Positions 1 through 61,550 of a stretch of 61,550 bases of DNA are shown piece after piece. The notes under the pieces are model-generated. The model was not told the DNA's origin and did not search any database. It was given only the letters and a program-made list of their open reading frames with translations. Source of the DNA: Deltaproteobacteria bacterium (GTDB lineage Bacteria; UBA10199; SPLOWO2-01-44-7); assembly GCA_023265595.1 (NCBI GenBank), contig JAHFSU010000008.1, forward strand, positions 1 to 61,550. Direction: 5' to 3'. The position numbers were made by a program, and so were the translations under genes. The first letter of the stretch is position 1, and the number at the start of each line of letters is the position of its first letter.

Positions 1-357
1 GCCATCGCCTTAGCCAAAGAACCGGTGCCGGCCGAGTTTGCAGACCAAGCCGATTTAGAAACGCTTCGCACCACCGACCCCGTTGCCTATGCGGAGAGAA
101 TTGATTTTGAAACAGAGATCCTAAAGATCAGAAATAGAATCAAACGTGTGAGATTTTTAACCCACTCTGATCTCGATGGCCGCCTTGAGAAGGTCGAGGA
201 ATGTCTTAGGCTAGCGGAAAGAGTCAAAGGGGCCGATATGGAGCAGGCACAATCATTTGCCAAAAAAGCAAAAGTAGAAGTTGCCGCGGCCATGACAGAA
301 TTAATAAAAAAAGCCGAAGAGATTTTAAGAGAGGGCATGATTCTTGATGAGTCTTAA
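1..357 (+). CDS. Hypothetical helical protein, 5'-truncated by the window edge
   Basis: Frame 1 is open from base 1 (AIALAKEPVPAEF...) to TAA at 355-357. Its stop overlaps the next gene's start. Confidence 0.6.
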   Translation, partial: AIALAKEPVPAEFADQADLETLRTTDPVAYAERIDFETEILKIRNRIKRVRFLTHSDLDGRLEKVEECLRLAERVKGADMEQAQSFAKKAKVEVAAAMTELIKKAEEILREGMILDES

Positions 358-1597
358 AGAAATAAAATATGGCGATCATTTGGTGATTCCGATCACCGAC
401 GGGCGGCTGTCGGAAGCACTCGTCTCTTTGGACAGCAATCTGGATGACCGTGTCACGCTGGAGGATTTTTCTACTTACGAAGACCCGGCAAAAACAATGC
501 GGGAAATGATTGCCCGAAATATGGAAATAGCCGGCCTCTTTTTGTACCCCAATCAGGCCAAGGGTTTGGAGAAATTTTTTGCGACGTACGAAAAGGTCCG
601 TTCCTTTGAGGAATGGTACGATAGGGGTTTTTTGGGGCATTTTCCCCATTTCAATCCTCTCACTGGGAAGCTGGAATTTGATCGTGACCGTTGGGATAAA
701 TGGGTGAAGCCCTATTTTTCTGAAGGAGAGGTCTTTTCTCCAAAAAACCTGACCCAAATTATCTATGATATTTCGGAAACGGTTCTTTTGCTCTCCGGTG
801 CCCCTGTTCAAACCCTTTCCGAAGATTGGCCTGAAGAATCTGTTTTTAGAGATTCATTTGCAAGTTGGATTTACAACGCTTGCGCCTTTCCGAAAGATTT
901 TCGGGAACCGTTTTCACAATTTTTGGATGAATATCAGGAGAGTCTCGCCGTCATGGTTGCAAGCTATTCTGGTTTGAAATGTGTTGGTGAAGGCTGCCCC
1001 CTGTTTGGGTTTGGCTCCGAGGTCTCTTTGCGGGGGATCAAGTATTTGAGCAATTTTAAAGCCGCCTCCAATAACAGTTTGATTAAAAGGAGTGATTTCA
1101 AACTCGGAGTCTCCTGTTTTACAGGGGATACTTATGTGAGAAAACCGGATGGCAATGTGATTCCGCTTAGAGATTTAGAAGCACTTCATCATTCTATTCT
1201 TTCTTACGAGGAATGTGACGACGGCGTTCGATATCAGCCGCCTCAAAAAATAATGCGCCATGAAAAAATCAAAACGATGTTGATCAAACTGGCACTCAAG
1301 GGGGAAAATGGTGAGGTACTTATTTTGAAAGTAACTCCCAATCATCCGCTGTTGGTCGAAAGAGGTTTGGGAAAACAGTGGGTCAAAGCGGGCGATCTGC
1401 AAGATGGCGACCGGCTGGCAACTCTTTCTGCTAAAGATAAATTTGTCGTCGATTTGTCCAAAACGGTGTGGGAGGAAGGAATCTACGATCTTTATAACAT
1501 CTCTTTTTCAACACCTGACGGTAATTTGAGCCCGACCTTTGGCGTTTCCCCAGACGGGAAGCACTGGTTCTTCGCTCATAATCTGAAAGTGCTGTGA
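347..1597 (+). CDS. Protein with an N-terminal EF-hand-like loop and a C-terminal Hint (bacterial intein-like) domain
   Basis: Hint blocks: CFTGDT (1115), VTPNHPLL, WVKAGDLQDGD, LYNISF and FFAHN (ends 1582), then only LKVL-stop. DSNLDDRVTLED resembles an EF-hand loop. Confidence 0.8.
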   Translation: MSLKEIKYGDHLVIPITDGRLSEALVSLDSNLDDRVTLEDFSTYEDPAKTMREMIARNMEIAGLFLYPNQAKGLEKFFATYEKVRSFEEWYDRGFLGHFPHFNPLTGKLEFDRDRWDKWVKPYFSEGEVFSPKNLTQIIYDISETVLLLSGAPVQTLSEDWPEESVFRDSFASWIYNACAFPKDFREPFSQFLDEYQESLAVMVASYSGLKCVGEGCPLFGFGSEVSLRGIKYLSNFKAASNNSLIKRSDFKLGVSCFTGDTYVRKPDGNVIPLRDLEALHHSILSYEECDDGVRYQPPQKIMRHEKIKTMLIKLALKGENGEVLILKVTPNHPLLVERGLGKQWVKAGDLQDGDRLATLSAKDKFVVDLSKTVWEEGIYDLYNISFSTPDGNLSPTFGVSPDGKHWFFAHNLKVL

Positions 1598-1649
1598 GGA
1601 AATTAAAATTGCTCTTTTCATTGTGTCTCAAAAGATATACCAAAAAGCT

Positions 1650-2087
1650 ATGAGGAGAAGGACATTTTTGATGATCGTCGCTGTCACTGTCGGGGGTTTT
1701 TTTTCTTTCCAGCAATCTTTGTTGGCGCAACAGTTGGATGTGACTCCCAAAAATGTCCTTACCGAAGAAGACAAAGAATTTTTATTTCAGTACAAACCGC
1801 CAAAAAATGGAAACTTAAAAATCCCCGACAAATTATCTCTGATGCAACTGGATGATTCGGGCAAGACCCTCTACCGATGGGAGATGGCCGATAACGGCAT
1901 GTATGGAGATAAGGCGGCGGGCGATGGCATTTATGAAAGAACCGTTGCGTTGAAAGAGAGAAAACCGGGGAAACTTTATTTTGCGGTTGATAGGAACCCT
2001 AAACAAATTATCTCCATTTCTGTAGAACCCCGCCCAACCTTTATCCAACTGGTATGCAAGGCCTTTGCAAAATTTCGCGGAAAGTGA
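1650..2087 (+). CDS. Exported protein with a choice-of-anchor-X-like Asp/Gly motif and a possible Tat signal
   Basis: MRRRTFL followed by a hydrophobic stretch and LLA|Q. Contains the motif DNGMYGDKAAGDGIY. Confidence 0.6.
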   Translation: MRRRTFLMIVAVTVGGFFSFQQSLLAQQLDVTPKNVLTEEDKEFLFQYKPPKNGNLKIPDKLSLMQLDDSGKTLYRWEMADNGMYGDKAAGDGIYERTVALKERKPGKLYFAVDRNPKQIISISVEPRPTFIQLVCKAFAKFRGK

Positions 2088-2114
2088 GCAACTTTTTTGG
2101 CAACCGACCGATAG
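2088..2114 (+). promoter_or_regulatory. Sigma28-like promoter motif GCAACTT-N14-CGATA
   Basis: GCAACTT 2088-2094, CCGATA 2108-2113, ATG at 2122. Confidence 0.55.
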
Positions 2115-2121
2115 TAACAAC

Positions 2122-3483
2122 ATGGGTTTTGTTTTAACATCTGTTATTGCTTTGGCACCCCAACTGGGTGCGCCGATCGGTGTTGAAGCCACCGAAGGAG
2201 CCCTTACTGCTTCGCCGACCCTTCGCGCTTATCTCGACGGCATGAATATCGACTATCACGATCTTTATGTAACAGGGCCGACCGTTGCAAGGGCCAGTCT
2301 TTTGTCCCTCGGCAATACCGGATTTTTGGGGGGCATCCCCATTCAAAAAATGCCCCGAAGAAAATCTCCCAAATATCTTCGGGAAGTGACCGATTTAGAC
2401 ACTCTTAGATCGATGTTCGAAAAATATGCATCGGCCGGCAAGGTGTTCGAAGTACTCGCCATTATCGATCAGATAGGCCGTGTTGGCGGTTTCAGGGGGG
2501 CGGCCTTCTTGAAGAACATTGCAGACCATTATTTGGAACGGTTCACACTGAGAAAAAGTCTTGCCGGATCGCATTTTGGGGCGGCTTATGCCATGTCACA
2601 AATCGGCTTGCACGCTTTGGAACATCTGACAAAAACAAAATCCCCTTTTGCTTTGGAAATGGCCCGCGAATTTTTAACCGGCAAAAAAGGGGTGGTTGCC
2701 TTCTCCTATCCCAATTTCAGAAATGAGGCAATTCTTCTGGAGCCGACGCATTCTGTTGTCGTTCGGGAAATTCTCAAGGTGTTGCAGAGGGGAGAGTTTG
2801 GGCTGAATGGGGCCATGCTCTTGAAGGACTTGTTGATCCGAATGGATTACGTATTAAAGACCGAAGTGATACAAGAAGGGTGTTTTAGAGAAGATGGGAC
2901 TTTGATGCTAGACCCATTTCAAATTGGTGTCGATGTGACGGTCGCTGTTTTTGAAACCGTTGTACAATACAAAGAAGGCGGACTTTTTTTGAGATTGTTG
3001 GAAAAAAATCCGACAAATGTGTCGATCGCTTTTTCCCGTCAAGGGGTCGAACTTTTAGAATTTGTTCCGGATGAAGAGGGGGATCCTCTCGATCTGGTTC
3101 GTGATGGGGTGAAGCGCGATCCAAAAACATTTGCCCACTATTTGAATTGCATAAAAAAATATAATCGGTCTCCCCTAAGAGGGGCAGTTTTAGAGGGGCT
3201 TAAAAAAGCCCTTGAAGGGCCCAATTATCTGGGGGCCGCTTCTGCCTTGGTGGAGATTAGCGGCGACGATGCGGCGCGCGTTTTGATTTATGGGTACCGA
3301 TTATTTGTGAGCATTGCGATCAAACAATTACAAATGGTGGAGGCGCTCAGTAGGATGAAAAACGATGTTGCCGCTCAATTTTTTGAGGAAGAAACGGAGA
3401 GAACCTCCCGTCTATTTTTCCGTCGCAGAAAAAGACTTAGAAATTTGGCAGAGGAGACGAGGACGAGGAGGAGAAACGGATAG
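2122..3483 (+). CDS. Hypothetical helical protein, HEAT-like C-terminus; candidate T3SS substrate
   Basis: Long ORF (track 2065-3483). ATG 2122 chosen because it follows the promoter motif. No family recognised. Confidence 0.6.
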   Translation: MGFVLTSVIALAPQLGAPIGVEATEGALTASPTLRAYLDGMNIDYHDLYVTGPTVARASLLSLGNTGFLGGIPIQKMPRRKSPKYLREVTDLDTLRSMFEKYASAGKVFEVLAIIDQIGRVGGFRGAAFLKNIADHYLERFTLRKSLAGSHFGAAYAMSQIGLHALEHLTKTKSPFALEMAREFLTGKKGVVAFSYPNFRNEAILLEPTHSVVVREILKVLQRGEFGLNGAMLLKDLLIRMDYVLKTEVIQEGCFREDGTLMLDPFQIGVDVTVAVFETVVQYKEGGLFLRLLEKNPTNVSIAFSRQGVELLEFVPDEEGDPLDLVRDGVKRDPKTFAHYLNCIKKYNRSPLRGAVLEGLKKALEGPNYLGAASALVEISGDDAARVLIYGYRLFVSIAIKQLQMVEALSRMKNDVAAQFFEEETERTSRLFFRRRKRLRNLAEETRTRRRNG

Positions 3484-3493
3484 CTTGCACAGC

Positions 3494-3526
3494 AAGAGCA
3501 TATGGTAGCAGCTACCATATGCTCTT
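3494..3526. terminator. Perfect 16-bp inverted repeat between convergent genes; probable bidirectional terminator
   Basis: aagagcatatggtagc-a-gctaccatatgctctt. Confidence 0.65.
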
Positions 3527-3528
3527 TG

Positions 3529-3600
3529 TTGGGGCGACAGGGGTCGAACCTGCGACATCCGCAGTGTAAATGCGGCGCTCTACCACTGAGCTACGCCCCA
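3529..3600 (-). tRNA. tRNA-Val (anticodon TAC), CCA not encoded
   Basis: Minus strand TGGGGCG TA GCTCAGTGGTAGAGC G CCGCA-TTTACAC-TGCGG ATGTC GCAGG-TTCGACC-CCTGT CGCCCCA A folds as a cloverleaf. Confidence 0.93.
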
Positions 3601-3647
3601 AATCTTGATTTGACTTCCCATATTTCAACCTTTAAATCAACCGGACA

Positions 3648-4511
3648 ATGACTGATTTTACTTGGATAAAAGGTCTTATTTTAGGTTTGGTGCAAGGGTT
3701 TACCGAATTTTTTCCGATATCGAGTGCGGCCCATTTGGTCATGGCCGAAACCTATTTAGGCATTAAAGATTCGGCCAAAACATTGGCGGCCTTTGATGTG
3801 GCGTTGCATCTGGGAACGCTCGTGGCGGCGATTCTTTTTTTTAAAAAAGATCTCGAATGTCTCATCGGAGTTTGGTTTCCAAAATGGCGCCAAAAGCTGG
3901 AGGCCCCGGACAGTTTTTTTAGCACCGTTGCTCCGATGGTCCATCCGGGAAACGCCAAAAAATTGGGCCCGCTCATTATAGGTGCGGTTTTACCGGCCGC
4001 ACTGATTTCCGCCAAATTCGGCCAATTTTTCACCGATCTCTTTTCCGATACGATTGTGGCCGCCGTTTTGCTCCTCATCACCGGTTTTGTGATCCATACC
4101 ACGCGCTGGATTCAAAGCGACGGTATCGGCATCGACCGGATCGGTTTCAAACAGGCATTGCTGGTGGGGCTTGTCCAGATTTTTTCTGTTCTCCCCGGTC
4201 TTTCCCGCTCCGGCATCACCCTTTCAGCCGGACTTTTTTTGAAATTCAAAACAGAACTTGCGTTTCGATTCTCTTTTCTGATGATGATTCCACTTACGGC
4301 CATCGGCATTCTTTTGGGGATTCCCGATCTGCTGCATCTGCCGCAGCAAGCCGTGATCGCCGCTATTTTTGGGTGTATCGTGGCCGGTGTCACCGGCTAT
4401 TTTTGCATCCCGATTTTGTTGGGTCTCATGCGTCGCAAAAAATTCTTCATTTTTGCTTATTACTGCTGGGCGGTCGGCGTGCTTGTCTTGCTCAAAGAGA
4501 TGTTTTTTTGA
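3648..4511 (+). CDS. uppP: Undecaprenyl-diphosphate phosphatase (BacA/UppP)
   Basis: GLVQGFTEFFPISSAAH, LHLGTL and PGLSRSG motifs; multiple TM segments. Confidence 0.93.
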   Translation: MTDFTWIKGLILGLVQGFTEFFPISSAAHLVMAETYLGIKDSAKTLAAFDVALHLGTLVAAILFFKKDLECLIGVWFPKWRQKLEAPDSFFSTVAPMVHPGNAKKLGPLIIGAVLPAALISAKFGQFFTDLFSDTIVAAVLLLITGFVIHTTRWIQSDGIGIDRIGFKQALLVGLVQIFSVLPGLSRSGITLSAGLFLKFKTELAFRFSFLMMIPLTAIGILLGIPDLLHLPQQAVIAAIFGCIVAGVTGYFCIPILLGLMRRKKFFIFAYYCWAVGVLVLLKEMFF

Positions 4512-4663
4512 TGGTTCGACAGGCTCACCATGAGCGGTCATTACAAAAGCTCATCATGAGCGGTCATTACAAAAGCTCACCATGAGCGGTCATTACAAAG
4601 GCTCACCATGAGCGGTCATTACAAAGGCTCACCATGACCGGTCATCCTGAGCCTGTCGAAGGA
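4512..4663. repeat. REP-like palindromic element containing about 4.7 tandem copies of a 26-bp unit
   Basis: Unit gctcaccatgagcggtcattacaaa(a/g) starts at 4523, 4549, 4575, 4601 and 4627 (partial). Flanked by the inverted repeats ttcgacaggctca and tgagcctgtcgaa. Confidence 0.85.
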
Positions 4664-5868
4664 TCCTTGTAATATTTTTTACCCTTCAATTTGTCGGGAA
4701 GATGTTGTTGATCTTTGGCTTGGTTTACGTCGGTGTGGGCGTAGCGATATCCCTTTCCGTAATCCAATTCTTTCATCAATTTTGTCGGGGCGTTTCTCAA
4801 GTGAAGCGGGACCGGAAGAATCCCAAACTCTTCGACATCGGCTTTCGCCGTTTTATAAGCCACGTAGCTGGCATTCGATTTTGGCGCTTTGGCTAAATAA
4901 GTCGCCGCTTGCGCGAGAGGAATCCATCCCTCTGCCTGCCCCACAATTTCATACGCCTGAAACGCCGCCACGGCGACACGTAACGCTTCGGGGTCGGCGT
5001 TGCCGACATCTTCGCTCGCAAAAATCACCATCCGCCGCGCAATGAAGCGGGGGTCCTCGCCGGCCTCATACATTCGTGCCAAATAATAGACCGCCGCATC
5101 GGCGTCGGAGCCGCGCATGCTTTTGATGAATGCCGAGATAATATTGTAATGTTCTTCACCCTTTTTGTCGTACAAAAGACTTTTCCGTTGCACCGCCTCT
5201 TCAATGTCCGAAATTTGTAACAGGGGACGTTCCACCCGTTTGGGGAACGTCCCCTTCAAAGTGCCTGCAATTTCAAGGGTGTTTAAGACACGTCTTGCAT
5301 CGCCATCGGCCGTTTGGACGGCAAACGCCAATGCTTCGTCCGAAATTTCACAGCCCAACTCGCTCAACCCCCGCTTTGCAATCTGCTTTAGTTCCTCCTC
5401 ATTCAATGCGTTCAAAACATAAACCTTGCATCGGGAAAGAAGGGGGCCGATCACTTCAAAAGAGGGATTTTCGGTTGTGGCGCCGATGAGCGTGATCGTC
5501 CCATCTTCAACATAAGGGAGCAGCGCATCCTGCTGGGCCTTGTTCCACCGATGGATTTCGTCGATGAATAAAATGTGATGGTTTTGAAAAAGATCCCCCT
5601 TTTCCTTTTCAATCGCCGCCACGATATTGCGCAAATCCTGAATGCCGGCCAAAACGGCGGAAAGGGGATGAAACTTTGCTTTTGTCTTTCCGGCAATGAT
5701 ACGTGCAAGTGTTGTTTTTCCGGAGCCCGGAGGCCCCCAAAAGATAAGGGATGGGAGCTTGTCTTGTTCCAAGAGTTTTGTTAAAGGTTTCGCCGGTCCC
5801 ATAAGGTGGGCCTGTCCCACCAACTCATCGGGGTTTTTGGGGCGCAACCTTTCTGCCAATGGGATCAT
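4642..5868 (-). CDS. rarA: Replication-associated recombination protein A (RarA/MgsA AAA+ ATPase)
   Basis: PLAERLRP, Walker A GPPGSGKTT, FIDEIHR, GATTENPSF, SAFIKSMRGSD, ASEDVGNADP. Confidence 0.95.
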   Translation of the reverse strand: MIPLAERLRPKNPDELVGQAHLMGPAKPLTKLLEQDKLPSLIFWGPPGSGKTTLARIIAGKTKAKFHPLSAVLAGIQDLRNIVAAIEKEKGDLFQNHHILFIDEIHRWNKAQQDALLPYVEDGTITLIGATTENPSFEVIGPLLSRCKVYVLNALNEEELKQIAKRGLSELGCEISDEALAFAVQTADGDARRVLNTLEIAGTLKGTFPKRVERPLLQISDIEEAVQRKSLLYDKKGEEHYNIISAFIKSMRGSDADAAVYYLARMYEAGEDPRFIARRMVIFASEDVGNADPEALRVAVAAFQAYEIVGQAEGWIPLAQAATYLAKAPKSNASYVAYKTAKADVEEFGILPVPLHLRNAPTKLMKELDYGKGYRYAHTDVNQAKDQQHLPDKLKGKKYYKDPSTGSG

Positions 5869-5915
5869 GAATCTATGAGTAACGGCTCCTTGTTGGTCAT
5901 GCAACCTTAATATAT

Positions 5916-7508
5916 ATGTTGGGTGATTTTACATTTACTTTCCCTATTTTATTCAGTGCGGGTCGGGTGATTGACGCCTTTGGCGGCAATGCCATGGCCT
6001 CTCATCCCCAAGCCTTTTCCACACTTCAATTTTTGGAAACAGGTGTAAACACCTTCGATCCCGCTTGGTCTGATTTGCCGCATATGCTTGCCGCTTATTC
6101 GCAAGCCATCGCTCTGCAAAATCAAGAGGCGATTAAAGAATTGGGTAATGCGATTCATCTAAACCTTCGGGATCAGCACAACCGCTTTACAGCCCTTTTA
6201 GCGCAGATGAAAGCGCCATTCCTCTTTCCAAAGCATTTTGCAAGCTCCGTTGTCGCTGAAGGGGACTGTGAAGACTATGCGGAGGGACTCGACGATACAG
6301 TTTTTGATATTTTTCAAGAATTGACGCCCCATTTGTATCTGAAGGTGGTCGATTTTGAAGAGCTCGACATAAAAGAACAGGTGAGGGTTTGGACTCGTCT
6401 GCACCGTTTTACCTCCGATCCCGCTTTATTGCTTTTAGAGGCCAATGCTTATCGCAAAGATGACAGTCCCCAATATGCTGCACTGGCAACCGATATGGGT
6501 TTTGTCGATCCGACTGTCGATAAGGTAGAAAAGGGGCACTACGTTGCTATTTGGCATGATGAGAAAGCCTCCACGGTTTTCACCCACGGTCTTGTTGTCG
6601 ACCGGAATGAAGCGTGGCTGAAGCTCTTGGGTGGGGCAAGGGTTCGAATCGACAACATTCGTCGGATCGACATCATCGGTTTGCACCAAGAGACATTATT
6701 AAAAAGAGGGGAAAAGGAGCTTTATCGGAGTCGTCTCATGCGGGTTTGGATGCATGGGGCTTGGCATGTGGTTAGAGTGGAAAAATTGTATGCCGGTAAC
6801 GGCGATTTTTTTCAGGTCAGAACGAGGGATGGAGAAATTTGGTCCTATCTCAGAGATATGGAGAGTCCTAATCTTGATTTTCGCAATCCTTTGCGAACAA
6901 AACCAAAAGCCCATCCTCTCATCGGTTATCCCCATATCGATTATGAAAAAATAATTATTTTTGATGGAAAAGATGGGCGCCCGGAAATGGGAATGATTCA
7001 AAAAATAGATTTGAAAGAGCGAAAATATCAGGTTGAAACACCCGGTTGGATTTATACGCTCGCATTTAACCATCCGGTGGCAGTGCCGAGACGCTCTCCC
7101 TCTTTTGACCACCACCGTGTTGTGATTAGGGACAGCTCCGGTGATCCGGCTGTTTACGAACTGTTGGCCTGTGATCTGAAACGAGGAGTGGCGCTTGGTC
7201 GCATGGTCAGCAGCAATGTAAAGGGTACCCTTCCCATTTTTCTCTATTTTGACTTGAACAAAAGTGGGGAGGCTTTTGAACTTTATGGCACCGGTAAAAA
7301 AGAGAGAAGGCGTTTTTCGAAATTTTTTCATGCCGTTTGGAGAATGGCTATGACGGCAACTTTTCGCTGGCAGGGTAATGTGATGGAGGGGACGATTGTT
7401 AATCTCGAAACGCTTCCAGTTTTTGTTCAAATTTGGGATCGAGAGAAAAACCTTCGATATAATATTCCGCCTCAAGATATCGTCGCCTTCTGCGTTGACA
7501 ACCAATAA
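5916..7508 (+). CDS. Hypothetical protein (530 aa) with beta-rich C-terminal modules
   Basis: Long ORF; no family recognised; start uncertain. Confidence 0.6.
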   Translation: MLGDFTFTFPILFSAGRVIDAFGGNAMASHPQAFSTLQFLETGVNTFDPAWSDLPHMLAAYSQAIALQNQEAIKELGNAIHLNLRDQHNRFTALLAQMKAPFLFPKHFASSVVAEGDCEDYAEGLDDTVFDIFQELTPHLYLKVVDFEELDIKEQVRVWTRLHRFTSDPALLLLEANAYRKDDSPQYAALATDMGFVDPTVDKVEKGHYVAIWHDEKASTVFTHGLVVDRNEAWLKLLGGARVRIDNIRRIDIIGLHQETLLKRGEKELYRSRLMRVWMHGAWHVVRVEKLYAGNGDFFQVRTRDGEIWSYLRDMESPNLDFRNPLRTKPKAHPLIGYPHIDYEKIIIFDGKDGRPEMGMIQKIDLKERKYQVETPGWIYTLAFNHPVAVPRRSPSFDHHRVVIRDSSGDPAVYELLACDLKRGVALGRMVSSNVKGTLPIFLYFDLNKSGEAFELYGTGKKERRRFSKFFHAVWRMAMTATFRWQGNVMEGTIVNLETLPVFVQIWDREKNLRYNIPPQDIVAFCVDNQ

Positions 7509-7512
7509 AATT

Positions 7513-7568
7513 TGTTATTCGCCCAATGTTATTCGCCCAAGCAACTTATTTTGAGACCTGCCGATAAC
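7513..7568 (+). promoter_or_regulatory. Sigma28-like promoter GCAACTT-N12-GCCGATAA preceded by a 14-bp direct repeat
   Basis: tgttattcgcccaa twice (7513-7540), GCAACTT 7541-7547, GCCGATAA 7560-7567, ATG 7575. Confidence 0.6.
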
Positions 7569-7574
7569 CACCAC

Positions 7575-8945
7575 ATGACATTCTTTTCTCCACAATCGTT
7601 GGTCGGATTTGTAGTCCAGCCAGCTCTGTTCGAGGCCGAGGCCCCTTCTTTGCCTCCGACCACCGTTGTTGAAGAGGCTTTTTTGGCTGACACTCAGGAG
7701 AGGCTGGAAATCGAGTGGGCAGAAGCGGGACCTGTCCGATTATTGGCCGCTGTCACCAAAACCGGAATCCCCCGAGCAGAATTGTCATCCATTTTTAAAT
7801 ATCTTGCCGCTTCTCGATCCCGTGCCCCCAAAATTTATGATCGTATCGTTGGTCAGGCTGGAAGAAGAATTTTAGGGGGCGGCTTTTTGACTTTTCAGTC
7901 AAGGCTTCTCCCTCAAAATCATGACGATGCCGATTTGACTCCGCTGGAAGTGAAAGCATTGCAAGCCTTGGCAAGAATTGAAGAAGCCTCCATCGATTTG
8001 TGCCAAACACCGCGAATACCGTCTGAACATTTTTTTGGCGAAGGTTTAAGCGAGAGTGATATTGCTGATGCCCAACACCAAAGAGCAATAAAAGCATCTT
8101 ATTATCTGGCCTTTGCAGGTGTTAGGGCATCGGACCCAGATTCAAAAAAAACAAAATCCCCAGTAGAAATGAGCTGTGAAATCGCAAGAGGCCTTGTGCA
8201 AAAATACATAGAAGATTTGGGAATCCCCATTACTGTTTCTGCCTTCCTTATTCAGCGACTCAGTGCCGGCGAACTGGAAAGAGGAGGAGGGATCGGTGGA
8301 GTTTACGATGCTTTTACGCGCGTCGGTGCCATTCAGGAGACTCCTTCTGATGAAGAGAGACTTTTATATGCCGTGCATGAATTTATGCATGCCATAAAAC
8401 CGGCTATTCATCACGTAGAGCGTTGGGGATTTTCTTCAGATGAAGAATTCAACATTGCCCAATTGCGACACGGGCTAACTATTTTTGAAAGCGGATTTAG
8501 AGGTGCCAAGGGATTTGGAGAATGGCTGGATGAGGCCATGGCAGAGCTGGCCACCATCCGCGCCCTGCAACTTTCCGGCAAAATGCCAGATCCTCTTCAA
8601 TGGGATATGAACGATCAATACCATGTCGCTGTTTTTGTGATGCAAGAAATAATTAAAAAAGTTGCCGAACAGAGAGGCCAATCTTATCCGGAAATAGAGA
8701 AGGAATTGTTGAGGGCCTCTTTTAACGGTGATCCCGATTTTTATCAAATGTTGCTATCGGTCTTGGGAAAAAAACGATTCGCCCATCTTTTTACCAGAAC
8801 ACTAAAAGACGATGAAAGGCTGGTGGTCCATGTCGGGCGCCTTGTTAAAGATCCCCATTTGGTGGTTGCGAAAGATATTTTAGGGGAACCGGTTGCACCG
8901 GAACCGACTGGAACTCTACTTGCTTTCAAACTGAGAACTTCATGA
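7575..8945 (+). CDS. Putative zinc metallopeptidase (gluzincin-like); candidate T3SS effector
   Basis: HEFMH (8376-8390) plus downstream WLDEAMAE third-ligand motif. No Sec signal peptide. Confidence 0.65.
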   Translation: MTFFSPQSLVGFVVQPALFEAEAPSLPPTTVVEEAFLADTQERLEIEWAEAGPVRLLAAVTKTGIPRAELSSIFKYLAASRSRAPKIYDRIVGQAGRRILGGGFLTFQSRLLPQNHDDADLTPLEVKALQALARIEEASIDLCQTPRIPSEHFFGEGLSESDIADAQHQRAIKASYYLAFAGVRASDPDSKKTKSPVEMSCEIARGLVQKYIEDLGIPITVSAFLIQRLSAGELERGGGIGGVYDAFTRVGAIQETPSDEERLLYAVHEFMHAIKPAIHHVERWGFSSDEEFNIAQLRHGLTIFESGFRGAKGFGEWLDEAMAELATIRALQLSGKMPDPLQWDMNDQYHVAVFVMQEIIKKVAEQRGQSYPEIEKELLRASFNGDPDFYQMLLSVLGKKRFAHLFTRTLKDDERLVVHVGRLVKDPHLVVAKDILGEPVAPEPTGTLLAFKLRTS

Positions 8946-9015
8946 AGAACTATACGATATGTCACTTTTAAGCTTTGCAACATTTGGTATTTCGGGTAGT
9001 TCTTCGAAGCACATT

Positions 9016-9819
9016 ATGAAGATTGAAAGTTTTGGCGTCACCGATGTCGGCTGCAAGCGGGAGAAAAACGAGGATTCGTTTTTGGTGAACGATGAGCTTC
9101 AGTTGTATGTCGTCGCGGATGGAATGGGGGGGCATGTCGGCGGCGAATGTGCGAGCCGACTTGCGGTTAAGACGGTCGAAGAGGTTATCGAAAAACTGAA
9201 CGCCGATCCCGATGCAACCCTTCAAGAGGGTTACGACATCAAGCCGGGCGATTATAAGGGCTGGCTTAATTATGCCTTTTCGATGGCCAGCAGCCGGATT
9301 TTTGATAAGGCCGCTGAAGACAATACCTTGCATGGCATGGGGACAACCACCGTCGCCCTGTTTTTCAGAAACAATCGTATTTTTGTCGCCAATGTCGGCG
9401 ATTCGCGCGCCTACCGAATTCGCACAAACAAAATCGAACAGCTAACCACCGATCATTCGTTAGTAGCCGAACAGATTCGGGCCGGTATCCTCAAACCGAA
9501 AGAGGCCAAAGAACACCGTTTCAAAAATATCATCACCCGTTCGGTCGGTTTTCAGGAGGGGGTGGAGGTGGATATCGAAGCGAGAGGTATTAAAGGGAAT
9601 GACGTTTATCTTTTATGCAGTGACGGTCTCTATAATTTGGTCTCGAATGAAGAGATGCTCGATCTGGTTAAAAATAATTCTTTGAAGGATTCTTGCAAAC
9701 ATCTGATCGATATCGCCAATGCGAGAGGGGGCGATGACAATATCAGCGTTATTTTGGTCCGAGTCGATTCGCTCGATGACAATTTGGAAGAAGACGAAGA
9801 ATCGACGATGCAGGCGTAA
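9016..9819 (+). CDS. PP2C-family Ser/Thr phosphatase (Stp1/PrpC-like)
   Basis: TDVGCKREKNED, VADGMGGH, GMGTT, NVGDSRAY, LLCSDGL, GGDDNIS. Confidence 0.93.
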   Translation: MKIESFGVTDVGCKREKNEDSFLVNDELQLYVVADGMGGHVGGECASRLAVKTVEEVIEKLNADPDATLQEGYDIKPGDYKGWLNYAFSMASSRIFDKAAEDNTLHGMGTTTVALFFRNNRIFVANVGDSRAYRIRTNKIEQLTTDHSLVAEQIRAGILKPKEAKEHRFKNIITRSVGFQEGVEVDIEARGIKGNDVYLLCSDGLYNLVSNEEMLDLVKNNSLKDSCKHLIDIANARGGDDNISVILVRVDSLDDNLEEDEESTMQA

Positions 9820-9862
9820 GGGTTGACGCATTGCATGGGGTGTGCTAGGAACTCGAGACTTT

Positions 9863-10810
9863 ATGAAAATTGCTGAAAGTTACAGCCTGATACTGATTCC
9901 TAAAGACCGGGCAAAGGTGCGCCGTTGGGTCATCTCCCGTCAACGCGTTTTGGGCATTTTTGGCCTTGTGGGTGCGGCTGTTTTGTTCACCATTTCCGTC
10001 AGTTTAGGACTGGTCCATTATCGTCAGGAATATCTTGCCACGGAAGATTTGCGCAACCGGGGCCGTCAATATGAAAAAGAGCGGGTTCGCGTTCTGGCCC
10101 GTTTGAGCGACCTCGAAGATATCGTCACACAAAATTCGACACTTGCCTCCAAACTCGAAAATATTGTCGGCATCAACACATCGCCGGGGATTCAAGTGGG
10201 GGTGGGCGGCATGGATCACAATCGCGAAGCCTCTCTGAAGATGGCCTCCGTCGATCCGGCCACCTTGCAAAACAAAGCCGATATTTTTGATGAGACATCC
10301 CTCAAGGCTTTTAATCTGAAAGCGATCGATTTATCCGAAGAGGCCAAATCGGTCGGTGAGCGTTTGAAAGAAGTTTACAAATTCAATCCCGATACCGCCT
10401 ATTTTTGGAGCGCCATTCCGACCATTGTACCGCTACGCGGCGGATGGGTCACATCCGATTTCGGCTGGCGCCGGTCGCCGATTTCAGGAGGACGCCAATT
10501 GCATGAGGGGGTCGATATCGCCTCTCCGTATGGAGCGCCCGTTATGGCTGCCGGCGACGGCATCGTTACTTTTGCCGGCCGTCATGGTGGTTTGGGAAAC
10601 AAAGTTATTGTCGATCACGGCTACGGTTTGATTACGGTTTATGGTCATAACTCCCAGATTTTGGTCAAAGAGGGAGAGCATATCAAACGGGGGATGATGA
10701 TCGCCCGTGTCGGTTCCACCGGCCGCTCTACCGGGCCGCATCTTCATTATGAAGTTTTGGTCAACGGAGTCCCCGTCGATCCGCTTCATTATATTCTCGA
10801 ACAGCTCTAA
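9863..10810 (+). CDS. M23-family metallo-endopeptidase with N-terminal TM segment and coiled coil
   Basis: HEGVDIA, YGHNS, GSTGRSTGPHLHYEV. Confidence 0.92.
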   Translation: MKIAESYSLILIPKDRAKVRRWVISRQRVLGIFGLVGAAVLFTISVSLGLVHYRQEYLATEDLRNRGRQYEKERVRVLARLSDLEDIVTQNSTLASKLENIVGINTSPGIQVGVGGMDHNREASLKMASVDPATLQNKADIFDETSLKAFNLKAIDLSEEAKSVGERLKEVYKFNPDTAYFWSAIPTIVPLRGGWVTSDFGWRRSPISGGRQLHEGVDIASPYGAPVMAAGDGIVTFAGRHGGLGNKVIVDHGYGLITVYGHNSQILVKEGEHIKRGMMIARVGSTGRSTGPHLHYEVLVNGVPVDPLHYILEQL

Positions 10811-10848
10811 AATTTTTACGATTCGTTTCAAATCAGCATTTTATATTT

Positions 10849-10877
10849 TGTCATTGCGAGCGAAAGCGAAGCAATCT
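10849..10877. repeat. Short REP-like palindrome
   Basis: tgtcattgcgagcgaaagcgaagcaatct, intergenic before secA. Confidence 0.5.
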
Positions 10878-10889
10878 AAATGATAGTCC

Positions 10890-13559
10890 ATGCTTGGATT
10901 TTTGCTCAAAAAAATCATCGGGACCAAAAACGATCGGGAGATTAAAAAGCTTCTTCCGCTGGTGGCTCAAATTAATGCGTTAGAGCCAAAGTTTCAGCCT
11001 CTATCCAACGATCAGTTAAAAGCACAAACGGGAGAATTTAAACAACGCATTGCCAATGGGGCCCTTCTCGACTCCCTTCTGCCCGAAGCCTTTGCCACGG
11101 TTCGAGAAGCGGCCAAAAGAACTTTGGGCCAACGTCATTACGATGTCCAACTGATCGGCGGCATCGTTTTACACTCCGGCAAAATTTCGGAGATGAAGAC
11201 CGGTGAGGGAAAAACGCTCGTCGCCACACTCTCCGTTTATCTGAATTCGCTCGAGGGAAAAGGGGTGCATGTGGTCACCGTGAATGATTACTTAGCCCGC
11301 CGTGATGCCGAATGGATGGGGCAAATCTACAAATTTTTGGGGCTTTCGGTCGGTGTCATCGTTCACGGCTTGACCGATACCGAGCGCCAATGGGCCTATC
11401 GCGCCGATGTGACCTACGGCACCAACAACGAATTCGGTTTCGATTATCTTCGCGACAACATGAAATACGATTTGGCCGATTATGTTCAGCGTCCGTTACA
11501 CTATGCCATCGTCGATGAAGTCGACTCTATTTTGATTGATGAAGCGAGAACGCCGCTCATTATTTCCGGTCCGGCCGAAGAATCGACTGATCTTTATTAT
11601 CGCATCGATCAAGTGATTCCTTATTTAAATAAAGAGGCCCACTATACAATCGATGAAAAAGCGCGCAGTGTGATGCTGACAGAGGCCGGTGTCGCCGAAG
11701 TGGAAAAACGCCTTCATGTGCAAAATTTGTACGAGCCGCAAAATATCACCTTATTGCATCATGTGAATCAAGGTTTGCGGGCCCACACGTTATATAAAAA
11801 TGATGTCGATTATGTGGTAAAAGAAGGAAAGGTACTTATCGTTGATGAATTCACCGGTCGTTTGATGCCCGGCCGCAGATGGAGCGACGGCTTGCATCAG
11901 GCGGTGGAGGCCAAAGAGAAAGTCCAAATTGAAAATGAAAATCAGACCTTGGCCACGGTCACGTTCCAGAATTATTTTCGGATGTATTCCAAACTGGCCG
12001 GCATGACCGGCACGGCCGAAACCGAGGCGCCGGAATTCGCCAAAATTTATAATCTCGATGTGATGATGATTCCGACACACCGCCCGATGGTTCGACAAGA
12101 CAATTCCGACATCGTTTACAAAACCGAGACCGAAAAATTTCGGGCCGTCGTCAAAGAGATTGAAGAGTGTCATACCAAACACCAACCGGTTTTGGTCGGG
12201 ACGATCTCGATTGAAAAATCGGAAGCGATTGCGGAAATGCTCAAACGCCGCGGCATCAAACATCATGTCTTGAATGCCAAACAGCATGAGAAGGAGGCGG
12301 AGATTGTGGCGCAGGCCGGCCGCAAAGGGGCGGTCACGATCTCCACCAACATGGCCGGCCGCGGAACCGACATCATGCTCGGCGGCAATCCGGAATTCAT
12401 GGCCCGCGCACAGGTGGGGCGGGAGGCGCCGGAGGAAGATTTTAAAAAATCTTTGGATGTGTTTAAGTCACAGTGCGACGCCGAGAAAAAAGAGGTGACG
12501 GCGGCGGGGGGGTTGCATATTTTGGGAACCGAGCGCCATGAGAGCCGCCGCATCGACAATCAGCTCCGCGGGCGTTCGGGCCGTCAGGGGGATCCGGGCA
12601 GTTCCCGTTTTTATCTCTCGCTACAGGATGATCTTTTAAGAATTTTCGGCGGTGAGCGGATCGGTAAAATCATGGACCGGTTTGGGCTGGAGGAAGACGA
12701 ACCGATCGAACACCCGTGGCTGTCGCGCGCGATCGAAAATGCGCAGAAAAAAGTCGAGGCCCATAATTTTTCAATCCGTAAAAATCTTTTGGAATATGAC
12801 GATGTAATGAACCAACAACGGCATACCGTTTATGGCCGCCGCCGCGAAATTTTGGGGGCTGAGGATTCAAAAGAATTTACTTTGGACATGATCGATGAAA
12901 AAGTAACGGCGATCGTCGATACAACTATTCCGGCCAAAGCCTCACCGGAAGATAGGGATGTCAAAGAGTTTGAAGAAAAAGTTCGGGAGGTTTTCGATTT
13001 TGAATTCAAGCTTCATACGTTGCACAAAAATGACTGGAACCCTGAGGCGATCGGCAAAAAATTCTACGAAAAAGCGGTGCAGGTTTACGATGCCAAAAAT
13101 GAGGAATATGGCCGCGAGATTTTTGCGCGCATTGAAAAATTTCTTCTTTTGTCGACCATCGACACCTTGTGGAAAGATCATCTCTTGCAGATGGATCATC
13201 TGCGCGAGGGGATTGGGTTGAGAGGCTATGGACAAAAAAATCCGCTGTTAGAATATAAGCGCGAAGGCTACGGCCTTTTCAGAATAATGATGGAAGAGTT
13301 TACAACCGATGTGTTGCAAAAACTTTATCGGGTGCGCATTCAAGAGGAACGAAGGCAAGAGGCGCCGGCACAGGTAGCCAACTTGCCGTTTCAGCGGCAG
13401 TCGATGCGGATGGAGCATCAATCGCCGTTCGAGGCCGGACGAGCCGGGGCTCCCCCCGCCAATTCTGTCCAACCAGCGCAACCGGCCCACAAAGCCGGCC
13501 GCAACGACCCTTGCCCCTGCGGCAGCGGTAAAAAATATAAAAAGTGCCACGGATTATAG
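10890..13559 (+). CDS. secA: Preprotein translocase ATPase SecA
   Basis: [40 protein letters not shown]-terminal SEC-C motif [17 protein letters not shown]. Confidence 0.98.
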
Positions 13560-13618
13560 GGGGTTGCCTGCCCGCCGGTTGTGTGTGTGGTAAGGGCAAA
13601 AAAAAGTGAAAAAAGTAA

Positions 13619-13646
13619 GCAACTTATTTTGAGGGGGAGACGATAA
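13619..13646 (+). promoter_or_regulatory. Sigma28-like promoter motif GCAACTT-N15-CGATAA
   Basis: GCAACTT 13619-13625, CGATAA 13641-13646; AAGGAG ribosome-binding site before ATG 13684. Confidence 0.55.
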
Positions 13647-13683
13647 AAGCTATGAAGTTAACAAAGACTCAAAGGAGAAATTT

Positions 13684-14223
13684 ATGACACCAGCAGTGGC
13701 AAGTATTGCAGGCATCAACGAAGCCAACATCACTTTGGCGCAGGCCCTTTTCACGAATCAGGCGGCATTGAGTGCGGCCGCTCCGGGTGTGTTTGGTCCG
13801 GGTGTGTTTGGTCCGGCCGGCGCAACAGACAGTACTGTAGTCAAAGACGAAATAGCAAATTTAGCGATAGCGGCGTCCCATTTTGCCGTGTGCTATCCCG
13901 GACGCCGTGACTGGTACCATGCTGATGAAGCAGGTTCCCAAAGAATGGCTCTGAAAATTTTCGACTCCATTTCCAAGTTGAAAAAGTCTATTTTAAGAGA
14001 CACTCCGGAACAAGATGGAACTGGATTTTTTACTGCTCAAAACTTGATTGATATGCTCGTAAAAGAAGTACCTCAAGACAGATATGATGCAACAGTTCTA
14101 GTGGCCATTCGCTCTGCAGCGATTTTTGGCCAATTGGCCGCCGCTCGCCCTTCAAGTTCCGTTGCGGTTGCTGATAGTGGCCCTGTTTCTGGAGATGAAG
14201 ATGCCATTCTTAAGAGGGGTTAA
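13684..14223 (+). CDS. Hypothetical protein; candidate T3SS substrate
   Basis: Strong RBS, Ala-rich N-terminus, exact 15-bp tandem repeat (PGVFG twice, 13782-13811). Confidence 0.65.
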   Translation: MTPAVASIAGINEANITLAQALFTNQAALSAAAPGVFGPGVFGPAGATDSTVVKDEIANLAIAASHFAVCYPGRRDWYHADEAGSQRMALKIFDSISKLKKSILRDTPEQDGTGFFTAQNLIDMLVKEVPQDRYDATVLVAIRSAAIFGQLAAARPSSSVAVADSGPVSGDEDAILKRG

Positions 14224-14314
14224 TCTTGGCCACACCGACATGTAAGTTGCATAAGTACCACACGGTACCTCATGGTCATTTTGCAATTCGTCTCCTACTT
14301 CACTTGTGCTAAAA

Positions 14315-14330
14315 TGGCATAAAAGTTGCA
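14315..14330 (+). promoter_or_regulatory. Sigma54 -24/-12 promoter of sctV
   Basis: TGGCATAAAAGTTGCA (GG-N10-GC). Confidence 0.75.
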
Positions 14331-14356
14331 CAAGTATCGATATTTAGAGGAGATTT

Positions 14357-16519
14357 ATGCCGCCACCGGGATCACAGGGCGGGGGAGAACCCCTGCCATT
14401 TTCAGGACTTAACACGATTATCGCCAAATATTCCGACCTGATGCTGGCGGGTTTAGTCATCACCGTCATGGGGATGATTGTCATCCCTCTCCCCAAACAG
14501 CTCCTCGACATTTTGCTCACGATCAACCTCACCATGGGGATCGTGATTTTGCTCGTTTCTCTCTACATTAGTGAGGCGCTTCGCATCGCCTCTTTCCCCA
14601 CTATTTTACTTATAGCAACACTTTACCGTTTGGCATTGAACATATCGACGACCCGTCTCATTTTGTCGCAAGCGGATGCGGGCAAGGTGATCGAAGCCTT
14701 CGGTCACTTTGTGGTGCGGGGCGATCCGATCGTCGGCGGCATTATTTTCATCATTTTGACATTGATCAATTTCATCGTGATCACCAAAGGTGCGGAGCGC
14801 GTTTCGGAAGTTGCCGCCCGTTTCACCTTGGATGCGATGCCCGGAAAACAGATGTCGATCGATGCCGATCTGCGCGCCGGCATCATCAATATCGAACAGG
14901 CTTTAGAACGCCGCTCGCAATTACAGCGCGAATCGCAACTTTATGGAGCGATGGACGGCGCCATGAAATTCGTGAAGGGAGATGCGATCGCCGGCATTAT
15001 CATTATCATCATCAATATTGTCGCCGGCCTCATCATCGGTGTCACACGCCGCGGGATGGATCTCCCCGATGCCGCCAATCTTTACACGTTGCTGACGATC
15101 GGCGACGGTTTGGTGCAGCAGATTCCGGCCCTCATTATCTCTGTTTCTGCCGGTGTGGTGGTTACCCGTGTGACTTCAGAAATTGAGGGTTCCAACCTCG
15201 GCCGTGAAATCATCACACAGATTACCGCCTATCCGAAGGCGATCATCATTGCCGCTTCTATTTTGCTTTCACTGGCGCTGGTTCCGGCCCTCCCCAAAAT
15301 TCCGTTTATTGTCGTGGCGGCTATTCTGGGTACGGTCGCCTTTTTTCTCGTTCGTTCCAAACAGAAAGTGGTGAAAGAGGTGATGGAGACGCCGAAGGAA
15401 GAGGTGGTCAAAAAGGCGGTCAAAAAACATGGCGATGTGTTGCCCTTTATCATGCCGTCACCGATTTCTCTCGAAGTCGGCTCCGGCATCATTCCGTTTG
15501 TCGATGACAAACAAGATGGAGGCCGCTTCATCAACGAATTGATTCCGCTCTTGCGCCATGGTCTCTACTACGAACTCGGTGTCAATTTTCCGGGAATTCA
15601 AGTTCGCGGGCAAACGGTCGACATGGAACCGGAAGGTTATGTGATCAACATTAATGAAGTTCCGGTGGCGCAGGGGAAAATCATGCAGGGGTGCATTTTG
15701 GTGGGAGAGCCGCTCGAACAACTTTCACTTTTTAATATTACGGGAACGGAGACGATTCATCCGATCGATGGCTCGGTCGTCACTTGGATTGCGCAACAGC
15801 ATAAAGATGTGGCGGTGCAGGCCGGTTTCAGAATGTGGGATATTGCGGAATATCTGATTTTGCATCTCTCCCATGCGCTGCGCAAACATGCCCATGAATT
15901 TTTGGGGGTGCAAGAGGTGCAGACGATGCTGACCGAATTGGAAAAAACACATCCGGCTTTGGTGAAAGAGCTGGTGCCGAAGGTGATTACCCTTTTGCAA
16001 CTGACCGAAATTTTTCAACGATTGGTGCAGGAAGATGTGGCGATCCGCGATCTCAAAACAATTTTTTCAACCTTGGCGCAATGGGGCGAAATTGAGCGCG
16101 ATCCGTTGATGCTGACTGAGCATGTGCGTGCGGGCTTGAAGCGCTATGTGACCCACAAATATGCCGGCCCTTCCAATACGCTGGCGGTCTATCTTTTGGA
16201 TCCGGAATTGGAAGATATGGTGAAAAATTCGATTCGTCGAACCGAAAAGGGAAATTATTTGGCGCTCGATCCCGAAATTACGCAGGAGCTGATTGAAGCG
16301 GTCGGAAAAGAAATCGCCTCGCATCCATTCCCTCCGGGGGCGAGACCACCGGTGATTTTGACTATCGCCGAAATCCGCCGTTATTTTCGCAAAATTATCG
16401 AACTCGAATTTCCCCAGCTCTCCGTCTTGTCCTACCAAGAGCTGGCCGAAAACCTCCGTATCCAGCCAATCGCCCGCGTCTCCCTCCCTCAAGAAATCCT
16501 CCAAAAAGCGGTTGCGTAA
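14357..16519 (+). CDS. sctV: T3SS export gate protein SctV (LcrD/FlhA family)
   Basis: RVSEVAARFTLDAMPGKQMSIDADL, GAMDGAMKFVKGDAIAG, LTIGDGLV, VLSYQEL. Confidence 0.93.
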   Translation: MPPPGSQGGGEPLPFSGLNTIIAKYSDLMLAGLVITVMGMIVIPLPKQLLDILLTINLTMGIVILLVSLYISEALRIASFPTILLIATLYRLALNISTTRLILSQADAGKVIEAFGHFVVRGDPIVGGIIFIILTLINFIVITKGAERVSEVAARFTLDAMPGKQMSIDADLRAGIINIEQALERRSQLQRESQLYGAMDGAMKFVKGDAIAGIIIIIINIVAGLIIGVTRRGMDLPDAANLYTLLTIGDGLVQQIPALIISVSAGVVVTRVTSEIEGSNLGREIITQITAYPKAIIIAASILLSLALVPALPKIPFIVVAAILGTVAFFLVRSKQKVVKEVMETPKEEVVKKAVKKHGDVLPFIMPSPISLEVGSGIIPFVDDKQDGGRFINELIPLLRHGLYYELGVNFPGIQVRGQTVDMEPEGYVININEVPVAQGKIMQGCILVGEPLEQLSLFNITGTETIHPIDGSVVTWIAQQHKDVAVQAGFRMWDIAEYLILHLSHALRKHAHEFLGVQEVQTMLTELEKTHPALVKELVPKVITLLQLTEIFQRLVQEDVAIRDLKTIFSTLAQWGEIERDPLMLTEHVRAGLKRYVTHKYAGPSNTLAVYLLDPELEDMVKNSIRRTEKGNYLALDPEITQELIEAVGKEIASHPFPPGARPPVILTIAEIRRYFRKIIELEFPQLSVLSYQELAENLRIQPIARVSLPQEILQKAVA

Positions 16520-16569
16520 GGATTGGCGGGGTGATAGGGGTTCCTCCGCTCAATCTCAAGGAGGTATTT

Positions 16570-17415
16570 ATGCCAGTCGTCAATACTATTTTAGCAACCA
16601 CACTGTTTCAGTCACAGGCGGCATTTGACGCCTTGTTGCACACAGGCCAAGCGGACATTCTGGCCGCAAATGCAGAGGAAATTGATAATTTTCATACAGC
16701 GCTGGGGGGATTGGCTTTCAATTTGCCGGGACCTGCACAAGAAGGCGCAGAAGATATTGGGGCAAAGTTGCTGGATGCGGCACGGACCTTAAATGAGATG
16801 ATAAAATTAGACCGCGGTTGTTATGGAGGGGCTGCCCGTGTGGTACAGTTGAAATATATTGCCGATGATTTGCGACTCATTCCTGCTGGGCATTTTGAAG
16901 AAGCGGTAAAAAAAGTTTTGGCCAGTGGCCACGCCGTGTTTGCCGATCTAACTGATGAAATGACATACATGGAGAATATGGCCATTGATTCCTATGCACC
17001 CTACGCAAAAGCCGCTTGTTTGAAATTAATTGACAAAATTGCTGAAGACCCAACAAATTTGGCTTTCATCGAAGAAGTCAAAGAAATTGTACGGAGAGTC
17101 ATGCGTAGGAGCTATTCATCGCCATACGATCTTGTAGACTTTCCCCATGATGATCATCCGATGTTTAATTTAGATTGTTTAGGAAGGGTTTTAGAAATTT
17201 ATGAGAAATTGGCGGCTTCAGCGGAAGCGGACCATTACAAAGAAGCCCTCAATTATTTGCAGTTTCTGTGCGCCATTTTTATAACAAATCATGGGAATGC
17301 CAAAGATTTGCCTGAAGCATGGATAAAAAAACTTGGAGAAATTTGTCCGGTGGACGATTTTCCAAGTGTTGGGTTGGCAGAACCTCCTACTCCAGCAGCA
17401 GGTTCACCAGCGTAA
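16570..17415 (+). CDS. Hypothetical helical protein downstream of sctV; candidate T3SS substrate
   Basis: AAGGAGG RBS before ATG 16570. N-terminal LATTLFQSQAAF resembles the N-terminus of 13684-14223. Confidence 0.65.
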   Translation: MPVVNTILATTLFQSQAAFDALLHTGQADILAANAEEIDNFHTALGGLAFNLPGPAQEGAEDIGAKLLDAARTLNEMIKLDRGCYGGAARVVQLKYIADDLRLIPAGHFEEAVKKVLASGHAVFADLTDEMTYMENMAIDSYAPYAKAACLKLIDKIAEDPTNLAFIEEVKEIVRRVMRRSYSSPYDLVDFPHDDHPMFNLDCLGRVLEIYEKLAASAEADHYKEALNYLQFLCAIFITNHGNAKDLPEAWIKKLGEICPVDDFPSVGLAEPPTPAAGSPA

Positions 17416-18391
17416 TCAAAGCAAACGCAAACACCGCAATTCCTAGACCGATCATGCCGATCTCCAAAGAGGTCATCCGTTTGGCATACAAAACCGGAGC
17501 CGGATAGACATTCGCCGCCGCCGGTTGCAAAGAGGGGAGACCCTTTAAAATTTCTTCGGCCTCTTCTTTTTCTTCCTGTTCCCCCTCTTCTTTTATTGCC
17601 TCTTCGACCGCCGGTTTCGGTTTGGGATGGGTCTTGCGTGTGATCAACGGTCTTTTTTTGATCAATTCTTCGCTCAACTCCTTTAAGTTGACCTCCTGCG
17701 GATTTCTGAAAAGCAAAACGATTGTTCCCAAAGCGATCCGGTCGCCATCGTGCAAAAATTCTTCAACCACCCTTTTGTTATTTACAAAACAGCCGTTTTT
17801 ACTCTCCATATCGATCAACGCAATCCCTCCCCATTTTTTTATAATTTTGGCATGTTGGCGGGAGATCACATATTCGTTGATCGGAAAATCACAAGAGGGG
17901 TCGCGCCCGAGGATCATCTCGGGCGCGTCGTCGGTCAAAAAAATTCTTTTCCCCTCCGCCGAACCGTTCAAAATTTCGAGAGAGGGGACCGTCTCCTGAT
18001 CGACTGCATCCAAAACTTTTTTTAAAAGTTTCACTTCTAAAATATCGGCGTCGGTCACCTCTTCCTCTTTTTTAAAACTCTCTTCAAATAATGCATCGGT
18101 CAGCCAGAATTTGAGATGGTATTTGTCGATCGTGATCCGATCATTGTTTTTGAGAATATTTTTTTCGTGCGGCTTTAAGATCATTCCGTTTAACAACGTC
18201 CCGTTGCTGCTCCCCAAATCGATCAGATAATATTGTCCCTCTTCTTCGATGATTTTGGCATGCTCCCTCGAGACGGCGTTCCCCGCCAGAAAGACATCAG
18301 TCTGTTCTATCCTGCCGATGAGCGTCTGGACACTTAATTGAAACGCCTTTTCCTCTTTGTGACCGGCTTCCGTCAAAATCAGTTTCGGCAT
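17387..18391 (-). CDS. Tandem FHA-domain protein with a C-terminal membrane anchor
   Basis: Two FHA signatures (IGR..VSREHA..DLGSSNGT and LGR..ISRQHA..DMESKNG) and a terminal TM helix. Confidence 0.85.
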   Translation of the reverse strand: MPKLILTEAGHKEEKAFQLSVQTLIGRIEQTDVFLAGNAVSREHAKIIEEEGQYYLIDLGSSNGTLLNGMILKPHEKNILKNNDRITIDKYHLKFWLTDALFEESFKKEEEVTDADILEVKLLKKVLDAVDQETVPSLEILNGSAEGKRIFLTDDAPEMILGRDPSCDFPINEYVISRQHAKIIKKWGGIALIDMESKNGCFVNNKRVVEEFLHDGDRIALGTIVLLFRNPQEVNLKELSEELIKKRPLITRKTHPKPKPAVEEAIKEEGEQEEKEEAEEILKGLPSLQPAAANVYPAPVLYAKRMTSLEIGMIGLGIAVFAFALITLVNLLLE

Positions 18392-19554
18392 GAAATGTTT
18401 TTTTCCTCGATGAATTTCTTGCTGAGCGCCTCTTCGGCCGGATAGTTTCCGGCCGCTACGCTCGAAAACCGACAATAATAGCCGCCGGCCTCTTTGAATT
18501 TTCCGAGTTTGGCTTCCACTAAGGCCAGATTATACAAAGCCTGTGGGTGTTTGGGGGCGATCGTGACGACATATTCCCATTCTTCTTTGGCCTGATCGGT
18601 TTTGCCCAGCTTATAATAGACGACACCTAAATTATAAATCGCATCGGCATCATTGGGATTGATCGCCTTCGCCTGTTTTAAATAATCGATCGCTTTCGGG
18701 AAATCTCCCTGCTCCATTTTAAGAGTCCCCAATTTGAAAAAGGCGAATTCATTTTTTGAATTGAGTTGCACGACCTGTTCAAACTCCGCCATCGCCTCAT
18801 CGAAACGTTTTTGGTTGAGATAAAATGTGCCGAGTTGCAGATGGGCCTCTTCGGCATTCGGGTTCAGTTCGATCGCCTTTTGAAAACAATTTTGGGCTTT
18901 GAACAGGTCTCCCATTTCGAGATAGAGTTTTCCGAGCGTCTCCCAGACTTGTGGATTGTTGGAGACGTTGAGCGCCAGCCGGTAGCGGACTACGGCGAGA
19001 TCGTATTTCCCCTCTTCGCGATACATCTCGGCAAGTCTCAAATGAACCGGTTCGAGATTCGGGTTTAAAACGGTGGCCCGTTTGAATTCTTTTTCGGCAT
19101 CGGTTTTCTTTTTTAAATCCCAATAGACAAGACCCAAATTGTAGTGGGCATCGGCCAGGAGGGGATCGATCTTAACCGCCTTTTTTCCGGCCTTCAATGC
19201 CTCTTCCGATTTTCCTATCGCCAGATAAACCGCGGCCATGTGGCTCCAGGGGGCCGCATATTTTTTGTCAATTTCAGAGGCCTGATTGAAAAAGGAGAGG
19301 GCCTTTTCATATTCCCCTTTGATTTTGTAGATAACACCTAAGTTACTGACCGGCTCGGCATATTGCGGCGCCAATTCGGTTGCGGTCTGAAATTCAAAAA
19401 TAGCCCTTTCCAAATCGCCGCGGTTCAATGCCGAAATCCCCTGATTGTTGTGAAAAACGGCCTGTTCGGAAGGAAGGGTCTTTTTCTTTTTCGCCAAAAC
19501 GGGGGAACAGATTAGACAAACTGCCAGTAAAAGTATTAATTTCCTTTTAAACAT
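18379..19554 (-). CDS. Exported multi-TPR protein
   Basis: Signal peptide followed by many TPR repeats (e.g. AHYNLGLVY, AIYNLGVVY). Confidence 0.85.
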   Translation of the reverse strand: MFKRKLILLLAVCLICSPVLAKKKKTLPSEQAVFHNNQGISALNRGDLERAIFEFQTATELAPQYAEPVSNLGVIYKIKGEYEKALSFFNQASEIDKKYAAPWSHMAAVYLAIGKSEEALKAGKKAVKIDPLLADAHYNLGLVYWDLKKKTDAEKEFKRATVLNPNLEPVHLRLAEMYREEGKYDLAVVRYRLALNVSNNPQVWETLGKLYLEMGDLFKAQNCFQKAIELNPNAEEAHLQLGTFYLNQKRFDEAMAEFEQVVQLNSKNEFAFFKLGTLKMEQGDFPKAIDYLKQAKAINPNDADAIYNLGVVYYKLGKTDQAKEEWEYVVTIAPKHPQALYNLALVEAKLGKFKEAGGYYCRFSSVAAGNYPAEEALSKKFIEEKNISCRN

Positions 19555-20552
19555 GGATTGATCGTCTCCGCTTTATTTTGAAATTCTCCGGCCGACCGAG
19601 ATTGGCCCATTTTAGCATAGGCTTGGCCCAGATAATAGGCGTTCATCGCATCTTCCGGCACTTTTTGGAGTGCTTCTCTGAATTCTTTCACGGCCCTTCC
19701 GGCATCGCCGGTCGCCAAAGCCCGAATACCGTCGATGGTATCGGCATAGGCCCCTAAATAGGGGCTCTCCATCGGGTACGCGGAGGCCCTCGATTGTTTT
19801 TTCATCGCCTGTAATGCGGCCTCGATATTTTCCAAATCTTGATTGTACGGTTCCCCCTTCTGTTTGTGATCGAGACCGATGAATCCGTAAGTCTCCATGA
19901 ATCCGAAATAGGCTTGGGGGTAGTGGGGGTCTTCGCGCCTTGCTTCCTGAAACCAGACAAGGGCCACCTCAATTTTGGCCGGTGCAAAACTCCGGAGCGC
20001 CGTGTATCCTTTTGTGGCGTTTTCAAATGCCGCCACTTGGTCGGTTTCATTTTGGATCAGCAGCATTTTTTTCGTATCGATTTTTTTGCGTCCGAGCTTT
20101 TTCAAAATCCCCTCGGCCGCTTTACGCAGATCGACAAAAAAATCTTTGTGTCCTGGAAAAGGGGTCTCCACCACAAATTGCGCGAGCAACTTTCCCTTCC
20201 CGTCTTGCAGTTGGATAAAAGCCCGGAGCCACCCGCTGATATTTTGGTAGAGCCCTTCAATGCGATATTGCACCGGATGTTCGGGTGGTAAAAAGATTGT
20301 ATCCTGTTTTGGGAGAATACCGAGTTGGGAATCGGTTTTGAGATAACGGGTGAGGATGTCGGCCATCCCGTCCGAGAGCCAGTCATCTGATTTGCGTCCG
20401 GTATCATTCACGAAGGGACCGATGCTGATGATCTCTTTTTTTCGAATCGCCTCATCGACCCGTTCTTGGGCGAAAACCTTTGGCCAATGAACGCATTGTT
20501 CTGCCGCATGGGCCGGCAGGGAGATCAAAAAAACAAAGGCCAAAATTTTCAT
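19536..20552 (-). CDS. Exported protein with a TolB-N/CsgG-like alpha/beta domain and C-terminal TPR
   Basis: Signal peptide (AHA|A), ISIGPFVNDTGRKSDDWLSDGMADIL motif, TPR-like AYYLGQAY. Confidence 0.6.
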   Translation of the reverse strand: MKILAFVFLISLPAHAAEQCVHWPKVFAQERVDEAIRKKEIISIGPFVNDTGRKSDDWLSDGMADILTRYLKTDSQLGILPKQDTIFLPPEHPVQYRIEGLYQNISGWLRAFIQLQDGKGKLLAQFVVETPFPGHKDFFVDLRKAAEGILKKLGRKKIDTKKMLLIQNETDQVAAFENATKGYTALRSFAPAKIEVALVWFQEARREDPHYPQAYFGFMETYGFIGLDHKQKGEPYNQDLENIEAALQAMKKQSRASAYPMESPYLGAYADTIDGIRALATGDAGRAVKEFREALQKVPEDAMNAYYLGQAYAKMGQSRSAGEFQNKAETINPCLKGN

Positions 20553-20636
20553 CGTTTCCCAGTATGCTTTTGGTTTGGATTCGATGCAAGTTTAACTTTT
20601 ACCCCATTTGCATTCTATGTTAATAAATCCGATAAA

Positions 20637-22739
20637 ATGGCCGAAGAAGACAAAACACAACTTTTTGGCGATCCGGAAGCCGTTGCCGCATTAAAACCCC
20701 CCTATCTGGTGATTGTCGATGGCCCTCACAAAGGGGCCCGCTTTCCATTGGCGGAGGGGCAAAATACGATCGGCCGCCTTGATGAATGTCACATCATTTT
20801 GGATGACCAGAGTGTTTCGAGAAAACATGCGGCACTTCAATTTTCGGCGCAAGGTTGGAGTGTTCAGGATTTGGGGAGCAAAAATGGGACGTTTGTCAAC
20901 GGGGCGCCGATTGAAGAGGCCGTTGTCATCGGACACAAAGATCTAATTCGGACCGGCATTTATACCTTGCGGTTGATCACTCAAGAAATCCCGGCTGAAG
21001 AAGAGATGGAGGTTCCTCTCGAGGAGATGGCCGAATGGGGAACGGTGATGGCCGATGAGGGGGGAGGGGAGGCCGGAAAGAAATTGGAGGGAGATACCGG
21101 AAAGATGGGGGTTCCTCCTCCGGAAGAAGGGGGGCCGCCGCCCGGCAAAGAAATTACGTCCCCCCATTCTCCGCTTGAGGAACAAGATACCGGAAAAGAG
21201 GATGCGGGTGTCGGCTTGTCCGCAAAATTTAAGTGGCTCCCCAAGGCGCGTGTTTGGGTTTTGGCCGCCGTTTTGTTTGCGGTCGTTTTAGCGGCGGGCC
21301 TCTATTTTTACTGGGAATTTGTTTTAAGTCCTCCCGGAAAAGTGCCGCCGAAAACGCCTCCCGTCGCAACACAGCCGTCGGAACCGCAGGCGATTCCGTT
21401 GGGGCCGCCCGAACCGCCCAAACCAAAAACGATTCCGGTTTTTTTGGATTGCGTCGCCAATCCGTTTCCGGCCGTTGTCAAATTTCAGGAAAAGGAATTA
21501 GGCAAAACACCTCTGAAAGTGAATGTCGAATTGGTGCCGCAGGAATCGTATGAAATCGAGGCGACTTTCGACATGCCGGAGCTTCAGGAAAAATATACCG
21601 ACCGTTTGCATTTTAGCGTGACGCCGGAGCAGACCGTCGCGACATTGCTATTTCACGCGCCGATCGGGACGATCAAGGTGGCAGGGCTTCCGCGCGATGT
21701 CTCGTTTTATCTCGAGGGTTATTTTGAATACAACAAATTTCAGGGGAAGCCGGTCAAAGTGCAAAATCTGGTTTTGAACAAGCCGATCTATGTTCCGTTT
21801 GGAAGATATATTTTGGAGTTGCGTGAACCGAAACCGATCGGAGAGACGGGACAATTTGTTGAAAGCATTATTTATCGGAGAGAATTTATATTGCAGGAAG
21901 ACCAACCCTCTTATCTGCTCGATGTGAGCGAGGCGAATCTCAAGGAGTTTCCGGCTGAAATCCGTTCGCTTCCGTTGGGGGCCGATGTTTTTATCGACAA
22001 TGTCAAATTGGGACAGACCCCATTTGTTGGCAATGTGCCCGTGGGGAAACATCTTTTGACACTGCGTAAAGAGGGCTATTTTGAAACGACGCAGGAAATT
22101 GCAACCGATATCAACGCCCCTTTCAAAACGGAGATCACGTTAAAAACATCGCCGGCCGGAGAAAAAATAAATGCCGCTAAATCGTTGATCAATCAAGGTT
22201 TGTACGAACAGGCGTTGCAGATTTTAGCCGATGCCTTGTCTCTTACCCCGACACCGGGAGAGACGGCCGAGACAGAATATCTTTTGGGAACGATCTACCT
22301 CCGTCTGCAGGATTTTTCCAAGGCGCAAGGCTATTTTGAACAGGCGCAGACTAATGAATCTTTCAAATATTGGGCAAAGCTTGGGCTGGCAAATACATTG
22401 GCGGAACAACAGATGATGGAACAGGCATTGATTCCATTGGTTGAGGTTTTGCTCAATGCCAAAGAGGAAGCGATTTTGAAAGAGGCCCACAATACGTTGC
22501 GCAAAATTTCGCCGTTGCGATCGGTGGTTTATATTCAATCTGATCCGGCGGGGGCCGTTCTCTATCTGAATGATAAAAAGTTGGCTCAAGTGACGCCGGT
22601 TTTGCTTCACGATGTCGGTTTGGGGAGCTATAAAATCCGGCTTGCAAAACCGGGTTACCAGCCGCTTGATTTGAACATCAATTTAACTATCAACCAATTC
22701 AATCCCGTTTTGGCCAAATTGAAACCTCTACCGCAGTAA
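20637..22739 (+). CDS. FHA-TM-PEGA/TPR protein in the sctD position
   Basis: FHA (IGR..SVSRKHA..DLGSKNGTFVNG), Pro-rich linker, TM segment, PEGA repeats (SLPLGADVFID..GQTP; SDPAGAVLYLN..TP), TPR. Lies directly before the E/F/G/J-like genes. Confidence 0.7.
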   Translation: MAEEDKTQLFGDPEAVAALKPPYLVIVDGPHKGARFPLAEGQNTIGRLDECHIILDDQSVSRKHAALQFSAQGWSVQDLGSKNGTFVNGAPIEEAVVIGHKDLIRTGIYTLRLITQEIPAEEEMEVPLEEMAEWGTVMADEGGGEAGKKLEGDTGKMGVPPPEEGGPPPGKEITSPHSPLEEQDTGKEDAGVGLSAKFKWLPKARVWVLAAVLFAVVLAAGLYFYWEFVLSPPGKVPPKTPPVATQPSEPQAIPLGPPEPPKPKTIPVFLDCVANPFPAVVKFQEKELGKTPLKVNVELVPQESYEIEATFDMPELQEKYTDRLHFSVTPEQTVATLLFHAPIGTIKVAGLPRDVSFYLEGYFEYNKFQGKPVKVQNLVLNKPIYVPFGRYILELREPKPIGETGQFVESIIYRREFILQEDQPSYLLDVSEANLKEFPAEIRSLPLGADVFIDNVKLGQTPFVGNVPVGKHLLTLRKEGYFETTQEIATDINAPFKTEITLKTSPAGEKINAAKSLINQGLYEQALQILADALSLTPTPGETAETEYLLGTIYLRLQDFSKAQGYFEQAQTNESFKYWAKLGLANTLAEQQMMEQALIPLVEVLLNAKEEAILKEAHNTLRKISPLRSVVYIQSDPAGAVLYLNDKKLAQVTPVLLHDVGLGSYKIRLAKPGYQPLDLNINLTINQFNPVLAKLKPLPQ

Positions 22740-22743
22740 AGCC

Positions 22744-22783
22744 CTCTACCTGGTAGGGAAAGCCTCTTTTCTACCAGGTAGAG
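22744..22783. terminator. 13-bp inverted repeat (hairpin or operator)
   Basis: ctctacctggtag ... ctaccaggtagag; each arm is itself near-palindromic. Confidence 0.45.
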
Positions 22784-22852
22784 AGGTAAGTTGTACCGCA
22801 GTGATTACATTATTTGCGTATTGGTCAAAAATCTGGTACCTTTCAAACAGTT

Positions 22853-23116
22853 ATGGCGCAAACCGAACAGACATCTCTAGGTTACCCCAATATCGAAAAA
22901 CTGATAGATTCCGAGGATTTCAAAGATATTAATGCCGTTTTTTCTAAGGCCTATCGTGAGTTGGAAAAGGCTTCCAAGGAAAAGGGGGGCCTTAAAAAGA
23001 GCAAAGAAGCCAAAAAGGCGATGAAAGCCTTGGAGAAAGTATCGGAATTATTGAAGGAATTGCTACAAGTCAAATATCGCCTTCAAGAAGAATTGGCTAA
23101 AAAGAAAAAAGGTTGA
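22853..23116 (+). CDS. Small helical protein, possible YscE/CdsE-like needle co-chaperone
   Basis: 87 aa, predicted two-helix. Function assigned by position before the needle-like and TPR genes only. Confidence 0.5.
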   Translation: MAQTEQTSLGYPNIEKLIDSEDFKDINAVFSKAYRELEKASKEKGGLKKSKEAKKAMKALEKVSELLKELLQVKYRLQEELAKKKKG

Positions 23117-23121
23117 GGGAC

Positions 23122-23150
23122 GCAACTTTAGGTATCCACCCTGCCGATAA
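23122..23150 (+). promoter_or_regulatory. Sigma28-like promoter GCAACTT-N14-GCCGATAA
   Basis: GCAACTT 23122-23128, perfect GCCGATAA 23143-23150, GGAGG RBS, ATG 23173. Confidence 0.65.
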
Positions 23151-23172
23151 TCTAATTGGAGGTTAATTTTTT

Positions 23173-23721
23173 ATGAGCTTAGATCCAATTAATCCTCAGG
23201 ATATTCAAAGGGTGCAAAACCAGCCTCAGCAGACCCCGCGTGCAAAAGGGGAATTTGCGGACATCATGGGCGGCGTTTCTGCCATGAGCCCTTTTGCAAC
23301 GGAATTTACAAGACAAGCTACGGGCAATGTGAATGCCGCTACTGTTTTGAATGCGGCATTTTCCTCGTTTCCGGGCGCTGCCTCCGCTTTTTCAGGCGGG
23401 GCGCCGAGTTGGTCTTCTGCAGGGTATTCAGCCACGCCGTATGGGCCGGGCGCTTATGCCGGTTATCAAGGCGGGATCCCGGGTTTAAGTATGCAATATG
23501 GTGTGACGCAACCCCCGGTCAGCGCCGGACAAGCCGTTCCCGGAACCAACATGAGCCAAGCCCAACTGATGGAGGTCATGAACCAAAATAACCTCCAGTT
23601 GATTGAGCTGCAGGCGATCATGCAGAGCAATATGCAGGTTTGGAACACCAAATCGAATATTTTGAGTGCAGACCATAGGGCTAAAATGTCGATGATTGAG
23701 AAATTCACGGCTCGTGGTTAA
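23173..23721 (+). CDS. Putative T3SS needle/pilus subunit (SctF-like) with a long Gly/Ala/Pro-rich N-terminal extension
   Basis: C-terminal LIELQAIMQSNMQVWNTKSNILSADHRAKMSMIEKF resembles the YscF/PrgI terminal helix; gene order agrees. Confidence 0.6.
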   Translation: MSLDPINPQDIQRVQNQPQQTPRAKGEFADIMGGVSAMSPFATEFTRQATGNVNAATVLNAAFSSFPGAASAFSGGAPSWSSAGYSATPYGPGAYAGYQGGIPGLSMQYGVTQPPVSAGQAVPGTNMSQAQLMEVMNQNNLQLIELQAIMQSNMQVWNTKSNILSADHRAKMSMIEKFTARG

Positions 23722-23743
23722 TAGGTAAAAAATGGAATGGAAT

Positions 23744-23797
23744 GCAGCCCGCGGATGTCTTAAAATAAAGAGGATATTCGCGGGCTGCTTATTTTTT
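23744..23797 (+). terminator. Stem-loop followed by a U-rich tract after the needle-like gene
   Basis: gcagcccgcggatgtc ... gatattcgcgggctgc ttattttt. Confidence 0.55.
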
Positions 23798-23810
23798 AGA
23801 AGGGGGAGAC

Positions 23811-24263
23811 ATGATTGCAATCCATAAAGAGTATTTAAGTCTGATGTTGGAGGCCGGCTACATTTATCTCGGCATGCAGCGTTTCAAAGAAGCTAAAGAA
23901 GTTTTCGAGGGGGTCGCCTCTTTGAAACCCGACAGCGAAATTCCGTGGGTGGCGTTGGGTGGCGTCTCTTTTTGTCAGGGAAAATTGGAAGAGGCGATTC
24001 AGACCTACAAAAAAGCGCTCAAATTGAATCCCGACAGTATTTATGCCAAGGCCTATCTTGGAGAGGCCCTTTTTTTCAAAGGGAATAAAAGCGAAGCCTT
24101 AAAACTTCTCAAAGAGGTCGATGACAGCGAACCGAAAAGTCCGGTCGGTAATTTTTCTCGTGCCCTGCTTGATGCGATCCACAAAGGTTTTACACCCGAC
24201 GCTTTGTCTCAGAAAAAAGAGGTCAAAGAATATTATGCAAAAAAACAGCAAGCACATGCTTAA
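23811..24263 (+). CDS. TPR chaperone (YscG/CdsG-like by position)
   Basis: Three TPR motifs, cytoplasmic, lies between the needle-like gene and sctJ. Confidence 0.65.
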   Translation: MIAIHKEYLSLMLEAGYIYLGMQRFKEAKEVFEGVASLKPDSEIPWVALGGVSFCQGKLEEAIQTYKKALKLNPDSIYAKAYLGEALFFKGNKSEALKLLKEVDDSEPKSPVGNFSRALLDAIHKGFTPDALSQKKEVKEYYAKKQQAHA

Positions 24264-25173
24264 GGTTTTTCTCTTCTGTTCTCTTCTTTTGACGGGATGC
24301 AGTGAAGTGGCCCTTTATAATAATCTGACACAGGAAGATGCGAACAAGGTGATGGTCCTGTTGCAACAGAACGGGATTGACGCGACGATGAATCAGGTTG
24401 TCAAACAAAACGAGGTTTTTTGGTCGATCCAAGTCAAAAAAGAAAACATGGCGAAGGCGCGGGAACTGATTGTAATGAGCAATGTGATTTCACCGCGGGC
24501 CCCCGGTTTGAAAGAAGTTTATCAAGGAAAGGGTTCGGGTGGTTGGATTCGGACACCGGCGGAAGAAAAGGCTCGCTATCTTTTGGCCATTAAGGGGGAG
24601 ATCATCAATTCGCTTAAAAAACTTCCCGATGTGGTGGATGTCGATGTGGTCTTGAATGTGCCGGAAGAGCAGGAATTGGGTCTTGTAGAAAGAAGGCGGC
24701 CGACTGCGTCCGTTGTGATTAAAGCGCAACTGCCAAAAGCCGGGACGTCGAATCTTAATGAAATTAAGATTCAGGAATTTGTTGCAAATTCGGTTGAAGG
24801 AATGGCGCCACGCGATATCTCCGTTTTGCTAAATTACATGGCGCCGACCGGAACGGTACTCAGACCCGGCGAAACGGTGACACTGCCGAAGGGGCAGGAA
24901 GGCTCGACCGTTTTGGATATCTCCAAAGCAAAAGAGGAGGGGAACGTCCCCTTGATGGGTTTGAAAATGGATAGCTCTTCAAGGGAGCGGCTCAAAGTCT
25001 ATCTCATCGTCTTTTTTGCGGTGTTGATCGTTCTCTCCTTGGCGTTGATTATGATGATTATTCAGGCGAGTCGTGTCCGGACAGAGCTTAAAAACTTTAA
25101 AGGGGAAGGGACCGTCGGGGCCATTGAGGGGCAAGTATTGGACGAAAAACCGAGACTGAGGGGCCCGGGTTAA
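24235..25173 (+). CDS. sctJ: T3SS inner-membrane ring lipoprotein SctJ
   Basis: Lipobox LTGC, LYNNLTQEDANKVMVLLQQNGI, TPAEEKARY, PTASVVIK, FVANSVEGM, C-terminal TM. Much shorter than FliF. Confidence 0.88.
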   Translation: MQKNSKHMLKVFLFCSLLLTGCSEVALYNNLTQEDANKVMVLLQQNGIDATMNQVVKQNEVFWSIQVKKENMAKARELIVMSNVISPRAPGLKEVYQGKGSGGWIRTPAEEKARYLLAIKGEIINSLKKLPDVVDVDVVLNVPEEQELGLVERRRPTASVVIKAQLPKAGTSNLNEIKIQEFVANSVEGMAPRDISVLLNYMAPTGTVLRPGETVTLPKGQEGSTVLDISKAKEEGNVPLMGLKMDSSSRERLKVYLIVFFAVLIVLSLALIMMIIQASRVRTELKNFKGEGTVGAIEGQVLDEKPRLRGPG

Positions 25174-25176
25174 AGA

Positions 25177-25232
25177 CCCCCTCACCCCATTCGCCTTCGG
25201 CGAATTTCCCTCTCCCACAAGGAGAGAGGGAG
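25177..25232. repeat. REP-like element (ccctcacccc...ccctctccc...gagaggg)
   Basis: Palindromic intergenic sequence with a ttcgcc-ttc-ggcgaa hairpin; related to 57819-57880. Confidence 0.55.
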
Positions 25233-25257
25233 ACTAAGGAGGAAAAAGTTGTCATAG

Positions 25258-25286
25258 GCAACTTTGGCCCCCAAGGTCGACGATAA
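25258..25286 (+). promoter_or_regulatory. Sigma28-like promoter motif GCAACTT-N16-CGATAA
   Basis: GCAACTT 25258-25264, CGATAA 25281-25286, AGGAGG RBS, ATG 25308. Confidence 0.6.
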
Positions 25287-25307
25287 TATAAGTAGGAGGC
25301 AATCGAT

Positions 25308-25736
25308 ATGCAGTTTCAAGGCGTTCGTCCCGATCTGGTGAAATTTGAAATGAGGCAGGCTACCGGTACGCCGGCTTGGCAGCAGGAGATTAAAAGGCCC
25401 GGCGGCTTTGGACGATTTTTGTCCGGCATCGGCCGGATTTTCGGGGCTGTTGCGGCTCCCCTCTCTTTTATCTTCCCCCCCGCGGCGCTTGCCGCGGCCG
25501 GTATGTACGGCGCCAGTTCTATTGGAGATCAGATTCAATCGAAGGCTTATCAAAATGCCATGGAGGCGCAGGCGCAACGGAATCCGCAAAACGTCAGCTT
25601 TCCGGGGCTCGATGTGGGGGGTGCGGCCCCGTTTCAACCGGCAAGCACACCGCTGACGCAACAAAACGAGATGGTTATGAATGTTTTATTCAACCGCGGG
25701 AATGCACAACAGGCAATGACCGGCACAATAATATAA
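25308..25736 (+). CDS. Hypothetical T3SS-associated protein with a glycine-rich hydrophobic segment
   Basis: GFGRFLSGIGRIFGAVAAPLSFIFPPAALAAAG; strong RBS. Confidence 0.65.
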   Translation: MQFQGVRPDLVKFEMRQATGTPAWQQEIKRPGGFGRFLSGIGRIFGAVAAPLSFIFPPAALAAAGMYGASSIGDQIQSKAYQNAMEAQAQRNPQNVSFPGLDVGGAAPFQPASTPLTQQNEMVMNVLFNRGNAQQAMTGTII

Positions 25737-25739
25737 TTT

Positions 25740-26117
25740 ATGGTTCATATCCGCAAAACATCGAATGTGATCGACATCAAAAGAACCGGATCCAAATCTT
25801 CCGAGAGTGAAACGGTGCAACAACCGATCTCTCCCTTTGCCTCGGGACCGGTCAATCCGTTGAAGTCGATTACGGAACGAAAAAGCAGGGGTTTGACCGA
25901 AGAGCAACGTTTGGCACTGCTCCAAAACGCACTACGCCCCTTTGCAACCGAGGCGAGAAGTCATCTTCCGAGCGATTTGAGCGAGTTTGAAAAAAAGATG
26001 CACAAAAAAATGTTAGAAGAGGGATTTCCCGAAGTGGTTGCGAATGAGGCCGGTGATGAAGTCGTCGATGCCCTTCTCAAAACCCGCCGCCGCGTTCACC
26101 GTAAACAGTCGGCCTAA
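25740..26117 (+). CDS. Hypothetical T3SS-associated protein
   Basis: Starts 3 nt after the previous gene; Ser/Pro-rich N-terminus, helical C-terminus. Confidence 0.55.
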   Translation: MVHIRKTSNVIDIKRTGSKSSESETVQQPISPFASGPVNPLKSITERKSRGLTEEQRLALLQNALRPFATEARSHLPSDLSEFEKKMHKKMLEEGFPEVVANEAGDEVVDALLKTRRRVHRKQSA

Positions 26118-26125
26118 AATTTATC

Positions 26126-27496
26126 CTAAAACAACTCGTTTTCTTCAAGATCCAACGCCCGCATTTTGCGGTAAAGAATGGAGCGCGAAATGCCCAGCTC
26201 TTTGGAGGCCCGGCTTTTATTTCCGCGGTTTCTTTTGATGGCCGTGATAATCACATCCCGCTCGAAATTTTTGAGATTGGCGCGCAGATGGGCAAACATT
26301 CCCGAATCTCTTTTGGTCTTTTCTCGGTTCAAATGGGGCGGAAGATGTTCTGCATGAATGATCTCATCGCGGCTTAGGATTAAAATATTTTCGACCGTGT
26401 TTTTGAGTTCCCGCACATTGCCGGGCCATTCATATTCGCTCAAAATTTGCATCGCATCCTGTGCAAAATGGCGCACCCCGAATTTAGGCGCCAATGTTTT
26501 CAGAAGATGTTCCACCAAAAGAGGGATGTCTTCTACACGGGCCCTCAATGGAGGGATATAAATTTCGATACCTTGAAGTCTGAAATAAAGGTCTTGTCGA
26601 AAAGTCCCTTTTTCGATCATCGTCTGGATATTTTGATTGGTTGCCGCAATAACCCGGAAATTGGATTTGACCTTTTTGGTGCTGCCCAACGGTTCCACCT
26701 CTTTGTCCTGCAAAACACGGAGCAGCTTGGCTTGGAGGGTTGGAGACATGCAGGCAATCTCGTCGAGGAAAATATCGCCTTTGTCGGCTTGTACAAATTT
26801 TCCGACACGGGCTTGTGTTGCACCGGTGAAAGCCCCTTTTTCATGGCCGAAGAGTTCCGATTCCAAAAGGTTTTCAGGAATGGCGGCGCAGTTTACCGCA
26901 ATAAAAGGGCGCAATATATTTTCCTCCTGTTTGTGGATGGCCGTTGCAATCACTTCCTTGCCGACGCCGCTTTCCCCTATCAATAAAATGGCGGTTTCGG
27001 TCCCTTTCAATTTGGAAACCGTGTTGCAAATATTGCGCACGGCAAGCGATTGTCCCACAACGCCATGGTAGCGCTCTTGCGACTCCTGCACTTTTTGCAA
27101 AAGAACGGTTTTTTCCCATTGGAGTCGCGCAGTGTTTTCAATTTTTTCAATCGCTTTTAGAAGCCGTTTTGCATCGACCGGTTTCGTTAGGTAATCCGAA
27201 GCACCAAGTCGCATCGTTTCGACAACCGTGTTTACAGAAGAGACAGCGGTGACCATGATCACTTCCTGATTTGGATTTGACTGACGGATCTCTTTCAATA
27301 AGTCGAGGCCCACTCCGTCGGGCAGTTCCATGTCAAGCATCACGATATCGAAATTTTTTTGATTTAATTGGGTTCTTGCCTCCTTTAAATCGGGGGCAAA
27401 TTGGAGTTTGTATTTCGGGACTAAAATGAATTGCATTGCTTCGCGGGCACTGCTTTGGTCTTCAACCACCAAAATCTCTAGTCGCTCTTGTTTCAT
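26126..27496 (-). CDS. Sigma54-dependent response regulator (REC-AAA+-HTH, NtrC/AtoC family)
   Basis: REC (VVEDQ, LDMELPD), GESGVGKE, ESELFGHEKGAFTGA, FRQDLYFRL, WPGNVRELKN, Fis-type HTH. Confidence 0.95.
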   Translation of the reverse strand: MKQERLEILVVEDQSSAREAMQFILVPKYKLQFAPDLKEARTQLNQKNFDIVMLDMELPDGVGLDLLKEIRQSNPNQEVIMVTAVSSVNTVVETMRLGASDYLTKPVDAKRLLKAIEKIENTARLQWEKTVLLQKVQESQERYHGVVGQSLAVRNICNTVSKLKGTETAILLIGESGVGKEVIATAIHKQEENILRPFIAVNCAAIPENLLESELFGHEKGAFTGATQARVGKFVQADKGDIFLDEIACMSPTLQAKLLRVLQDKEVEPLGSTKKVKSNFRVIAATNQNIQTMIEKGTFRQDLYFRLQGIEIYIPPLRARVEDIPLLVEHLLKTLAPKFGVRHFAQDAMQILSEYEWPGNVRELKNTVENILILSRDEIIHAEHLPPHLNREKTKRDSGMFAHLRANLKNFERDVIITAIKRNRGNKSRASKELGISRSILYRKMRALDLEENELF

Positions 27497-27526
27497 AATC
27501 TTTTCCTTTCTGTTTGTATTTGCTTA

Positions 27527-27542
27527 AGCATTTTAGATGCCA
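27527..27542 (-). promoter_or_regulatory. Sigma54 promoter of the response regulator
   Basis: Minus strand TGGCATCTAAAATGCT (GG-N10-GC). Confidence 0.6.
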
Positions 27543-27814
27543 AAATGAGCACGGTGCTGCTTTTTAAAAATATAAGTAAAAACAAATAATTAAATAATTT
27601 CGTCTAAAATATTTTGACCGAATGTGACCCACTTTTAGTACATATGTATTAAAAATGGAACATTTTTTTTCGAACCATTTTCTGTCTCTCATTGGTGTCA
27701 ATCCACCCCATTTTCGGACAGAGGCAAAATGGAGATTTAAGTCTATATATTTATAACTACATGAAATTAATATGTATTTTTATATACCCCTTTGTTTTAA
27801 TTGAGTCGTTTCTT

Positions 27815-27830
27815 TGGCATCAATCCTGCA
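27815..27830 (+). promoter_or_regulatory. Sigma54 promoter of the sigma factor/T3SS core operon
   Basis: TGGCATCAATCCTGCA (GG-N10-GC), downstream of an AT-rich intergenic region. Confidence 0.65.
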
Positions 27831-27867
27831 AACATGAGTCTGGAGGTTTTTTATTTATGGGGGTGGT

Positions 27868-28743
27868 ATGGCAAAATCGGCTATAAAGCCAAAACCGATT
27901 CTTGGTAAGTTAAAAGAGATTGTCAGAAGGGGAAGCACGTCGCAAACCGGAGGGGAACGTCCCCTTTCAAAACCGGCAACCCCACCCAAACTGACCAAGA
28001 AAGAGTTGGAAGAATTAAAGAGGCGGGACGAGCTGATTGCCCAACATATGCCCTACGCAGCATCCATTGCGAGTCGTGTCTATCAGAGCCTCTCTTCAGT
28101 CGTTGAGTATGATGAGGTCTTGTGTTCCGCGCGTCTCGGTCTCTTGGAAGCGGCCAAGCGTTACAATAACGGGATGGGGGTCGATTTTAAAACATTTGCC
28201 TATTACCGTGTGAAGGGGGCCATCTATGATGGACTTCGCAAAGCCGGCTGGATTCCGAGGACCCTCTACGCAAAACTGAAATTTGAAGAGGCCGCCAACG
28301 ATTATTTGCAATTTATGTCCCAATATGCCGATTCCCGAACGGATGCGGAGATCGCCGCAAACGAAACCAATACCGTCAATAGTCTTGCCTCCATTTACAT
28401 TATCTCGCTCGATTCGCAGGAAGATATGGACGTGGAAGATACCAATATCCAGCATTTGGAAAAAACGACAGAGTTTCGACAAGTCCGTATGCATATGCGA
28501 GAGGCGATCAATTCGCTTCCTCCCACCGAGAAAAAACTGGTCAAAATGTATTACTTTCAAAACAAAACGTTGGAAGAGGTGGGCGAAGAATTGAACTTGT
28601 CCAAATCGTGGACATCGCGTCTGCATGCAAGGGCATTAAGTCTTTTGCTCAAGAAAGTAAAAATTCGAGCGAATGGAGAAATCGACGAATCGAAATTGGA
28701 AGAGATGGAAGAGGCAATCGCAGAAGAGGGGGGTTCCGATTAA
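27868..28743 (+). CDS. FliA/WhiG-family (sigma28-like) RNA polymerase sigma factor
   Basis: GLLEAAKRY..FKTFAYYRVKGAIYDGLRKAGW (region 2); YYFQNKTLEEVGEELNLSKSWTSRLHARAL (region 4). Confidence 0.88.
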   Translation: MAKSAIKPKPILGKLKEIVRRGSTSQTGGERPLSKPATPPKLTKKELEELKRRDELIAQHMPYAASIASRVYQSLSSVVEYDEVLCSARLGLLEAAKRYNNGMGVDFKTFAYYRVKGAIYDGLRKAGWIPRTLYAKLKFEEAANDYLQFMSQYADSRTDAEIAANETNTVNSLASIYIISLDSQEDMDVEDTNIQHLEKTTEFRQVRMHMREAINSLPPTEKKLVKMYYFQNKTLEEVGEELNLSKSWTSRLHARALSLLLKKVKIRANGEIDESKLEEMEEAIAEEGGSD

Positions 28744-28752
28744 GGAGTTTTT

Positions 28753-29241
28753 ATGCCAATGATAACCGACAAAATGGCAACTCAGGTTGTACAAAAAGCG
28801 ATCGAAAACTCGCAGGTCCAAAATCAGCCGGGCCAGACGGGGGGGAGCGCTTTTGCCGAGTTGCTTCAGGAAACCGGTGAAGGCCATGCCTTTGCCGATA
28901 TGCTTGGGATGACCGACAATCAGATGCTTCCCAATGGCCAAACGCAGGCTGTTTCCGCCGAGGCCATTCCGTTTGATATGTCGAAAAACGAAGTCGCATC
29001 CGTGGAGCCGACCGGGGGGCAAAAAATCACCGAGATGCTGGCCGATTTCAACCAACAGCAGATGCACATGGACAATCTGGTGAATGAAGTTCTCTATGGC
29101 GGCAAAAAATTCAGCAATCAGGAATTGTTGGCCATTCAGGCCCATGTGTTTCATGTCGGTCAAATGACGGAGTTGACGGTGAAATCGGTCGAATTGGCGG
29201 TCTCCTCCTTCAAGGGAGTGATGAACACGCAGATTCAATAA
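28753..29241 (+). CDS. Putative T3SS inner rod protein (SctI-like)
   Basis: C-terminal SNQELLAIQ...ELTVKSVELAVSSFKGVMNTQ resembles the YscI/HrpB2 C-terminus. Confidence 0.6.
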   Translation: MPMITDKMATQVVQKAIENSQVQNQPGQTGGSAFAELLQETGEGHAFADMLGMTDNQMLPNGQTQAVSAEAIPFDMSKNEVASVEPTGGQKITEMLADFNQQQMHMDNLVNEVLYGGKKFSNQELLAIQAHVFHVGQMTELTVKSVELAVSSFKGVMNTQIQ

Positions 29242-29255
29242 GATAGGTATGAAAG

Positions 29256-30248
29256 ATGACGGGACACAACATTCATATTCAGACGATTGCGATGCTGGCC
29301 CTTTTAGAGGGAAAGGAGGAGGCCCATTCTCTTCTCCCTTATCTCTCCGCCGCGCAATCGAAAAATTTAAACGATCTCTTGACCTCTTTTGATTCCCTCT
29401 CTGCTGAAGAGATTGCCCCAAAACTTGCGTCACAGCTCAAGGCACTTTCTTCTCAGGAGACTTTTTCCGGCATCGCCGAAATTCATCCGGCGTGGCTTGT
29501 GGAGGCGTTGAAAAAAGAATCGCCGCGTGTGATCGGCGTCATTTTGCGACATCTCCCCTCCAAGCATGTCCGCTATCTGTTGGAACACCTGCCAAAGCGG
29601 CTTGTCATGCAATTACCGAAATTGATTGAGGCCTTTTATGTGCCGCAGGAAATCTTGGAACTGGTTCGGCTCCGTTTTGAACGCCATTTTGTTCCAATGC
29701 GCATTTCCCATCAGTTGGAACGGTTTTCTTTCGAGCATCTCTATTTTTTGAAAACGGAAGAACTCGAAGCGCTCTTTTATGATCTCGGCTTGAGCGAACT
29801 GGCTTTGTCCTTGCAGGAATCGTCTCGCAAAATCTGGAAAATCATTTTGAATCGCTTTTCGATTCCCGATGCGAAGACCATTTTGCACCGGATCAAAGAA
29901 TTTAGTGTGGAAGAAAAAGGACTGGCCAAAGAGGCGCGTTACTCCATTTTGGAATTGAAAGGAAAAGAGATGGGGGCCAAATCTTTTTTGATCGAAATCG
30001 GGGTGATTGCATTGTCAAAGGCTTTTTGCGGGGAGGATATTCCGATTTTTGAATGTCTGCGCCAAAAACTCTCGCCTGAAAATGCCTATCTGTTGAAGCG
30101 CTACCTTGATGAACAGGTTTTAAGACCGAAAGGTCTCAAAGAAATGCGGCGCAAGGAATGGATTTTAAAACACGTGCGAAATCTGAGCCAAAAAGGTAAA
30201 ATAGATGGTCTTTGGCAGGAGGCACTTAAAAACGAGGAGGCGGCCTAA
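29256..30248 (+). CDS. Putative SctK/FliG-like sorting-platform adaptor
   Basis: Lies immediately before sctL; contains an EIHPAWL motif; helical. Confidence 0.5.
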   Translation: MTGHNIHIQTIAMLALLEGKEEAHSLLPYLSAAQSKNLNDLLTSFDSLSAEEIAPKLASQLKALSSQETFSGIAEIHPAWLVEALKKESPRVIGVILRHLPSKHVRYLLEHLPKRLVMQLPKLIEAFYVPQEILELVRLRFERHFVPMRISHQLERFSFEHLYFLKTEELEALFYDLGLSELALSLQESSRKIWKIILNRFSIPDAKTILHRIKEFSVEEKGLAKEARYSILELKGKEMGAKSFLIEIGVIALSKAFCGEDIPIFECLRQKLSPENAYLLKRYLDEQVLRPKGLKEMRRKEWILKHVRNLSQKGKIDGLWQEALKNEEAA

Positions 30249-30914
30249 ATGCTCAGCGACAAAAAAATCATAAAGGGCGCCGATGTCGAAAAGAAAATGG
30301 CGCCGCGTCCCAGTTCGATTTCCATGAATACGACTGGGGGTGTGATCCATAAAGAAGAATTGAAGGCGAAAGACAAGGTAGAACGGATTTTGGACGAGGC
30401 ACAAAAAGAGGCCGATCGTATTCGCGTCGAAGCGGAATCCCTTCGCTCACAGGTTCAAGGCGAAATGGAAAAGGCAAAACAGAAAGGGTATTCCGAAGGA
30501 CGGGAACAAGGACTTTCCGAATTAACCGAAGAGATCGTCCGCATCCGGAAACTGAAAGAAGCATTTTTTGCAACGGCCGAACCGGATTTGATCAAGCTGG
30601 TGACCGATATCGCCGAAAAAGTGATCGGCAAACTGGTGGCCGATCATCCAGCGGCGCTCCATTCGATTGTGCATCAGGCGGTAGAACGCTCTCTGGGTGA
30701 TAGAATTACGGTTCGCCTGCACCCCTCTGATTTGAAGCGTTTGCAGACGATGGATATGACTTTCAAAAATATTCTCGACCGGACCAAACAGATTCATTTC
30801 AAAGAAGATGAAACCATACAACTTGGGGGGTGTGTCGTGGAGACTGAAGTGGGAACCATCGATGCCCAAATTGAGACACAACTCAAGGCGATCAAAAAAG
30901 CCCTCGGAGTGTAA
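30249..30914 (+). CDS. sctL: T3SS stator SctL (FliH family)
   Basis: AKQKGYSEGREQG, VRLHPSD, GGCVVETEVGTIDA. Confidence 0.85.
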   Translation: MLSDKKIIKGADVEKKMAPRPSSISMNTTGGVIHKEELKAKDKVERILDEAQKEADRIRVEAESLRSQVQGEMEKAKQKGYSEGREQGLSELTEEIVRIRKLKEAFFATAEPDLIKLVTDIAEKVIGKLVADHPAALHSIVHQAVERSLGDRITVRLHPSDLKRLQTMDMTFKNILDRTKQIHFKEDETIQLGGCVVETEVGTIDAQIETQLKAIKKALGV

Positions 30915-30916
30915 AC

Positions 30917-32242
30917 ATGGATACACCGGTTATCGATTTTTCAAAATACCATCATAAATTGTCGGAAGTCTCGACCTATAACATCAAAGGGAAGGTGACG
31001 GAGCTGACCGGCCTTGTGGTGCGCGCCGTTGTGCCGGGTGTCCGGATCGGCGAACTCTGTTTTATCGAACCGTATCACAAAAAAGAGGCGATCAAGGCGG
31101 AGGTGGTCGGCTTTCGAGATCAGGAAGTTTTGCTGATGCCGCTCGGCGATCTCGAAGGGATCGGCCTTAACAACAATGTGATTCCGACAGGACATTCGTT
31201 GACTGTCCGTGTCGGTAACAATCTTTTGGGGAGGATTTTGGATGGGCTTGGAGAGCCCTTGGATGAGGCATCCAAGGGTCCTCTCCATTGTGATATTGAA
31301 TATCCGGTTCACGCCAGTCCGCCGGAGGCTCTGCATCGACAACGGGTGTTGCAACCGATCTCGTTGGGGATCAAGTCGATCGATTCGATGCTGACCGTGG
31401 GGCAGGGTCAGCGCGTCGGTATTTTTTCGGCGGCCGGCGTCGGTAAATCGACATTGATCGGAATGATTGCGCGCAACACAAGCGCCGAAATCAATGTGAT
31501 CTGTCTCGTCGGCGAGCGGGGCCGCGAAGTTCGCGATTTTTTGGAACAGGATTTGGGAAAAGAAGGATTGTCCCGGTCGGTTGTGATCGTTTCGACTTCC
31601 GATCAGCCCTCTTTGGTTCGTCTCAAAGCGGCCTATGTCGCTACGGCCATCGCCGAATATTTTCGAGATCAGGGGAAACAGGTCGTGTTGATGATGGATT
31701 CCGTCACCCGCTTTGCAAGGGCTTTGCGCGAAGTGGGGCTTGCCGTCGGCGAACCGCCGGCGCGGCAAGGTTTTACCCCATCCGTTTTTTCAACACTCCC
31801 CCGCCTTTTGGAACGTTCCGGCAATTCGGACAAAGGCTCCATCACCGCATTCTATACGGTTTTGGTGGAGGGCGATGATATGAATGAACCGGTTGCGGAT
31901 GAAGTCCGTTCCATTCTCGACGGCCATATTATTTTATCGCGGGATCTGGCCACACGCGGGCACTACCCTGCAATCGATGTTTCCAAAAGTATCAGCCGCG
32001 TGATGGATGCGATTATCGATGAGGATCACAAACTTTCCGCGCGAAAATTGCGCGAGGTCGTGGCGAACTATGAAAAAGAGCGCGATTTGATTTTGATCGG
32101 CGCCTATGAAGAGGGGTCGGATCCTAAAGTCGACTATGCGATCGAAAAAATTGAGGAGGTCAACCATTTTCTCAAACAGGATTCGCAGGACAAAGTTGAT
32201 TTGGAAGAGTCGGTGCAGCAACTCAAGGAGATTTTTGAATAA
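30917..32242 (+). CDS. sctN: T3SS ATPase SctN (FliI family)
   Basis: GIFSAAGVGKST, VGERGREV, MDSVTRFARALRE, RSILDGHIILSR. Confidence 0.93.
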   Translation: MDTPVIDFSKYHHKLSEVSTYNIKGKVTELTGLVVRAVVPGVRIGELCFIEPYHKKEAIKAEVVGFRDQEVLLMPLGDLEGIGLNNNVIPTGHSLTVRVGNNLLGRILDGLGEPLDEASKGPLHCDIEYPVHASPPEALHRQRVLQPISLGIKSIDSMLTVGQGQRVGIFSAAGVGKSTLIGMIARNTSAEINVICLVGERGREVRDFLEQDLGKEGLSRSVVIVSTSDQPSLVRLKAAYVATAIAEYFRDQGKQVVLMMDSVTRFARALREVGLAVGEPPARQGFTPSVFSTLPRLLERSGNSDKGSITAFYTVLVEGDDMNEPVADEVRSILDGHIILSRDLATRGHYPAIDVSKSISRVMDAIIDEDHKLSARKLREVVANYEKERDLILIGAYEEGSDPKVDYAIEKIEEVNHFLKQDSQDKVDLEESVQQLKEIFE

Positions 32243-32751
32243 TGGCAAAATATCGTCTCGAAGCGTTGTTAAAAATGCGGACGCACGAAAAGAAGCGGGC
32301 TGAAATAGCTTTGGCAAAAGCGATTGCGGCCCTTCAGGAGGCAAAGAAGAAACTCGAAACCTTGAAAGAGGAAAAAAAAGAGATTGTGAAGGAGCAAAAA
32401 GAGGCCAAAAAGAAGATGGATCATAAAATGAGCGGCGGTGGATTAATCGGAGAAGGGTGTTTTCACGTCAATTTTTTACGCAAACTCAAAGAGGATGAGG
32501 TGCAGAAGGAAGAAAAGATTGAAGAACAAAAAGGGGTTGTCGAAGAGGCGACCGAAAAGGTGGCCAAATGCCGCAGAAATTATATCGATTCGGTCAAGCA
32601 GCTCCGGATCATGGAAAAACATAAGGAGCTTTGGGAGAAAAAGTTGCGTCAGGAATTGAACCGCCTTGAGGAAAAAGAGATGGATGAATTGGGTCAGACG
32701 ATCCATTCCTTAAAAAAATGGCGGGGGGAGAAATCGGTTTTTGAATTATGA
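32242..32751 (+). CDS. sctO: T3SS stalk SctO (FliJ-like coiled coil)
   Basis: KYRLEALLKMR start, coiled coil, EEKEMDE end; directly after the ATPase. Confidence 0.75.
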   Translation: MAKYRLEALLKMRTHEKKRAEIALAKAIAALQEAKKKLETLKEEKKEIVKEQKEAKKKMDHKMSGGGLIGEGCFHVNFLRKLKEDEVQKEEKIEEQKGVVEEATEKVAKCRRNYIDSVKQLRIMEKHKELWEKKLRQELNRLEEKEMDELGQTIHSLKKWRGEKSVFEL

Positions 32752-33530
32752 TCGAAGACGTTAAATATAACGATCGCAAATATATCGACCGGGCCGAACA
32801 GGCGAAAGAGGCCGACAAGCCGAAGCCTCCGAAAAAAGAGGGGAAGAGTCCGTTCGATGAATTGCTCGAGCAGAGCCAGCGCTTGCAACAGGGTTCTGTC
32901 GATACCAAATCGCAAGACAAACGTGTTTTGCAACAGGCGGCCAAAGAGGTCGAAAAGCGGCAGGAACGGCAGCGGGATCAGTCCAAAGATAGGGAAAGAG
33001 AAGACGAACATCGTCAGAATACAAGAGACGAACGGAGTCCGACACAAAGCGTGACCAAAAAAGTGGTCGGCAAGGCCGGTTTGAAAGAACAACAGGGGGG
33101 TGGCGGGGAGCATGCCTCGGAAGGGGGTGGCGGATTTTCACGCAAAAAAGAATCATCTTCCGCGGCGGCAAAAAAATCGGAAATGGCGCCGGCGCCGTTG
33201 CAAAAGGAGACAGGGGCCTTTGGCAAAGCGTTCAAAATAGCGATGTCGCAATATCTGCCCAAAACGCTTTCGCAGGAAATTTTGAACAAGGTCGTGCAAT
33301 ATGTCCGGATCGGTTTAAGCCGCAAAGGCAATAAAGAGATCGAACTGGAACTTCATGAAAAAATCTTTAAAGGGTTGCGTTTGCGCTTGGAGTCTAACCG
33401 TGGTAAAGTGACCCTGCATTTTTTGGCGGCCAATGCGCAGACACGGGCCCTTTTTGAAAGGGAGTCGTCAAAAATCCGGGCCCATCTTGAAAACAGGGGG
33501 ATCGACGTTGCAAAAGTGATGGTGACTTGA
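32748..33530 (+). CDS. Putative needle-length ruler SctP (FliK-like C-terminal domain)
   Basis: Disordered charged N-terminus, compact C-terminal domain (LRLRLESNRGKVTLHF..LENRGI), position after sctO. Confidence 0.6.
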   Translation: MIEDVKYNDRKYIDRAEQAKEADKPKPPKKEGKSPFDELLEQSQRLQQGSVDTKSQDKRVLQQAAKEVEKRQERQRDQSKDREREDEHRQNTRDERSPTQSVTKKVVGKAGLKEQQGGGGEHASEGGGGFSRKKESSSAAAKKSEMAPAPLQKETGAFGKAFKIAMSQYLPKTLSQEILNKVVQYVRIGLSRKGNKEIELELHEKIFKGLRLRLESNRGKVTLHFLAANAQTRALFERESSKIRAHLENRGIDVAKVMVT

Positions 33531-34444
33531 AACAATCTATGCCGCAAATCAAACCGTTCCAATTTCATTTGGCGAAAATTTCCGGAGCGGAGGTCCGTCT
33601 CGTGGAAGGACTTTTGGATTTTCTGCCGGCCACCGGTTTGAGAGAGACTCTCAACCTGGCCATCCGAAAAGCGCTCAACAAATATCTGCCGGATATTCGC
33701 TATTATGTGGAACGGGTTGAACCGCTTCACTTCCACGATTTTTTTGCATTGCTTCCCAACATTTGCACCGTCGGGGTTTTAGGGTTGAACCCATTTCAGG
33801 AAAAGGGTTTTGTCGAGATCGACCCTGTTTTAAACCAACGGGTCATTGCCAAATTGCTGGGCGGCAAATCGGAGGAGATGACGGAGCTCAAAATGTTGAC
33901 TGAAACCGAACAAGGCGTCGTCGAATTTTTAATTTTGAAGATATTGTCGCAAATTCATAAATTGAGCGGGGAAGAAGAGAGGCTCCATTTCCGGCTCGAG
34001 CAGATGATTTTGGAGCCGAATCATTTAAAACAATTCATTCGAAAAGATTATCCTCTGGTCTGCATCAAAATCCATGTTGCTTTTTTAAAGCAGTCGGGTT
34101 TTGTCAAAATTATCCTTCCTCATCCGTGGGTGGTTGAGGGCTTTTTGCAGGATCTGCCAAAAGAAAAATCGCATCTGTTGCAAGAACTCAAAAAAAATTT
34201 GAGCCATTTTGATTATATTCCGCTTGAGCTGTTCGGTTCGCTGGGAGATGTCCGAATCCATTTTGATGATTTGAAAAATCTTGAAGAAGGAGATGTTGTC
34301 TTGTTTGATGCGACGGAATTGGTTAGAAAGGATGCGGCATTTCGGGGTGAAGTCAAACTGGTGGCCGGTCAAGGTGAATCGGGCGCCTTGACGGCCCTTT
34401 GGGAAGGTTTTGCGGAGAAAGGTCGATGTCGTATAACGAAGTAG
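33527..34444 (+). CDS. SctQ/FliM-like C-ring protein
   Basis: LTETEQGVVE FliM-like segment and SpoA-like LKNLEEGDVVLF. Confidence 0.65.
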   Translation: MKQSMPQIKPFQFHLAKISGAEVRLVEGLLDFLPATGLRETLNLAIRKALNKYLPDIRYYVERVEPLHFHDFFALLPNICTVGVLGLNPFQEKGFVEIDPVLNQRVIAKLLGGKSEEMTELKMLTETEQGVVEFLILKILSQIHKLSGEEERLHFRLEQMILEPNHLKQFIRKDYPLVCIKIHVAFLKQSGFVKIILPHPWVVEGFLQDLPKEKSHLLQELKKNLSHFDYIPLELFGSLGDVRIHFDDLKNLEEGDVVLFDATELVRKDAAFRGEVKLVAGQGESGALTALWEGFAEKGRCRITK

Positions 34445-34483
34445 TGTATGGTACCTGTTAACATATGCTCGTCGGAGGCAAAA

Positions 34484-34834
34484 ATGGCTAAGAAAAAGGG
34501 TCAGGATGAAGATGTGACTGAGGTCGGCCTTGATTTGAGCGATCTTGAAGAAAAACAGGAACAAAAAGAGGAAAAGAGCGATTTTTCCGGTGATTTTTCC
34601 GATGAAGTGGTTTCCATGTCGGAAGATGTCCCCGTGCACCTTGTGGCTGTTTTGGGAAAAAAGAAGATATCGCTTAAAGATCTTTTGAAGCTGAAAGTGG
34701 GGCATACCCTCGATTTGGAAAGGGCCCCGAACGAATTTGTCGATCTCGTTGCAAACGGCAAGGTGATTGCCCGCGGGGAGCTCGTTGAAATCGACGGGAA
34801 ACTCGGCGTTCGGGTTATTAAGATGCTGAAATAG
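34484..34834 (+). CDS. FliN/SctQ-C SpoA-domain protein
   Basis: DVPVHLVAVLG..LLKLKVG..VDLVANGKVIARGELVEIDGKLGVRV; GGAGG RBS. Confidence 0.85.
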   Translation: MAKKKGQDEDVTEVGLDLSDLEEKQEQKEEKSDFSGDFSDEVVSMSEDVPVHLVAVLGKKKISLKDLLKLKVGHTLDLERAPNEFVDLVANGKVIARGELVEIDGKLGVRVIKMLK

Positions 34835-34836
34835 GC

Positions 34837-34916
34837 TGTCATTCCGGCCGCGTATCGTAGTACGGGGCAGGCTCCAGCCGAACCCAGACGGGACCCCGGC
34901 TTTCGTCGGGGTGATG
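34837..34916. repeat. Degenerate REP-like element (gtcattccggc... / ccccggc-tttc-gtcgggg)
   Basis: Related to 40129-40155. Confidence 0.5.
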
Positions 34917-34920
34917 AAAT

Positions 34921-35220
34921 ATGGATTTTACAATACTCTTTCTTCAGATGCTTTTTGCGTTGTTAGTCGTTTGCGCCGGGGCCGTCGTTGTTCTTAAATA
35001 TCTTTTGCCCCGGATGAGCGGGCTTAAAAAATGGCAAAAGGGGGACACTTTTGAATTGGTCAGTCGTTTCAATTTGGATTATAAAAGGACAATCTATTTA
35101 GTCAGGGTCGGAAAAAAGTATCTCGTCTTGGGGGGAGCCGAAGGGGGGCTCCAATTGTTGGCGGAATTGCCGGAGGGCGACGTCACAACAAGGGAGCATC
35201 ATGGATCGAAAATTGCGTAG
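34921..35220 (+). CDS. FliO-like membrane protein
   Basis: One TM segment, then LVSRFNLDYKRTIYLVRVGKKYLVLGGAEGGLQLL; lies between the FliN-like gene and sctR. Confidence 0.75.
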   Translation: MDFTILFLQMLFALLVVCAGAVVVLKYLLPRMSGLKKWQKGDTFELVSRFNLDYKRTIYLVRVGKKYLVLGGAEGGLQLLAELPEGDVTTREHHGSKIA

Positions 35221-35971
35221 CCGTTTTGTCTTTCTCTTTTCATTAATCGGTTCCATTTTATTTTCAGGTCCGCTGTTTGCGCAGGCGGCGAAGACCATCG
35301 GAGTCTCCCGCCCGCTCGTTTTGCTTTTGGCCTTGGCGGCCCTTTCTTTAGTCCCGTTTGTTTTAATGATGGCCACCTCTTTTGTGAAACTGGCCGTTGT
35401 TTTATCCCTAATTCGGAATGCGTTGGGAACCCAGCAGGTGCCGCCCAATATTGTGGTGACCGGATTGGCCCTCATTTTGACGGTCTACATTATGGCGCCG
35501 GTCGGGATTAAAGTTTATGATATTGCGAAAGAGACGATCAATCAGGGGACCAACCAGCCGTTGTTGTCTCAGGCTTCCGTCGAAATGTTGACGAAAGCGG
35601 TCAAAGAAGGAAAAGAACCGGTTCGCGATTTTTTGCTCCGACACGCCCATGAAAAGGAAAAAAAACTTTTTTATAATTTGGCCGTCGAGATGCGCAAAAA
35701 AGACAACGTAACCCAAGACATCAGCGAGAAAGATTTTTTGAACATCATCCCCGCGTTTGTGATCAGCGAATTGACGGAGGCCTTTCAAATCGGCTTCATC
35801 ATTTTTCTCCCCTTTCTGGTGATCGATATTGTCATTGCCAACATTTTGCTTTCCTTGGGTATGTTTCAAATTTCTCCCGTGACCTTGTCGCTGCCATTTA
35901 AACTTTTGCTTTTTGTGATGGTCGATGGCTGGCACCTGATTGTCAAAGGTCTGGTGCAGGGCTATTTATAA
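35201..35971 (+). CDS. sctR: T3SS export apparatus SctR (FliP family)
   Basis: TSFVKLAVVLSLIRNALGTQQVPPN, PAFVISELTEAFQIGF, SLPFKLLLFVMVDGW. Confidence 0.93.
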   Translation: MDRKLRSRFVFLFSLIGSILFSGPLFAQAAKTIGVSRPLVLLLALAALSLVPFVLMMATSFVKLAVVLSLIRNALGTQQVPPNIVVTGLALILTVYIMAPVGIKVYDIAKETINQGTNQPLLSQASVEMLTKAVKEGKEPVRDFLLRHAHEKEKKLFYNLAVEMRKKDNVTQDISEKDFLNIIPAFVISELTEAFQIGFIIFLPFLVIDIVIANILLSLGMFQISPVTLSLPFKLLLFVMVDGWHLIVKGLVQGYL

Positions 35972-35974
35972 CTT

Positions 35975-36238
35975 ATGGACTATTTTTTAGGCATCGCCAA
36001 ACAGGCCCTCTTTTTATCGCTGATCATTACCGCGCCGCCGGTTTTGGTCGCGATGATTGTGGGGCTCGTCATCAGCATCTTGCAGGCCACCACGCAGATT
36101 CAGGAGCAGACGCTCACGTTCGTTCCCAAACTGGTTGCCGTTGTGATAGCCATGGTCCTCACCGCCGAATTGCTCACAGGCCAGCTTCTCTCATATACGC
36201 ATTGGTTGTTTGATAATTTTGCGCAATACGTAAAATAA
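35975..36238 (+). CDS. sctS: T3SS export apparatus SctS (FliQ family)
   Basis: GLVISILQATTQIQEQTLTFVPKL. Confidence 0.93.
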   Translation: MDYFLGIAKQALFLSLIITAPPVLVAMIVGLVISILQATTQIQEQTLTFVPKLVAVVIAMVLTAELLTGQLLSYTHWLFDNFAQYVK

Positions 36239-37132
36239 ATGGAAACGGTTCTCCACGATTTAAATATCAACATCAATTTTCCTTTTGTGCTGACGATGGC
36301 GGCATTGATTTGGGCGCGCGTGTTGAGCGTGATTGTTGTGATTCCGTTTTTGTTCGGCAAACCGGTTCCGAGAACGGTGCGCGTCGGGGCCTCGGTCCTT
36401 TTGACGGTTTTTTTGTACCCGCTTTTGGTCGAAAAACAAATGGCGTCGCAGACAATCGATTTTCTGCGTCTCTTCGCCCTCTTTTTCAAAGAGATTTTGT
36501 TCGGCCTCTCCATCGGCTTTGCCGCCTCGATGCTCTTTTACGGCTTTGAAGCGGCCGGCCGGATGATCGATAACCAGCGCGGCGTCTCTCTCGCGAGGGT
36601 TTTGATTCCCGAATTGGGGGAGCAGTCTTCCATTTCGGGGCAGTTTCTTTTTCAATTTGCCGTCGTGATTTTTCTCGTTCTCGGCGGCCACCGGTTTTTT
36701 CTGAAGGCCTTGGCCGAAAGTTATCAGGCAGTGCCTCTTTTAAGTTTTCCGGAGAGTGTCTCCGGCCTCTTTCCGGTTGTCGACCTTTTTGGCGTTTTGA
36801 CCGGAAAGGTTTTATTTCTCTCGGTGCAGATTGCGGCGCCGGTCATTATCGCCGTGTTGATTGCCGATATTATTTTGGGAGTGACCAACCGTTTTGCGCC
36901 GCAGATTAATGTCTGGGAGTTGGGCTTTAACATCCGCGGCTATGTCGGCATTTTGCTTCTCTTTTTGTCGATGGGACTGATTGCCCGCCAGATTGAGTTT
37001 TACACCGAAAAATCAGGAAAAGAGGTTGTCCAAGTGATTGAGCGTTTCAAAGCCAAGCCGCCCCCCCTCCCAAAACCGTTGGAAGAGATCACCCCCGAAG
37101 AGCTCCAAAAACCGGCCCCGGTTGTCCCGTGA
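36239..37132 (+). CDS. sctT: T3SS export apparatus SctT (FliR family)
   Basis: AAGRMIDNQRG, GGHRFFL, NRFAPQINV; multiple TM segments. Confidence 0.9.
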   Translation: METVLHDLNININFPFVLTMAALIWARVLSVIVVIPFLFGKPVPRTVRVGASVLLTVFLYPLLVEKQMASQTIDFLRLFALFFKEILFGLSIGFAASMLFYGFEAAGRMIDNQRGVSLARVLIPELGEQSSISGQFLFQFAVVIFLVLGGHRFFLKALAESYQAVPLLSFPESVSGLFPVVDLFGVLTGKVLFLSVQIAAPVIIAVLIADIILGVTNRFAPQINVWELGFNIRGYVGILLLFLSMGLIARQIEFYTEKSGKEVVQVIERFKAKPPPLPKPLEEITPEELQKPAPVVP

Positions 37133-37251
37133 TGGGGTATCGACTCCCCGACATAGAGCAGAATGGCGCCGCTACTTATCGGTATAATTTATAACTACTT
37201 GATTTTATTCAACTTAAACACTTTGCCCCTTTTGCAATCCGACACTTATTT

Positions 37252-37267
37252 TGGCATCACGGTTGCA
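37252..37267 (+). promoter_or_regulatory. Sigma54 promoter of the translocator/chaperone operon
   Basis: TGGCATCACGGTTGCA (GG-N10-GC); AGGAGG RBS before 37317. Confidence 0.75.
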
Positions 37268-37316
37268 TTACTCCTGATGCGAGACCCCATTTAGGGTCTT
37301 TTAAATAGGAGGCTTT

Positions 37317-38510
37317 ATGATTAGTGGTGGAGAACTTAGAATTAATCCGAGAGAAATGAAGGATACCAATAATGATGGAAAAATTAATGATGCAGAAATG
37401 AGTAAAGGTGTTATCGATGAAGCAACAACCCAACCAGTAGCCAATCAGACAGTAGATCTTGGCTCTGTTAAATTTGATGGTCAAACGTACGATTGGCAAA
37501 ATATTAAAGAGGCTCTAAAAAATGCTGCAGATCATCATCCAATAACAGCGGGATCTAATCTTAGTTTCGACGAAGTGAAAACAGAGCTTAAGAAAATTTT
37601 GTTAGGTAAATTAGATCAAGAAATTAGCAAAGTGCGTCAGGCGCAAGCTGAATTAGATGCAGAAAAAGCCAAGACTCCAAAGAATAATAACACTATTAAA
37701 ACAAAACAAGACGCTTTAACAGAAGCCAAAAATAGTTTGGAAAGAACTCTCAATCAAGCCCGCGCGGCCGGTGTAAATACGCAGCGACAAGTTACCGAAG
37801 CCTCCAATTTGTTAGGAAGGGCTGCACCCGAAGGGGGAGCCGGTTCCGGTTCCGCCAATTTCAAAGCGCAGACAGCCAATCCACAGGTGGCGATGCCTCC
37901 GGCTCCTCAAGCCGGTGCGCCGACGGGTGGACAAGGTGCGGCCGGTGCTCCACAAGCGGCTGCCCTGACGGCCGGGCCCAATTATTCCGGTTATGGGCCG
38001 AACGGTCTCAGCGGTATGTCCAACCCAACCTCCGCCGCTTATGCCAACGCTTTGGCTTTTGATGCCAGCGCCGGTTTTGGCGATGCGATTACGCAATCAG
38101 GAAATGCCCGCCGCGAAGGCCAAAAGCTGATGATGCTGTTTTACTTTTTTGCCCGCATGGCCGAATCGGGTGATTTGGGAGCCATGTATCAATTCATCAA
38201 GTTCATCACTTATATTATTGCCAAAGACAAGGCGCGCCAAAATATCCAACTCGGTTCCAAATTGATCCAGTTGCAGGATGTCTCCAGAAAGGCGACTGAT
38301 GCTTTGTTGAAGAGCGATCCGAACGATTCCACCGCCTTCTTGAAGGCGCAGCAACAGACCAAAGGGATCACCGATGCGGTTTCCACATCCCAAAAATTGA
38401 TTGCCGATACGTTGCAAGAATTTGCGCACGTGGTCGAATCGCTTGTGAACTCAAGCAAGAACTTGCTGGATGCTTGGGGCAGAGTCTTGAGAACGGCTAG
38501 CTCGAGATAA
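37317..38510 (+). CDS. Putative T3SS translocator/tip-like protein with an N-terminal EF-hand loop
   Basis: DTNNDGKINDAE loop, coiled coil, Ala/Pro/Gly linker, hydrophobic LMMLFYFFARM..YQFIKFITYII; adjacent to a SycD-like chaperone. Confidence 0.6.
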   Translation: MISGGELRINPREMKDTNNDGKINDAEMSKGVIDEATTQPVANQTVDLGSVKFDGQTYDWQNIKEALKNAADHHPITAGSNLSFDEVKTELKKILLGKLDQEISKVRQAQAELDAEKAKTPKNNNTIKTKQDALTEAKNSLERTLNQARAAGVNTQRQVTEASNLLGRAAPEGGAGSGSANFKAQTANPQVAMPPAPQAGAPTGGQGAAGAPQAAALTAGPNYSGYGPNGLSGMSNPTSAAYANALAFDASAGFGDAITQSGNARREGQKLMMLFYFFARMAESGDLGAMYQFIKFITYIIAKDKARQNIQLGSKLIQLQDVSRKATDALLKSDPNDSTAFLKAQQQTKGITDAVSTSQKLIADTLQEFAHVVESLVNSSKNLLDAWGRVLRTASSR

Positions 38511-38519
38511 TAATAGCGC

Positions 38520-38556
38520 TTCCCCTCCTTTGCAAAAAAGGAGGGGAATGCCTTTT
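38520..38556 (+). terminator. 12-bp stem-loop after the first translocator-like gene
   Basis: ttcccctccttt-gcaaa-aaaggaggggaa. Confidence 0.55.
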
Positions 38557-38578
38557 ATCTTGGCTAAAGGGCGAAAAA

Positions 38579-39190
38579 ATGATAGATTTCAACATAATGG
38601 CTAAGAAAGAGACACCGAAGGGCCCCGCGAAGATTCCTTCCAAAACGCCCGAACAAGAGGCTAAAGAGGCCGATCTCTTTTTTGAAGAGCTGGAGAACCG
38701 CCTCAAAAATGTTCCGCAGGAAGAGATTCAGGCCGGCGCCAAAAAAATCAGCGATTTTTTGGAAGGAAAAATCGGTTGGGGGGAGGTTTTTAATTTCACT
38801 CCGGAGCAGATCGAACAGATGGCCGAAATGGGCTACACCCATTTCAAAGTGGGTCGTTATCAAGATGCCGAACGATTTTTCAAGGTTCTCACCATTTTGG
38901 ATTGGGACAATTTTTATTATCACTCGATGCTCGGTTCCATCTTGCAGCGCCAAAAAAGAGAAGGGGAGGCGATTGTGGAATATACGCAGGCATTGGAATC
39001 GAATCCCAACGATATCGTCAGTCTGACCAACCGGGGGGAGATTTTCATGAAAAACGGCTGGCTCGCGAATGCGGCGCAGGATTTTGATAAGGCCATCGCG
39101 CTCGATTCCAAAAAAGAAAACAAATGGGCCAATCGTGCGCGCGTGCTCAAAGAACAGTTGGAGAAAAACAGAGCCGCCGCCAAAAAGTAG
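38579..39190 (+). CDS. SycD/LcrH-like class II TPR chaperone
   Basis: GYTHFKVGRYQDAERFFKVLTILD..LGSILQ..EAIVEY. Confidence 0.8.
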   Translation: MIDFNIMAKKETPKGPAKIPSKTPEQEAKEADLFFEELENRLKNVPQEEIQAGAKKISDFLEGKIGWGEVFNFTPEQIEQMAEMGYTHFKVGRYQDAERFFKVLTILDWDNFYYHSMLGSILQRQKREGEAIVEYTQALESNPNDIVSLTNRGEIFMKNGWLANAAQDFDKAIALDSKKENKWANRARVLKEQLEKNRAAAKK

Positions 39191-39197
39191 GTAATCT

Positions 39198-40127
39198 ATG
39201 GCCGTTGAAAATATTCGCCCCCACATCGAGAGAGACTCCCAAATTCGGCCGACGCTCGAACAGCCGGAACTGATCGATGCCCTTCGCCACGGCAATATCT
39301 ACGAAATTTTAAGGACTCCCGGCATCAATCGCCGCGACCTTGAAGAATATCTGGCCAACCAATCGCGGATTTTTCAAAATCAAATCGTTCAGGATTATCA
39401 AATTTATTCTGAAGAGGGGATGATCCCGACGCCGGAGATCGGCAGCCATTTTGCCGTCCATGCCAAAGAGATGACCCTCTCGGCTCAGGACCATCAATCC
39501 TTCAAGCAGGATATGCAAGCTTTGCAAAATTTTCCGCTCGAAGTTTCGACCGACGGCGCCGCAAAACCGCGCGTGAAATTCAAGGGGATGAAGGCGGATG
39601 TCGCAGGCGGTTCCGGACAGGATGTGGCCGGCATGGCTGAAAAAGATTTGAATCGCTGGAACGATTATTTTTCGGATCTTTCGATGAAGGTAATCGATGC
39701 GCAGGCGATGCAACAGTTGCAATCCAAAACGGCCGAGCTCAACCGCGAAGTGCAGCGGATGGTTTCGCTTGTGATGTCGGGGCAAATTGATCCGGAATAT
39801 GTGCTGATCGCCGCGGCCAAATCGAATATGCTGCAAAACGGCACCTTCTTTTCGTGGAAAGGGCGGCGCATCATGCAACTGAATGAGGAGATGGAGAAGG
39901 TCAATAAGGAATTGATCAAAATGGATCCGTCGGACAGAGGATTTTTATCGGAACAGACAATTGCCGCGCAAAAAACGCGGGCCGGTTCGACGCAGATGCA
40001 GCTCGAAATGATGGACATCCAGAAATTTGCGCAAAATATCGCGACGACGCTCGATTGGGTCAACAACGCCATTCGCCAAATGGCCCAGATGCGTCAGACC
40101 CCGACGCAGGCGATTGCGGCGCGATAA
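39198..40127 (+). CDS. Second putative translocator/tip-like secreted protein
   Basis: Helical; C-terminal half similar to 37317-38510; lies between two chaperones. Confidence 0.55.
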   Translation: MAVENIRPHIERDSQIRPTLEQPELIDALRHGNIYEILRTPGINRRDLEEYLANQSRIFQNQIVQDYQIYSEEGMIPTPEIGSHFAVHAKEMTLSAQDHQSFKQDMQALQNFPLEVSTDGAAKPRVKFKGMKADVAGGSGQDVAGMAEKDLNRWNDYFSDLSMKVIDAQAMQQLQSKTAELNREVQRMVSLVMSGQIDPEYVLIAAAKSNMLQNGTFFSWKGRRIMQLNEEMEKVNKELIKMDPSDRGFLSEQTIAAQKTRAGSTQMQLEMMDIQKFAQNIATTLDWVNNAIRQMAQMRQTPTQAIAAR

Positions 40128-40128
40128 A

Positions 40129-40155
40129 TGGATTCCGGCTTTCGCCGGAATGACG
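40129..40155. repeat. REP-like palindrome
   Basis: tggattccggc-tttc-gccggaatgacg. Confidence 0.6.
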
Positions 40156-40158
40156 AAC

Positions 40159-40683
40159 ATGGAAGAAAAAAAACAGACCGGCACGATCATCGATCCCAAT
40201 CCGGAGCGGCGCAAAAAAGTACTCGAAAAATTCTACGCCTTGCTCGAAGACAAGGTCAGCCTTGCGGAACTGAAGGGGTTCAAACGGGAACATCTCTATC
40301 AACTGGCCGAATCGGGTCATGTCAAGCTCAAGCACGGTCGCCTCGATGAGGCCGAAAAAATATTTCAGGCCCTGACCATGCTCGATCACCGGAACGCCTA
40401 TTTTCATGCGGCGATGGGGGCGGTGCATCAGAAAAAACACAAACCGGTGGAGGCGATTGTGGAATATTCGGTCGCCCTTTCGATCGATTCCAAAGACATT
40501 GTTTCGTTAGTGAATCGCGGTGAAATTTATCTGCGTCACAAAAACTTCCGAAAGGCGGCCGAAGATTTTCGGAGCGCCATTTTGCTCGACATGTCGGGCA
40601 AAAATCTCTGGGCCAACCGCGCCCGTTCCCTCGTCATTGCGATCAAACGTTCGATGGAAAAGACATCTGTCTCTACCAAGTAG
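40159..40683 (+). CDS. Second SycD/LcrH-like TPR chaperone
   Basis: GRLDEAEKIFQALTMLD..EAIVEY..DIVSLVNRGEI..NLWANRAR; clearly paralogous to 38579-39190. Confidence 0.8.
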   Translation: MEEKKQTGTIIDPNPERRKKVLEKFYALLEDKVSLAELKGFKREHLYQLAESGHVKLKHGRLDEAEKIFQALTMLDHRNAYFHAAMGAVHQKKHKPVEAIVEYSVALSIDSKDIVSLVNRGEIYLRHKNFRKAAEDFRSAILLDMSGKNLWANRARSLVIAIKRSMEKTSVSTK

Positions 40684-42328
40684 CGCCGAGAAGGGGAGTG
40701 ATAAAGACCTGGAGAGTTTTTCCGTCGAGTAATTCTTGAGATGACTGTAAACCGACCTGAAGTTGGTTCGTTTTTCCCCAACTGAGAATCAGTCGCTCTT
40801 CGACGCCGACACCGCCCTTGGGCGCTCCTCCCTCATATAGATAAAGAGGGGCTACTCCGCCGATAGCTCCCAGAAGGTCGGCATTTGCGAGGCGGGCCAG
40901 TTTTGTTTCGAGTCCCAAACCGGCCGTCAGTTTTGCCTTTGCCCTGTCTAAAAACGGGTCGCGGGAGGTGACCTTATCCAAAATATTTTGTCCCGCATTA
41001 TCGGCGGAAGGCGCATTTTGGAGGTACAAACCGGTGGAGGAGTAAAAATTTTTGACCGGCATATGGTGGATTTGTTCGTAGCCGACCAGATTGCTTTTGC
41101 CTGTAAGGTGATACGAATAGGTCAAGAGGTGCGATGCGGTTTCACCGGCCCAACCCGTTTCGGCCGTGTCGGGTGAAAGGGTATTGGCCATGATCGCCTG
41201 ATGGCCTGTCATCATCAGAGCGCTTCCGGCTTTGTTATCTTGCAACCCCCATCCCAATGAAAACGCCGCCCCTTGCAACAGGAGTTGATACATTACAAAA
41301 CTCAGCGCCTTCTCGGCATCCGAAGAATGATTGAGAGAGAGTCGATCGGCAATGGCGACGTTCGCCAATTGCATTCCTCCGAGCATCCCTTGCGTCAGCA
41401 TGGTGTTGCTTTCGTCATTCGCACTCAAAACAAAAGCCCCCAAAGTGGCCGCCGCTTCGGAACCGATGAGAACCCATCGTTGATCGGCGTCCGCTTTCAG
41501 ATGCGTATCGAGGCGGCCTCCCATTCCGTTGGCCCCGATGAAGGTGGTCAGAACCATGATAGAAGGGATTCCCTCCAAACGCTGCGAAGAACCCCCGGCC
41601 GATTCTTCTCCGATAAACTGTCGGATTTGAGGCGCCTCGCTGAGGATCGCCGATTTTTCATTCAGGGCCTTGGCCGTTGCATAACTGCTTGCCAAGCGGT
41701 GCGCCGTTGCCGCCGCAAAGTAGTAGAGATCATAATCGTTGAGCCTTTCTGAAGGAGGCGCCGTTGCCGCCGCATCATAGTTGAGTCTGAGCTGGACCCC
41801 CGCCTCCACGGCCATCATCGAAATATTGTTCGATTCCGAAGAATTTTTGGGAATCGAGTTAAAAATTCCAAAATAGGGGGCGACTGCAATGCCAAACTGC
41901 CCCGCTATTCTGAGCTGACCCCACGCGGAAAAAGTGTTTCCAATTTCATAGGTGTCTGTTTCAAAATTGTTTCCCACCCCCACATAAAGATCGGTAGCGG
42001 TTCCATAGGTGAGCCGTTCTTTTCCTGCGGCGGGAAAATGACCCTTGAGATTTTTTTGGGAGACGCCCAAAAGATATTGCGAACGTTCCGATGGCGACAG
42101 ATAGTCACTCCCATCGCTGTTGCCGGTATCCCACAGAAAATTCAGGCCGTAACAGTTGTCCCAATTGGGGCAGGAGTAAATAGTGGCCCCACCTTGTTTG
42201 CCGGAGCCCGATTCGCTTAAGGGTGTATTGATATTTGTGTGCAAGCCACCATAGACTGCCGCGCCAAAAGAGGCGACTTCGGTGGCGGAGCCATGCGGCG
42301 CTGTGATCGGTTTTGTGAGTTCGGACAT
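40673..42328 (-). CDS. Hypothetical membrane-associated protein
   Basis: 551 aa with beta-strand-like ends (terminal W) and central hydrophobic helices; starts 1 nt after the large lipoprotein gene. Confidence 0.6.
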   Translation of the reverse strand: MSELTKPITAPHGSATEVASFGAAVYGGLHTNINTPLSESGSGKQGGATIYSCPNWDNCYGLNFLWDTGNSDGSDYLSPSERSQYLLGVSQKNLKGHFPAAGKERLTYGTATDLYVGVGNNFETDTYEIGNTFSAWGQLRIAGQFGIAVAPYFGIFNSIPKNSSESNNISMMAVEAGVQLRLNYDAAATAPPSERLNDYDLYYFAAATAHRLASSYATAKALNEKSAILSEAPQIRQFIGEESAGGSSQRLEGIPSIMVLTTFIGANGMGGRLDTHLKADADQRWVLIGSEAAATLGAFVLSANDESNTMLTQGMLGGMQLANVAIADRLSLNHSSDAEKALSFVMYQLLLQGAAFSLGWGLQDNKAGSALMMTGHQAIMANTLSPDTAETGWAGETASHLLTYSYHLTGKSNLVGYEQIHHMPVKNFYSSTGLYLQNAPSADNAGQNILDKVTSRDPFLDRAKAKLTAGLGLETKLARLANADLLGAIGGVAPLYLYEGGAPKGGVGVEERLILSWGKTNQLQVGLQSSQELLDGKTLQVFITPLLGATW

Positions 42329-42329
42329 A

Positions 42330-45300
42330 TCAATGGCCCTTTATGATCGAAAATTGCGATTTGGCATCCCGTTCGTTAAAATGAAGCTCAAAACATTTGG
42401 CCCCCTCAAAATCCTTTTCATCCCCTTGCGGATTACAGAGCCATCCGTTGAGGGCGATGAAAATGGTGACATTCTTAAAGGTCAGCGGGTCTTCGCGGGG
42501 GCTGAACTTCCCGACACTCACCACTGAGAAAATGCCGGTTTGCGGATCAATCCGGCGGCCGTGCAAGAACGCCGTGGCATCTTTAACGTCGTTTTTCCCT
42601 GGGTCCGGACACTCCGCCGGAATCTCACCCGATTCATCTTTGGATAAAAGGGGCCCGATATAATGCCAACTGCTATACTTTTTTCCGCCGTATGTCCGAT
42701 TATTGGTGTTTTTGAAACAGATCGGCGGATTGGGGAGATCTTCCTGAGTCAGGTTGATTTTGTGTTCCAAGCGGGCTGTGTTGATCCTCTCTTCCGGCAG
42801 GACATTGTATGCCGAAGAAGCGTCTTTCGGTTTGAGCGTTTCCGTAGTGAAGGCGATGTGAAAGACCTCATCCAACGGCGCTTTGAAGCCGAGCGGTCCG
42901 GAAGGATTGTCGATAAAAGTAGGACCCCAAAAACGGAGTCCGCTATTTTCGGCTGTAAAAGAACCGTCCACGGAATAATGGACCTCTGACATGGCTTCCA
43001 AATCCTGTGGACGATCTTTGACGGCGCAGAGGTCACCGATCTGCCCATTGATAATCGGTTCAAAGGTGGGGCTCGAAAATTTACCGCCGGAAGTATAGAA
43101 AAAGGCGCACGCCCCTTTGTCATCGGCGCCGACGCCGCTTTTACTAAATTTAGCAAGCCCCTCTGCAGAACAGGGATCGATAATTTCACAGGCGCCGCGA
43201 TCAATGGGGGAGCGGGACGACAACGGCCCCGGATAAGAGAGGGAACCGGTAAAAATTCGCCAACCGTTGATTTTCAAGGGGGTCGGTAACGGATGATCCG
43301 GGAAATCGTAATCGTAAAAAATGCCTGTTTTGCCTCCGGTGATATCGGAATCATAAAGCAAGGTTGCAAAATCAAAAAGGTTGGAATCCTCATAATTTTT
43401 GGAGGTTGGTCTTGTATCGAGCTCCCGGAAAATGCCCGTCCATCCATCGCCGGGAATACCCACCACTCTCCCTTTCGAGTCGGTCAGCTCCATTTCATCA
43501 AATGGATCGAGAATAATGGCTCCCAGCATCACGATTCTTTCCTCCTCACCGCTTCGTCCCTCACGGATCATCAAATCGACTTCATCGCTCGAGGCCATGG
43601 CCGCAAGACTCGGTGATGTCGCATTCAAAATAGCGGCGATCGTTTGCGTAATGCGCAAAACCATTTTTCCTTTGAGGGGATCGATGACCGCCACAATAGG
43701 AATGGTTAATGTTGTTGTCTTCAGTGACTGGTCCGGATTGTGATCCGGTTTGCCCGTCGCATCCAGTTTAATGGCATTGACAGTCAGATCAGTTTTGAAA
43801 AGACGCTGACGAACCGGTTGTGCGGGATCTTTATGAAAATTGAGACAACCGAAAAGGGGCATCGTTTCTCGGGTGTATTCCCCCGGTTTCAGATCAAAGC
43901 CCTGTCCCATGAGGGAGACAAAATTGAGATCGAACTTTTCATCCACTTGTCTGCCGCTTGTCGGGTTGATGATCGGAATTGAACAGCGCTTGCCGCTCCC
44001 TGACGGCGGTTGTCGGCCGGCCACTTTTTCCGGCGTGTCGAGCCATTCAAAGAAGGCGGACTCTTTTCCGGAAAGGGCGATCGAGGTAATGCGCAGACCA
44101 CTGTTTGCCGTATCGGCCAATTTTAAAAATACCGGCACGGCCAAGTCGGTTGTCGTTGCGGTCACCTCTTCCATGGCAAAAGTCTCATTGCCAGCTTTGG
44201 CCTTCAGACCCGTTGCCGTTCCAAAATAGGTCTGCAAATCCGGGATATCCTGAATACGGGTTCTCCCTAGTAACTGAATTTTTTTGACAGGGCCACCCGT
44301 TTCGATTTTCAAAACGGCCTTGTCGATCACGTCTTGTCCTGTCACGGCCTGTTTTCCATCCCAGCCCAAAAGATCGGTCGGCAAATAAGCAATGCTGATG
44401 AAAAGCCTCTCTTCCTGAAAATCTTTTTGATAGGGTTTGAGTGCTGTGGGGAGTGTTTCGGGTCTGGCGTTTTCAATGGAGGTTCCTTTCATGATCGAAT
44501 CCTTAAATAATTGGAACTGTCCGGTCGATTTGGAACCGACGAGATCGTCAATATGAATGTCTTTGATGACCATCTTGGCGATGCCGTTATTTTGTATGAT
44601 GACGGTCTGTTTGGACGGGGTGAGGGTTGTTGGGCTGCCTGATAATTCCAGCGAAACAGCCGGAATATTTTTCGTTTCGTTCGGTTTGCAGTCCGCATGG
44701 ACCTCTTCCAACGGCGTCCCCAACGTGTTGATTGGAAGCAATTTGCAGCCGCTGACATCGGGCATTTCGCATCGTTTGCACTGTGTGACCTTCTCTCCGG
44801 CATCGCACCGGATTTTTTGGCATCGAAAATAATCTTTCATTTGTGCCGCCGGCGCCGAAACAGCAGAGAGAAGAACGGCGTCAACATTGGAGGCGGTGGT
44901 TTGCCCCGCATCATCAATCTGATTTACGGCCGTTCTTCCGCCGGCCTTGAGGGCCATGCCGCTCAAAAAGAAACGATCGGCCCCGAAATAAATTTTTTCC
45001 TTAATCATTTTAGGTTGTGGGGTGTCGTTTTGAGTCGGTCTGAAAGTGATGACAAAACGGATGCTTTGGTTTGGTGCGAGAGAGCGTTTTGATTTTCCCT
45101 CCACATCAAAATAAAACGGCCCGATGTGGCTAGGTAATTCCACTTTGACCGGTTTTTTGGAAAGATTGGTTGCCTTGAAATGGGCTGTTTCTTCAAAGGA
45201 GGGGCCGACATCCTGCGGTCCCTGTGCAATGTAGGTCCCCTTGGAAATTTCCAGAATATTTCCATCCGGCAGAGGTTCTTCGGTCATCATCCCCGTTGCA

Positions 45301-46049
45301 TCAAGATGGGTTTTGACAATACGAATGTTTTTGACGCCGCTTTCCGTCTGCGCACAATCGCTTAACGGCGGAGAGATTTTTCCTTCAAAACTGGCCTGAA
45401 GCGAGGCCTTCAACAGATATTCATCCGCTTTGGGAAAAAGATGGCCAACCGTGGTTGCGGCAACCAGCAAAATGGATCCATCCGGCGCGGCGGGCGAGCC
45501 CTTCTGTGGCGGGAGATACTCGAGTGTTTTGGTTTCTCCTGTTGTGAGATCGATTCCCGATATTTCACCGCTGACGCCGAGCACATTAATAAAGAAGGAA
45601 AAATTTTTGATTTCGATATCTCCCTCCGGGGTCCATGTCCCCTCTCCGGTATTTTGCGAACCGTCTCCGGTCCCTTTGCCATTAATGGTCAGCGGGGTTT
45701 TGACCCCTTTGAGATCGATGTCGACATGGATGTCCGGAAAATCGCTTCCTTTGAGAAGAATTTTTTCTCCTTCGATTTCGAAAGGGATCTCCGGCGTATC
45801 GGCACAGAGCAGTTTGGCCGGATCCAATCCCGTTTCAAACTTTTCCCCTTTGATTTTGACACAGAGCTTTGCCGTCAGTTTCAAGGCACAACGGGCGGAA
45901 GAAGAGATATTGGGCTGTTTGTTGTTGGTGGATGGGGGTGTGGCTGAAGACGACTGGGTCGGAAAATAGACCGGATGATAGTCCTCTCCGGCACAGCCTA
46001 TAAAGATGGTCAGGGGGAGTAAAAAAATGAATTTGGAAGCGTTCTTCAT
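42330..46049 (-). CDS. Large Cys-rich surface lipoprotein (1239 aa) with Ig-like segments
   Basis: Signal MKNASKFIFLLPLTIFIG|C; beta-rich segments such as LAPNQSIRFVITFRP. Confidence 0.7.
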   Translation of the reverse strand: MKNASKFIFLLPLTIFIGCAGEDYHPVYFPTQSSSATPPSTNNKQPNISSSARCALKLTAKLCVKIKGEKFETGLDPAKLLCADTPEIPFEIEGEKILLKGSDFPDIHVDIDLKGVKTPLTINGKGTGDGSQNTGEGTWTPEGDIEIKNFSFFINVLGVSGEISGIDLTTGETKTLEYLPPQKGSPAAPDGSILLVAATTVGHLFPKADEYLLKASLQASFEGKISPPLSDCAQTESGVKNIRIVKTHLDATGMMTEEPLPDGNILEISKGTYIAQGPQDVGPSFEETAHFKATNLSKKPVKVELPSHIGPFYFDVEGKSKRSLAPNQSIRFVITFRPTQNDTPQPKMIKEKIYFGADRFFLSGMALKAGGRTAVNQIDDAGQTTASNVDAVLLSAVSAPAAQMKDYFRCQKIRCDAGEKVTQCKRCEMPDVSGCKLLPINTLGTPLEEVHADCKPNETKNIPAVSLELSGSPTTLTPSKQTVIIQNNGIAKMVIKDIHIDDLVGSKSTGQFQLFKDSIMKGTSIENARPETLPTALKPYQKDFQEERLFISIAYLPTDLLGWDGKQAVTGQDVIDKAVLKIETGGPVKKIQLLGRTRIQDIPDLQTYFGTATGLKAKAGNETFAMEEVTATTTDLAVPVFLKLADTANSGLRITSIALSGKESAFFEWLDTPEKVAGRQPPSGSGKRCSIPIINPTSGRQVDEKFDLNFVSLMGQGFDLKPGEYTRETMPLFGCLNFHKDPAQPVRQRLFKTDLTVNAIKLDATGKPDHNPDQSLKTTTLTIPIVAVIDPLKGKMVLRITQTIAAILNATSPSLAAMASSDEVDLMIREGRSGEEERIVMLGAIILDPFDEMELTDSKGRVVGIPGDGWTGIFRELDTRPTSKNYEDSNLFDFATLLYDSDITGGKTGIFYDYDFPDHPLPTPLKINGWRIFTGSLSYPGPLSSRSPIDRGACEIIDPCSAEGLAKFSKSGVGADDKGACAFFYTSGGKFSSPTFEPIINGQIGDLCAVKDRPQDLEAMSEVHYSVDGSFTAENSGLRFWGPTFIDNPSGPLGFKAPLDEVFHIAFTTETLKPKDASSAYNVLPEERINTARLEHKINLTQEDLPNPPICFKNTNNRTYGGKKYSSWHYIGPLLSKDESGEIPAECPDPGKNDVKDATAFLHGRRIDPQTGIFSVVSVGKFSPREDPLTFKNVTIFIALNGWLCNPQGDEKDFEGAKCFELHFNERDAKSQFSIIKGH

Positions 46050-46058
46050 ACGTGGTTC

Positions 46059-46085
46059 TTATCGGCAATAGACGGAAAAGGTTGC
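46059..46085 (-). promoter_or_regulatory. Sigma28-like promoter GCAACCT-N12-GCCGATAA
   Basis: On the minus strand; perfect GCCGATAA ends 9 nt before ATG 46049. Confidence 0.6.
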
Positions 46086-46162
46086 GTGGGCAAGACGCAG
46101 GAGGATGACATGTCGCGTTAACATTCAGGCAACTTTTTGAGTTAGAAGACGAAGACGATATC

Positions 46163-49075
46163 GTGAAACATCTCTTCATCCTATTATCCGTTTTCGGTAT
46201 TTCTTCACCCCTGTGGGGGGAGGAGCTGCCGAAGAATATTTCGGTGCAGTGCGATGCCCCTCCGATACCGACACCCATTGTTTGTGAAGCGGGCGGCAAA
46301 TTTTTGTGCGTCAATTCAGCTCCGGGCGGAGTGAAAGAAGGTTTTGTCATTTTGAAGGGGAGGCTCAATCTGGAGCAGGCCACATTGGGCCAGTTTGGTG
46401 TCTCCACGCAGCACGAATACACCAAAAAAATTAAAACCATTTCGATCTCCAAAATTGCCGGCAATGACTGTTGGGAGGAACCGATTCTTCGCGACGGCCA
46501 GCTTTGTCTTCAAAATGACGGAACCTATTCGGTACGCGTTCCGCTGGAAGAGGTTGGCCCCTACACGTTGTTTGTGACCGCTACCAAGCTCGCGGGCGCC
46601 CCGATGCAAACAACCGTTCGGGTCAGTCGCGTGATTGCCCCGACTGTGACGGAAGAGGTGATTTCGTATGAACCGCAAGGGACCCATCACACCAAAGTCA
46701 TTCTCGATCTGCTCAAAGGATGCGGAGAGGCCAAGGAGGCCTGTGATTTTATCGGGGCTTCGACCGGAGGGGTACAGGTTACGATTGCAAATACCATGAC
46801 AGGGCCGCCTCAGAAAAAAGTCTCCTGTGAAACGACCACCATGCTCGGAGGCGCCGGGCGTTTTGTGATCGGGGTGCCGGTCCAGCCCGGCAAAAATCAG
46901 ATGGTGCTTCATATTTGCAACGCCGCCACCGGTTTTGATCTGTCGGGTTGTCCCAAAATGGTGAGCCCCATTTTTGATGTGGGCGGAGAAATCCCCAAAA
47001 TCGAAATTTTAAATCCTCTTGCAAGGGGACCGTTTTATTGGGACTCCGACAGTTCTTTGGGCGTCCCCCTCCGATTCAGAATCAAGGGGCTGTTGCCAAC
47101 CGCTTGTACGGGGGAAGTGACCGTTGTTTTTAACGATGGCAAATCTTTTCCTGTCTGTCCGAATGGAGAAGGGGTTTACGAAACGATATTGCAACCGGTT
47201 TATGGGTACAATGTTGCCGCTATTGAGGCCACCCTGAACGGCACTACATGGAAGCATGCTGTCCCCTTTGGTTGGGGAAAAGCGATCAGCCCCTTTACGC
47301 CGCAGGGAGAATTGAAACCGACAAAAGAATGGACCTTGAAAAAGGCATTGCAATTTTGGATTCCGAAAAAAATTATCAACGAAGTTTTATTGCCGCGGCT
47401 TCATGTTTTTCTCAATTCGGATGAATTCAAGAAATCGGTTTCGGATGTGGCCGAGGGGATTGGCAGAGGTCCTTCAACGGGAAACGGGTCGGAAGAAAAA
47501 AAAGGCCGTTTCCCATCCTATTGTCCCGCCTCCAACGGAGATTCTTTCAAAATTCGGGTCAGTGATCCGCCCAAGTGGGACGAGATTACTCTGCGTCCTC
47601 TTTCTTTTGAAGCGGGATCTTTGAAAATTGCCGTGGCGTTCAAAAATGTTTCGATCGGGATACAGATTTATAAAGATGAAAATGGAGATCAAAAACCCGA
47701 TTTGGATCCGCTGCCGATCCGGATTGTCTTTAAAACACTTTCGCTAAGGCCGCAGATTCAGTCGAACGGCAGCATCCAACTTTCGAGCCCCTATACCGAT
47801 TGTGATTACAAGAGAGAAGGGCTTTGCCGCCACATGCCGGCACTAATCATCCCGAAAAATTTTAAAGGGGGGGCCAGCCGCGCGGGCGCTTTTGCCGTCT
47901 GTGACTGGACACAGAGAATTTCGAAGAAAATGGAAGAAATTTGCGATGCCTTGAATACGATCGATCGTCAAACAGGCGGTGTTTTTGAGGAAAAGGTTTT
48001 GGATACGATCAATACCGCTTATTCCTGCGAGGGAAACCGGTTCCTCCAGAGTTTTTTATCGAACGGTTTTCCTCTCAATCAGGAGGTGGGTCCCCTTGCC
48101 ATTGTCGGAAAGCTCATGGTTGGAAAGTTGGGCATTGAAGAGGGCGGGCTATTTTTTTCCGTCGATACCCGCTTTGGTGACGAAAATATTTTCAAGCTAT
48201 GGGATCCGTCGGTACGACAGCGGGGTGCGGGGATTTTGGTCGGTAACGCAGAGACGCTGGATCTGGCTCATTCGAAGGAGGGACCCATTGGCATGAGTCT
48301 CCACCTTCCCTTGCTGAGCCAGCTTTTTTGGGGGCTTTCCGATAAAGAAGGGCATCGGCAATTTGTGATTGATGAGGCCCTTTTCAAAAATGCCGGTTTC
48401 GATTTTGCAAAAGAGTGTGTTGCGAAGGAAATAGAAAAAGAAGAGACCGACGAAGAACCCGAAAGAAAAAATCCATTGTGCAATGTTTGGCCGAGGGCCC
48501 GCGAGATTTTGGGCGGTGAAATAAGTGAGTATGGCTATTTGGCGCCGACTGCGCCTCTGCGCATTTTGGTTGTTCCATCGACCGCTTTTCCGCTTCGCGT
48601 GAGCGCCCTCGATTCGCATGGCAAAATGGCCATTGAAACGCTCGATTGGGAGTTGCAGATGGAATCAGGCGATTTGAAGATTATCACTGCCCTGCTTTCG
48701 ATGAAATTGGTGGCTTATATCAGTCCGGCGATGGTTTTGCCCCAACACCCCGATGCACTGATGATGTCGATCCGGCTAGATGGAGAAAAATCGAAGATAT
48801 GGATTACGGAAAAAGAGGGGAGCAATGCCACCGTTGTCCCCTCCGATGTTTTGTTGTCCTCTCTCTTGGCTAAATTTCAATTTGCTATCAATCAATATTC
48901 CAAGCCGGAAACAGAGATAAAACTTCACTTTCCACGATTTTTGTTGTTGGCGCCCGATTCTATTTTTTCAAAGCTGGGATTGCAGGAACTGACTTGGACT
49001 CAAGGCGGGCTCCAGATGCAACTCGAAGATTCTTCCGATCAGCTCTTCCTCCAACTCCAGCCGGTGTTGAGATAG
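46163..49075 (+). CDS. Large exported Cys-rich protein (970 aa)
   Basis: GTG start, signal peptide, Ig-like N-terminal half; divergent from the lipoprotein gene. Confidence 0.7.
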   Translation: MKHLFILLSVFGISSPLWGEELPKNISVQCDAPPIPTPIVCEAGGKFLCVNSAPGGVKEGFVILKGRLNLEQATLGQFGVSTQHEYTKKIKTISISKIAGNDCWEEPILRDGQLCLQNDGTYSVRVPLEEVGPYTLFVTATKLAGAPMQTTVRVSRVIAPTVTEEVISYEPQGTHHTKVILDLLKGCGEAKEACDFIGASTGGVQVTIANTMTGPPQKKVSCETTTMLGGAGRFVIGVPVQPGKNQMVLHICNAATGFDLSGCPKMVSPIFDVGGEIPKIEILNPLARGPFYWDSDSSLGVPLRFRIKGLLPTACTGEVTVVFNDGKSFPVCPNGEGVYETILQPVYGYNVAAIEATLNGTTWKHAVPFGWGKAISPFTPQGELKPTKEWTLKKALQFWIPKKIINEVLLPRLHVFLNSDEFKKSVSDVAEGIGRGPSTGNGSEEKKGRFPSYCPASNGDSFKIRVSDPPKWDEITLRPLSFEAGSLKIAVAFKNVSIGIQIYKDENGDQKPDLDPLPIRIVFKTLSLRPQIQSNGSIQLSSPYTDCDYKREGLCRHMPALIIPKNFKGGASRAGAFAVCDWTQRISKKMEEICDALNTIDRQTGGVFEEKVLDTINTAYSCEGNRFLQSFLSNGFPLNQEVGPLAIVGKLMVGKLGIEEGGLFFSVDTRFGDENIFKLWDPSVRQRGAGILVGNAETLDLAHSKEGPIGMSLHLPLLSQLFWGLSDKEGHRQFVIDEALFKNAGFDFAKECVAKEIEKEETDEEPERKNPLCNVWPRAREILGGEISEYGYLAPTAPLRILVVPSTAFPLRVSALDSHGKMAIETLDWELQMESGDLKIITALLSMKLVAYISPAMVLPQHPDALMMSIRLDGEKSKIWITEKEGSNATVVPSDVLLSSLLAKFQFAINQYSKPETEIKLHFPRFLLLAPDSIFSKLGLQELTWTQGGLQMQLEDSSDQLFLQLQPVLR

Positions 49076-49119
49076 CGGGAGTGGTCAAAAAACGTCACCA
49101 GGTGCCTGGCACCATATGA

Positions 49120-51582
49120 TTAAAACCGGATCTCTTTTTCGACGAGTTCGTTTTCTTCGACGGCGAGGTTGATCCATTTTTTGAGAAGCTGTGAGGAATC
49201 GGGATCGTGGTAGGCGGCCTCGATATAATATTTGCCCGGTTGCAAGTCGATCGATTGCCAATCCTGTCCGGTGGTTCCATCAACGATAGGGCGGTCGTGA
49301 TTGTATTCATAAATCTTGAATTCGACCGGAATGATTTCGTTGTTCGTGCCCCGTCCGATCAGCCGAACTTTGGCATTTGTGAAAACGGCCTCTTTGACAT
49401 AGAGGGCATTCGTTTCAATCGTCACATCACGAAGCCAAACTTGCGGTTTGGGGTCGACCGTCGATTTTGTATCGACCGCTTTGATATCATAATTGTCCGG
49501 CGCCAATTCAAACTGGATCCAGCCCTCCACCGGTCCCGCCGTGGCGACGACCTCTTCCGTTCCTCCGGCATAGACATAAAAAGTCGTTTCGATTTTTTGT
49601 TCCTTCGCATTGCGGCCGAACAATTTCAAAATTCCTAATTGATAACTGACAATCTGTTCCAGCGATTTTCCCTCTTCTACATTCACTCCTTTCACTTCCG
49701 CCGTGGGCGATTTTGTATAGAACGCCGACAAGAGGGCCGCTTCAATGTCATATTTTCCGGGGGGCAATCCGAAGGATGCCTTTCCATCTTGTGTCTGAAT
49801 CTTGGCCACTTCCGACCCGTCTTCCGGTTTCAGAATGCGAAACTCGGTGGGGGCCGGTTTGTCATCGGGCATTTTGGCGACCAGATGGAGCGTGCCGATT
49901 TTCAAAACGATCGTTTGTTCCTGAATGGCGCCCCCTTCTATTTTGATCTCTTTCAATTCCCCGATCGGTTCCGCTTTTACAGCCGGGTCCATCCCCTCCA
50001 CTTTAATGTCATAGGTTCCGGGCGGCAGGTCAATGGTTCCGCCGGTTGTTTCCGTCTGGCCTTTTGCAACAACGGAATCCGGTTTTCCGGTGAGGGAGAC
50101 CTGATACAAAACGGCGACCGGTTTTTTCTGCGGGTCTTGCACTTTCAAAACAAGACTGCCGGTCTGAAAGGCGAAATGTTTTACAAAACCCTGTTCCAAG
50201 CTGACGGCGACATTCGGCTCGATCAGCTTCATCTCCTGACCGGGTGTCGTTCGGTTTGCGACGATGTCGTAATTTCCGGGCTGAATATAGAGCATCGTCT
50301 CCTCTCCTCCCGATTGAAAAGAGGCGACCTCCTCTTCCGTCCCCGCTTTATAAAATGTATATTCGGTTCCCGTCGCTCCTCCTTTGGGATCATGCGCAGA
50401 AAGAGTGACATTGGCCAGATCGAAGCGGATCTCCTGCTCCACTTTTCCCTGCGACGGAAGCTCTACCCCCTTGATTATTTTGGACGGTTTGCTCTCTTCA
50501 ATCGATTTGGCATACTCGACCAAAATATCGTAGGCCCCCGGTTTCAATCGAAACAATTCAATTCCGAAACTGAAGTTTTTTTCGACAGCCTCTTGTGTGC
50601 CGGCTTTAAAGACCGTGATGGTCGATTCCAACGGTGTGCCGCCGACCAAAACTTTGAGCCGCAAATTGTAAGGGACGGTGGAGCGAAGCGCTTCATCGAG
50701 CGCGCTGGCTAATTCTTCACGCGTTCGGGCCAAGAAAAAAGAACCCTTCGAAGCATCGGCGATACATTTCAAACCCGCTTCATCGGCCGCAGCGAGATCA
50801 AAGCCGACCACATGGGTCACAATTTTGAAATGGCCTTCATGCAGCGCTTTAGCAACGGAACAGGGGTCTTGCTGACAGGTATCTCTTCCATCGGCCACAA
50901 GAATAAGGACCCTATCCTTTTGGAGCGGTGCCAAATCTTCGCCCGCCTTTTCCAACGCATAAGCAATGGGGCTGGAACCTTTCGGTTGCAACTGGGCCAG
51001 TTTTTGTTGAACCGTTGTCGGATCGATCGGCCCAAAAGGGATTAAGAGTTGTGAATCGTCACATTGATTTGCCTCTAACGATGTGGTGGCCCCCAAAAGA
51101 CGGAGCGCAAAAGAAAGAGGGGGTTGTTTTAATGTGGCCCATTGCGGCGTCAAATCCTGAAGCAACGATTTAGCAATATTCATCTTGGTTTCCGTCCCTA
51201 AAAGCCCGTTCATGCTGCCGGAGGCATCAAGCACCAATTCAACGGCCAGTCCCCCCTCCACCGTCGTCGGCTGAAAGGGAACCGGTTCCGCCGCAGAGGG
51301 TATTTCCGCTTGTGCCGTCGGTGTTGTCGGAGGTTGCGTGATGGTGATCTCCAATTTCTCCGGTGTTGTCGGGGCAGGGGCCGGCGTCACCTCTTCCGGA
51401 GACAAAGGGAAGAGGGTCAACGCCTCTTTTGCCGCTTCTTCTTGTTGGGCTTTGAGTTCTATCGGTGGCGCCGCAATCTGGACTTTTTCGGTTATTTCAT
51501 TAGATGTGTCGACCTCCCCTTTGGGACTGCAAGAGACGATGAGGAGAGCCAGAGAAAACAAAAAGAACCCTATTTTTCTCAT
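49120..51582 (-). CDS. vWA-domain lipoprotein with six beta-sandwich repeats
   Basis: Lipobox IVSC, MIDAS LVLDASGSM, LVADG, HVVGF; six repeats ending in (L/I)xPGxYDI-like motifs. Confidence 0.85.
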   Translation of the reverse strand: MRKIGFFLFSLALLIVSCSPKGEVDTSNEITEKVQIAAPPIELKAQQEEAAKEALTLFPLSPEEVTPAPAPTTPEKLEITITQPPTTPTAQAEIPSAAEPVPFQPTTVEGGLAVELVLDASGSMNGLLGTETKMNIAKSLLQDLTPQWATLKQPPLSFALRLLGATTSLEANQCDDSQLLIPFGPIDPTTVQQKLAQLQPKGSSPIAYALEKAGEDLAPLQKDRVLILVADGRDTCQQDPCSVAKALHEGHFKIVTHVVGFDLAAADEAGLKCIADASKGSFFLARTREELASALDEALRSTVPYNLRLKVLVGGTPLESTITVFKAGTQEAVEKNFSFGIELFRLKPGAYDILVEYAKSIEESKPSKIIKGVELPSQGKVEQEIRFDLANVTLSAHDPKGGATGTEYTFYKAGTEEEVASFQSGGEETMLYIQPGNYDIVANRTTPGQEMKLIEPNVAVSLEQGFVKHFAFQTGSLVLKVQDPQKKPVAVLYQVSLTGKPDSVVAKGQTETTGGTIDLPPGTYDIKVEGMDPAVKAEPIGELKEIKIEGGAIQEQTIVLKIGTLHLVAKMPDDKPAPTEFRILKPEDGSEVAKIQTQDGKASFGLPPGKYDIEAALLSAFYTKSPTAEVKGVNVEEGKSLEQIVSYQLGILKLFGRNAKEQKIETTFYVYAGGTEEVVATAGPVEGWIQFELAPDNYDIKAVDTKSTVDPKPQVWLRDVTIETNALYVKEAVFTNAKVRLIGRGTNNEIIPVEFKIYEYNHDRPIVDGTTGQDWQSIDLQPGKYYIEAAYHDPDSSQLLKKWINLAVEENELVEKEIRF

Positions 51583-51660
51583 AACCTATTTTTTTATCAC
51601 AACTGAATCTGCTTGAAAAGGAATTGATTTTCTTCATTTCTCCTGCATAGATTCGCCGTC

Positions 51661-52356
51661 ATGCCGATGTCGGTTTTGGATCATTTGGATGAACTGAGGA
51701 GCCGTCTTTTAAAGGTGGTGATTGTGGTCGGTCTCACCACCTCCATCTCCTTTTGGCTCTCCGATTGGATGCTTGCGTGGTTGTTGAAACCCTATCCGAA
51801 TATTGCCCAGGTGTTGACATCGCTCACGCCGGCGGGGGTTTTTGTCCAAAGTATGCGACTGGCCCTGATTTCCGGTCTGGTTATTGCCTTTCCGATTGTG
51901 GCTTATCAGTTTTGGGCTTTTATCTCTCCAGGGCTCTCTCCAAAAGAGAGAAAGGTTTTTGTTGTAAGTCTTTACGCGGGGACATTTCTTTTTGTATTGG
52001 GCCTTTTGTTTGCCTATATTTTTGTGATTCCCAAAGCGCTTGATTTTTTCTGGGGTTACAGTGAAAGTTTTGGCGTCCATTTGGCATGGACCATTGAGAG
52101 CTATCTCAATCTTGTTTTAATGTTTCTGCTCAGTTTTGGTCTTGCCTTCGAACTCCCTCTCGTTTTGATCCTTTTGGTAAAAGGGGAGATTGTCTCCATT
52201 GAGACCATCACACAAAAGAGACCTTATATTATTGTGGCCTTGTCGATTATCGCCGCCATTTTAACCCCCCCCGATGTAATGAGTCTTATAATGTTGCTTG
52301 TCCCCCTTTGGGTCCTCTTCGAACTCTCCGTCCAAATTGCCAAGTGGATTGGTTAG
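51661..52356 (+). CDS. tatC: Twin-arginine translocase subunit TatC
   Basis: MSVLDHLDELRSRL, YQFWAFISPGL, FGLAFELP, AAILTPPD. Confidence 0.95.
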   Translation: MPMSVLDHLDELRSRLLKVVIVVGLTTSISFWLSDWMLAWLLKPYPNIAQVLTSLTPAGVFVQSMRLALISGLVIAFPIVAYQFWAFISPGLSPKERKVFVVSLYAGTFLFVLGLLFAYIFVIPKALDFFWGYSESFGVHLAWTIESYLNLVLMFLLSFGLAFELPLVLILLVKGEIVSIETITQKRPYIIVALSIIAAILTPPDVMSLIMLLVPLWVLFELSVQIAKWIG

Positions 52357-52391
52357 TTGAGAGAAAAGTTTAACTTTTTTTATAGAAGTTG

Positions 52392-52421
52392 TTGCCAACC
52401 GTTTGTAATCTTTTGTATAAT
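52392..52421 (+). promoter_or_regulatory. Putative sigma70 promoter
   Basis: TTGCCA-N18-TATAAT upstream of the kinase gene. Confidence 0.4.
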
Positions 52422-52456
52422 TCATTCAAGATAAAGAGGTTCAGAGAGGAGGGGAG

Positions 52457-53707
52457 TTGTTCTTCAAGCCAAAAGGTTATGATTACGAAGAGTTAGCCAA
52501 AAAATTTTCCCATCTTGTTGCCAAATATTTTTCACCGGATGAATTTTATCTCCACATATTAAGGTTTGTGATGGAGTCGGTCGGCTCCGAAGGGGGCTCT
52601 CTCGTCTTGAAAGAGAAGGAGACCTATACGGTGAAACAGTGCCTCGGTTGGGAAAGCTTCGCCTTTCGTATGGAAGAATGTTTGGGATTAATCCATTGGT
52701 TGAAGAAAAATCACTGCGCCATTACCCGCCAGCAATTGCTTGAAGATCCTCATTTTGCGCCGATCAAAACAACGGGGCTCAATTTTTTCATCCAATTTCA
52801 GGGGGAGGTATCGCTCCCCTTGTATGCACATGGTGAATTGTTGGGCCTCGTTACTCTTGCGGCCAAAAAAGGGAGCAAGCCGTATACGCCGGCCTGTCTG
52901 ACGCTGCTCAATTGGCTGGGGGCGCAAATTTCGATGCATTTGCAAAATAATTTATTGAAAGAAGCGATTCGCCTTCAAACGTTGGAGCTCGAAGGGGTGA
53001 AAGATTTGAAAAGCCAGATCGTTTCGAATTTGTCGCACGAGTTGCGGACCCCTTTGACCGGCGTGATTGGTTTTGCAGAGTTGTTGGCGGAGGAAATCGA
53101 TGGGCCGTTGAATAACGAACAGAAAAGACATGTGACTCAGATTCAGAATGGGGCGGAGAGACTTTTGAAAATTTTATCGGCGTTGGTCGACTTGGCGCAA
53201 TTGGAGGCAGGCAATTTGCCGCTTCATGTGCAACAGTTTCATCTCGCGCCTCTTGTTGCTTCGTTGAGCGATGAAATCCCGCTCAATTCGGAAACGGCGC
53301 TTAAAATCGTACTCGATCATGCCACGCCGAGAATTTATGGCGATATCAATCTCGTTCGCCAAATTTTCAAACATCTTTTGGATAACGCGGCCAAATATAC
53401 ACCGAAAGGTGAGGTTCAAATCAGCGCCGATAAAAAGGGAGAGATGCTCGAAGTCTGCGTTGCCGACACCGGTATCGGCATTGCCGAAGACAAATTGACC
53501 CGCATCTTCGACGGCTTTTATCAGGTGAACGGCGGTCTCACGCGTGAGTTTCAGGGTCCCGGCATCGGGCTTTCGTTGTCCAAAAAATTGATTGAACTCC
53601 ACGGCGGACGGCTTTGGGTGAAGAGCATGCCGGGCCGCGGCAGCCGCTTCTTTTTTACCCTCCCCCTTAAACCGGTCGTCATCAAGCATCGCGAATTGGC
53701 CGCATAA
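52457..53707 (+). CDS. Cytoplasmic GAF-domain sensor histidine kinase
   Basis: SHELRTPL H-box, LLDNAAKYT, DTGIGI, GIGLSL, GSRFFF; N-terminal GAF-like region; TTG start. Confidence 0.9.
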   Translation: MFFKPKGYDYEELAKKFSHLVAKYFSPDEFYLHILRFVMESVGSEGGSLVLKEKETYTVKQCLGWESFAFRMEECLGLIHWLKKNHCAITRQQLLEDPHFAPIKTTGLNFFIQFQGEVSLPLYAHGELLGLVTLAAKKGSKPYTPACLTLLNWLGAQISMHLQNNLLKEAIRLQTLELEGVKDLKSQIVSNLSHELRTPLTGVIGFAELLAEEIDGPLNNEQKRHVTQIQNGAERLLKILSALVDLAQLEAGNLPLHVQQFHLAPLVASLSDEIPLNSETALKIVLDHATPRIYGDINLVRQIFKHLLDNAAKYTPKGEVQISADKKGEMLEVCVADTGIGIAEDKLTRIFDGFYQVNGGLTREFQGPGIGLSLSKKLIELHGGRLWVKSMPGRGSRFFFTLPLKPVVIKHRELAA

Positions 53708-53821
53708 AGTACGCGTTCTCTTCTTGAATCCATTTTTAAAATTATGATAAAGGATGCCGTGCATTGCCTGTTTCTTCGGATATTGTTTTTTTCTTTTTTC
53801 ATTTTACAAGGAGGTGTCGCC

Positions 53822-54295
53822 ATGGCCTTTTCACTGACGAGTCCCGCATTTCAAAATGAATCGACGATTCCGAAAAAATGCACTTGTGACGGAGACGATT
53901 TCTCACCGACTCTGCAATGGCAGGAGGCCCCCGCAGGGACAAAAAGTTTTGCGCTGATTATGGATGATCCGGATGCGCCGCCCGGAACATGGGTCCATTG
54001 GATTATTTACGATTTGGCGGCGACAAAAAATTCTTTGCCTGAAAATGTTGCAAAAAAGGAGACGGGGCCCGATGCCTCCAAGCAGGGGTTGGTCTGGGGG
54101 GTCGACACCTTTTCAAAAGTCGGCTATTTCGGTCCTTGTCCCCCTCCCGGCAAACCGCATCGTTATTATTTCAAACTCTACGCCCTCAATACCCTTTTAA
54201 ATCTCCCGCCCAAAGCGACCAAATCCCAAGTCGAAGCCAAAATGAAGGGTCACATTCTAGGGCAGGCGACATTGATGGGGACCTACGGAAGATAG
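53822..54295 (+). CDS. YbhB/YbcL family (PEBP/Raf kinase inhibitor-like) protein
   Basis: DDPDAPPGTWVHW, GYFGPCPPPGKPHRYYFKLYAL; AGGAGG RBS. An upstream start at 53744 is possible. Confidence 0.9.
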   Translation: MAFSLTSPAFQNESTIPKKCTCDGDDFSPTLQWQEAPAGTKSFALIMDDPDAPPGTWVHWIIYDLAATKNSLPENVAKKETGPDASKQGLVWGVDTFSKVGYFGPCPPPGKPHRYYFKLYALNTLLNLPPKATKSQVEAKMKGHILGQATLMGTYGR

Positions 54296-54589
54296 TATGG
54301 CCCCCGCAAAACAAAATGTCCGTTTTCCGGAGGATGACCATGAAGTGACATGGCAATGAGGGTGCTGAAAAGACGCGACAATTTTTGGGACGGCCCCGCG
54401 GCAGCGTTTAACAGCGACGCGAAAGCGTCGCATCCGAGCCAGCTGATTTCGCTCCTATGGTGGCGATTTTATTTATTGTATCCCGGCTGATAAAATCGCC
54501 ATCCGCAGGCTTTTCATCACCCTCATTGCCATGTCACTGCTTAACCCTCCTCCAAAACAAAACGGACATTTTGTTTTGCGGGGGCTATA
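54296..54589. repeat. ~295-bp nested inverted-repeat element (MITE-like or structured RNA)
   Basis: 31-bp outer IR (1 mismatch), 29-bp inner IR (1 mismatch), two internal hairpins. Confidence 0.75.
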
Positions 54590-54760
54590 ACTAACCCCCC
54601 GATATTTTTTTCACATCTACATGAAGGCGGTCTCTCTTCCCCCTCACGAACAGACTCCATCCCTTTTTGACATCTCTTTCAGTAAATCAAAAAAGTGTCA
54701 GGTAAGGCTGTCAGGTAAGACTTGCCTTCAAGGTCTCCTTCTGTTACCAAAATGGGCTTC

Positions 54761-56164
54761 ATGCAACGCAAGGTGTTATTTTTTATTGTCATTTTGTTTG
54801 GGTTTTTGGCGAGCGCCCCGTTTGGGACTTCCGGTTTTGCCCAAGATACCCAGATTTCTGTCTCGCCGCTTCCGGAGAAAACGGCCGAACCTGCCGTCAA
54901 CAAACTCCGGATGTCACTCAGGGACTGCATTAAAATGGCTCTGGCCAACAATGCCAAACTGGCGGCGAAAGATTATTCGATCGAAGGAGCGCAATGGAAA
55001 TATAATGAGACAAAGATTCATGGAGTTCCTACGTTTGAATATAGCAACCGGTCGGCCCCTGTTCCGCGAGATGCAAGGCGGGCCGCCGCCTCCTTTTTCG
55101 AGGGGGATGTCACCTTTTTCAATGCCACGCGGCTTGCCGTCGGTTTTCCGATCACCGGTTTTGGCCAGCTTGCTGTTGTGGAGGATCTGGCCATCAAAGG
55201 GATTGAGGCAGCCCGAATGGAAAAGGCAAAAGATACAGTTAAGCTCCAAGCTGACATCAAGCAGCTCTATTACGGTATTTTACTGAGTCATGATCTTGCC
55301 GATTTGGGAAACGATGCCATTCATAAAATTGAAAATCAGCTCAAAAAAGAGGAGGAGACCAAAGAACATTCCCCGTATGAAATTTTGAAACTGAAAGTTT
55401 TTAAATTGGAACTGGAAAAGAAAGTGGAGGAAGCGGTTACCAAAGGGACAATGGCCAAACAGGCGTTGAAATTGCAAATGGGGATGGGTGAAACCGAATC
55501 GATGGAAATTAACGAGAGCAATTTGGAACCGGCCCATCACGATTTTAAATCGCTGGAAACGTATCTGCAAGAAGCACTCGTGGTTCGTCCCGATTCGAGC
55601 CTGATCGATATCGGTATTGAAGCGAAACGACTCGAATATGATTTGGAAAGAAAGAAGATGCTTCCGAGAATGGGATTGGGCGGTTTTTTTGAGATTGCGC
55701 GGACAGCCCAGCCTATTCGTAACGTCAGCACCATCGATGCCTTTGTGAACCCATTCAATTATACCCGCGCCGGCGTCGGCATCGAAATCAAAGGACAAAT
55801 TGATTTCAAACAGTCGATTTCCAGAATCCGTCGTTTGGAAAGTGAATATCAAAAGGCATCGCTGGAACGCTCTTTTGCCAAACAGGGAATCGAATTGGAG
55901 GTCACAGAGGCGTTTCATGAGGTGCGGCGGTTGAAAAACAGCGTGGCGATGGCCGAAGAGAAACAGAAAATGGCGCGTCAGATGATGTTCTTGTCAAAAA
56001 GCAATCTGGAGGTAGGTGTCGGTCAGGAACAGGAATATACCGACGCACTGCAACTTGTCTTGCTCAGCCGCGGGGAATATTTGAAATCCGTTTTTGACTA
56101 TAATGTTGCTTTGGCTAAATTTGAGGAAAAAATTGGAAGGCAGAATACCTATGAAATGGAATAA
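54761..56164 (+). CDS. TolC-family outer membrane protein
   Basis: Signal peptide, MSLRDCIKMALANN, VRPD, LPRMGL, C-terminal YNVALAKFEEKIG. Confidence 0.8.
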   Translation: MQRKVLFFIVILFGFLASAPFGTSGFAQDTQISVSPLPEKTAEPAVNKLRMSLRDCIKMALANNAKLAAKDYSIEGAQWKYNETKIHGVPTFEYSNRSAPVPRDARRAAASFFEGDVTFFNATRLAVGFPITGFGQLAVVEDLAIKGIEAARMEKAKDTVKLQADIKQLYYGILLSHDLADLGNDAIHKIENQLKKEEETKEHSPYEILKLKVFKLELEKKVEEAVTKGTMAKQALKLQMGMGETESMEINESNLEPAHHDFKSLETYLQEALVVRPDSSLIDIGIEAKRLEYDLERKKMLPRMGLGGFFEIARTAQPIRNVSTIDAFVNPFNYTRAGVGIEIKGQIDFKQSISRIRRLESEYQKASLERSFAKQGIELEVTEAFHEVRRLKNSVAMAEEKQKMARQMMFLSKSNLEVGVGQEQEYTDALQLVLLSRGEYLKSVFDYNVALAKFEEKIGRQNTYEME

Positions 56165-56807
56165 ACAAATCCGCATTTTTGTTTTTATTGTATCGGCGGC
56201 ATCCGTCGGTTGGGCTAAAGCCGGTTTAACACCGTTGCAGTCGATTAAAGAGCTGGATGCGATGGCCGATCAATACAAAGTCGGCAAAAATCTGACCGCA
56301 CAAGACAAAGTTTTCAACCAGCAACTCAAAAAAGATATTTTGAGAGGAACTTTTGATCTGCGCGAGCTCGCCAAAATCGCGCTCGACAAATATTGGAGCC
56401 AGCGAACCAAAAGAGAACAGGACCGGTTTGTGGAACTCTTAACCCAAATTTTGGAAGAACGATCCCTCTTTTCAAAAGAACGGGCTGTGGAAAAGGGGGA
56501 AGGGAAATCCTATTTGATTTCTTATAAAAGCCAGAAATATTTGAACAAAGAACAGACCGATGCTTATGTCCACACGGTGATCCGGCTGCCGAAAAAAAAT
56601 CTTAAAGTTGATCTTGATTACAAACTGAAAAAAACGGATGGCGCATGGAAAATTTACGATGTAGTTTTTGACGGGGCCAGTCTCGTCGATAATTACCGCT
56701 ATTCCTTCGGCAACATCATCAAGAAACAGGGTTATGATGAGCTTGTCCGTCGCATGGAAAATAAACTGAAGGAGTTCCGATCAAAACGTTCCGGCGCACA
56801 ATCATGA
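56151..56807 (+). CDS. MlaC/Ttg2D-family periplasmic lipid-binding protein
   Basis: FDLRELAKIALDKYW, LDYKL..WKIYDVVFDGASLVDNYRYSF. Confidence 0.85.
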   Translation: MKWNKQIRIFVFIVSAASVGWAKAGLTPLQSIKELDAMADQYKVGKNLTAQDKVFNQQLKKDILRGTFDLRELAKIALDKYWSQRTKREQDRFVELLTQILEERSLFSKERAVEKGEGKSYLISYKSQKYLNKEQTDAYVHTVIRLPKKNLKVDLDYKLKKTDGAWKIYDVVFDGASLVDNYRYSFGNIIKKQGYDELVRRMENKLKEFRSKRSGAQS

Positions 56808-58240
56808 TTTTGGCCGATGGGGCGCGGGAAGATGTTTTCCGCGCACTGTTGGCCGAAGGAAAGCTGCCGCATATCCAAAACGAGATTGTGAAACCGGGGG
56901 CCTATGCAAAAGGGGTCACCGTTTTTCCGTCGACCACAGGCCCCGCCTATTTTCCCTTTTTGACGGGATTTCATCCGGGCACGCTCAATGTCCCCGGTAT
57001 TCGCTGGTTCGACAAAGCCGCCTACGCCAATGCGGCTAAAAAAATGGTGAAATTCAGAAGTTATGTCGGCATCGAAACTTTTTTGATCAACAGCGACATG
57101 GAGAAAATGCCGACGGTTTTTGATCTATTGCCCCAATCCTTTTCTATTTTCAATTCGGTTTGTCGCGGGGCGGGTCGCCGAAACCTGACCAAAATCATGC
57201 GGATCTGGTATTGGTACTATGCCCATCTGACCGATCGCTGGGAATTTCTCGATCAGGAAGCGCTGGCAAAAACATTGAAGGCGATCGAAAAAGATTTTCG
57301 ATTTCTGTTCGTTGTTTTTCCGGGGATAGACGAATATTCCCACTTGGCCCATCCCCATCATGATAAAACGATCGATCACTACCGGTTTTTGGATGATGCG
57401 GTCGGAAAAATTGTCTCCCAGCTGAAAGAAAAGGGGGAATGGGACGATACCTTGTTCTGGATTGTGAGCGATCATGGTTTGAGCGCTACACAGTCCCATT
57501 TTTGCGTCAATACATTCATGGAAAAGCGGGGTCTCCCTCCTTTTTATTATCCAAAAGTTTTTCACCGGAATGGAAAAAAGGTGGCGAACATGGTGTCGGG
57601 GAACGGGATGACCCATCTCTATTTCAAAAATGGCCACGATTGGGGAGCGCCGACCACGCGCGAGGATATCAATCAGATCGATCCGACTCTCATTGAAGAT
57701 TTGATCCAAGAGGCGGCGATCGATATCGTGGCGATTCGGAATAGTGAAGGGGGTGTTGATATTGTGTCCAAACGGGGCGAAGCAAAATTAAAATTACTGG
57801 ATGATAAGGTGGCCTATTCTCCCTCTCCCCTGGAGCCTGTCCTGAGCGAAGTCGAAGGAGGAGAGGGTAGGGGTGAGGGGAAAGACCCTTTCGGTTACAA
57901 AAATATTTCCGGTCTCTTAAGCGAAAAAGAAATTTTAGATAAAACAATCGATACCGATTATCCCGATGCCCCATGGCAATTGGCCCAGATTTTCAAGGCC
58001 TCCCGAACAGGGGACATTGTTCTATCGGCCACACCGGGTTATGATTTGCGCCTGAAATACGAAGTGCCGGAACACAAAGGCTCCCACGGTTCCATCCACC
58101 GTGAACATATGATGACCCCGGTTGCTACCAACGCCCCTCTTCCTCAAAAATATCTCCGCACCGTCGACATTTTTCCGACGATGCTTCAGTTGATGGGAAA
58201 AACGAAATCCGTTCCATCGGATGGCATCCTACTTCTTTAA
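56804..58240 (+). CDS. Alkaline phosphatase superfamily (nucleotide pyrophosphatase/phosphodiesterase-like) protein
   Basis: ADG, FPSTTGP nucleophile motif, DEYSH, SDHG, GSHGS. Confidence 0.85.
   Translation: MILADGAREDVFRALLAEGKLPHIQNEIVKPGAYAKGVTVFPSTTGPAYFPFLTGFHPGTLNVPGIRWFDKAAYANAAKKMVKFRSYVGIETFLINSDMEKMPTVFDLLPQSFSIFNSVCRGAGRRNLTKIMRIWYWYYAHLTDRWEFLDQEALAKTLKAIEKDFRFLFVVFPGIDEYSHLAHPHHDKTIDHYRFLDDAVGKIVSQLKEKGEWDDTLFWIVSDHGLSATQSHFCVNTFMEKRGLPPFYYPKVFHRNGKKVANMVSGNGMTHLYFKNGHDWGAPTTREDINQIDPTLIEDLIQEAAIDIVAIRNSEGGVDIVSKRGEAKLKLLDDKVAYSPSPLEPVLSEVEGGEGRGEGKDPFGYKNISGLLSEKEILDKTIDTDYPDAPWQLAQIFKASRTGDIVLSATPGYDLRLKYEVPEHKGSHGSIHREHMMTPVATNAPLPQKYLRTVDIFPTMLQLMGKTKSVPSDGILLL
57819..57880. 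repeat. Nested REP-like elements read in frame inside the phosphodiesterase gene
   Basis: ccctctcccc-[gcctgtcctgagcgaagtcgaagg]-ggagagggtaggggtgagggg, encoding SPSPLEPVLSEVEGGEGRGEG. Confidence 0.65.
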
Positions 58241-58290
58241 TGTTTTGAAGTTGCAAAGTTTTTGGGGTTCTGTATACAACTCCGCCCGCT

Positions 58291-59067
58291 ATGAAAATTG
58301 GTGTTTTGCTCAAACAGACCCCCGACACCGAAACCAAAATCAAGATCAAGCCCGATGGCTCCGGTATCGATGAATCCGATATCAAATGGGTTATCAACCC
58401 TTATGATGAATACGGGGTGGAAGAGGCTCTGCGTTTGAAAGATGCGGCCGGAGGGGGCGAGGTGGTGGTGGTGACCGCCGGTTCCAAGCGGGCCGTCGAT
58501 TCGATGCGCCAAGCCTTGGCGATGGGGGCCGATCGCGGCATTCGCATCGACACGGAAGGGGTCTCTCTCGATAGTTACACCACGGCCGTTATTCTTTCCA
58601 AGGCGATCCAATCGGAAAATTTTGAAGTTTTGTTTGCGGGCAAACAGGCAGTCGATGACGACTGCGTGCAGGTGGCGCAAATGACGGCGACTGCCTTGGA
58701 TTGGCCCTGTATCTGGCCTGCAGAACATATTGAACTGGGCGCCGACAAAAAATCGGTCGTGGTAACAAGGCCCGTTGCTGGTGGTATCAAGGAGATTATG
58801 GAGATGACCCTCCCCGGCATTCTCTGTTGCGACAAAGGGGAACATGAACCGCGCTACGCCAGTCTCCCCGGAATCATGAAGGCCAAATCGAAACCGATTG
58901 CCGAACTGAAAGCCGCCGATCTGCTTGCAGGCGAAACGCCGAAAGTAACATGGAGCGGTTTCCGTCTTCCGCCGGAGCGAAAGGCCGGAAAAATTTTAAA
59001 AGGAGAGCCCGAAGCGGTCTGCGCAGAATTGGTGAAATTATTGAGAGAAGAGGCGAAAGTAATCTAA
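58291..59067 (+). CDS. etfB: Electron transfer flavoprotein beta subunit
   Basis: KQTPD, INPYDEYGVEEAL, ALAMGADRG, GKQAVD, PRYASLPGIMKAK. Confidence 0.95.
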   Translation: MKIGVLLKQTPDTETKIKIKPDGSGIDESDIKWVINPYDEYGVEEALRLKDAAGGGEVVVVTAGSKRAVDSMRQALAMGADRGIRIDTEGVSLDSYTTAVILSKAIQSENFEVLFAGKQAVDDDCVQVAQMTATALDWPCIWPAEHIELGADKKSVVVTRPVAGGIKEIMEMTLPGILCCDKGEHEPRYASLPGIMKAKSKPIAELKAADLLAGETPKVTWSGFRLPPERKAGKILKGEPEAVCAELVKLLREEAKVI

Positions 59068-59071
59068 AAAT

Positions 59072-60049
59072 ATGGGTAACGTACTTTTTATAGCCGAAGT
59101 AGAAAATGGAAAACTGAAAGGTTATTCCAAAGAACTCGCGAGCAAAGCGGTGGAGTTGGCATCGCAATGCGAAGGCCAAGCCTACGGGGTTGTTATCGGA
59201 GAAAGCGTGGCTCAAGCCGCGGAGGAATTGGGACAATATGGGGTCACGCAAGTTACTGCGGTTGAAGGAGAATCCCTTGAGTCTTATATCGGCGAAGGTT
59301 ATGCAAAAGCACTTCTCGATGTTGTGAGTCAAACAAAACCGCAAATCATTTTGGCCTCCGCGAGCGGTTCTGGAAAAGATATCCTTCCGAGGGTTGCCTT
59401 CAAATTGAAAGCGGGTCTGGCCACCGATTGTACCGAACTCAAAATTGAAAATGGGAAACTCAAAGCGAAACGGCCGATTTTTGCGGGGAAGGCATTGGTC
59501 GATGTCACATTTGTGAGCGATGTACAGATGGCCTCCGCAAGACCGAATTCCTTCATGGTGAAACAGGCAGATGTTACCAAGAAAGCGCAGGTGAATAAAG
59601 TGGCCGCAACAACGGGGGGCTCAAAAGTCAAAATCAAAGAGATCCAGACAGCGGAAAAGGGGATGAAAGATTTAAGCGAAGCGGAAATTATTGTGTCGGG
59701 CGGCAGGGCATTGGGGAGTGGGGAGAATTTCAAAATTATCCGGGAATTGGCGGACAGTTTGGGGGCCACGGTCGGCGCCTCGCGCGCCGCGGTCGATGCC
59801 GGTTATATTTCGCACGATCATCAGGTGGGACAAACCGGCAAGACAGTCAATCCAAAGTTATACATTGCCTGTGGTATTTCAGGCGCGATCCAACATCTGG
59901 CCGGTATGCGGACTTCTAAGGTTATTGTTGCGATCAACAAAGATTCAGAGGCCCCGATTTTTTCCAAGGCCGATTATGGGATCGTCGGAGACCTCTTTCA
60001 ACTCCTGCCGATACTGACACGTAAGTTCAAAGAATTACTGGGAAAATAG
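59072..60049 (+). CDS. etfA: Electron transfer flavoprotein alpha subunit
   Basis: [36 protein letters not shown]. Confidence 0.95.
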
Positions 60050-60051
60050 AC

Positions 60052-60080
60052 TTGCCCCATCAAAATAATTATGGGATAAT
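60052..60080 (+). promoter_or_regulatory. Putative sigma70 promoter
   Basis: TTGCCC-N17-GATAAT with an extended -10 TG; AGGAG RBS before ATG 60104. Confidence 0.4.
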
Positions 60081-60103
60081 GCATTGCGTTAGGAGACCTT
60101 TAT

Positions 60104-61550
60104 ATGATCAAACGGGATGGGCCATATAGCGCCTCTTTTTTATGGGAAACGCCGGGAACTTGGAATTTGACGACTCCCGAAGAATTAACCGATGAACAAA
60201 AAGAACTGGCCAAAATGGCCAGAAGTTTTTTGACGAACGAAGTCGAACCGGTTCGTGAAAAAATTGAATCGAAAACGGATCCGAAGCTGGTCCCCTCTCT
60301 TCTGAAAAAATGCGGTGAGTTGGGGTTATTGATGGCTGAAATTCCAGAAAGTTACGGCGGCTTGGGTCTGAACAAAATCACGGCGACGGTCATCGCCGAA
60401 AATGCAACCGGCTGGACCTCTTTTATCGTTCCCCTCATGTGTCACACCGGTATTGGAACGATTCCGATCCTTTATTATGGCACCGAAGAACAGAAGAAAA
60501 AATATCTCCCCAAATTGGCGACCGGCGAATTTTTGGGGTCCTACGCCTTAACCGAAGCCGGTTCCGGCTCCGATGCGTTGGCGGCCAAAACCCGTGCGGT
60601 TTTATCCCCCGATAAAAAGTTTTATATCCTGAACGGGGAAAAGCAGTTCATCACGAACGGCGGCTTTGCCGATCTCTTCACTGTTTTTGCAAAAGTAGAC
60701 GGAGAGCAATTCACCGCATTTATTGTGGAACGGAACACACCGGGGCTGTCGGTGGGCAAAGAGGAAAAAAAGATGGGGATCCACGGTTCCTCGACCGTGG
60801 CGCTTATTTTGCAAGATTGCAAAGTGCCCGTTGAAAATGTGCTCGGAGAAATCGGAAAGGGACACCGGATTGCGTTCAACGTTTTGAATGTGGGGCGCTG
60901 GAAATTGGGGGCCGCCTGCATGGGAAGTTGCAAGCGTCTGCTCGAGTATTGTTCGAAATATCTCAAAGAGCGTCAGCAATTTGGAAAACCGATCGCTTCT
61001 TTTCAGGCATTGCGCGAAAAATTGGCCAACGATGCGATCCGCACCTATCTTTTGGAATCGGTCATTTATGCTTATGCCTCCGCTTTGGATACGGCGTGGG
61101 CGACCCTCGACAAATCGAAACCGGATTATTACAAAAATGTCGTCAAAAAAATCAAAGGACTTAACATTGAGGCTTCTATCGCAAAAGTGTTTGGCTCCGA
61201 AGTATTGGGCCTCATTTCCGATGATGCGGTTCAGATGTATGGCGGCTACGGCTTTATTCAAGAATACCCCCCCGAACAATTCTATCGGGACAATCGGATC
61301 AACCGAATTTATGAGGGAACGAATGAGATCAACCGTCTGTTGATACCCGACACCTTGATGCGCCGCGCTTTGAAGGGGAGTATTGATTTTATGGGAGAGC
61401 TCCAAAAAGTTTTGGCCGGTTTGAAAGAGGGTTATTCCAAAACCGATGCCGCACAGCCGTTGGCCGTTTGGCAGGATTCGTTGGCCGCTTTCAAGCGCTT
61501 GGCGATCTATTTCAGCGGCGTTTGCGCCCAAAAATTTATGGAGAAGCTCA
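60104..61550 (+). CDS. Acyl-CoA dehydrogenase (long-chain FadE/VLCAD-like), 3'-truncated by the window edge
   Basis: Absent from the ORF track because there is no stop. Hand translation gives GELGLL..PESYGGLG, YALTEAGSGSDA, LNGEKQFITNGG, KMGIHGSST, RQQFGKPI, YGGYG, RIYEGTNEINR. Confidence 0.93.
   Translation, partial: MIKRDGPYSASFLWETPGTWNLTTPEELTDEQKELAKMARSFLTNEVEPVREKIESKTDPKLVPSLLKKCGELGLLMAEIPESYGGLGLNKITATVIAENATGWTSFIVPLMCHTGIGTIPILYYGTEEQKKKYLPKLATGEFLGSYALTEAGSGSDALAAKTRAVLSPDKKFYILNGEKQFITNGGFADLFTVFAKVDGEQFTAFIVERNTPGLSVGKEEKKMGIHGSSTVALILQDCKVPVENVLGEIGKGHRIAFNVLNVGRWKLGAACMGSCKRLLEYCSKYLKERQQFGKPIASFQALREKLANDAIRTYLLESVIYAYASALDTAWATLDKSKPDYYKNVVKKIKGLNIEASIAKVFGSEVLGLISDDAVQMYGGYGFIQEYPPEQFYRDNRINRIYEGTNEINRLLIPDTLMRRALKGSIDFMGELQKVLAGLKEGYSKTDAAQPLAVWQDSLAAFKRLAIYFSGVCAQKFMEKL

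Follow-up and report, generated by a model that had tools for sequence, protein, structure and literature searches.

This work describes a promoter class that is probably read by the FliA/WhiG-like sigma factor encoded at positions 27868-28743 of the window (the whole analysed stretch of 61,550 nucleotides) and that would serve a large regulon found across an uncultured phylum. Judged from the DNA itself, the underlying motif is a real promoter signal of the sigma28-type class. Its consensus, A(A/C)GCAACTTTTTT-N-TGCCGATAA, can be written as GCAACTTT-N11-GCCGATAA.

Architecture and distribution of the promoter motif

Within the window, GCAACYT-N14-16-CGATA matches six times, against a mean of 0.03 expected from 100 dinucleotide shuffles, none of which reached six. 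All six sites lie where the original prediction had placed them and each one precedes an ORF, as claimed. The -10 octamer is a perfect GCCGATAA at 7541, 23122 and 46085, the three copies for which this had been proposed (Table 1). The weaker variant proposed at 46129 is present as well, with a matrix score that falls within the range giving zero sites in the shuffled genome. Only one site was added by the weight matrix (48318-48345); lying inside an ORF, it may be an internal promoter or a chance match.

Table 1. Features in the window. Score, weight-matrix score; gap, nucleotides between the -10 octamer and the first start codon.
Feature	Position	Strand	Remarks
sigma28-type promoter, GCAACTT-N14-CGATA, -10 ACCGATAG	2088-2113	+	score 28.2; gap 7 nt, ATG at 2122
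Orphan gene, 453 aa, predicted leaderless	2122-3483	+	found only in same-genus genome, 29% identity
sigma28-type promoter, perfect GCCGATAA	7541-7566	+	score 36.6; gap 7 nt, ATG at 7575
Orphan gene, 456 aa	7575-8945	+	HEFMH motif at residue 268; metalloprotease-like leads only
sigma28-type promoter, N15, -10 GACGATAA	13619-13645	+	score 30.5; gap 37 nt (13684); precedes 179-aa orphan upstream of sctV
Orphan gene, 179 aa	13684-14223	+	paralogue on contig C25 likewise behind motif
sigma54-type promoter, TGGCAT-N5-TTGC	14315-14329	+	27 nt before sctV/flhA start
T3SS export gate SctV/FlhA	14357-16519	+	FHIPEP, E 2.3e-235
sigma28-type promoter, long-spacer class N16, perfect GCCGATAA	23122-23149	+	score 27.9; gap 22 nt (23173)
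Putative operon	23173-25173	+	182-aa orphan (23173-23721), TPR chaperone-like (23811-24263), SctJ/FliF-family lipoprotein (24121-25173)
sigma28-type promoter, long-spacer class N16, -10 GACGATAA	25258-25285	+	gap 21 nt (25308); relatives' loci have a similar promoter ahead of the 142-aa homologue
Two small orphan genes, 142 aa and 125 aa	25308-26117	+	first gene behind 25258 promoter
NtrC-type sigma54 activator (receiver, Sigma54_activat, HTH_8)	26126-27496	-	divergent from sigma gene
sigma54-type promoter, TGGCAT-N5-CTGC	27815-27829	+	38 nt before sigma gene; GG-N10-GC type
FliA/WhiG-like sigma factor, 291 aa, proposed motif reader	27868-28743	+	Sigma70_r2 and r4 matches
Packed T3SS core genes after sigma	28753-37132	+	conserved 162-aa protein, FliG-like, SctL/FliH, SctN ATPase, SctO, SctP/FliK-like, FliM-like, FliN, FliO, FliP, FliQ, FliR
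sigma54-type promoter	37252-37266	+	precedes 37317-38510 orphan
Orphan, 1239 aa, lipoprotein-type signal	42330-46049	-	behind 46085 promoter
sigma28-type promoter, GCAACCT-N14-CGATA, perfect GCCGATAA	46060-46085	-	score 33.5; gap 9 nt, ATG (46049)
Weaker variant, GCAACTT-N14-CGAAG	46129-46155	+	score 23.1; gap 7 nt, GTG (46163); head-to-head with 46085 promoter
Orphan, 970 aa, GTG start	46163-49075	+	signal-peptide-like N-terminus
Motif-like site, CCAGCTT-N14-CGATA	48318-48345	+	score 24.9; within 46163-49075 ORF

The -10 element includes an extended -10 GC, with G-15, C-14 and A-8 present in 87, 72 and 82, respectively, of the 95 exact genome matches. In place of the TAAA(G) that typifies the -35 of the sigma28 class, GCAAC(T/C)T is found, which agrees with sigma28 at A-32, A-31 and the following T run only and differs at G-34, C-33 and C-30. 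The E. coli sigma28 -35 word is TAAAGTTT; GCAACTTT-N11-GCCGATAA keeps its spacing and five of its eight positions, so that the -35, put forward as new, is instead a variant of the usual one, changed at three of eight positions at equal spacing. The octamer GCCGATAA was correctly recognized as sigma28-type: the available part of PMC12784957 gives it as the sigma28 -10 consensus and locates it at -15 to -8 in P. aeruginosa fliC. An N14 spacing places GCAAC at -34 to -30, as TAAAG in that promoter, and the P. aeruginosa -35, TCTAAAG, has positions -32 and -31 in common with the motif (PMC12784957).

Genome-wide (1.87 Mb), 94-95 exact copies were counted against two for the reversed pattern. The weight matrix, derived from stringent matches, returned 153 unique sites at a score of ≥ 18 (163 at a score of 17), whereas a Markov-shuffled genome gave none (5 at a score of 17); because of its origin it leans to its seed and under-counts weak sites. 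These 153 sites, equivalent to ~8% of the 1824 called ORFs, are spread over 53 of the 70 contigs, which agrees with the predicted reach to orphan genes outside the locus. The window holds eight of them where uniform density predicts 5.0, and the motif is present in all 93 phylum genomes, with 11-120 copies per genome compared to 0-5 of the reversed control. It is thus neither local nor T3SS-centred, and its description as a T3SS regulon needs amending.

Most sites (96/153) are intergenic, compared to 7% of random positions, and 23 lie deep inside called ORFs, compared to 72%. Since the gene caller is crude, part of these 23 sites reflects miscalled genes, and part may be chance matches or internal promoters. 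A few high-scoring sites (C16 27800, C16 28710 and C39 12091) have no ORF nearby, as would be expected if the motif were a regulator's binding site, or a dispersed repeat near gene starts by chance. We consider such a non-promoter origin very improbable, as the two blocks are separated by a fixed gap (N14 in 116/153 sites, N15 in 14 and N16 in 18) of variable sequence, the flanks vary from site to site, the downstream block matches the sigma28 -10 exactly, the genes behind it contain few paralogues, and the orientation is strictly gene-ward, with sharp peaks of the start-codon distance at 7 nt and 21-22 nt.

A start codon follows the -10 within 5-11 nt at 51/153 sites (7.9% of random positions) and at exactly 7 nt, the mode, at 17 (1.1% of random positions). 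This position of the start codon implies leaderless mRNAs, and about a third of the targets should, as predicted from the 5-11 nt class, be transcribed in this form. Longer leaders contain a Shine-Dalgarno-like word in 49 of 73 cases, compared to 12% at random. RNA from the same sample (one run) gave one 190-nt contig, on sctV, besides two spots also matched by unrelated contigs.

The sigma factor and a putative sigma54-sigma28 cascade

Only two genes of this 97%-complete genome have a Sigma70_r2 domain, that of the window and an RpoD-like one. For the window sigma, FliA_WhiG (TIGR02479) gives the top score, above those of SigB/F/G and ECF, with 122.1 bits, which is below the curated cut-off of 189.6; the closest solved relatives are WhiG (chains 6pfv and 6pfj) and FliA. 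Regions 2, 3 and 4 are all present. The DW(I/x)PR stretch of region 3 reads the extended -10; GWIPR aligns here to DWIPR of WhiG and DWAPR of FliA, and members of the clade have GW(I/L/V/M)PR at this place. The part of the sigma predicted to read the -10 is conserved along with the -10 GCCGATAA. For R101 in this stretch, a role is treated in the available part of PMC12784957.

The recognition helix of region 4.2 is LSKSWTSRLH, to be compared with VSESRVSQLH in canonical FliA (4/10 positions differing), and LSKSW(T/V)SRLH occurs in all 42 clade orthologues aligned. With an inferred numbering offset, the column of P. aeruginosa Q228, a residue contacting -36/-35 (PMC12784957), holds Arg in the window sigma, and the neighbouring Arg is replaced by Trp. 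The altered helix would thus match the altered -35, in which GCAAC replaces TAAAG.

Upstream of tRNA genes, TTGACN-N16-18-TWNNNH was found in 7/42 cases (2.4% of random 120-mers) and the motif in 0/42. Because tRNA genes use TTGACA-type promoters and only two sigma70-family factors are encoded, the motif is best assigned to the FliA/WhiG-like sigma. The role given to the local sigma by the original prediction is hence strengthened by its standing as the sole sigma70-family factor besides the RpoD-like one; that it reads the motif is something we infer, with high confidence. The frequency of the motif (~150 sites per ~1800 ORFs) and its presence in the whole phylum would also suit a housekeeping promoter read by the RpoD-like sigma. 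This is highly unlikely in view of the tRNA upstream regions, of a -10 that matches sigma28 and not TATAAT, and of the depletion of housekeeping families among motif-preceded genes, whereas tRNA synthetases, enolase, RNase E and ATP synthase occur among the neighbouring control genes.

The sigma gene itself follows another promoter type. The genome encodes rpoN, and TGGCA[CT]-N5-[TC]TGC occurs at 64 genome sites against three for the reversed pattern; three of the sites belong to the window, where they precede sctV, the sigma gene and 37317. With the strict pattern, a sigma54-type site was also found upstream of the sigma match in 16/42 relatives' loci. The motif does not precede every T3SS gene, as sigma54-type promoters stand before the sigma gene and sctV instead. 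In the proposed cascade, the NtrC-type activator (26126-27496) and sigma54 would fire the conserved TGGCAT-N5-CTGC promoter, this promoter would drive the sigma gene and the T3SS export-apparatus genes behind it, and the sigma would in turn fire the ~150 dispersed promoters. This sigma54-to-sigma28 order is reasonably likely. FlgM (PF04316), the only anti-sigma sought, had a best match in the genome of E 0.09, below the cut-off; because no FlgM-type anti-sigma was found, the checkpoint tying the regulon to secretion is missing. A divergent FlgM analogue may be present in the genome.

The secretion locus and the genes behind the motif

The injectisome core (SctV, J, L, N, O, Q, R, S, T and U) is complete, with SctU encoded on contig C35, where its gene is preceded by a long-spacer motif site. 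Three secretin genes are present in the genome, none of them within the window. No needle family matched to indicate SctF; the needle candidate, the 182-aa orphan, matched neither Pfam families nor PDB sequences, and a single long C-terminal helix is seen in its model. Flagellin_N, Flg_bb_rod, Flg_bbr_C and FliE gave zero matches in the 97%-complete genome, and no flagellin, rod or hook gene was found. Across the phylum, the sigma and FHIPEP (the T3SS export gate) are each present in 91/93 genomes, and in several relatives their genes are 10-18 kb apart on one contig.

The regulon includes T3SS parts, namely sctU, the operon ending in sctJ and small T3SS-linked genes. It further includes a small number of genes for the cell cycle or signalling (SMC, GGDEF and PilZ) and some lipoproteins. 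Its majority consists of fast-evolving, family-less proteins: 37 Pfam families were found in 115 motif-preceded proteins and 189 in 115 neighbouring control genes, in keeping with the orphan status originally assigned to them. The orphan at 2122 exemplifies this, as its same-genus orthologue keeps a variant promoter with an ATG 7 nt downstream at a protein identity of only 29%. The suggestion that the motif marks effectors and surface proteins stands in part. Sec or lipoprotein-like N-termini were detected heuristically in 14/121 targets, and in at least four more by eye, which agrees with surface or exported proteins. For T3SS substrates, we consider it possible, with rather less than even confidence, that many of the orphans belong to this class. 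Compared with the remainder of each protein, the N-termini of the orphans show a modest composition bias (T 1.42x, P 1.31x, R 0.5x).

The same promoter and sigma could also direct a general life-stage programme (a dispersal, attack or infective phase), in which the orphans would mostly not be T3SS cargo and the T3SS would be one co-regulated module among many. This reading, to which we give an appreciable chance somewhat below even, is consistent with the even spread of the sites (window included) and with regulon members such as an intein-bearing SMC, a MiaB/RimO-like enzyme, GGDEF/GAF/HAMP and PilZ proteins, an EamA transporter, an SLT transglycosylase and lipoproteins. In one relative, G043 (96% complete), the sigma and 47 motif copies were found but FHIPEP was not, which fits badly with a strictly T3SS-bound regulon unless the assembly has a gap there. 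Injected or secreted proteins often evolve very fast, and against a general programme stand the 107/121 targets that are without a Sec signal (heuristic) and very fast evolving, the position of the sigma gene at the head of a tight run of T3SS export-apparatus genes, and the linkage of the sigma and FHIPEP genes in relatives. In its favour, TTAAG-N16-CCGATA marks 92/140 attack-phase promoters of B. bacteriovorus (available part of PMC3627812). The life-stage and T3SS-cargo readings are compatible and do not exclude each other.

Taken jointly, the data allow a tentative scenario, which we rate as less likely than not, wherein this phylum of small-genome bacteria lost its flagellum, kept the logic leading from sigma54 through a FliA-type sigma to late substrates, and re-tuned how this sigma reads the -35. 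The sigma would now express many fast-turning-over, often leaderless proteins, forming the surface coat and the cargo of a secretion machine derived from the flagellum. Were this scenario true, each phylum member's secretome could be listed from sequence by means of the promoter alone. The motif offers a listing, from sequence only, of co-regulated, probably stage-specific and partly secreted proteins in organisms that have never been grown; it also predicts a large set of leaderless mRNAs that depend on a single sigma factor. The altered sigma helix and altered -35 form a natural pair for the study of how sigma28 reads its -35, and the motif together with a universal T3SS hints at a two-phase life style of the phylum in association with hosts or prey.

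Comparison with known sigma28 systems

Class-3 flagellar promoters (sigma28/FliA; E. coli, Salmonella and P. aeruginosa) have the same -10 octamer GCCGATAA and the same block distance; A-32, A-31 and the T run that follows the -35 are likewise common to both. They carry TAAAG where GCAAC is found here, so that -34, -33 and -30 differ. The flagellin, rod, hook and FlgM of FliA systems were not found in this genome. FliA regulons usually comprise a dozen or two promoters, compared to ~150 here.

To our knowledge, Bdellovibrio is without an injectisome-type T3SS locus. According to the available part of PMC3627812, the attack-phase FliA promoters of B. bacteriovorus include those of surface proteins, proteases and many uncharacterised genes; this regulon is likewise large, mostly non-flagellar, of the sigma28 type, and rich in surface and uncharacterised proteins. 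Its -35 is TTAAG, whereas GCAAC is found here, and, unlike the organism studied here, Bdellovibrio is flagellated and has further sigma factors (RpoE-like ones are named). Its promoters rest on mapped starts, whereas those described here are predicted from sequence alone (PMC3627812).

Chlamydia trachomatis has the same three-sigma repertoire (sigma66, sigma54 and sigma28), a small genome and a non-flagellar T3SS. In the available part of bioRxiv 10.1101/2023.04.27.538638, sigma54 is reported to be epistatic to sigma28 and the sigma28 regulon to comprise two genes, in contrast to the ~150 promoters here. The -35 differs as well, and the T3SS described here keeps FliG-, FliM- and FliO-like genes. 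Streptomyces WhiG, a sigma28-family factor that controls development and not flagella, is held by RsiG with c-di-GMP (PMC12871210, available in part); it is the nearest solved relative of the window sigma, and the organism and regulon differ.

Large non-flagellar sigma28 regulons are thus already known from Bdellovibrio, and small ones from Chlamydia. Novel here is a sigma28-type promoter class, fixed across an uncultured phylum, whose altered -35 is paralleled by changes in the recognition helix of the sigma.

The motif in the window, the genome and the phylum

The motif GCAACYT-N14-16-CGATA defines a class of promoters that extends across the phylum and numbers about 150 in each genome. All six matches that the original prediction had placed in the window are present at those positions, three of them with a perfect octamer GCCGATAA as -10 element, as is the weaker CGAAG variant at 46129. 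Dinucleotide-preserving shuffles gave a mean of 0.03 matches, and 0 of 100 shuffles reached six. All window sites face an ORF, and the distance from the -10 octamer to the start of that ORF is 7 to 37 nt. Two promoters stand head to head, separated by 43 nt, and face orphans (proteins without known family) encoded in opposite directions, one lipoprotein-like (1239 aa) and one with a signal peptide (970 aa).

The assembly (1.87 Mb, 70 contigs, 97% complete, 0.4% contaminated), of which the window is one whole contig, contains 94 occurrences of the exact pattern versus 2 of the backwards pattern. A two-block weight matrix with variable spacer was derived from the exact matches, with a single re-estimation since iteration at a fixed threshold drifted into noise. 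After removal of double counts, 153 sites scored ≥ 18, whereas a first-order Markov version of the genome gave 0; at lower scores these counts were 163 versus 5 (score 17) and 225 versus 34 (score 15). In the consensus, A(A/C)GCAACTTTTTT is followed, after a few variable positions, by TGCCGATAA. Of the 153 sites, 116 have a spacing of 14 nt from GCAACTT to CGATA, 14 have 15 nt and 18 have 16 nt. Sites are spread over 53 of the 70 contigs, and the window has 8 of them versus 5.0 under an even spread, so the T3SS locus is no hot spot. The original claim of a sigma28-like motif was right about a real, strong signal and about the sigma family, but the promoter class is far larger and older than claimed.

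The motif was found in all 31 nearest genomes and in 93/93 genomes of the phylum (24 families, 73 genera, one class), with 11 to 120 copies per phylum genome versus 0 to 5 when the pattern is reversed. The FliA/WhiG-like sigma encoded in the window has a match in 91/93 phylum genomes and in 63/63 of the high-quality ones, once per genome except in two genomes where the gene is split over two contigs; complete matches are 54-80% identical. The T3SS export gate FHIPEP likewise occurs in 91/93 genomes. Individual promoters, too, have kept their places. In many relatives' loci a long-spacer site precedes the homologues of the 142-aa gene, upstream of the sigma, and it is this long-spacer form that is kept there. 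The same-genus orthologue of the orphan at 2122 retains GCAACAT-N15-CGATG with an ATG 7 nt past the octamer, at a protein identity of only 29%. This orphan, the only one traced, is present in 2/93 phylum genomes. Within our genome, the long-spacer sub-class (16-nt gap, G+C-rich spacer such as TTTGGCCCCC) precedes T3SS-linked genes.

Coordinates of the features discussed, in the window unless another contig or locus is named
Feature	Position	Remark
ORF of 417 aa	344-1597	weak Intein_splicing match (E 2.6e-4, below cut-off), no other family
Orphan	2122-3483	
HExxH gene	7575-8945	metalloprotease-like leads in protein atlas, all under the family-naming bar
31-nt stretch	10847-10877	between M23 peptidase gene and secA
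Sigma54-type site	14315-14329	before sctV
T3SS core	14357-16519, 24121-25173, 27868-37132	
Long-spacer sites	23122-23149, 25258-25285	
Long-spacer site	C35 near 42741	
Long-spacer sites	loci L004-L035	
182-aa protein	start 23173	
142-aa protein	start 25308	
RNA-matched spot	26946-26978	
Sigma54-type site, TGGCAT-N5-CTGC	27815-27829	38 nt before sigma gene
Sigma gene	27868-28743 (+)	291 aa
162-aa protein	28753-29241	directly after sigma gene
Sigma54-type site	37252-37266	before orphan starting at 37317
Head-to-head promoters	46060-46155	
Near-perfect promoters, no ORF close behind	C16 27800-27826, C16 28710-28736, C39 12091-12116	scores 37.6-39.6
SMC gene	C57 73638-78788	behind motif site, score 31.9
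Weaker motif site	C62 near 3066	score 21.6
Variant GCAACTT-N14-CGAAG	C65 near 35306 (locus L113 2300-2335, minus strand)	score 28.2

The sigma factor assigned to the motif and its control

A sigma70 region 2 was found in just two genes of the genome, which encode an RpoD-like protein (~646 residues, on contig C65) and the window's sigma; rpoN is located on contig C32. A promoter of the type TTGACN-N16-18-TWNNNH lies upstream of 7/42 tRNA genes versus 2.4% of random 120-mers, so an ordinary promoter type exists, which would fall to RpoD, and the motif itself precedes 0/42 tRNA genes. By exclusion and likeness, we infer that the GCCGATAA-type promoter is read by the FliA-like sigma. The best model for the latter is FliA/WhiG (122 bits, under the curated cut-off of 189.6), among solved structures its nearest relatives are WhiG (6pfv, 6pfj) and FliA (9wsm, 6pmi), and its relatives are publicly annotated as 'sigma-70 family' or 'FliA'. 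The CGAAG variant on C65 lies ~270 nt before the ATG of the RpoD-like gene, inside the final 300 nt of the preceding gene, and may be an internal promoter for rpoD.

The E. coli sigma28 promoter word is TAAAGTTT-N11-GCCGATAA. Compared with it, GCAACTTT-N11-GCCGATAA has equal spacing and 5/8 letters in common, which makes the -35, presented in the original prediction as new, a variant that does differ from the usual one rather than a new element. In more distant families it is often GAAACTT. In P. aeruginosa numbering the motif has A(A/C)GCAAC at -36 to -30, versus TCTAAAG in fliC, and residues S224 and Q228 of sigma region 4.2 make base-specific contacts with -36 to -34, as reported in PMC12784957. 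We assume that these residues are S229 and Q233 of chain 9wsm_F, with numbering offset by five, because in the alignment no other Ser and Gln of that helix are spaced by four residues. At these assumed contact columns, the Ser is retained in the window's sigma but the Gln is Arg, and the neighbouring position, Arg in FliA, is Trp. The recognition helix reads LSKSWTSRLH versus VSESRVSQLH in FliA, and is the same across 42/42 aligned clade orthologues with one T/V change. The region-3 stretch GW(I/L/V/M)PR is close to the DW(I/A)PR of WhiG and FliA. A -10 conserved along with its reader, and a -35 changed along with its reader, are as the sigma assignment predicts, short of proof.

The sigma gene is not preceded by its own motif. 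Just upstream lies a sigma54-type site, adjoined by a gene for an NtrC-type activator that diverges from the sigma gene. Genome-wide, TGGCA[CT]-N5-[TC]TGC occurs 64 times versus 3 for the reverse, and by the strict pattern a site stands upstream of the sigma match in 16/42 relatives' loci, at a distance of 40-160 nt in 15 and 280 nt in one. Many sigma54-type sites precede lipoprotein-like and pilin-like genes, a second large regulon. Downstream of the sigma gene, with gaps of 0-87 nt, follow genes for the conserved 162-aa protein, a FliG-like protein, SctL/FliH, SctN, SctO, a SctP/FliK-like and a FliM-like protein, FliN, FliO, FliP, FliQ and FliR. The window's sigma thus appears to be placed below sigma54, and in the likely order the activator and sigma54 would act first, the sigma and the export apparatus would be expressed next and the motif regulon last. 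FlgM was not found in the genome. The 162-aa protein was considered as an anti-sigma; its C-terminus looks more like the inner-rod or FliE type.

Site position and predicted leaderless mRNAs

Sites were sorted by position class and distance window, because gene-context tests discriminated poorly: the crude ORF caller favours the longest ORF, and the codon scores of genes behind the motif are atypical. Between called ORFs lie 96/153 sites versus 7% of random positions, and 24/153 fall no more than 150 nt into the longest ORF on the same strand, mostly through start-codon miscalls. Equal frequency within genes, which would have spoken against the original prediction, was not observed: 23/153 sites lie deep inside ORFs versus 72% of random positions.

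Counting as start codon the first one that opens an ORF of ≥ 60 residues, 51/153 sites have a start codon 5-11 nt past the octamer versus 7.9% at random. The mode is 7 nt exactly (17/153 versus 1.1%). The octamer occupies -15 to -8 of the fliC promoter of P. aeruginosa (PMC12784957), so that with a 7-nt gap the A of the ATG falls on +1. About one third of the motif targets, such as those starting at 2122, 7575 and 46163 in the window, should be leaderless mRNAs, as predicted from these distances. Among the 121 best sites, the gap is ≤ 11 nt in 48, of which 39 use ATG; the other 73 have longer leaders, with a Shine-Dalgarno-like word in 49 versus 12% at random, and a second peak of the gap lies at 21-22 nt.

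Near-perfect promoters with no ORF close behind (on C16 and C39) may drive small RNAs; one has a 187-nt leader containing a sigma54-like word. An Rfam search at strong sites lacking a nearby ORF found no known RNA family except a tRNA.

The complete stretch was found in one DNA run, possibly its source, and in none of the RNA runs listed. One RNA run from the same sample, used as contigs, yielded a single 190-nt contig on sctV and matches at two spots that unrelated contigs match as well, and gives neither start nor level. One of these spots is the 31-nt stretch before secA, which many unrelated DNA and RNA contigs match at high depth, with base 10863 missing in most; a short repeat or hairpin of wide occurrence is the probable explanation.

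Regulon content and the T3SS locus

The motif-preceded proteins with a site score ≥ 22 and ≥ 90 residues (115 proteins, first 900 residues each) were scanned against Pfam. At E ≤ 1e-5 they gave 37 families, each in a single protein, versus 189 for 115 random neighbouring motif-less genes, which included tRNA synthetases, enolase, RNase E and ATP synthase; the seven window genes directly behind sites gave no hit (0/7). Together with sites on 53 of the 70 contigs, this bears out the proposed reach of the motif to orphan genes outside the T3SS locus. The families comprise SMC with intein, a MiaB/RimO-like enzyme, GGDEF/GAF/HAMP, PilZ, SLT transglycosylase, CAP, Met-zincin, collagen, thrombospondin and HEAT repeats, EamA transporter, FGE-sulfatase and NAGPA.

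Within the 121 proteins behind the best sites, BLAST found only 6 small clusters of paralogues, the largest of 4, and the motif is thus not carried by one expanded gene family. By a rough rule, the N-terminus of 14 of them is of signal-peptide, lipoprotein or other hydrophobic type, and at least 4 more qualify by eye. Residues 2-30 of the remaining proteins are enriched in T, P, A and S and depleted in R and H versus the rest of the same proteins. Judged from sequence, this profile fits fast-evolving secreted or surface proteins. The motif may serve as the effector barcode of the original prediction. HExxH occurs in 9/121 motif-preceded proteins versus 45/1824 called ORFs, in several within a zincin-like context. 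In the SMC gene, an intein with a LAGLIDADG domain sits in the P-loop region, and the weaker site on C62 lies 164 nt before a gene whose N-terminus resembles ScpA in our impression.

The T3SS core has a flagellum-like gene order with FliG-, FliM- and FliO-like genes. The genome gave no match to the flagellin, rod, hook or FliE families, and its three secretin genes lie outside the window. The system seems to be a secretion system of flagellar origin and not a classical injectisome. Among T3SS genes, the motif precedes sctU (on C35, with the long-spacer site 88 nt upstream) and a run ending in sctJ. The 182-aa protein, called needle-like in the original prediction, had no Pfam hit and no sequence match among solved chains (best E 1.3), and its single-sequence model (mean pLDDT 58.9) is confident only for one long helix, residues 129-180; its C-terminus resembles needle proteins in our impression. 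The 162-aa protein keeps its place after the sigma in 21/42 relatives' loci, and its C-terminal 75 residues, perhaps of inner-rod or FliE type from their look, are highly conserved; the protein gave no family match, including to FliE.

A limited literature search found no title on transcription for UBA10199, only unrelated results for GCAACTT with CCGATAA, and no FliA-governed non-flagellar T3SS under type III secretion and FliA. FliA of Bdellovibrio, a global regulator of the attack phase, is the closest precedent (PMC3627812), and in repertoire the sigma set of Chlamydia comes closest (bioRxiv 10.1101/2023.04.27.538638).

Follow-up and report, generated by a model that had tools for sequence, protein, structure and literature searches.

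A flagellum-like, secretin-less type III secretion locus in an uncultured groundwater bacterium and its probable affiliation with the Myxococcota systems

Which kind of machine is encoded by a gene cluster that unites parts of injectisomes with parts of flagella? The question is raised by a locus of type III secretion system (T3SS) type genes at positions 14315-40683 of a 61,550-nt stretch of DNA, called the window in the following (contig JAHFSU010000008.1, assembly GCA_023265595.1). The host is an uncultured groundwater bacterium, and its genome of 1.87 Mb is 97% complete and comprises 70 contigs. Gene identities were assigned by profile searches with Pfam and NCBIfam, and absences were checked across this genome. 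A preliminary description had listed the T3SS genes of the window and several flagellar-type traits, namely separate FliM-like and FliN-like genes, a FliO-like gene, and a FliA-family sigma factor gene at the top of the core operon; all of these genes and traits were recovered in place. We consider it fairly probable that the locus encodes a flagellum-like export machine of the Myxococcota-type secretin-less family, whose branch adjoins that of the flagellar export apparatus.

Export gate, cytoplasmic complex, and rings

Judged from gene content, the inner-membrane export gate is complete, with SctR, SctS, SctT, SctV, and a FliO-like protein encoded in the window and SctU elsewhere. The sctV gene (14357..16519, plus strand) encodes an export-gate protein of 720 amino acids, matches FHIPEP with an E-value of 2e-235, and is the only FHIPEP gene of the genome; the protein exceeds the cut-off of the hrcV model (782 versus 692 bits), but not that of the FlhA model (688 versus 772 bits). 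The export-gate core genes sctR, sctS, and sctT are located at 35201-37132 (plus strand). SctR and SctT exceed the cut-offs of the yscR and SctT models, respectively, and SctS exceeds those of both the FliQ and the SctS model, with FliQ scoring highest. The FliO-like gene (34921-35220, plus strand) matches PF04347 with an E-value of 8e-11. No FliF, rod, hook, flagellin, MotAB, secretin, or sctU gene had been recognized in the window before, and a FliG-like gene had been missed; the genome-wide search revealed an sctU gene on contig C35 and three secretins, none of them beside T3SS genes. The sctU gene stands alone, with an FHA-domain gene and housekeeping genes as neighbors, and its product carries NPTE at the position of the autocleavage motif, which is NPTH in SctU. 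The NCBIfam scores of SctU, SctJ, SctQ-C, and the chaperones stay under the cut-offs.

The stator gene sctL (30249-30914), the ATPase gene sctN (30917-32242), the stalk gene sctO (32242-32751), and sctP for a FliK/HpaP-like ruler (32748-33530) are all encoded on the plus strand, and SctN is above the cut-offs of the FliI_clade2 model, its top-scoring one, and the SctN model. On the same strand are the FliM-like gene (33527-34444; PF02154, E 1e-15) and the FliN-like (FliN/SctQ-C-like) gene (34448-34834; PF01052, E 1e-21). These two are separate genes also in the relatives G004 and G039, whereas Archangium (locus L068) has a single fused frame of 473 amino acids. The traits had been called unusual for injectisomes; they are present, but several have been documented before in the Myxococcota family. 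FliO is reported for Myxococcota T3SS (PMC12248157), and in Archangium a fused form of FliM and FliN was found.

The gene at the SctK position (29256-30248, plus strand) encodes a FliG-like protein, which is above the cut-off of FliG_C (E 7e-9) and, with 24.4 bits, slightly under the 25-bit cut-off of FliG_M. Its family profile retrieved only FliG from the PDB (E 2.8e-6), and hhalign comparison with five SctK proteins revealed no profile similarity (probability 0.05%). The best Foldseek matches of its AF2 model (pLDDT 86.7) were FliG, and comparison of the model (VIA) yielded a Z-score of 10.2 for FliG_M and of 8.6 for PscK, the latter over 159 of 179 residues. It is a novel finding that the protein is FliG-like in sequence and that its modeled fold is like both FliG and PscK; it would act as the adaptor from the membrane ring to the cytoplasmic pods. 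The gene was found in 41 of 41 relatives, and its homolog in Archangium follows sctJ and precedes sctN. By sequence, the cytoplasmic complex comprises this adaptor, the FliM-like and FliN-like pod proteins, SctL, SctN, SctO, and the FliK/SctP-like ruler.

The gene for the inner-membrane-ring lipoprotein, sctJ (24121-25173, plus strand; YscJ_FliF, E 4e-22), is the sole member of the YscJ/FliF family in the genome. Its start is likely near 24235, which would yield the lipobox LLLTGC, and a membrane helix is predicted at the C-terminus. Among the NCBIfam models, SctJ scores best (115 bits, below the cut-off of 162), and fliF reaches only 22 bits. A candidate SctD-like outer inner-membrane-ring or adaptor protein is encoded at 20466..22739 (plus strand) and is composed of an FHA domain (FHA, Yop-YscD_cpl), a membrane helix (residues 263-281), two PEGA stretches, and TPR. 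The SctD model TIGR02500 covers only its N-terminal part (48 bits versus a cut-off of 86 bits), and relatives align from about residue 58, the true start probably being near 20637. A further protein with two FHA domains (17387..18475, minus strand; FHA, E 2.5e-37; Yop-YscD_cpl, E 4e-25) has a C-terminal membrane helix (residues 339-357), and its Archangium homolog adjoins sctV. Two TPR proteins of 391 and 338 amino acids with hydrophobic N-termini (18379..20552, minus strand) are both retained in the relatives G004, G006, G039, and G025, and Archangium retains the 391-aa protein.

Phylogenetic position and the flagellar alternative

In phylogenies of SctV and SctN the system neither nests within the flagellar proteins nor falls into one of the sampled well-characterized families. 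The SctV tree (76 rows, midpoint-rooted, SH-aLRT support) contains a 33-row FlhA clade (100% SH-aLRT, stem 0.84) that excludes the SctV of the window, which belongs to a 12-row clade (100%) with two Archangium rows as its sister group (86%), outside the sampled Ysc, Rhc, Hrp1, Hrp2, Mxi-Spa, Chlamydiae, and Desulfovibrionaceae proteins. In the SctN tree (40 rows), the rows of the phylum adjoin Archangium and a delta-proteobacterial MAG, with a 99% branch versus canonical SctN and FliI. The preliminary view of an early-branching injectisome of a poorly studied lineage is borne out with regard to its non-flagellar nature and its position outside the sampled characterized families. Early branching, in turn, depends on the position of the root, which is fixed by neither tree, because the SctV tree was rooted at its midpoint and, in the SctN tree, the F1-ATPase outgroup is attached by branches with some 9.8 changes per site.

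The nearest relatives are the Archangium loci, which have a matching gene order, and the system therefore belongs with the secretin-less 'Myxo' T3SS, a non-flagellar system of Myxococcales that is treated in the available part of Abby and Rocha (2012; PMC3459982). Common features are the proximity in both trees, the operon order, the absence of a secretin, and the FliO-like gene. The order in the Archangium MAGs includes N-O-P-FliM/N-R-S-T, two SycD genes, V, FHA, and TPR, as well as orf162-sctJ-FliG-like and an E-F-G module with the sigma gene behind it (orf162 and the module are discussed below). In contrast, sctJ and sctU are displaced in the present genome, and the identity to the Archangium loci is just 53% for SctV (56% for SctN).

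A degenerate flagellar export apparatus that was kept as a general protein exporter once motility had been lost, as happened in some endosymbionts, would account for the flagellar-style gene order, which mirrors the E. coli fliE-FGHIJK and fliLMNOPQR operons, for the Pfam-detectable FliG-, FliM-, FliN-, and FliO-like proteins and the FliA-like sigma factor, and for the top scores of SctN and SctS on flagellar models; some relatives are, moreover, flagellated. However, SctV is outside the fully supported FlhA clade, and the flagellated relatives contain both systems, with a separate flagellar FlhA and FliI. Five second FlhA copies from five such relatives were assigned to the flagellar clade, each with fliPQR and fliA genes of its own close by. 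In addition, the ring protein is of the short SctJ lipoprotein type, which replaces FliF, the SycD-, YscG-, and YscO-type parts and the FHA (SctD-type) proteins are injectisome traits, and homologous loci exist in non-flagellated Myxococcota. The search for flagellar genes elsewhere in the genome retrieved no match to Flg_bb_rod, Flagellin_N, or Flg_bbr_C, i.e., no rod, hook, or flagellin, and no MotB_plug match over the cut-off. A degenerate flagellum is highly improbable, and it is largely refuted by the SctV tree.

Needle-like module, likely substrates, and regulators

The genes orf100 (22814..23116), orf182 (23173..23721), and the gene for a YscG/CdsG/SctY-like TPR chaperone of 150 amino acids (23811..24263), all on the plus strand, match in their arrangement yscE-yscF-yscG of the Ysc injectisome (Yersinia enterocolitica pYV, locus L111), which also shares the orders I-J-K-L and N-O-P-Q-R-S-T and the location of SycD/LcrH-class chaperones next to likely secreted proteins. 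Differences from the Ysc injectisome are that no secretin, pilotin, gatekeeper, LcrV-type tip, or YopB/D-type translocator is recognizable here, that a FliG-like protein takes the SctK position, and that SctQ corresponds to two genes, one FliM-like and one FliN-like. The small helical product of orf100, in the position of the needle co-chaperone YscE, has no family match, is retained in G004, G039, G006, and Archangium, and touches the YscG-like protein in the predicted complex. The latter is matched by CdsG (E 6e-11), LcrH_SycD (E 9e-11), and SctY (E 2e-8), all under the cut-offs, and is 43% identical to its Archangium homolog.

The product of orf182 is a candidate SctF-type axial (needle-like) subunit. 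Its N- and C-terminal helices are conserved and the middle is of low complexity, and the C-terminus is in register with YscF, MxiH, and SctF (hhalign, E 5e-4, probability 30%). The predicted complex with the YscG-like protein scored 0.63 versus 0.03 for the best control, a score that may mirror memory of solved YscEFG-type complexes. Of 80 solved complexes, 58 attain the mark in question, as do 2 of 110 mismatched pairs. The partner had a pLDDT of at least 57, and at least 50% of the contacts agreed between runs; the AF2 monomer of orf182 had a pLDDT of 53.5. The family has 218 homologs, all of them without a name, and was detected in only 26 of 41 relatives (E 1e-8) and in Archangium. By sequence the candidate needle identity is weak: none of the 26 members has a Pfam needle match, and a PDB search with orf182 gave no needle match. 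Genome-wide, the only match of the needle model PF09392 is in the C-terminus of orf397 and is not significant (E 0.33). Weaker still is the assignment of orf162 (28753..29241, plus strand) as a candidate SctI-type inner-rod protein: the C-termini align with five SctI proteins (hhalign, E 1.3e-3, probability 19%), and the Archangium homolog is immediately upstream of sctJ. Myxo systems are described, in the parts of the literature at hand, as devoid of FliG and SctF, in contrast to the FliG-like and the candidate SctF-like protein found in both this genome and Archangium. The occurrence of a candidate needle subunit within a yscE-F-G-like module, shared with Archangium, the relatives of which are described as needleless, is novel.

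The region 37252..40683 (including the promoter, plus strand) contains orf397, a SycD/LcrH-like chaperone gene (38579-39190), orf309, and a second such chaperone gene (40027-40683), and is likely a module of secreted substrates with class-II chaperones. The chaperones match LcrH_SycD with E-values of 5e-22 and 2e-21, under the cut-off. The products of orf397 and orf309 have no family match and no strong membrane helix, and a translocon with membrane helices was not recognizable. Additional plus-strand genes are orf179 (13619..14223, with promoter motif), for which no Pfam or NCBIfam family was found, orf294 (16531..17415), which is acidic and variable across the lineage, and orf142 and orf125 (25258..26117, with promoter), the latter three without family match; tblastn found no homologs of orf179 and orf294 in the fetched loci of relatives. 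The large proteins of orf551 and orf1239 (40673..46085, with promoter, minus strand) have homologs in G004 and no Pfam family, and are possibly late substrates or surface proteins. An Atlas search gave for them a lead, and only a lead, to Ig-like ASH/HYDIN repeats (score 0.85).

The two-tier regulators proposed before are present, and their putative motifs precede the expected operons. An NtrC-type response regulator and sigma-54 activator (26126-27496, minus strand) contains Response_reg, Sigma54_activat (E 1e-65), and HTH_8, and rpoN is present in the genome. The first gene of the core operon (27868-28743, plus strand) encodes a FliA/WhiG-like sigma factor, which is the best and only FliA-like sigma of the genome (FliA_WhiG subfamily model, 122 bits, below the cut-off of 190) and the Archangium homolog of which adjoins the E-F-G module. 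Sigma-54-like promoters, all on the plus strand, were found 42 bases upstream of the sctV start (14315..14329, TGGCAT-N5-TTGC, one mismatch to the consensus), before the sigma gene (27815-27829, two mismatches, a like motif in two of three relatives), and, by motif scan, before orf397 (37252-37266); the motif count over the window is not beyond chance (59 versus 57.5 expected). Before sctV, the motif is present at -40 to -55 in 6 of 15 genomes of relatives (same family 5/5, other families 1/10). Sigma-28-like motifs precede orf179 (13619-13646, plus strand, GCAACTT-N-GACGATAA), orf182 (23122..23150, plus strand, GCAACTTT-N-GCCGATAA), orf142 (25258-25286, plus strand, retained in G004 and G006), and, by motif scan, orf551/orf1239 (46059-46085, minus strand). 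Five such motifs were counted in the window versus 0.14 expected, and 101 genome-wide versus 3-8 in five shuffles. All four inspected loci with orf182 homologs (G004, G006, G039, Archangium) have the motif upstream. The motifs suggest a cascade from sigma-54 to the sigma-28-like factor, a novel observation for this system and a logic shared with the flagellum. As in many flagella, the NtrC-type activator and sigma-54 would drive the sigma/core and orf397 operons together with sctV in a first tier, and the FliA-like sigma would then drive the needle-like and other late genes with GCAACTT-N-GCCGATAA promoters, of which the genome has about 100.

Route out of the cell and conservation in the phylum

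In the favored flagellum-like export machine, the SctI-like rod protein orf162 would be exported, as would the SctF-like axial protein orf182, held beforehand by the YscG-like chaperone and its YscE-like partner, and next the substrates orf397 and orf309 bound to SycD-type chaperones. Delivery beyond the cell is uncertain, as no secretin was found in or near the locus and the three secretins of the genome all belong to clusters of other systems (Tad-like, T4P/MSH of the MshE-type, T2SS of the GspD-type).

The absence of a dedicated secretin and the relationship to Myxococcota loci would also fit an exporter confined to the inner membrane, like the T3SS* of Myxococcus xanthus, which is 'needleless' and works with the Kil Tad-like pilus according to the available part of its description (PMC12075869). 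With such an exporter, proteins would end up in the periplasm or be passed on to a Tad/Kil-type pilus machine as the outer-membrane route in predation, and the Tad-like cluster of the genome indeed has RcpC/CpaB, a secretin, and a fused ParA-like/T2SSE ATPase. However, this partner is not co-conserved, as a Tad-like secretin occurs in only 14 of 41 relatives versus 41 of 41 for the T3SS. Furthermore, the yscE-F-G-like module with its candidate axial subunit, present in Archangium too, argues against it, and unless axial parts are exported, the ruler-like gene and both translocator-class chaperones are difficult to account for. We regard this reading as rather unlikely.

A conventional injectisome aimed at the cells of a eukaryotic host, with genes for the secretin and other outer parts at distant sites of the genome, comparable to the dispersed loci of Chlamydiae, appears quite improbable. 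It is favored by the dispersed sctU, the universal retention in small genomes (1.1-4.6 Mb) as in the reduced-genome lineage of Chlamydiae, the CdsG-like needle chaperone, the sigma-28-like and sigma-54 regulators, and an identity of 61% between SctN and one Chlamydiales SctN. Chlamydiae use sigma-28 and sigma-54 regulators and possess a T3SS secretin. However, no secretin adjoins the T3SS genes here, each having its own pilus or T2SS partners, a recognizable translocon with membrane helices is absent, and SctV groups with Myxococcota, whereas the rows of Chlamydiae make up a separate clade on the side of the canonical injectisomes.

In contrast to the Myxo T3SS, the flagellum-like export machine described here is present in a different phylum with small genomes, in which it is near-universal. 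SctN was found in 89 of 93 genomes (61 of 63 among those of high quality) and, like SctV, in 41 of 41 relatives. This near-universal presence of SctN across the phylum is novel. From the retention of the system, with SctV at 70-94% identity, in nearly every genome of a small-genome phylum, we infer a probable role in a contact-dependent interaction with prey or host cells that is central to these bacteria. As a machine intermediate between flagellum and injectisome, it would be a useful living model of how one evolved into the other.

Gene content of the locus and the genome

The T3SS genes listed in the preliminary description were recovered almost gene by gene with Pfam and NCBIfam models at 14.3-40.7 kb. 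They encode the export gate and ring (sctV, sctJ, sctR, sctS, and sctT), cytoplasmic components (sctL, sctN, sctO, and a FliK/HpaP-like sctP), and flagellar-type components, namely, FliM-like and FliN-like proteins from separate genes and a FliO-like protein. The chaperones comprise two SycD/LcrH-like proteins and one CdsG/YscG/SctY-like TPR protein, and the neighboring genes encode membrane proteins with an FHA domain and TPR proteins. Both tiers of the proposed regulation are present, a sigma-54 activator of the NtrC type and a sigma factor resembling FliA/WhiG, whose gene heads the core operon. One gene had been overlooked, a 330-aa FliG-like gene (29256-30248), which lies between orf162 (28753-29241; genes without a family name are denoted by their length in amino acids) and sctL.

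Judged by the NCBIfam models, the picture of the locus is a mixed flagellar/injectisome one. SctV, SctR, and SctT exceed the cut-offs of injectisome models (SctV, yscR, and SctT, respectively), SctN exceeds those of both FliI_clade2 and SctN, and SctS those of both FliQ and SctS. SctJ matches YscJ_FliF with an E-value of 4e-22, and its top NCBIfam model is SctJ with 115 bits, below the cut-off of 162, compared to 22 bits for fliF. A lipobox and a C-terminal helix in its sequence point to a short lipoprotein ring and not to FliF.

The genome (1.87 Mb, 70 contigs, 97% complete), in which the window is contig C29, contains one FHIPEP gene and no FliF, its sole YscJ/FliF-family member being the sctJ of the locus. 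The flagellar axial genes, which had not been recognizable in the window, were not detected elsewhere either: in the whole genome Flg_bb_rod, Flg_bbr_C, and Flagellin_N were without a match, so that no rod, hook or flagellin was found, and nothing exceeded the cut-off of MotB_plug. In the case of sctU the search beyond the window was successful and revealed a single FlhB/SctU gene on another contig (C35), beside an FHA-domain gene and housekeeping genes (Pfam E-value 9e-111; NCBIfam SctU 350.7, just under the cut-off of 358). The non-flagellar-type gate SctR, S, T, U, and V is, with this gene, complete in the genome. The autocleavage motif of FlhB/SctU proteins is NPTH, and at this site the SctU of C35 (C35:41613-42632; L006:9578-10654, minus strand) carries NPTE. 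Because FHIPEP, YscJ/FliF, and FlhB/SctU are each represented by one gene and no flagellar axial gene was matched, this system is the sole type III export apparatus of the genome.

The core of non-flagellar T3SSs consists of SctC, J, N, Q, R, S, T, U, and V, as given in an excerpt of PMC3459982. A secretin (SctC) is not encoded in the window, as had been described, and none of the three secretins of the genome is located close to T3SS genes. The first belongs to a Tad-like cluster that also encodes RcpC/CpaB and an ATPase in which ParA-like and T2SSE parts are fused, the gene of the second follows those for an MshE-type ATPase and for proteins of pilin size, and the third is a GspD-type protein. 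The absence of matches to flagellar axial genes and the location of all secretins in other clusters indicate that the system does not represent a flagellum and lacks a dedicated secretin. The 'Myxo' T3SS subgroup, the early-branching secretin-less systems of Myxococcota, likewise is devoid of a dedicated SctC. The Tad-like cluster (C3:69903-74033, L131) encodes, in addition to RcpC/CpaB, a 642-aa ATPase with a ParA/MinD-like N-terminal domain fused to a T2SSE domain and a secretin that carries a BON domain.

Phylogenetic position and distribution

The SctV tree was calculated with a quick IQ-TREE search (LG+C20) from 76 of 117 extracted rows, after duplicate loci and surplus flagellar rows had been dropped. 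A flagellar clade of 33 FlhA rows (100% SH-aLRT, stem 0.84), which comprises those of Salmonella, Firmicutes, and Bdellovibrionales and the second copies found in five relatives, excludes the SctV of the window. The latter belongs to a 12-row clade (100%), which is the sister of Archangium (86% SH-aLRT), with a group that includes Polyangiaceae joining close by. The midpoint separates these groups from Ysc, Rhc, Hrp1, Hrp2, Mxi-Spa, Desulfovibrionaceae, Verrucomicrobiota/Lentisphaerota, and Chlamydiae. The SctN tree, also a quick search, was based on 40 of 58 extracted rows after the same kind of pruning. The rows of the phylum adjoin Archangium and a delta-proteobacterial MAG, and a branch with 99% support leads from these rows to canonical SctN, including Chlamydiales, and to FliI. 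The FliI rows form a clade (96%) that excludes the window. An F1-ATPase root was tried for this tree and was judged unreliable, as it falls inside the phylum's own clade with branch lengths of about 9.8.

A nesting of SctN or SctV within the flagellar FliI or FlhA clades was thus seen in neither tree, nor was a placement inside a well-characterized T3SS family. In both trees the system groups with the Myxococcales systems. The Myxo group has been placed at the base of the non-flagellar T3SSs by Abby and Rocha (PMC3459982, in part). The system may be early-branching, as proposed, in that its position matches that of the Myxo group; the SctV tree is midpoint-rooted, and the F1-ATPase root of the SctN tree is not trusted. 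We regard it as very probable that the system is a non-flagellar T3SS of the Myxo type. The original observation was confirmed, and the system represents a new, phylum-wide branch of this already known type. Some of its genes, including the FliG-like and needle-like ones, may be listed in gene tables already published for Myxococcus.

The system is retained nearly universally. SctV is present in all 41 related genomes of the panel, which cover 20 families, with 70-94% identity, and SctN in the same 41 with 71-92% identity. Within the phylum, each genome being labeled as the same class or closer, SctN was found in 89 of 93 genomes and in 61 of the 63 high-quality ones; the four genomes without a match are 83-94% complete. 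The FliG-like gene also occurs in 41 of 41 relatives and adjoins sctN every time. The gene order is conserved in all three relatives for which the whole locus was compared (G004, G039, and G006). The database homologs carry names such as 'Deltaproteobacteria bacterium RIFCSP...'.

Outside the phylum, 80 named loci were kept out of 599 with SctV matches. Among these 80, the closest proteins are those of two Archangium MAGs (53% identity), followed by Chlamydiae and unclassified MAGs (46-48%), and identities of about 37-44% are reached by SctV of injectisomes and FlhA of flagella from many phyla. Archangium shares three blocks with the window. The first combines sctN-O-P-FliM/FliN-R-S-T with two SycD-like genes, sctV, and genes for an FHA and a TPR protein; the second is orf162-sctJ-FliG-like; and the third is a module of a small helical, an orf182-like, and a YscG-like TPR protein, followed by a FliA-like sigma factor. 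In contrast to the phylum, in which FliM-like and FliN-like proteins are encoded by separate genes as in flagella, both parts form one SctQ-like frame of 473 aa in Archangium (L068:1599-3017). Seven of the 41 relatives contain an additional, stand-alone FHIPEP (SctV/FlhA-like) paralog (L117 in G027, L118 in G040, L121 in G007, L123 in G034, L126 in G013, L127 in G033, and L128 in G020), which is 34-43% identical to the SctV of the window. These paralogs form a clade of their own with 100% support and have no other T3SS gene within about 8 kb. At an E-value of 1e-60 their genomes contain no extra SctN beyond that of the system and the flagellar FliI of G033 and G034.

The FliG-like protein and candidate axial proteins

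The FliG-like protein matches Pfam FliG_C with 36.3 bits (cut-off 23.3) and FliG_M with 24.4 bits, just under the cut-off of 25. Of 67 database homologs, only eight are without a precomputed FliG_M and/or FliG_C domain, and one of the 67 is named 'FliG C-terminal domain-containing protein'. A profile of 28 family members retrieved solely FliG chains among the PDB sequences at E ≤ 0.001 (best E-value 2.8e-6) and no SctK, and the hhalign probability of the family against five canonical SctK proteins was 0.05%. The score for the FliG equivalog TIGR00207, 24.8 bits, is far under the cut-off of 226.7, and the torque partners of FliG are missing, with no FliF in the genome and no MotB above the cut-off. 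An AF2 model is confident (pLDDT 86.7), and its top Foldseek matches are full-length FliG proteins of Salmonella C-rings (E-value 1.4e-4). The structure comparison with VIA, which is independent of Foldseek, yielded a Z-score of 10.2 for the FliG middle domain (rmsd 1.7 A, 75 residues), 9.5 for Salmonella FliG, and 8.8 for Aquifex FliG. It also yielded 8.6 for PscK, the SctK of P. aeruginosa (6uie_B; rmsd 3.8 A, 159 of 179 residues), a helical protein, for which the value may reflect only a common arrangement of helices.

The gene order is orf162, FliG-like, and sctL in the window and orf162, sctJ, and FliG-like in Archangium, which places the FliG-like gene in the K slot of the I-J-K-L block. 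Because of this position, the protein is read as an equivalent of SctK that is still FliG-like by sequence. A conserved patch (E88/P90/R91) is a candidate site for binding of the FliM-like protein. The preprint on the PscK structure does not mention FliG, and for a chlamydial SctK candidate FliG is among the fold matches in only one preprint that we found. Myxo systems are stated to be devoid of FliG and of SctF (PMC3459982, in part). In contrast, the system described here has a FliG-like protein and a candidate SctF-like protein, both with homologs in Archangium. It may thus be the published account of the Myxo group that is incomplete, and not the system that falls outside of the group.

The candidate for the SctF-like protein is orf182 (23173-23721), which is encoded between orf100 (22814-23116) and a 150-aa TPR protein (23811-24263), in the order of yscE-yscF-yscG. 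The 218 homologs of orf182 are all unnamed. In the protein, a conserved N-terminal segment is followed by a middle part of low complexity, rich in Gly, Ser, and Pro, and by a near-invariant C-terminal helix. An hhalign comparison with YscF, MxiH, and rhizobial SctF gave an E-value of 5e-4 and a probability of 30%, with the C-termini aligned in register, end to end. In a predicted complex of the three chains, residues 165-179 of orf182 lie in the TPR groove, with a median score of 0.63 versus 0.03 for the best control. This level was attained for 58 of 80 solved complexes and for 2 of 110 mismatched pairs. The pLDDT of the partner was at least 57, and at least 50% of the contacts agreed between runs. 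The result may partly reflect a memory of solved YscEFG-type complexes. Several results speak against a needle-type role. None of 26 family members matches the Pfam needle family PF09392 (T3SS_needle_F) at E-values up to 10, a search against PDB sequences yielded no match, and the AF2 monomer is poor (pLDDT 53.5). Moreover, the family was detected in only 26 of 41 relatives at an E-value of 1e-8. The Archangium MAG contains the module of orf100-, orf182-, and TPR-like genes (profile match 1e-11, TPR gene 43% identical), and the orf182 profile has matches in two further MAGs, one of them from Polyangiaceae. Altogether, orf182 is probably an exported axial subunit of the needle type. If so, the terms 'needleless' and 'SctF lost' would have to be revisited for the Myxo family.

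The rod protein SctI is likely encoded by orf162, because it is located upstream of sctJ in Archangium and has a weak C-terminal profile match. Two further genes, orf397 and orf309 (within 37252-40683), adjoin SycD-class chaperones and encode proteins without a family and without a strong membrane helix, which are probable T3SS substrates. Pfam and NCBIfam yielded nothing significant for orf179, orf294, orf100, orf182, orf142, orf125, orf162, orf397, orf309, and orf551. The single match of PF09392 in the whole genome, at the C-terminus of orf397, is not significant (E-value 0.33), and control genomes are similarly noisy. An atlas search with orf1239, which together with orf551 is encoded within 40673-46085, returned scores of at most 0.85, which are leads only. 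The locus is flanked by six large frames of 417-970 aa (344-3483, 5916-8945, and 46163-51582) without a Pfam match at 1e-5, which are candidates for lineage-specific secreted proteins.

Regulation, lifestyle and evolutionary meaning

A sigma-54-type motif, TGGCAT-N5-TTGC, is present 40-65 bases upstream of sctV, of the sigma factor gene, and of orf397, and rpoN is present in the genome. The total number of this motif in the window is that expected by chance (59 observed versus 57.5 expected). Upstream of sctV it was found in five of five genomes of the same family and in only one of ten others. A second motif, GCAACTT-N-G(C/A)CGATAA, occurs five times in the window versus 0.14 expected, and its -10 part equals the sigma-28 consensus. 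A motif search located these sites at 7541-7567, 13619-13646, 23122-23150, 25258-25286, and 46059-46085; orf179, orf182, orf142, and orf1239 are preceded by such a site, and the fifth is that at 7541. The promoter-like motif GCAACTT-N-GCCGATAA was counted 101 times across the genome, compared to three to eight times in five shuffles. It is also readable upstream of the orf182 homologs of G004, G006, G039, and Archangium; these sites were found by reading, as a stricter regular expression missed plainly readable ones. The strict sigma-28 pattern TAAA-N14-16-CCGATA had been tried as well and has one match, as chance predicts.

The genome contains one FliA-like sigma factor gene, that in the T3SS locus, and flagellated relatives have a separate fliA adjoining flhA. 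These findings fit a cascade of the flagellar style, in which sigma-54 would drive the expression of the machine genes and the FliA-like sigma factor that of the late substrates. The FliA-like sigma factor might also control a much wider regulon, and the 101 motifs in the genome suggest that its regulon is large. On balance, we favor the fuller mechanism that combines a needle-type subunit with this two-tier cascade, with somewhat less confidence than we have in the needle-type subunit taken singly. A metatranscriptome of the same sample contained next to none of the sequence words sampled, a result that has no bearing on expression. At 8959-10810, the window also encodes a protein phosphatase of the PP2C type together with an M23-type peptidoglycan peptidase; both are located immediately upstream of secA and the T3SS genes. 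By analogy to some type VI systems, these two proteins and the several FHA-domain proteins hint at a control by Ser/Thr phosphorylation.

In Myxococcus xanthus, the related T3SS* functions in the lysis of prey together with Kil, a Tad-like pilus (PMC12075869, in part). A Tad-like system was also considered as an obligatory partner here and was rejected: the Tad-like secretin is present in only 14 of 41 relatives, and the partnership therefore cannot be general. The genomes of the phylum have sizes of 1.1-4.6 Mb and stem from groundwater. The universal retention of the system, its strong constraint, and these small groundwater genomes suggest a contact-dependent lifestyle.

It has long been asked how the flagellum gave rise to the injectisome, and very few intermediates are known, essentially from Myxococcales. 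Tentatively, and with considerable doubt, the family might be viewed as the closest surviving intermediate between flagellum and injectisome. It may have kept a recognizable FliG as ring-to-pod adaptor, the ancestor of SctK, as well as separate FliM and FliN, FliO, and the cascade of sigma-54 followed by sigma-28. It may already have gained SctJ, FHA-type SctD partners, SycD-class chaperones, and an SctF-like axial subunit with chaperones of the YscE/YscG type. If this were true, 'needleless' machines of the Myxo type, among them the T3SS* used by Myxococcus in predation, would assemble an axial structure, the whole phylum would consist of obligate cell-contact predators or symbionts, and a sigma factor encoded in the T3SS locus would run an 'attack' regulon of about 100 promoters.

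The branch is the second deep lineage of the intermediate kind and shows very good conservation. It also contributes sequence-level evidence for the descent of the SctK adaptor from FliG, a candidate for a needle subunit in systems that have been termed needleless, and a flagellar-style cascade that is testable on defined promoters. These features sharpen the story of the transition from flagellum to injectisome, and the near-universal retention of the system in a groundwater phylum with small genomes points to an unrecognized host- or prey-dependent lifestyle.
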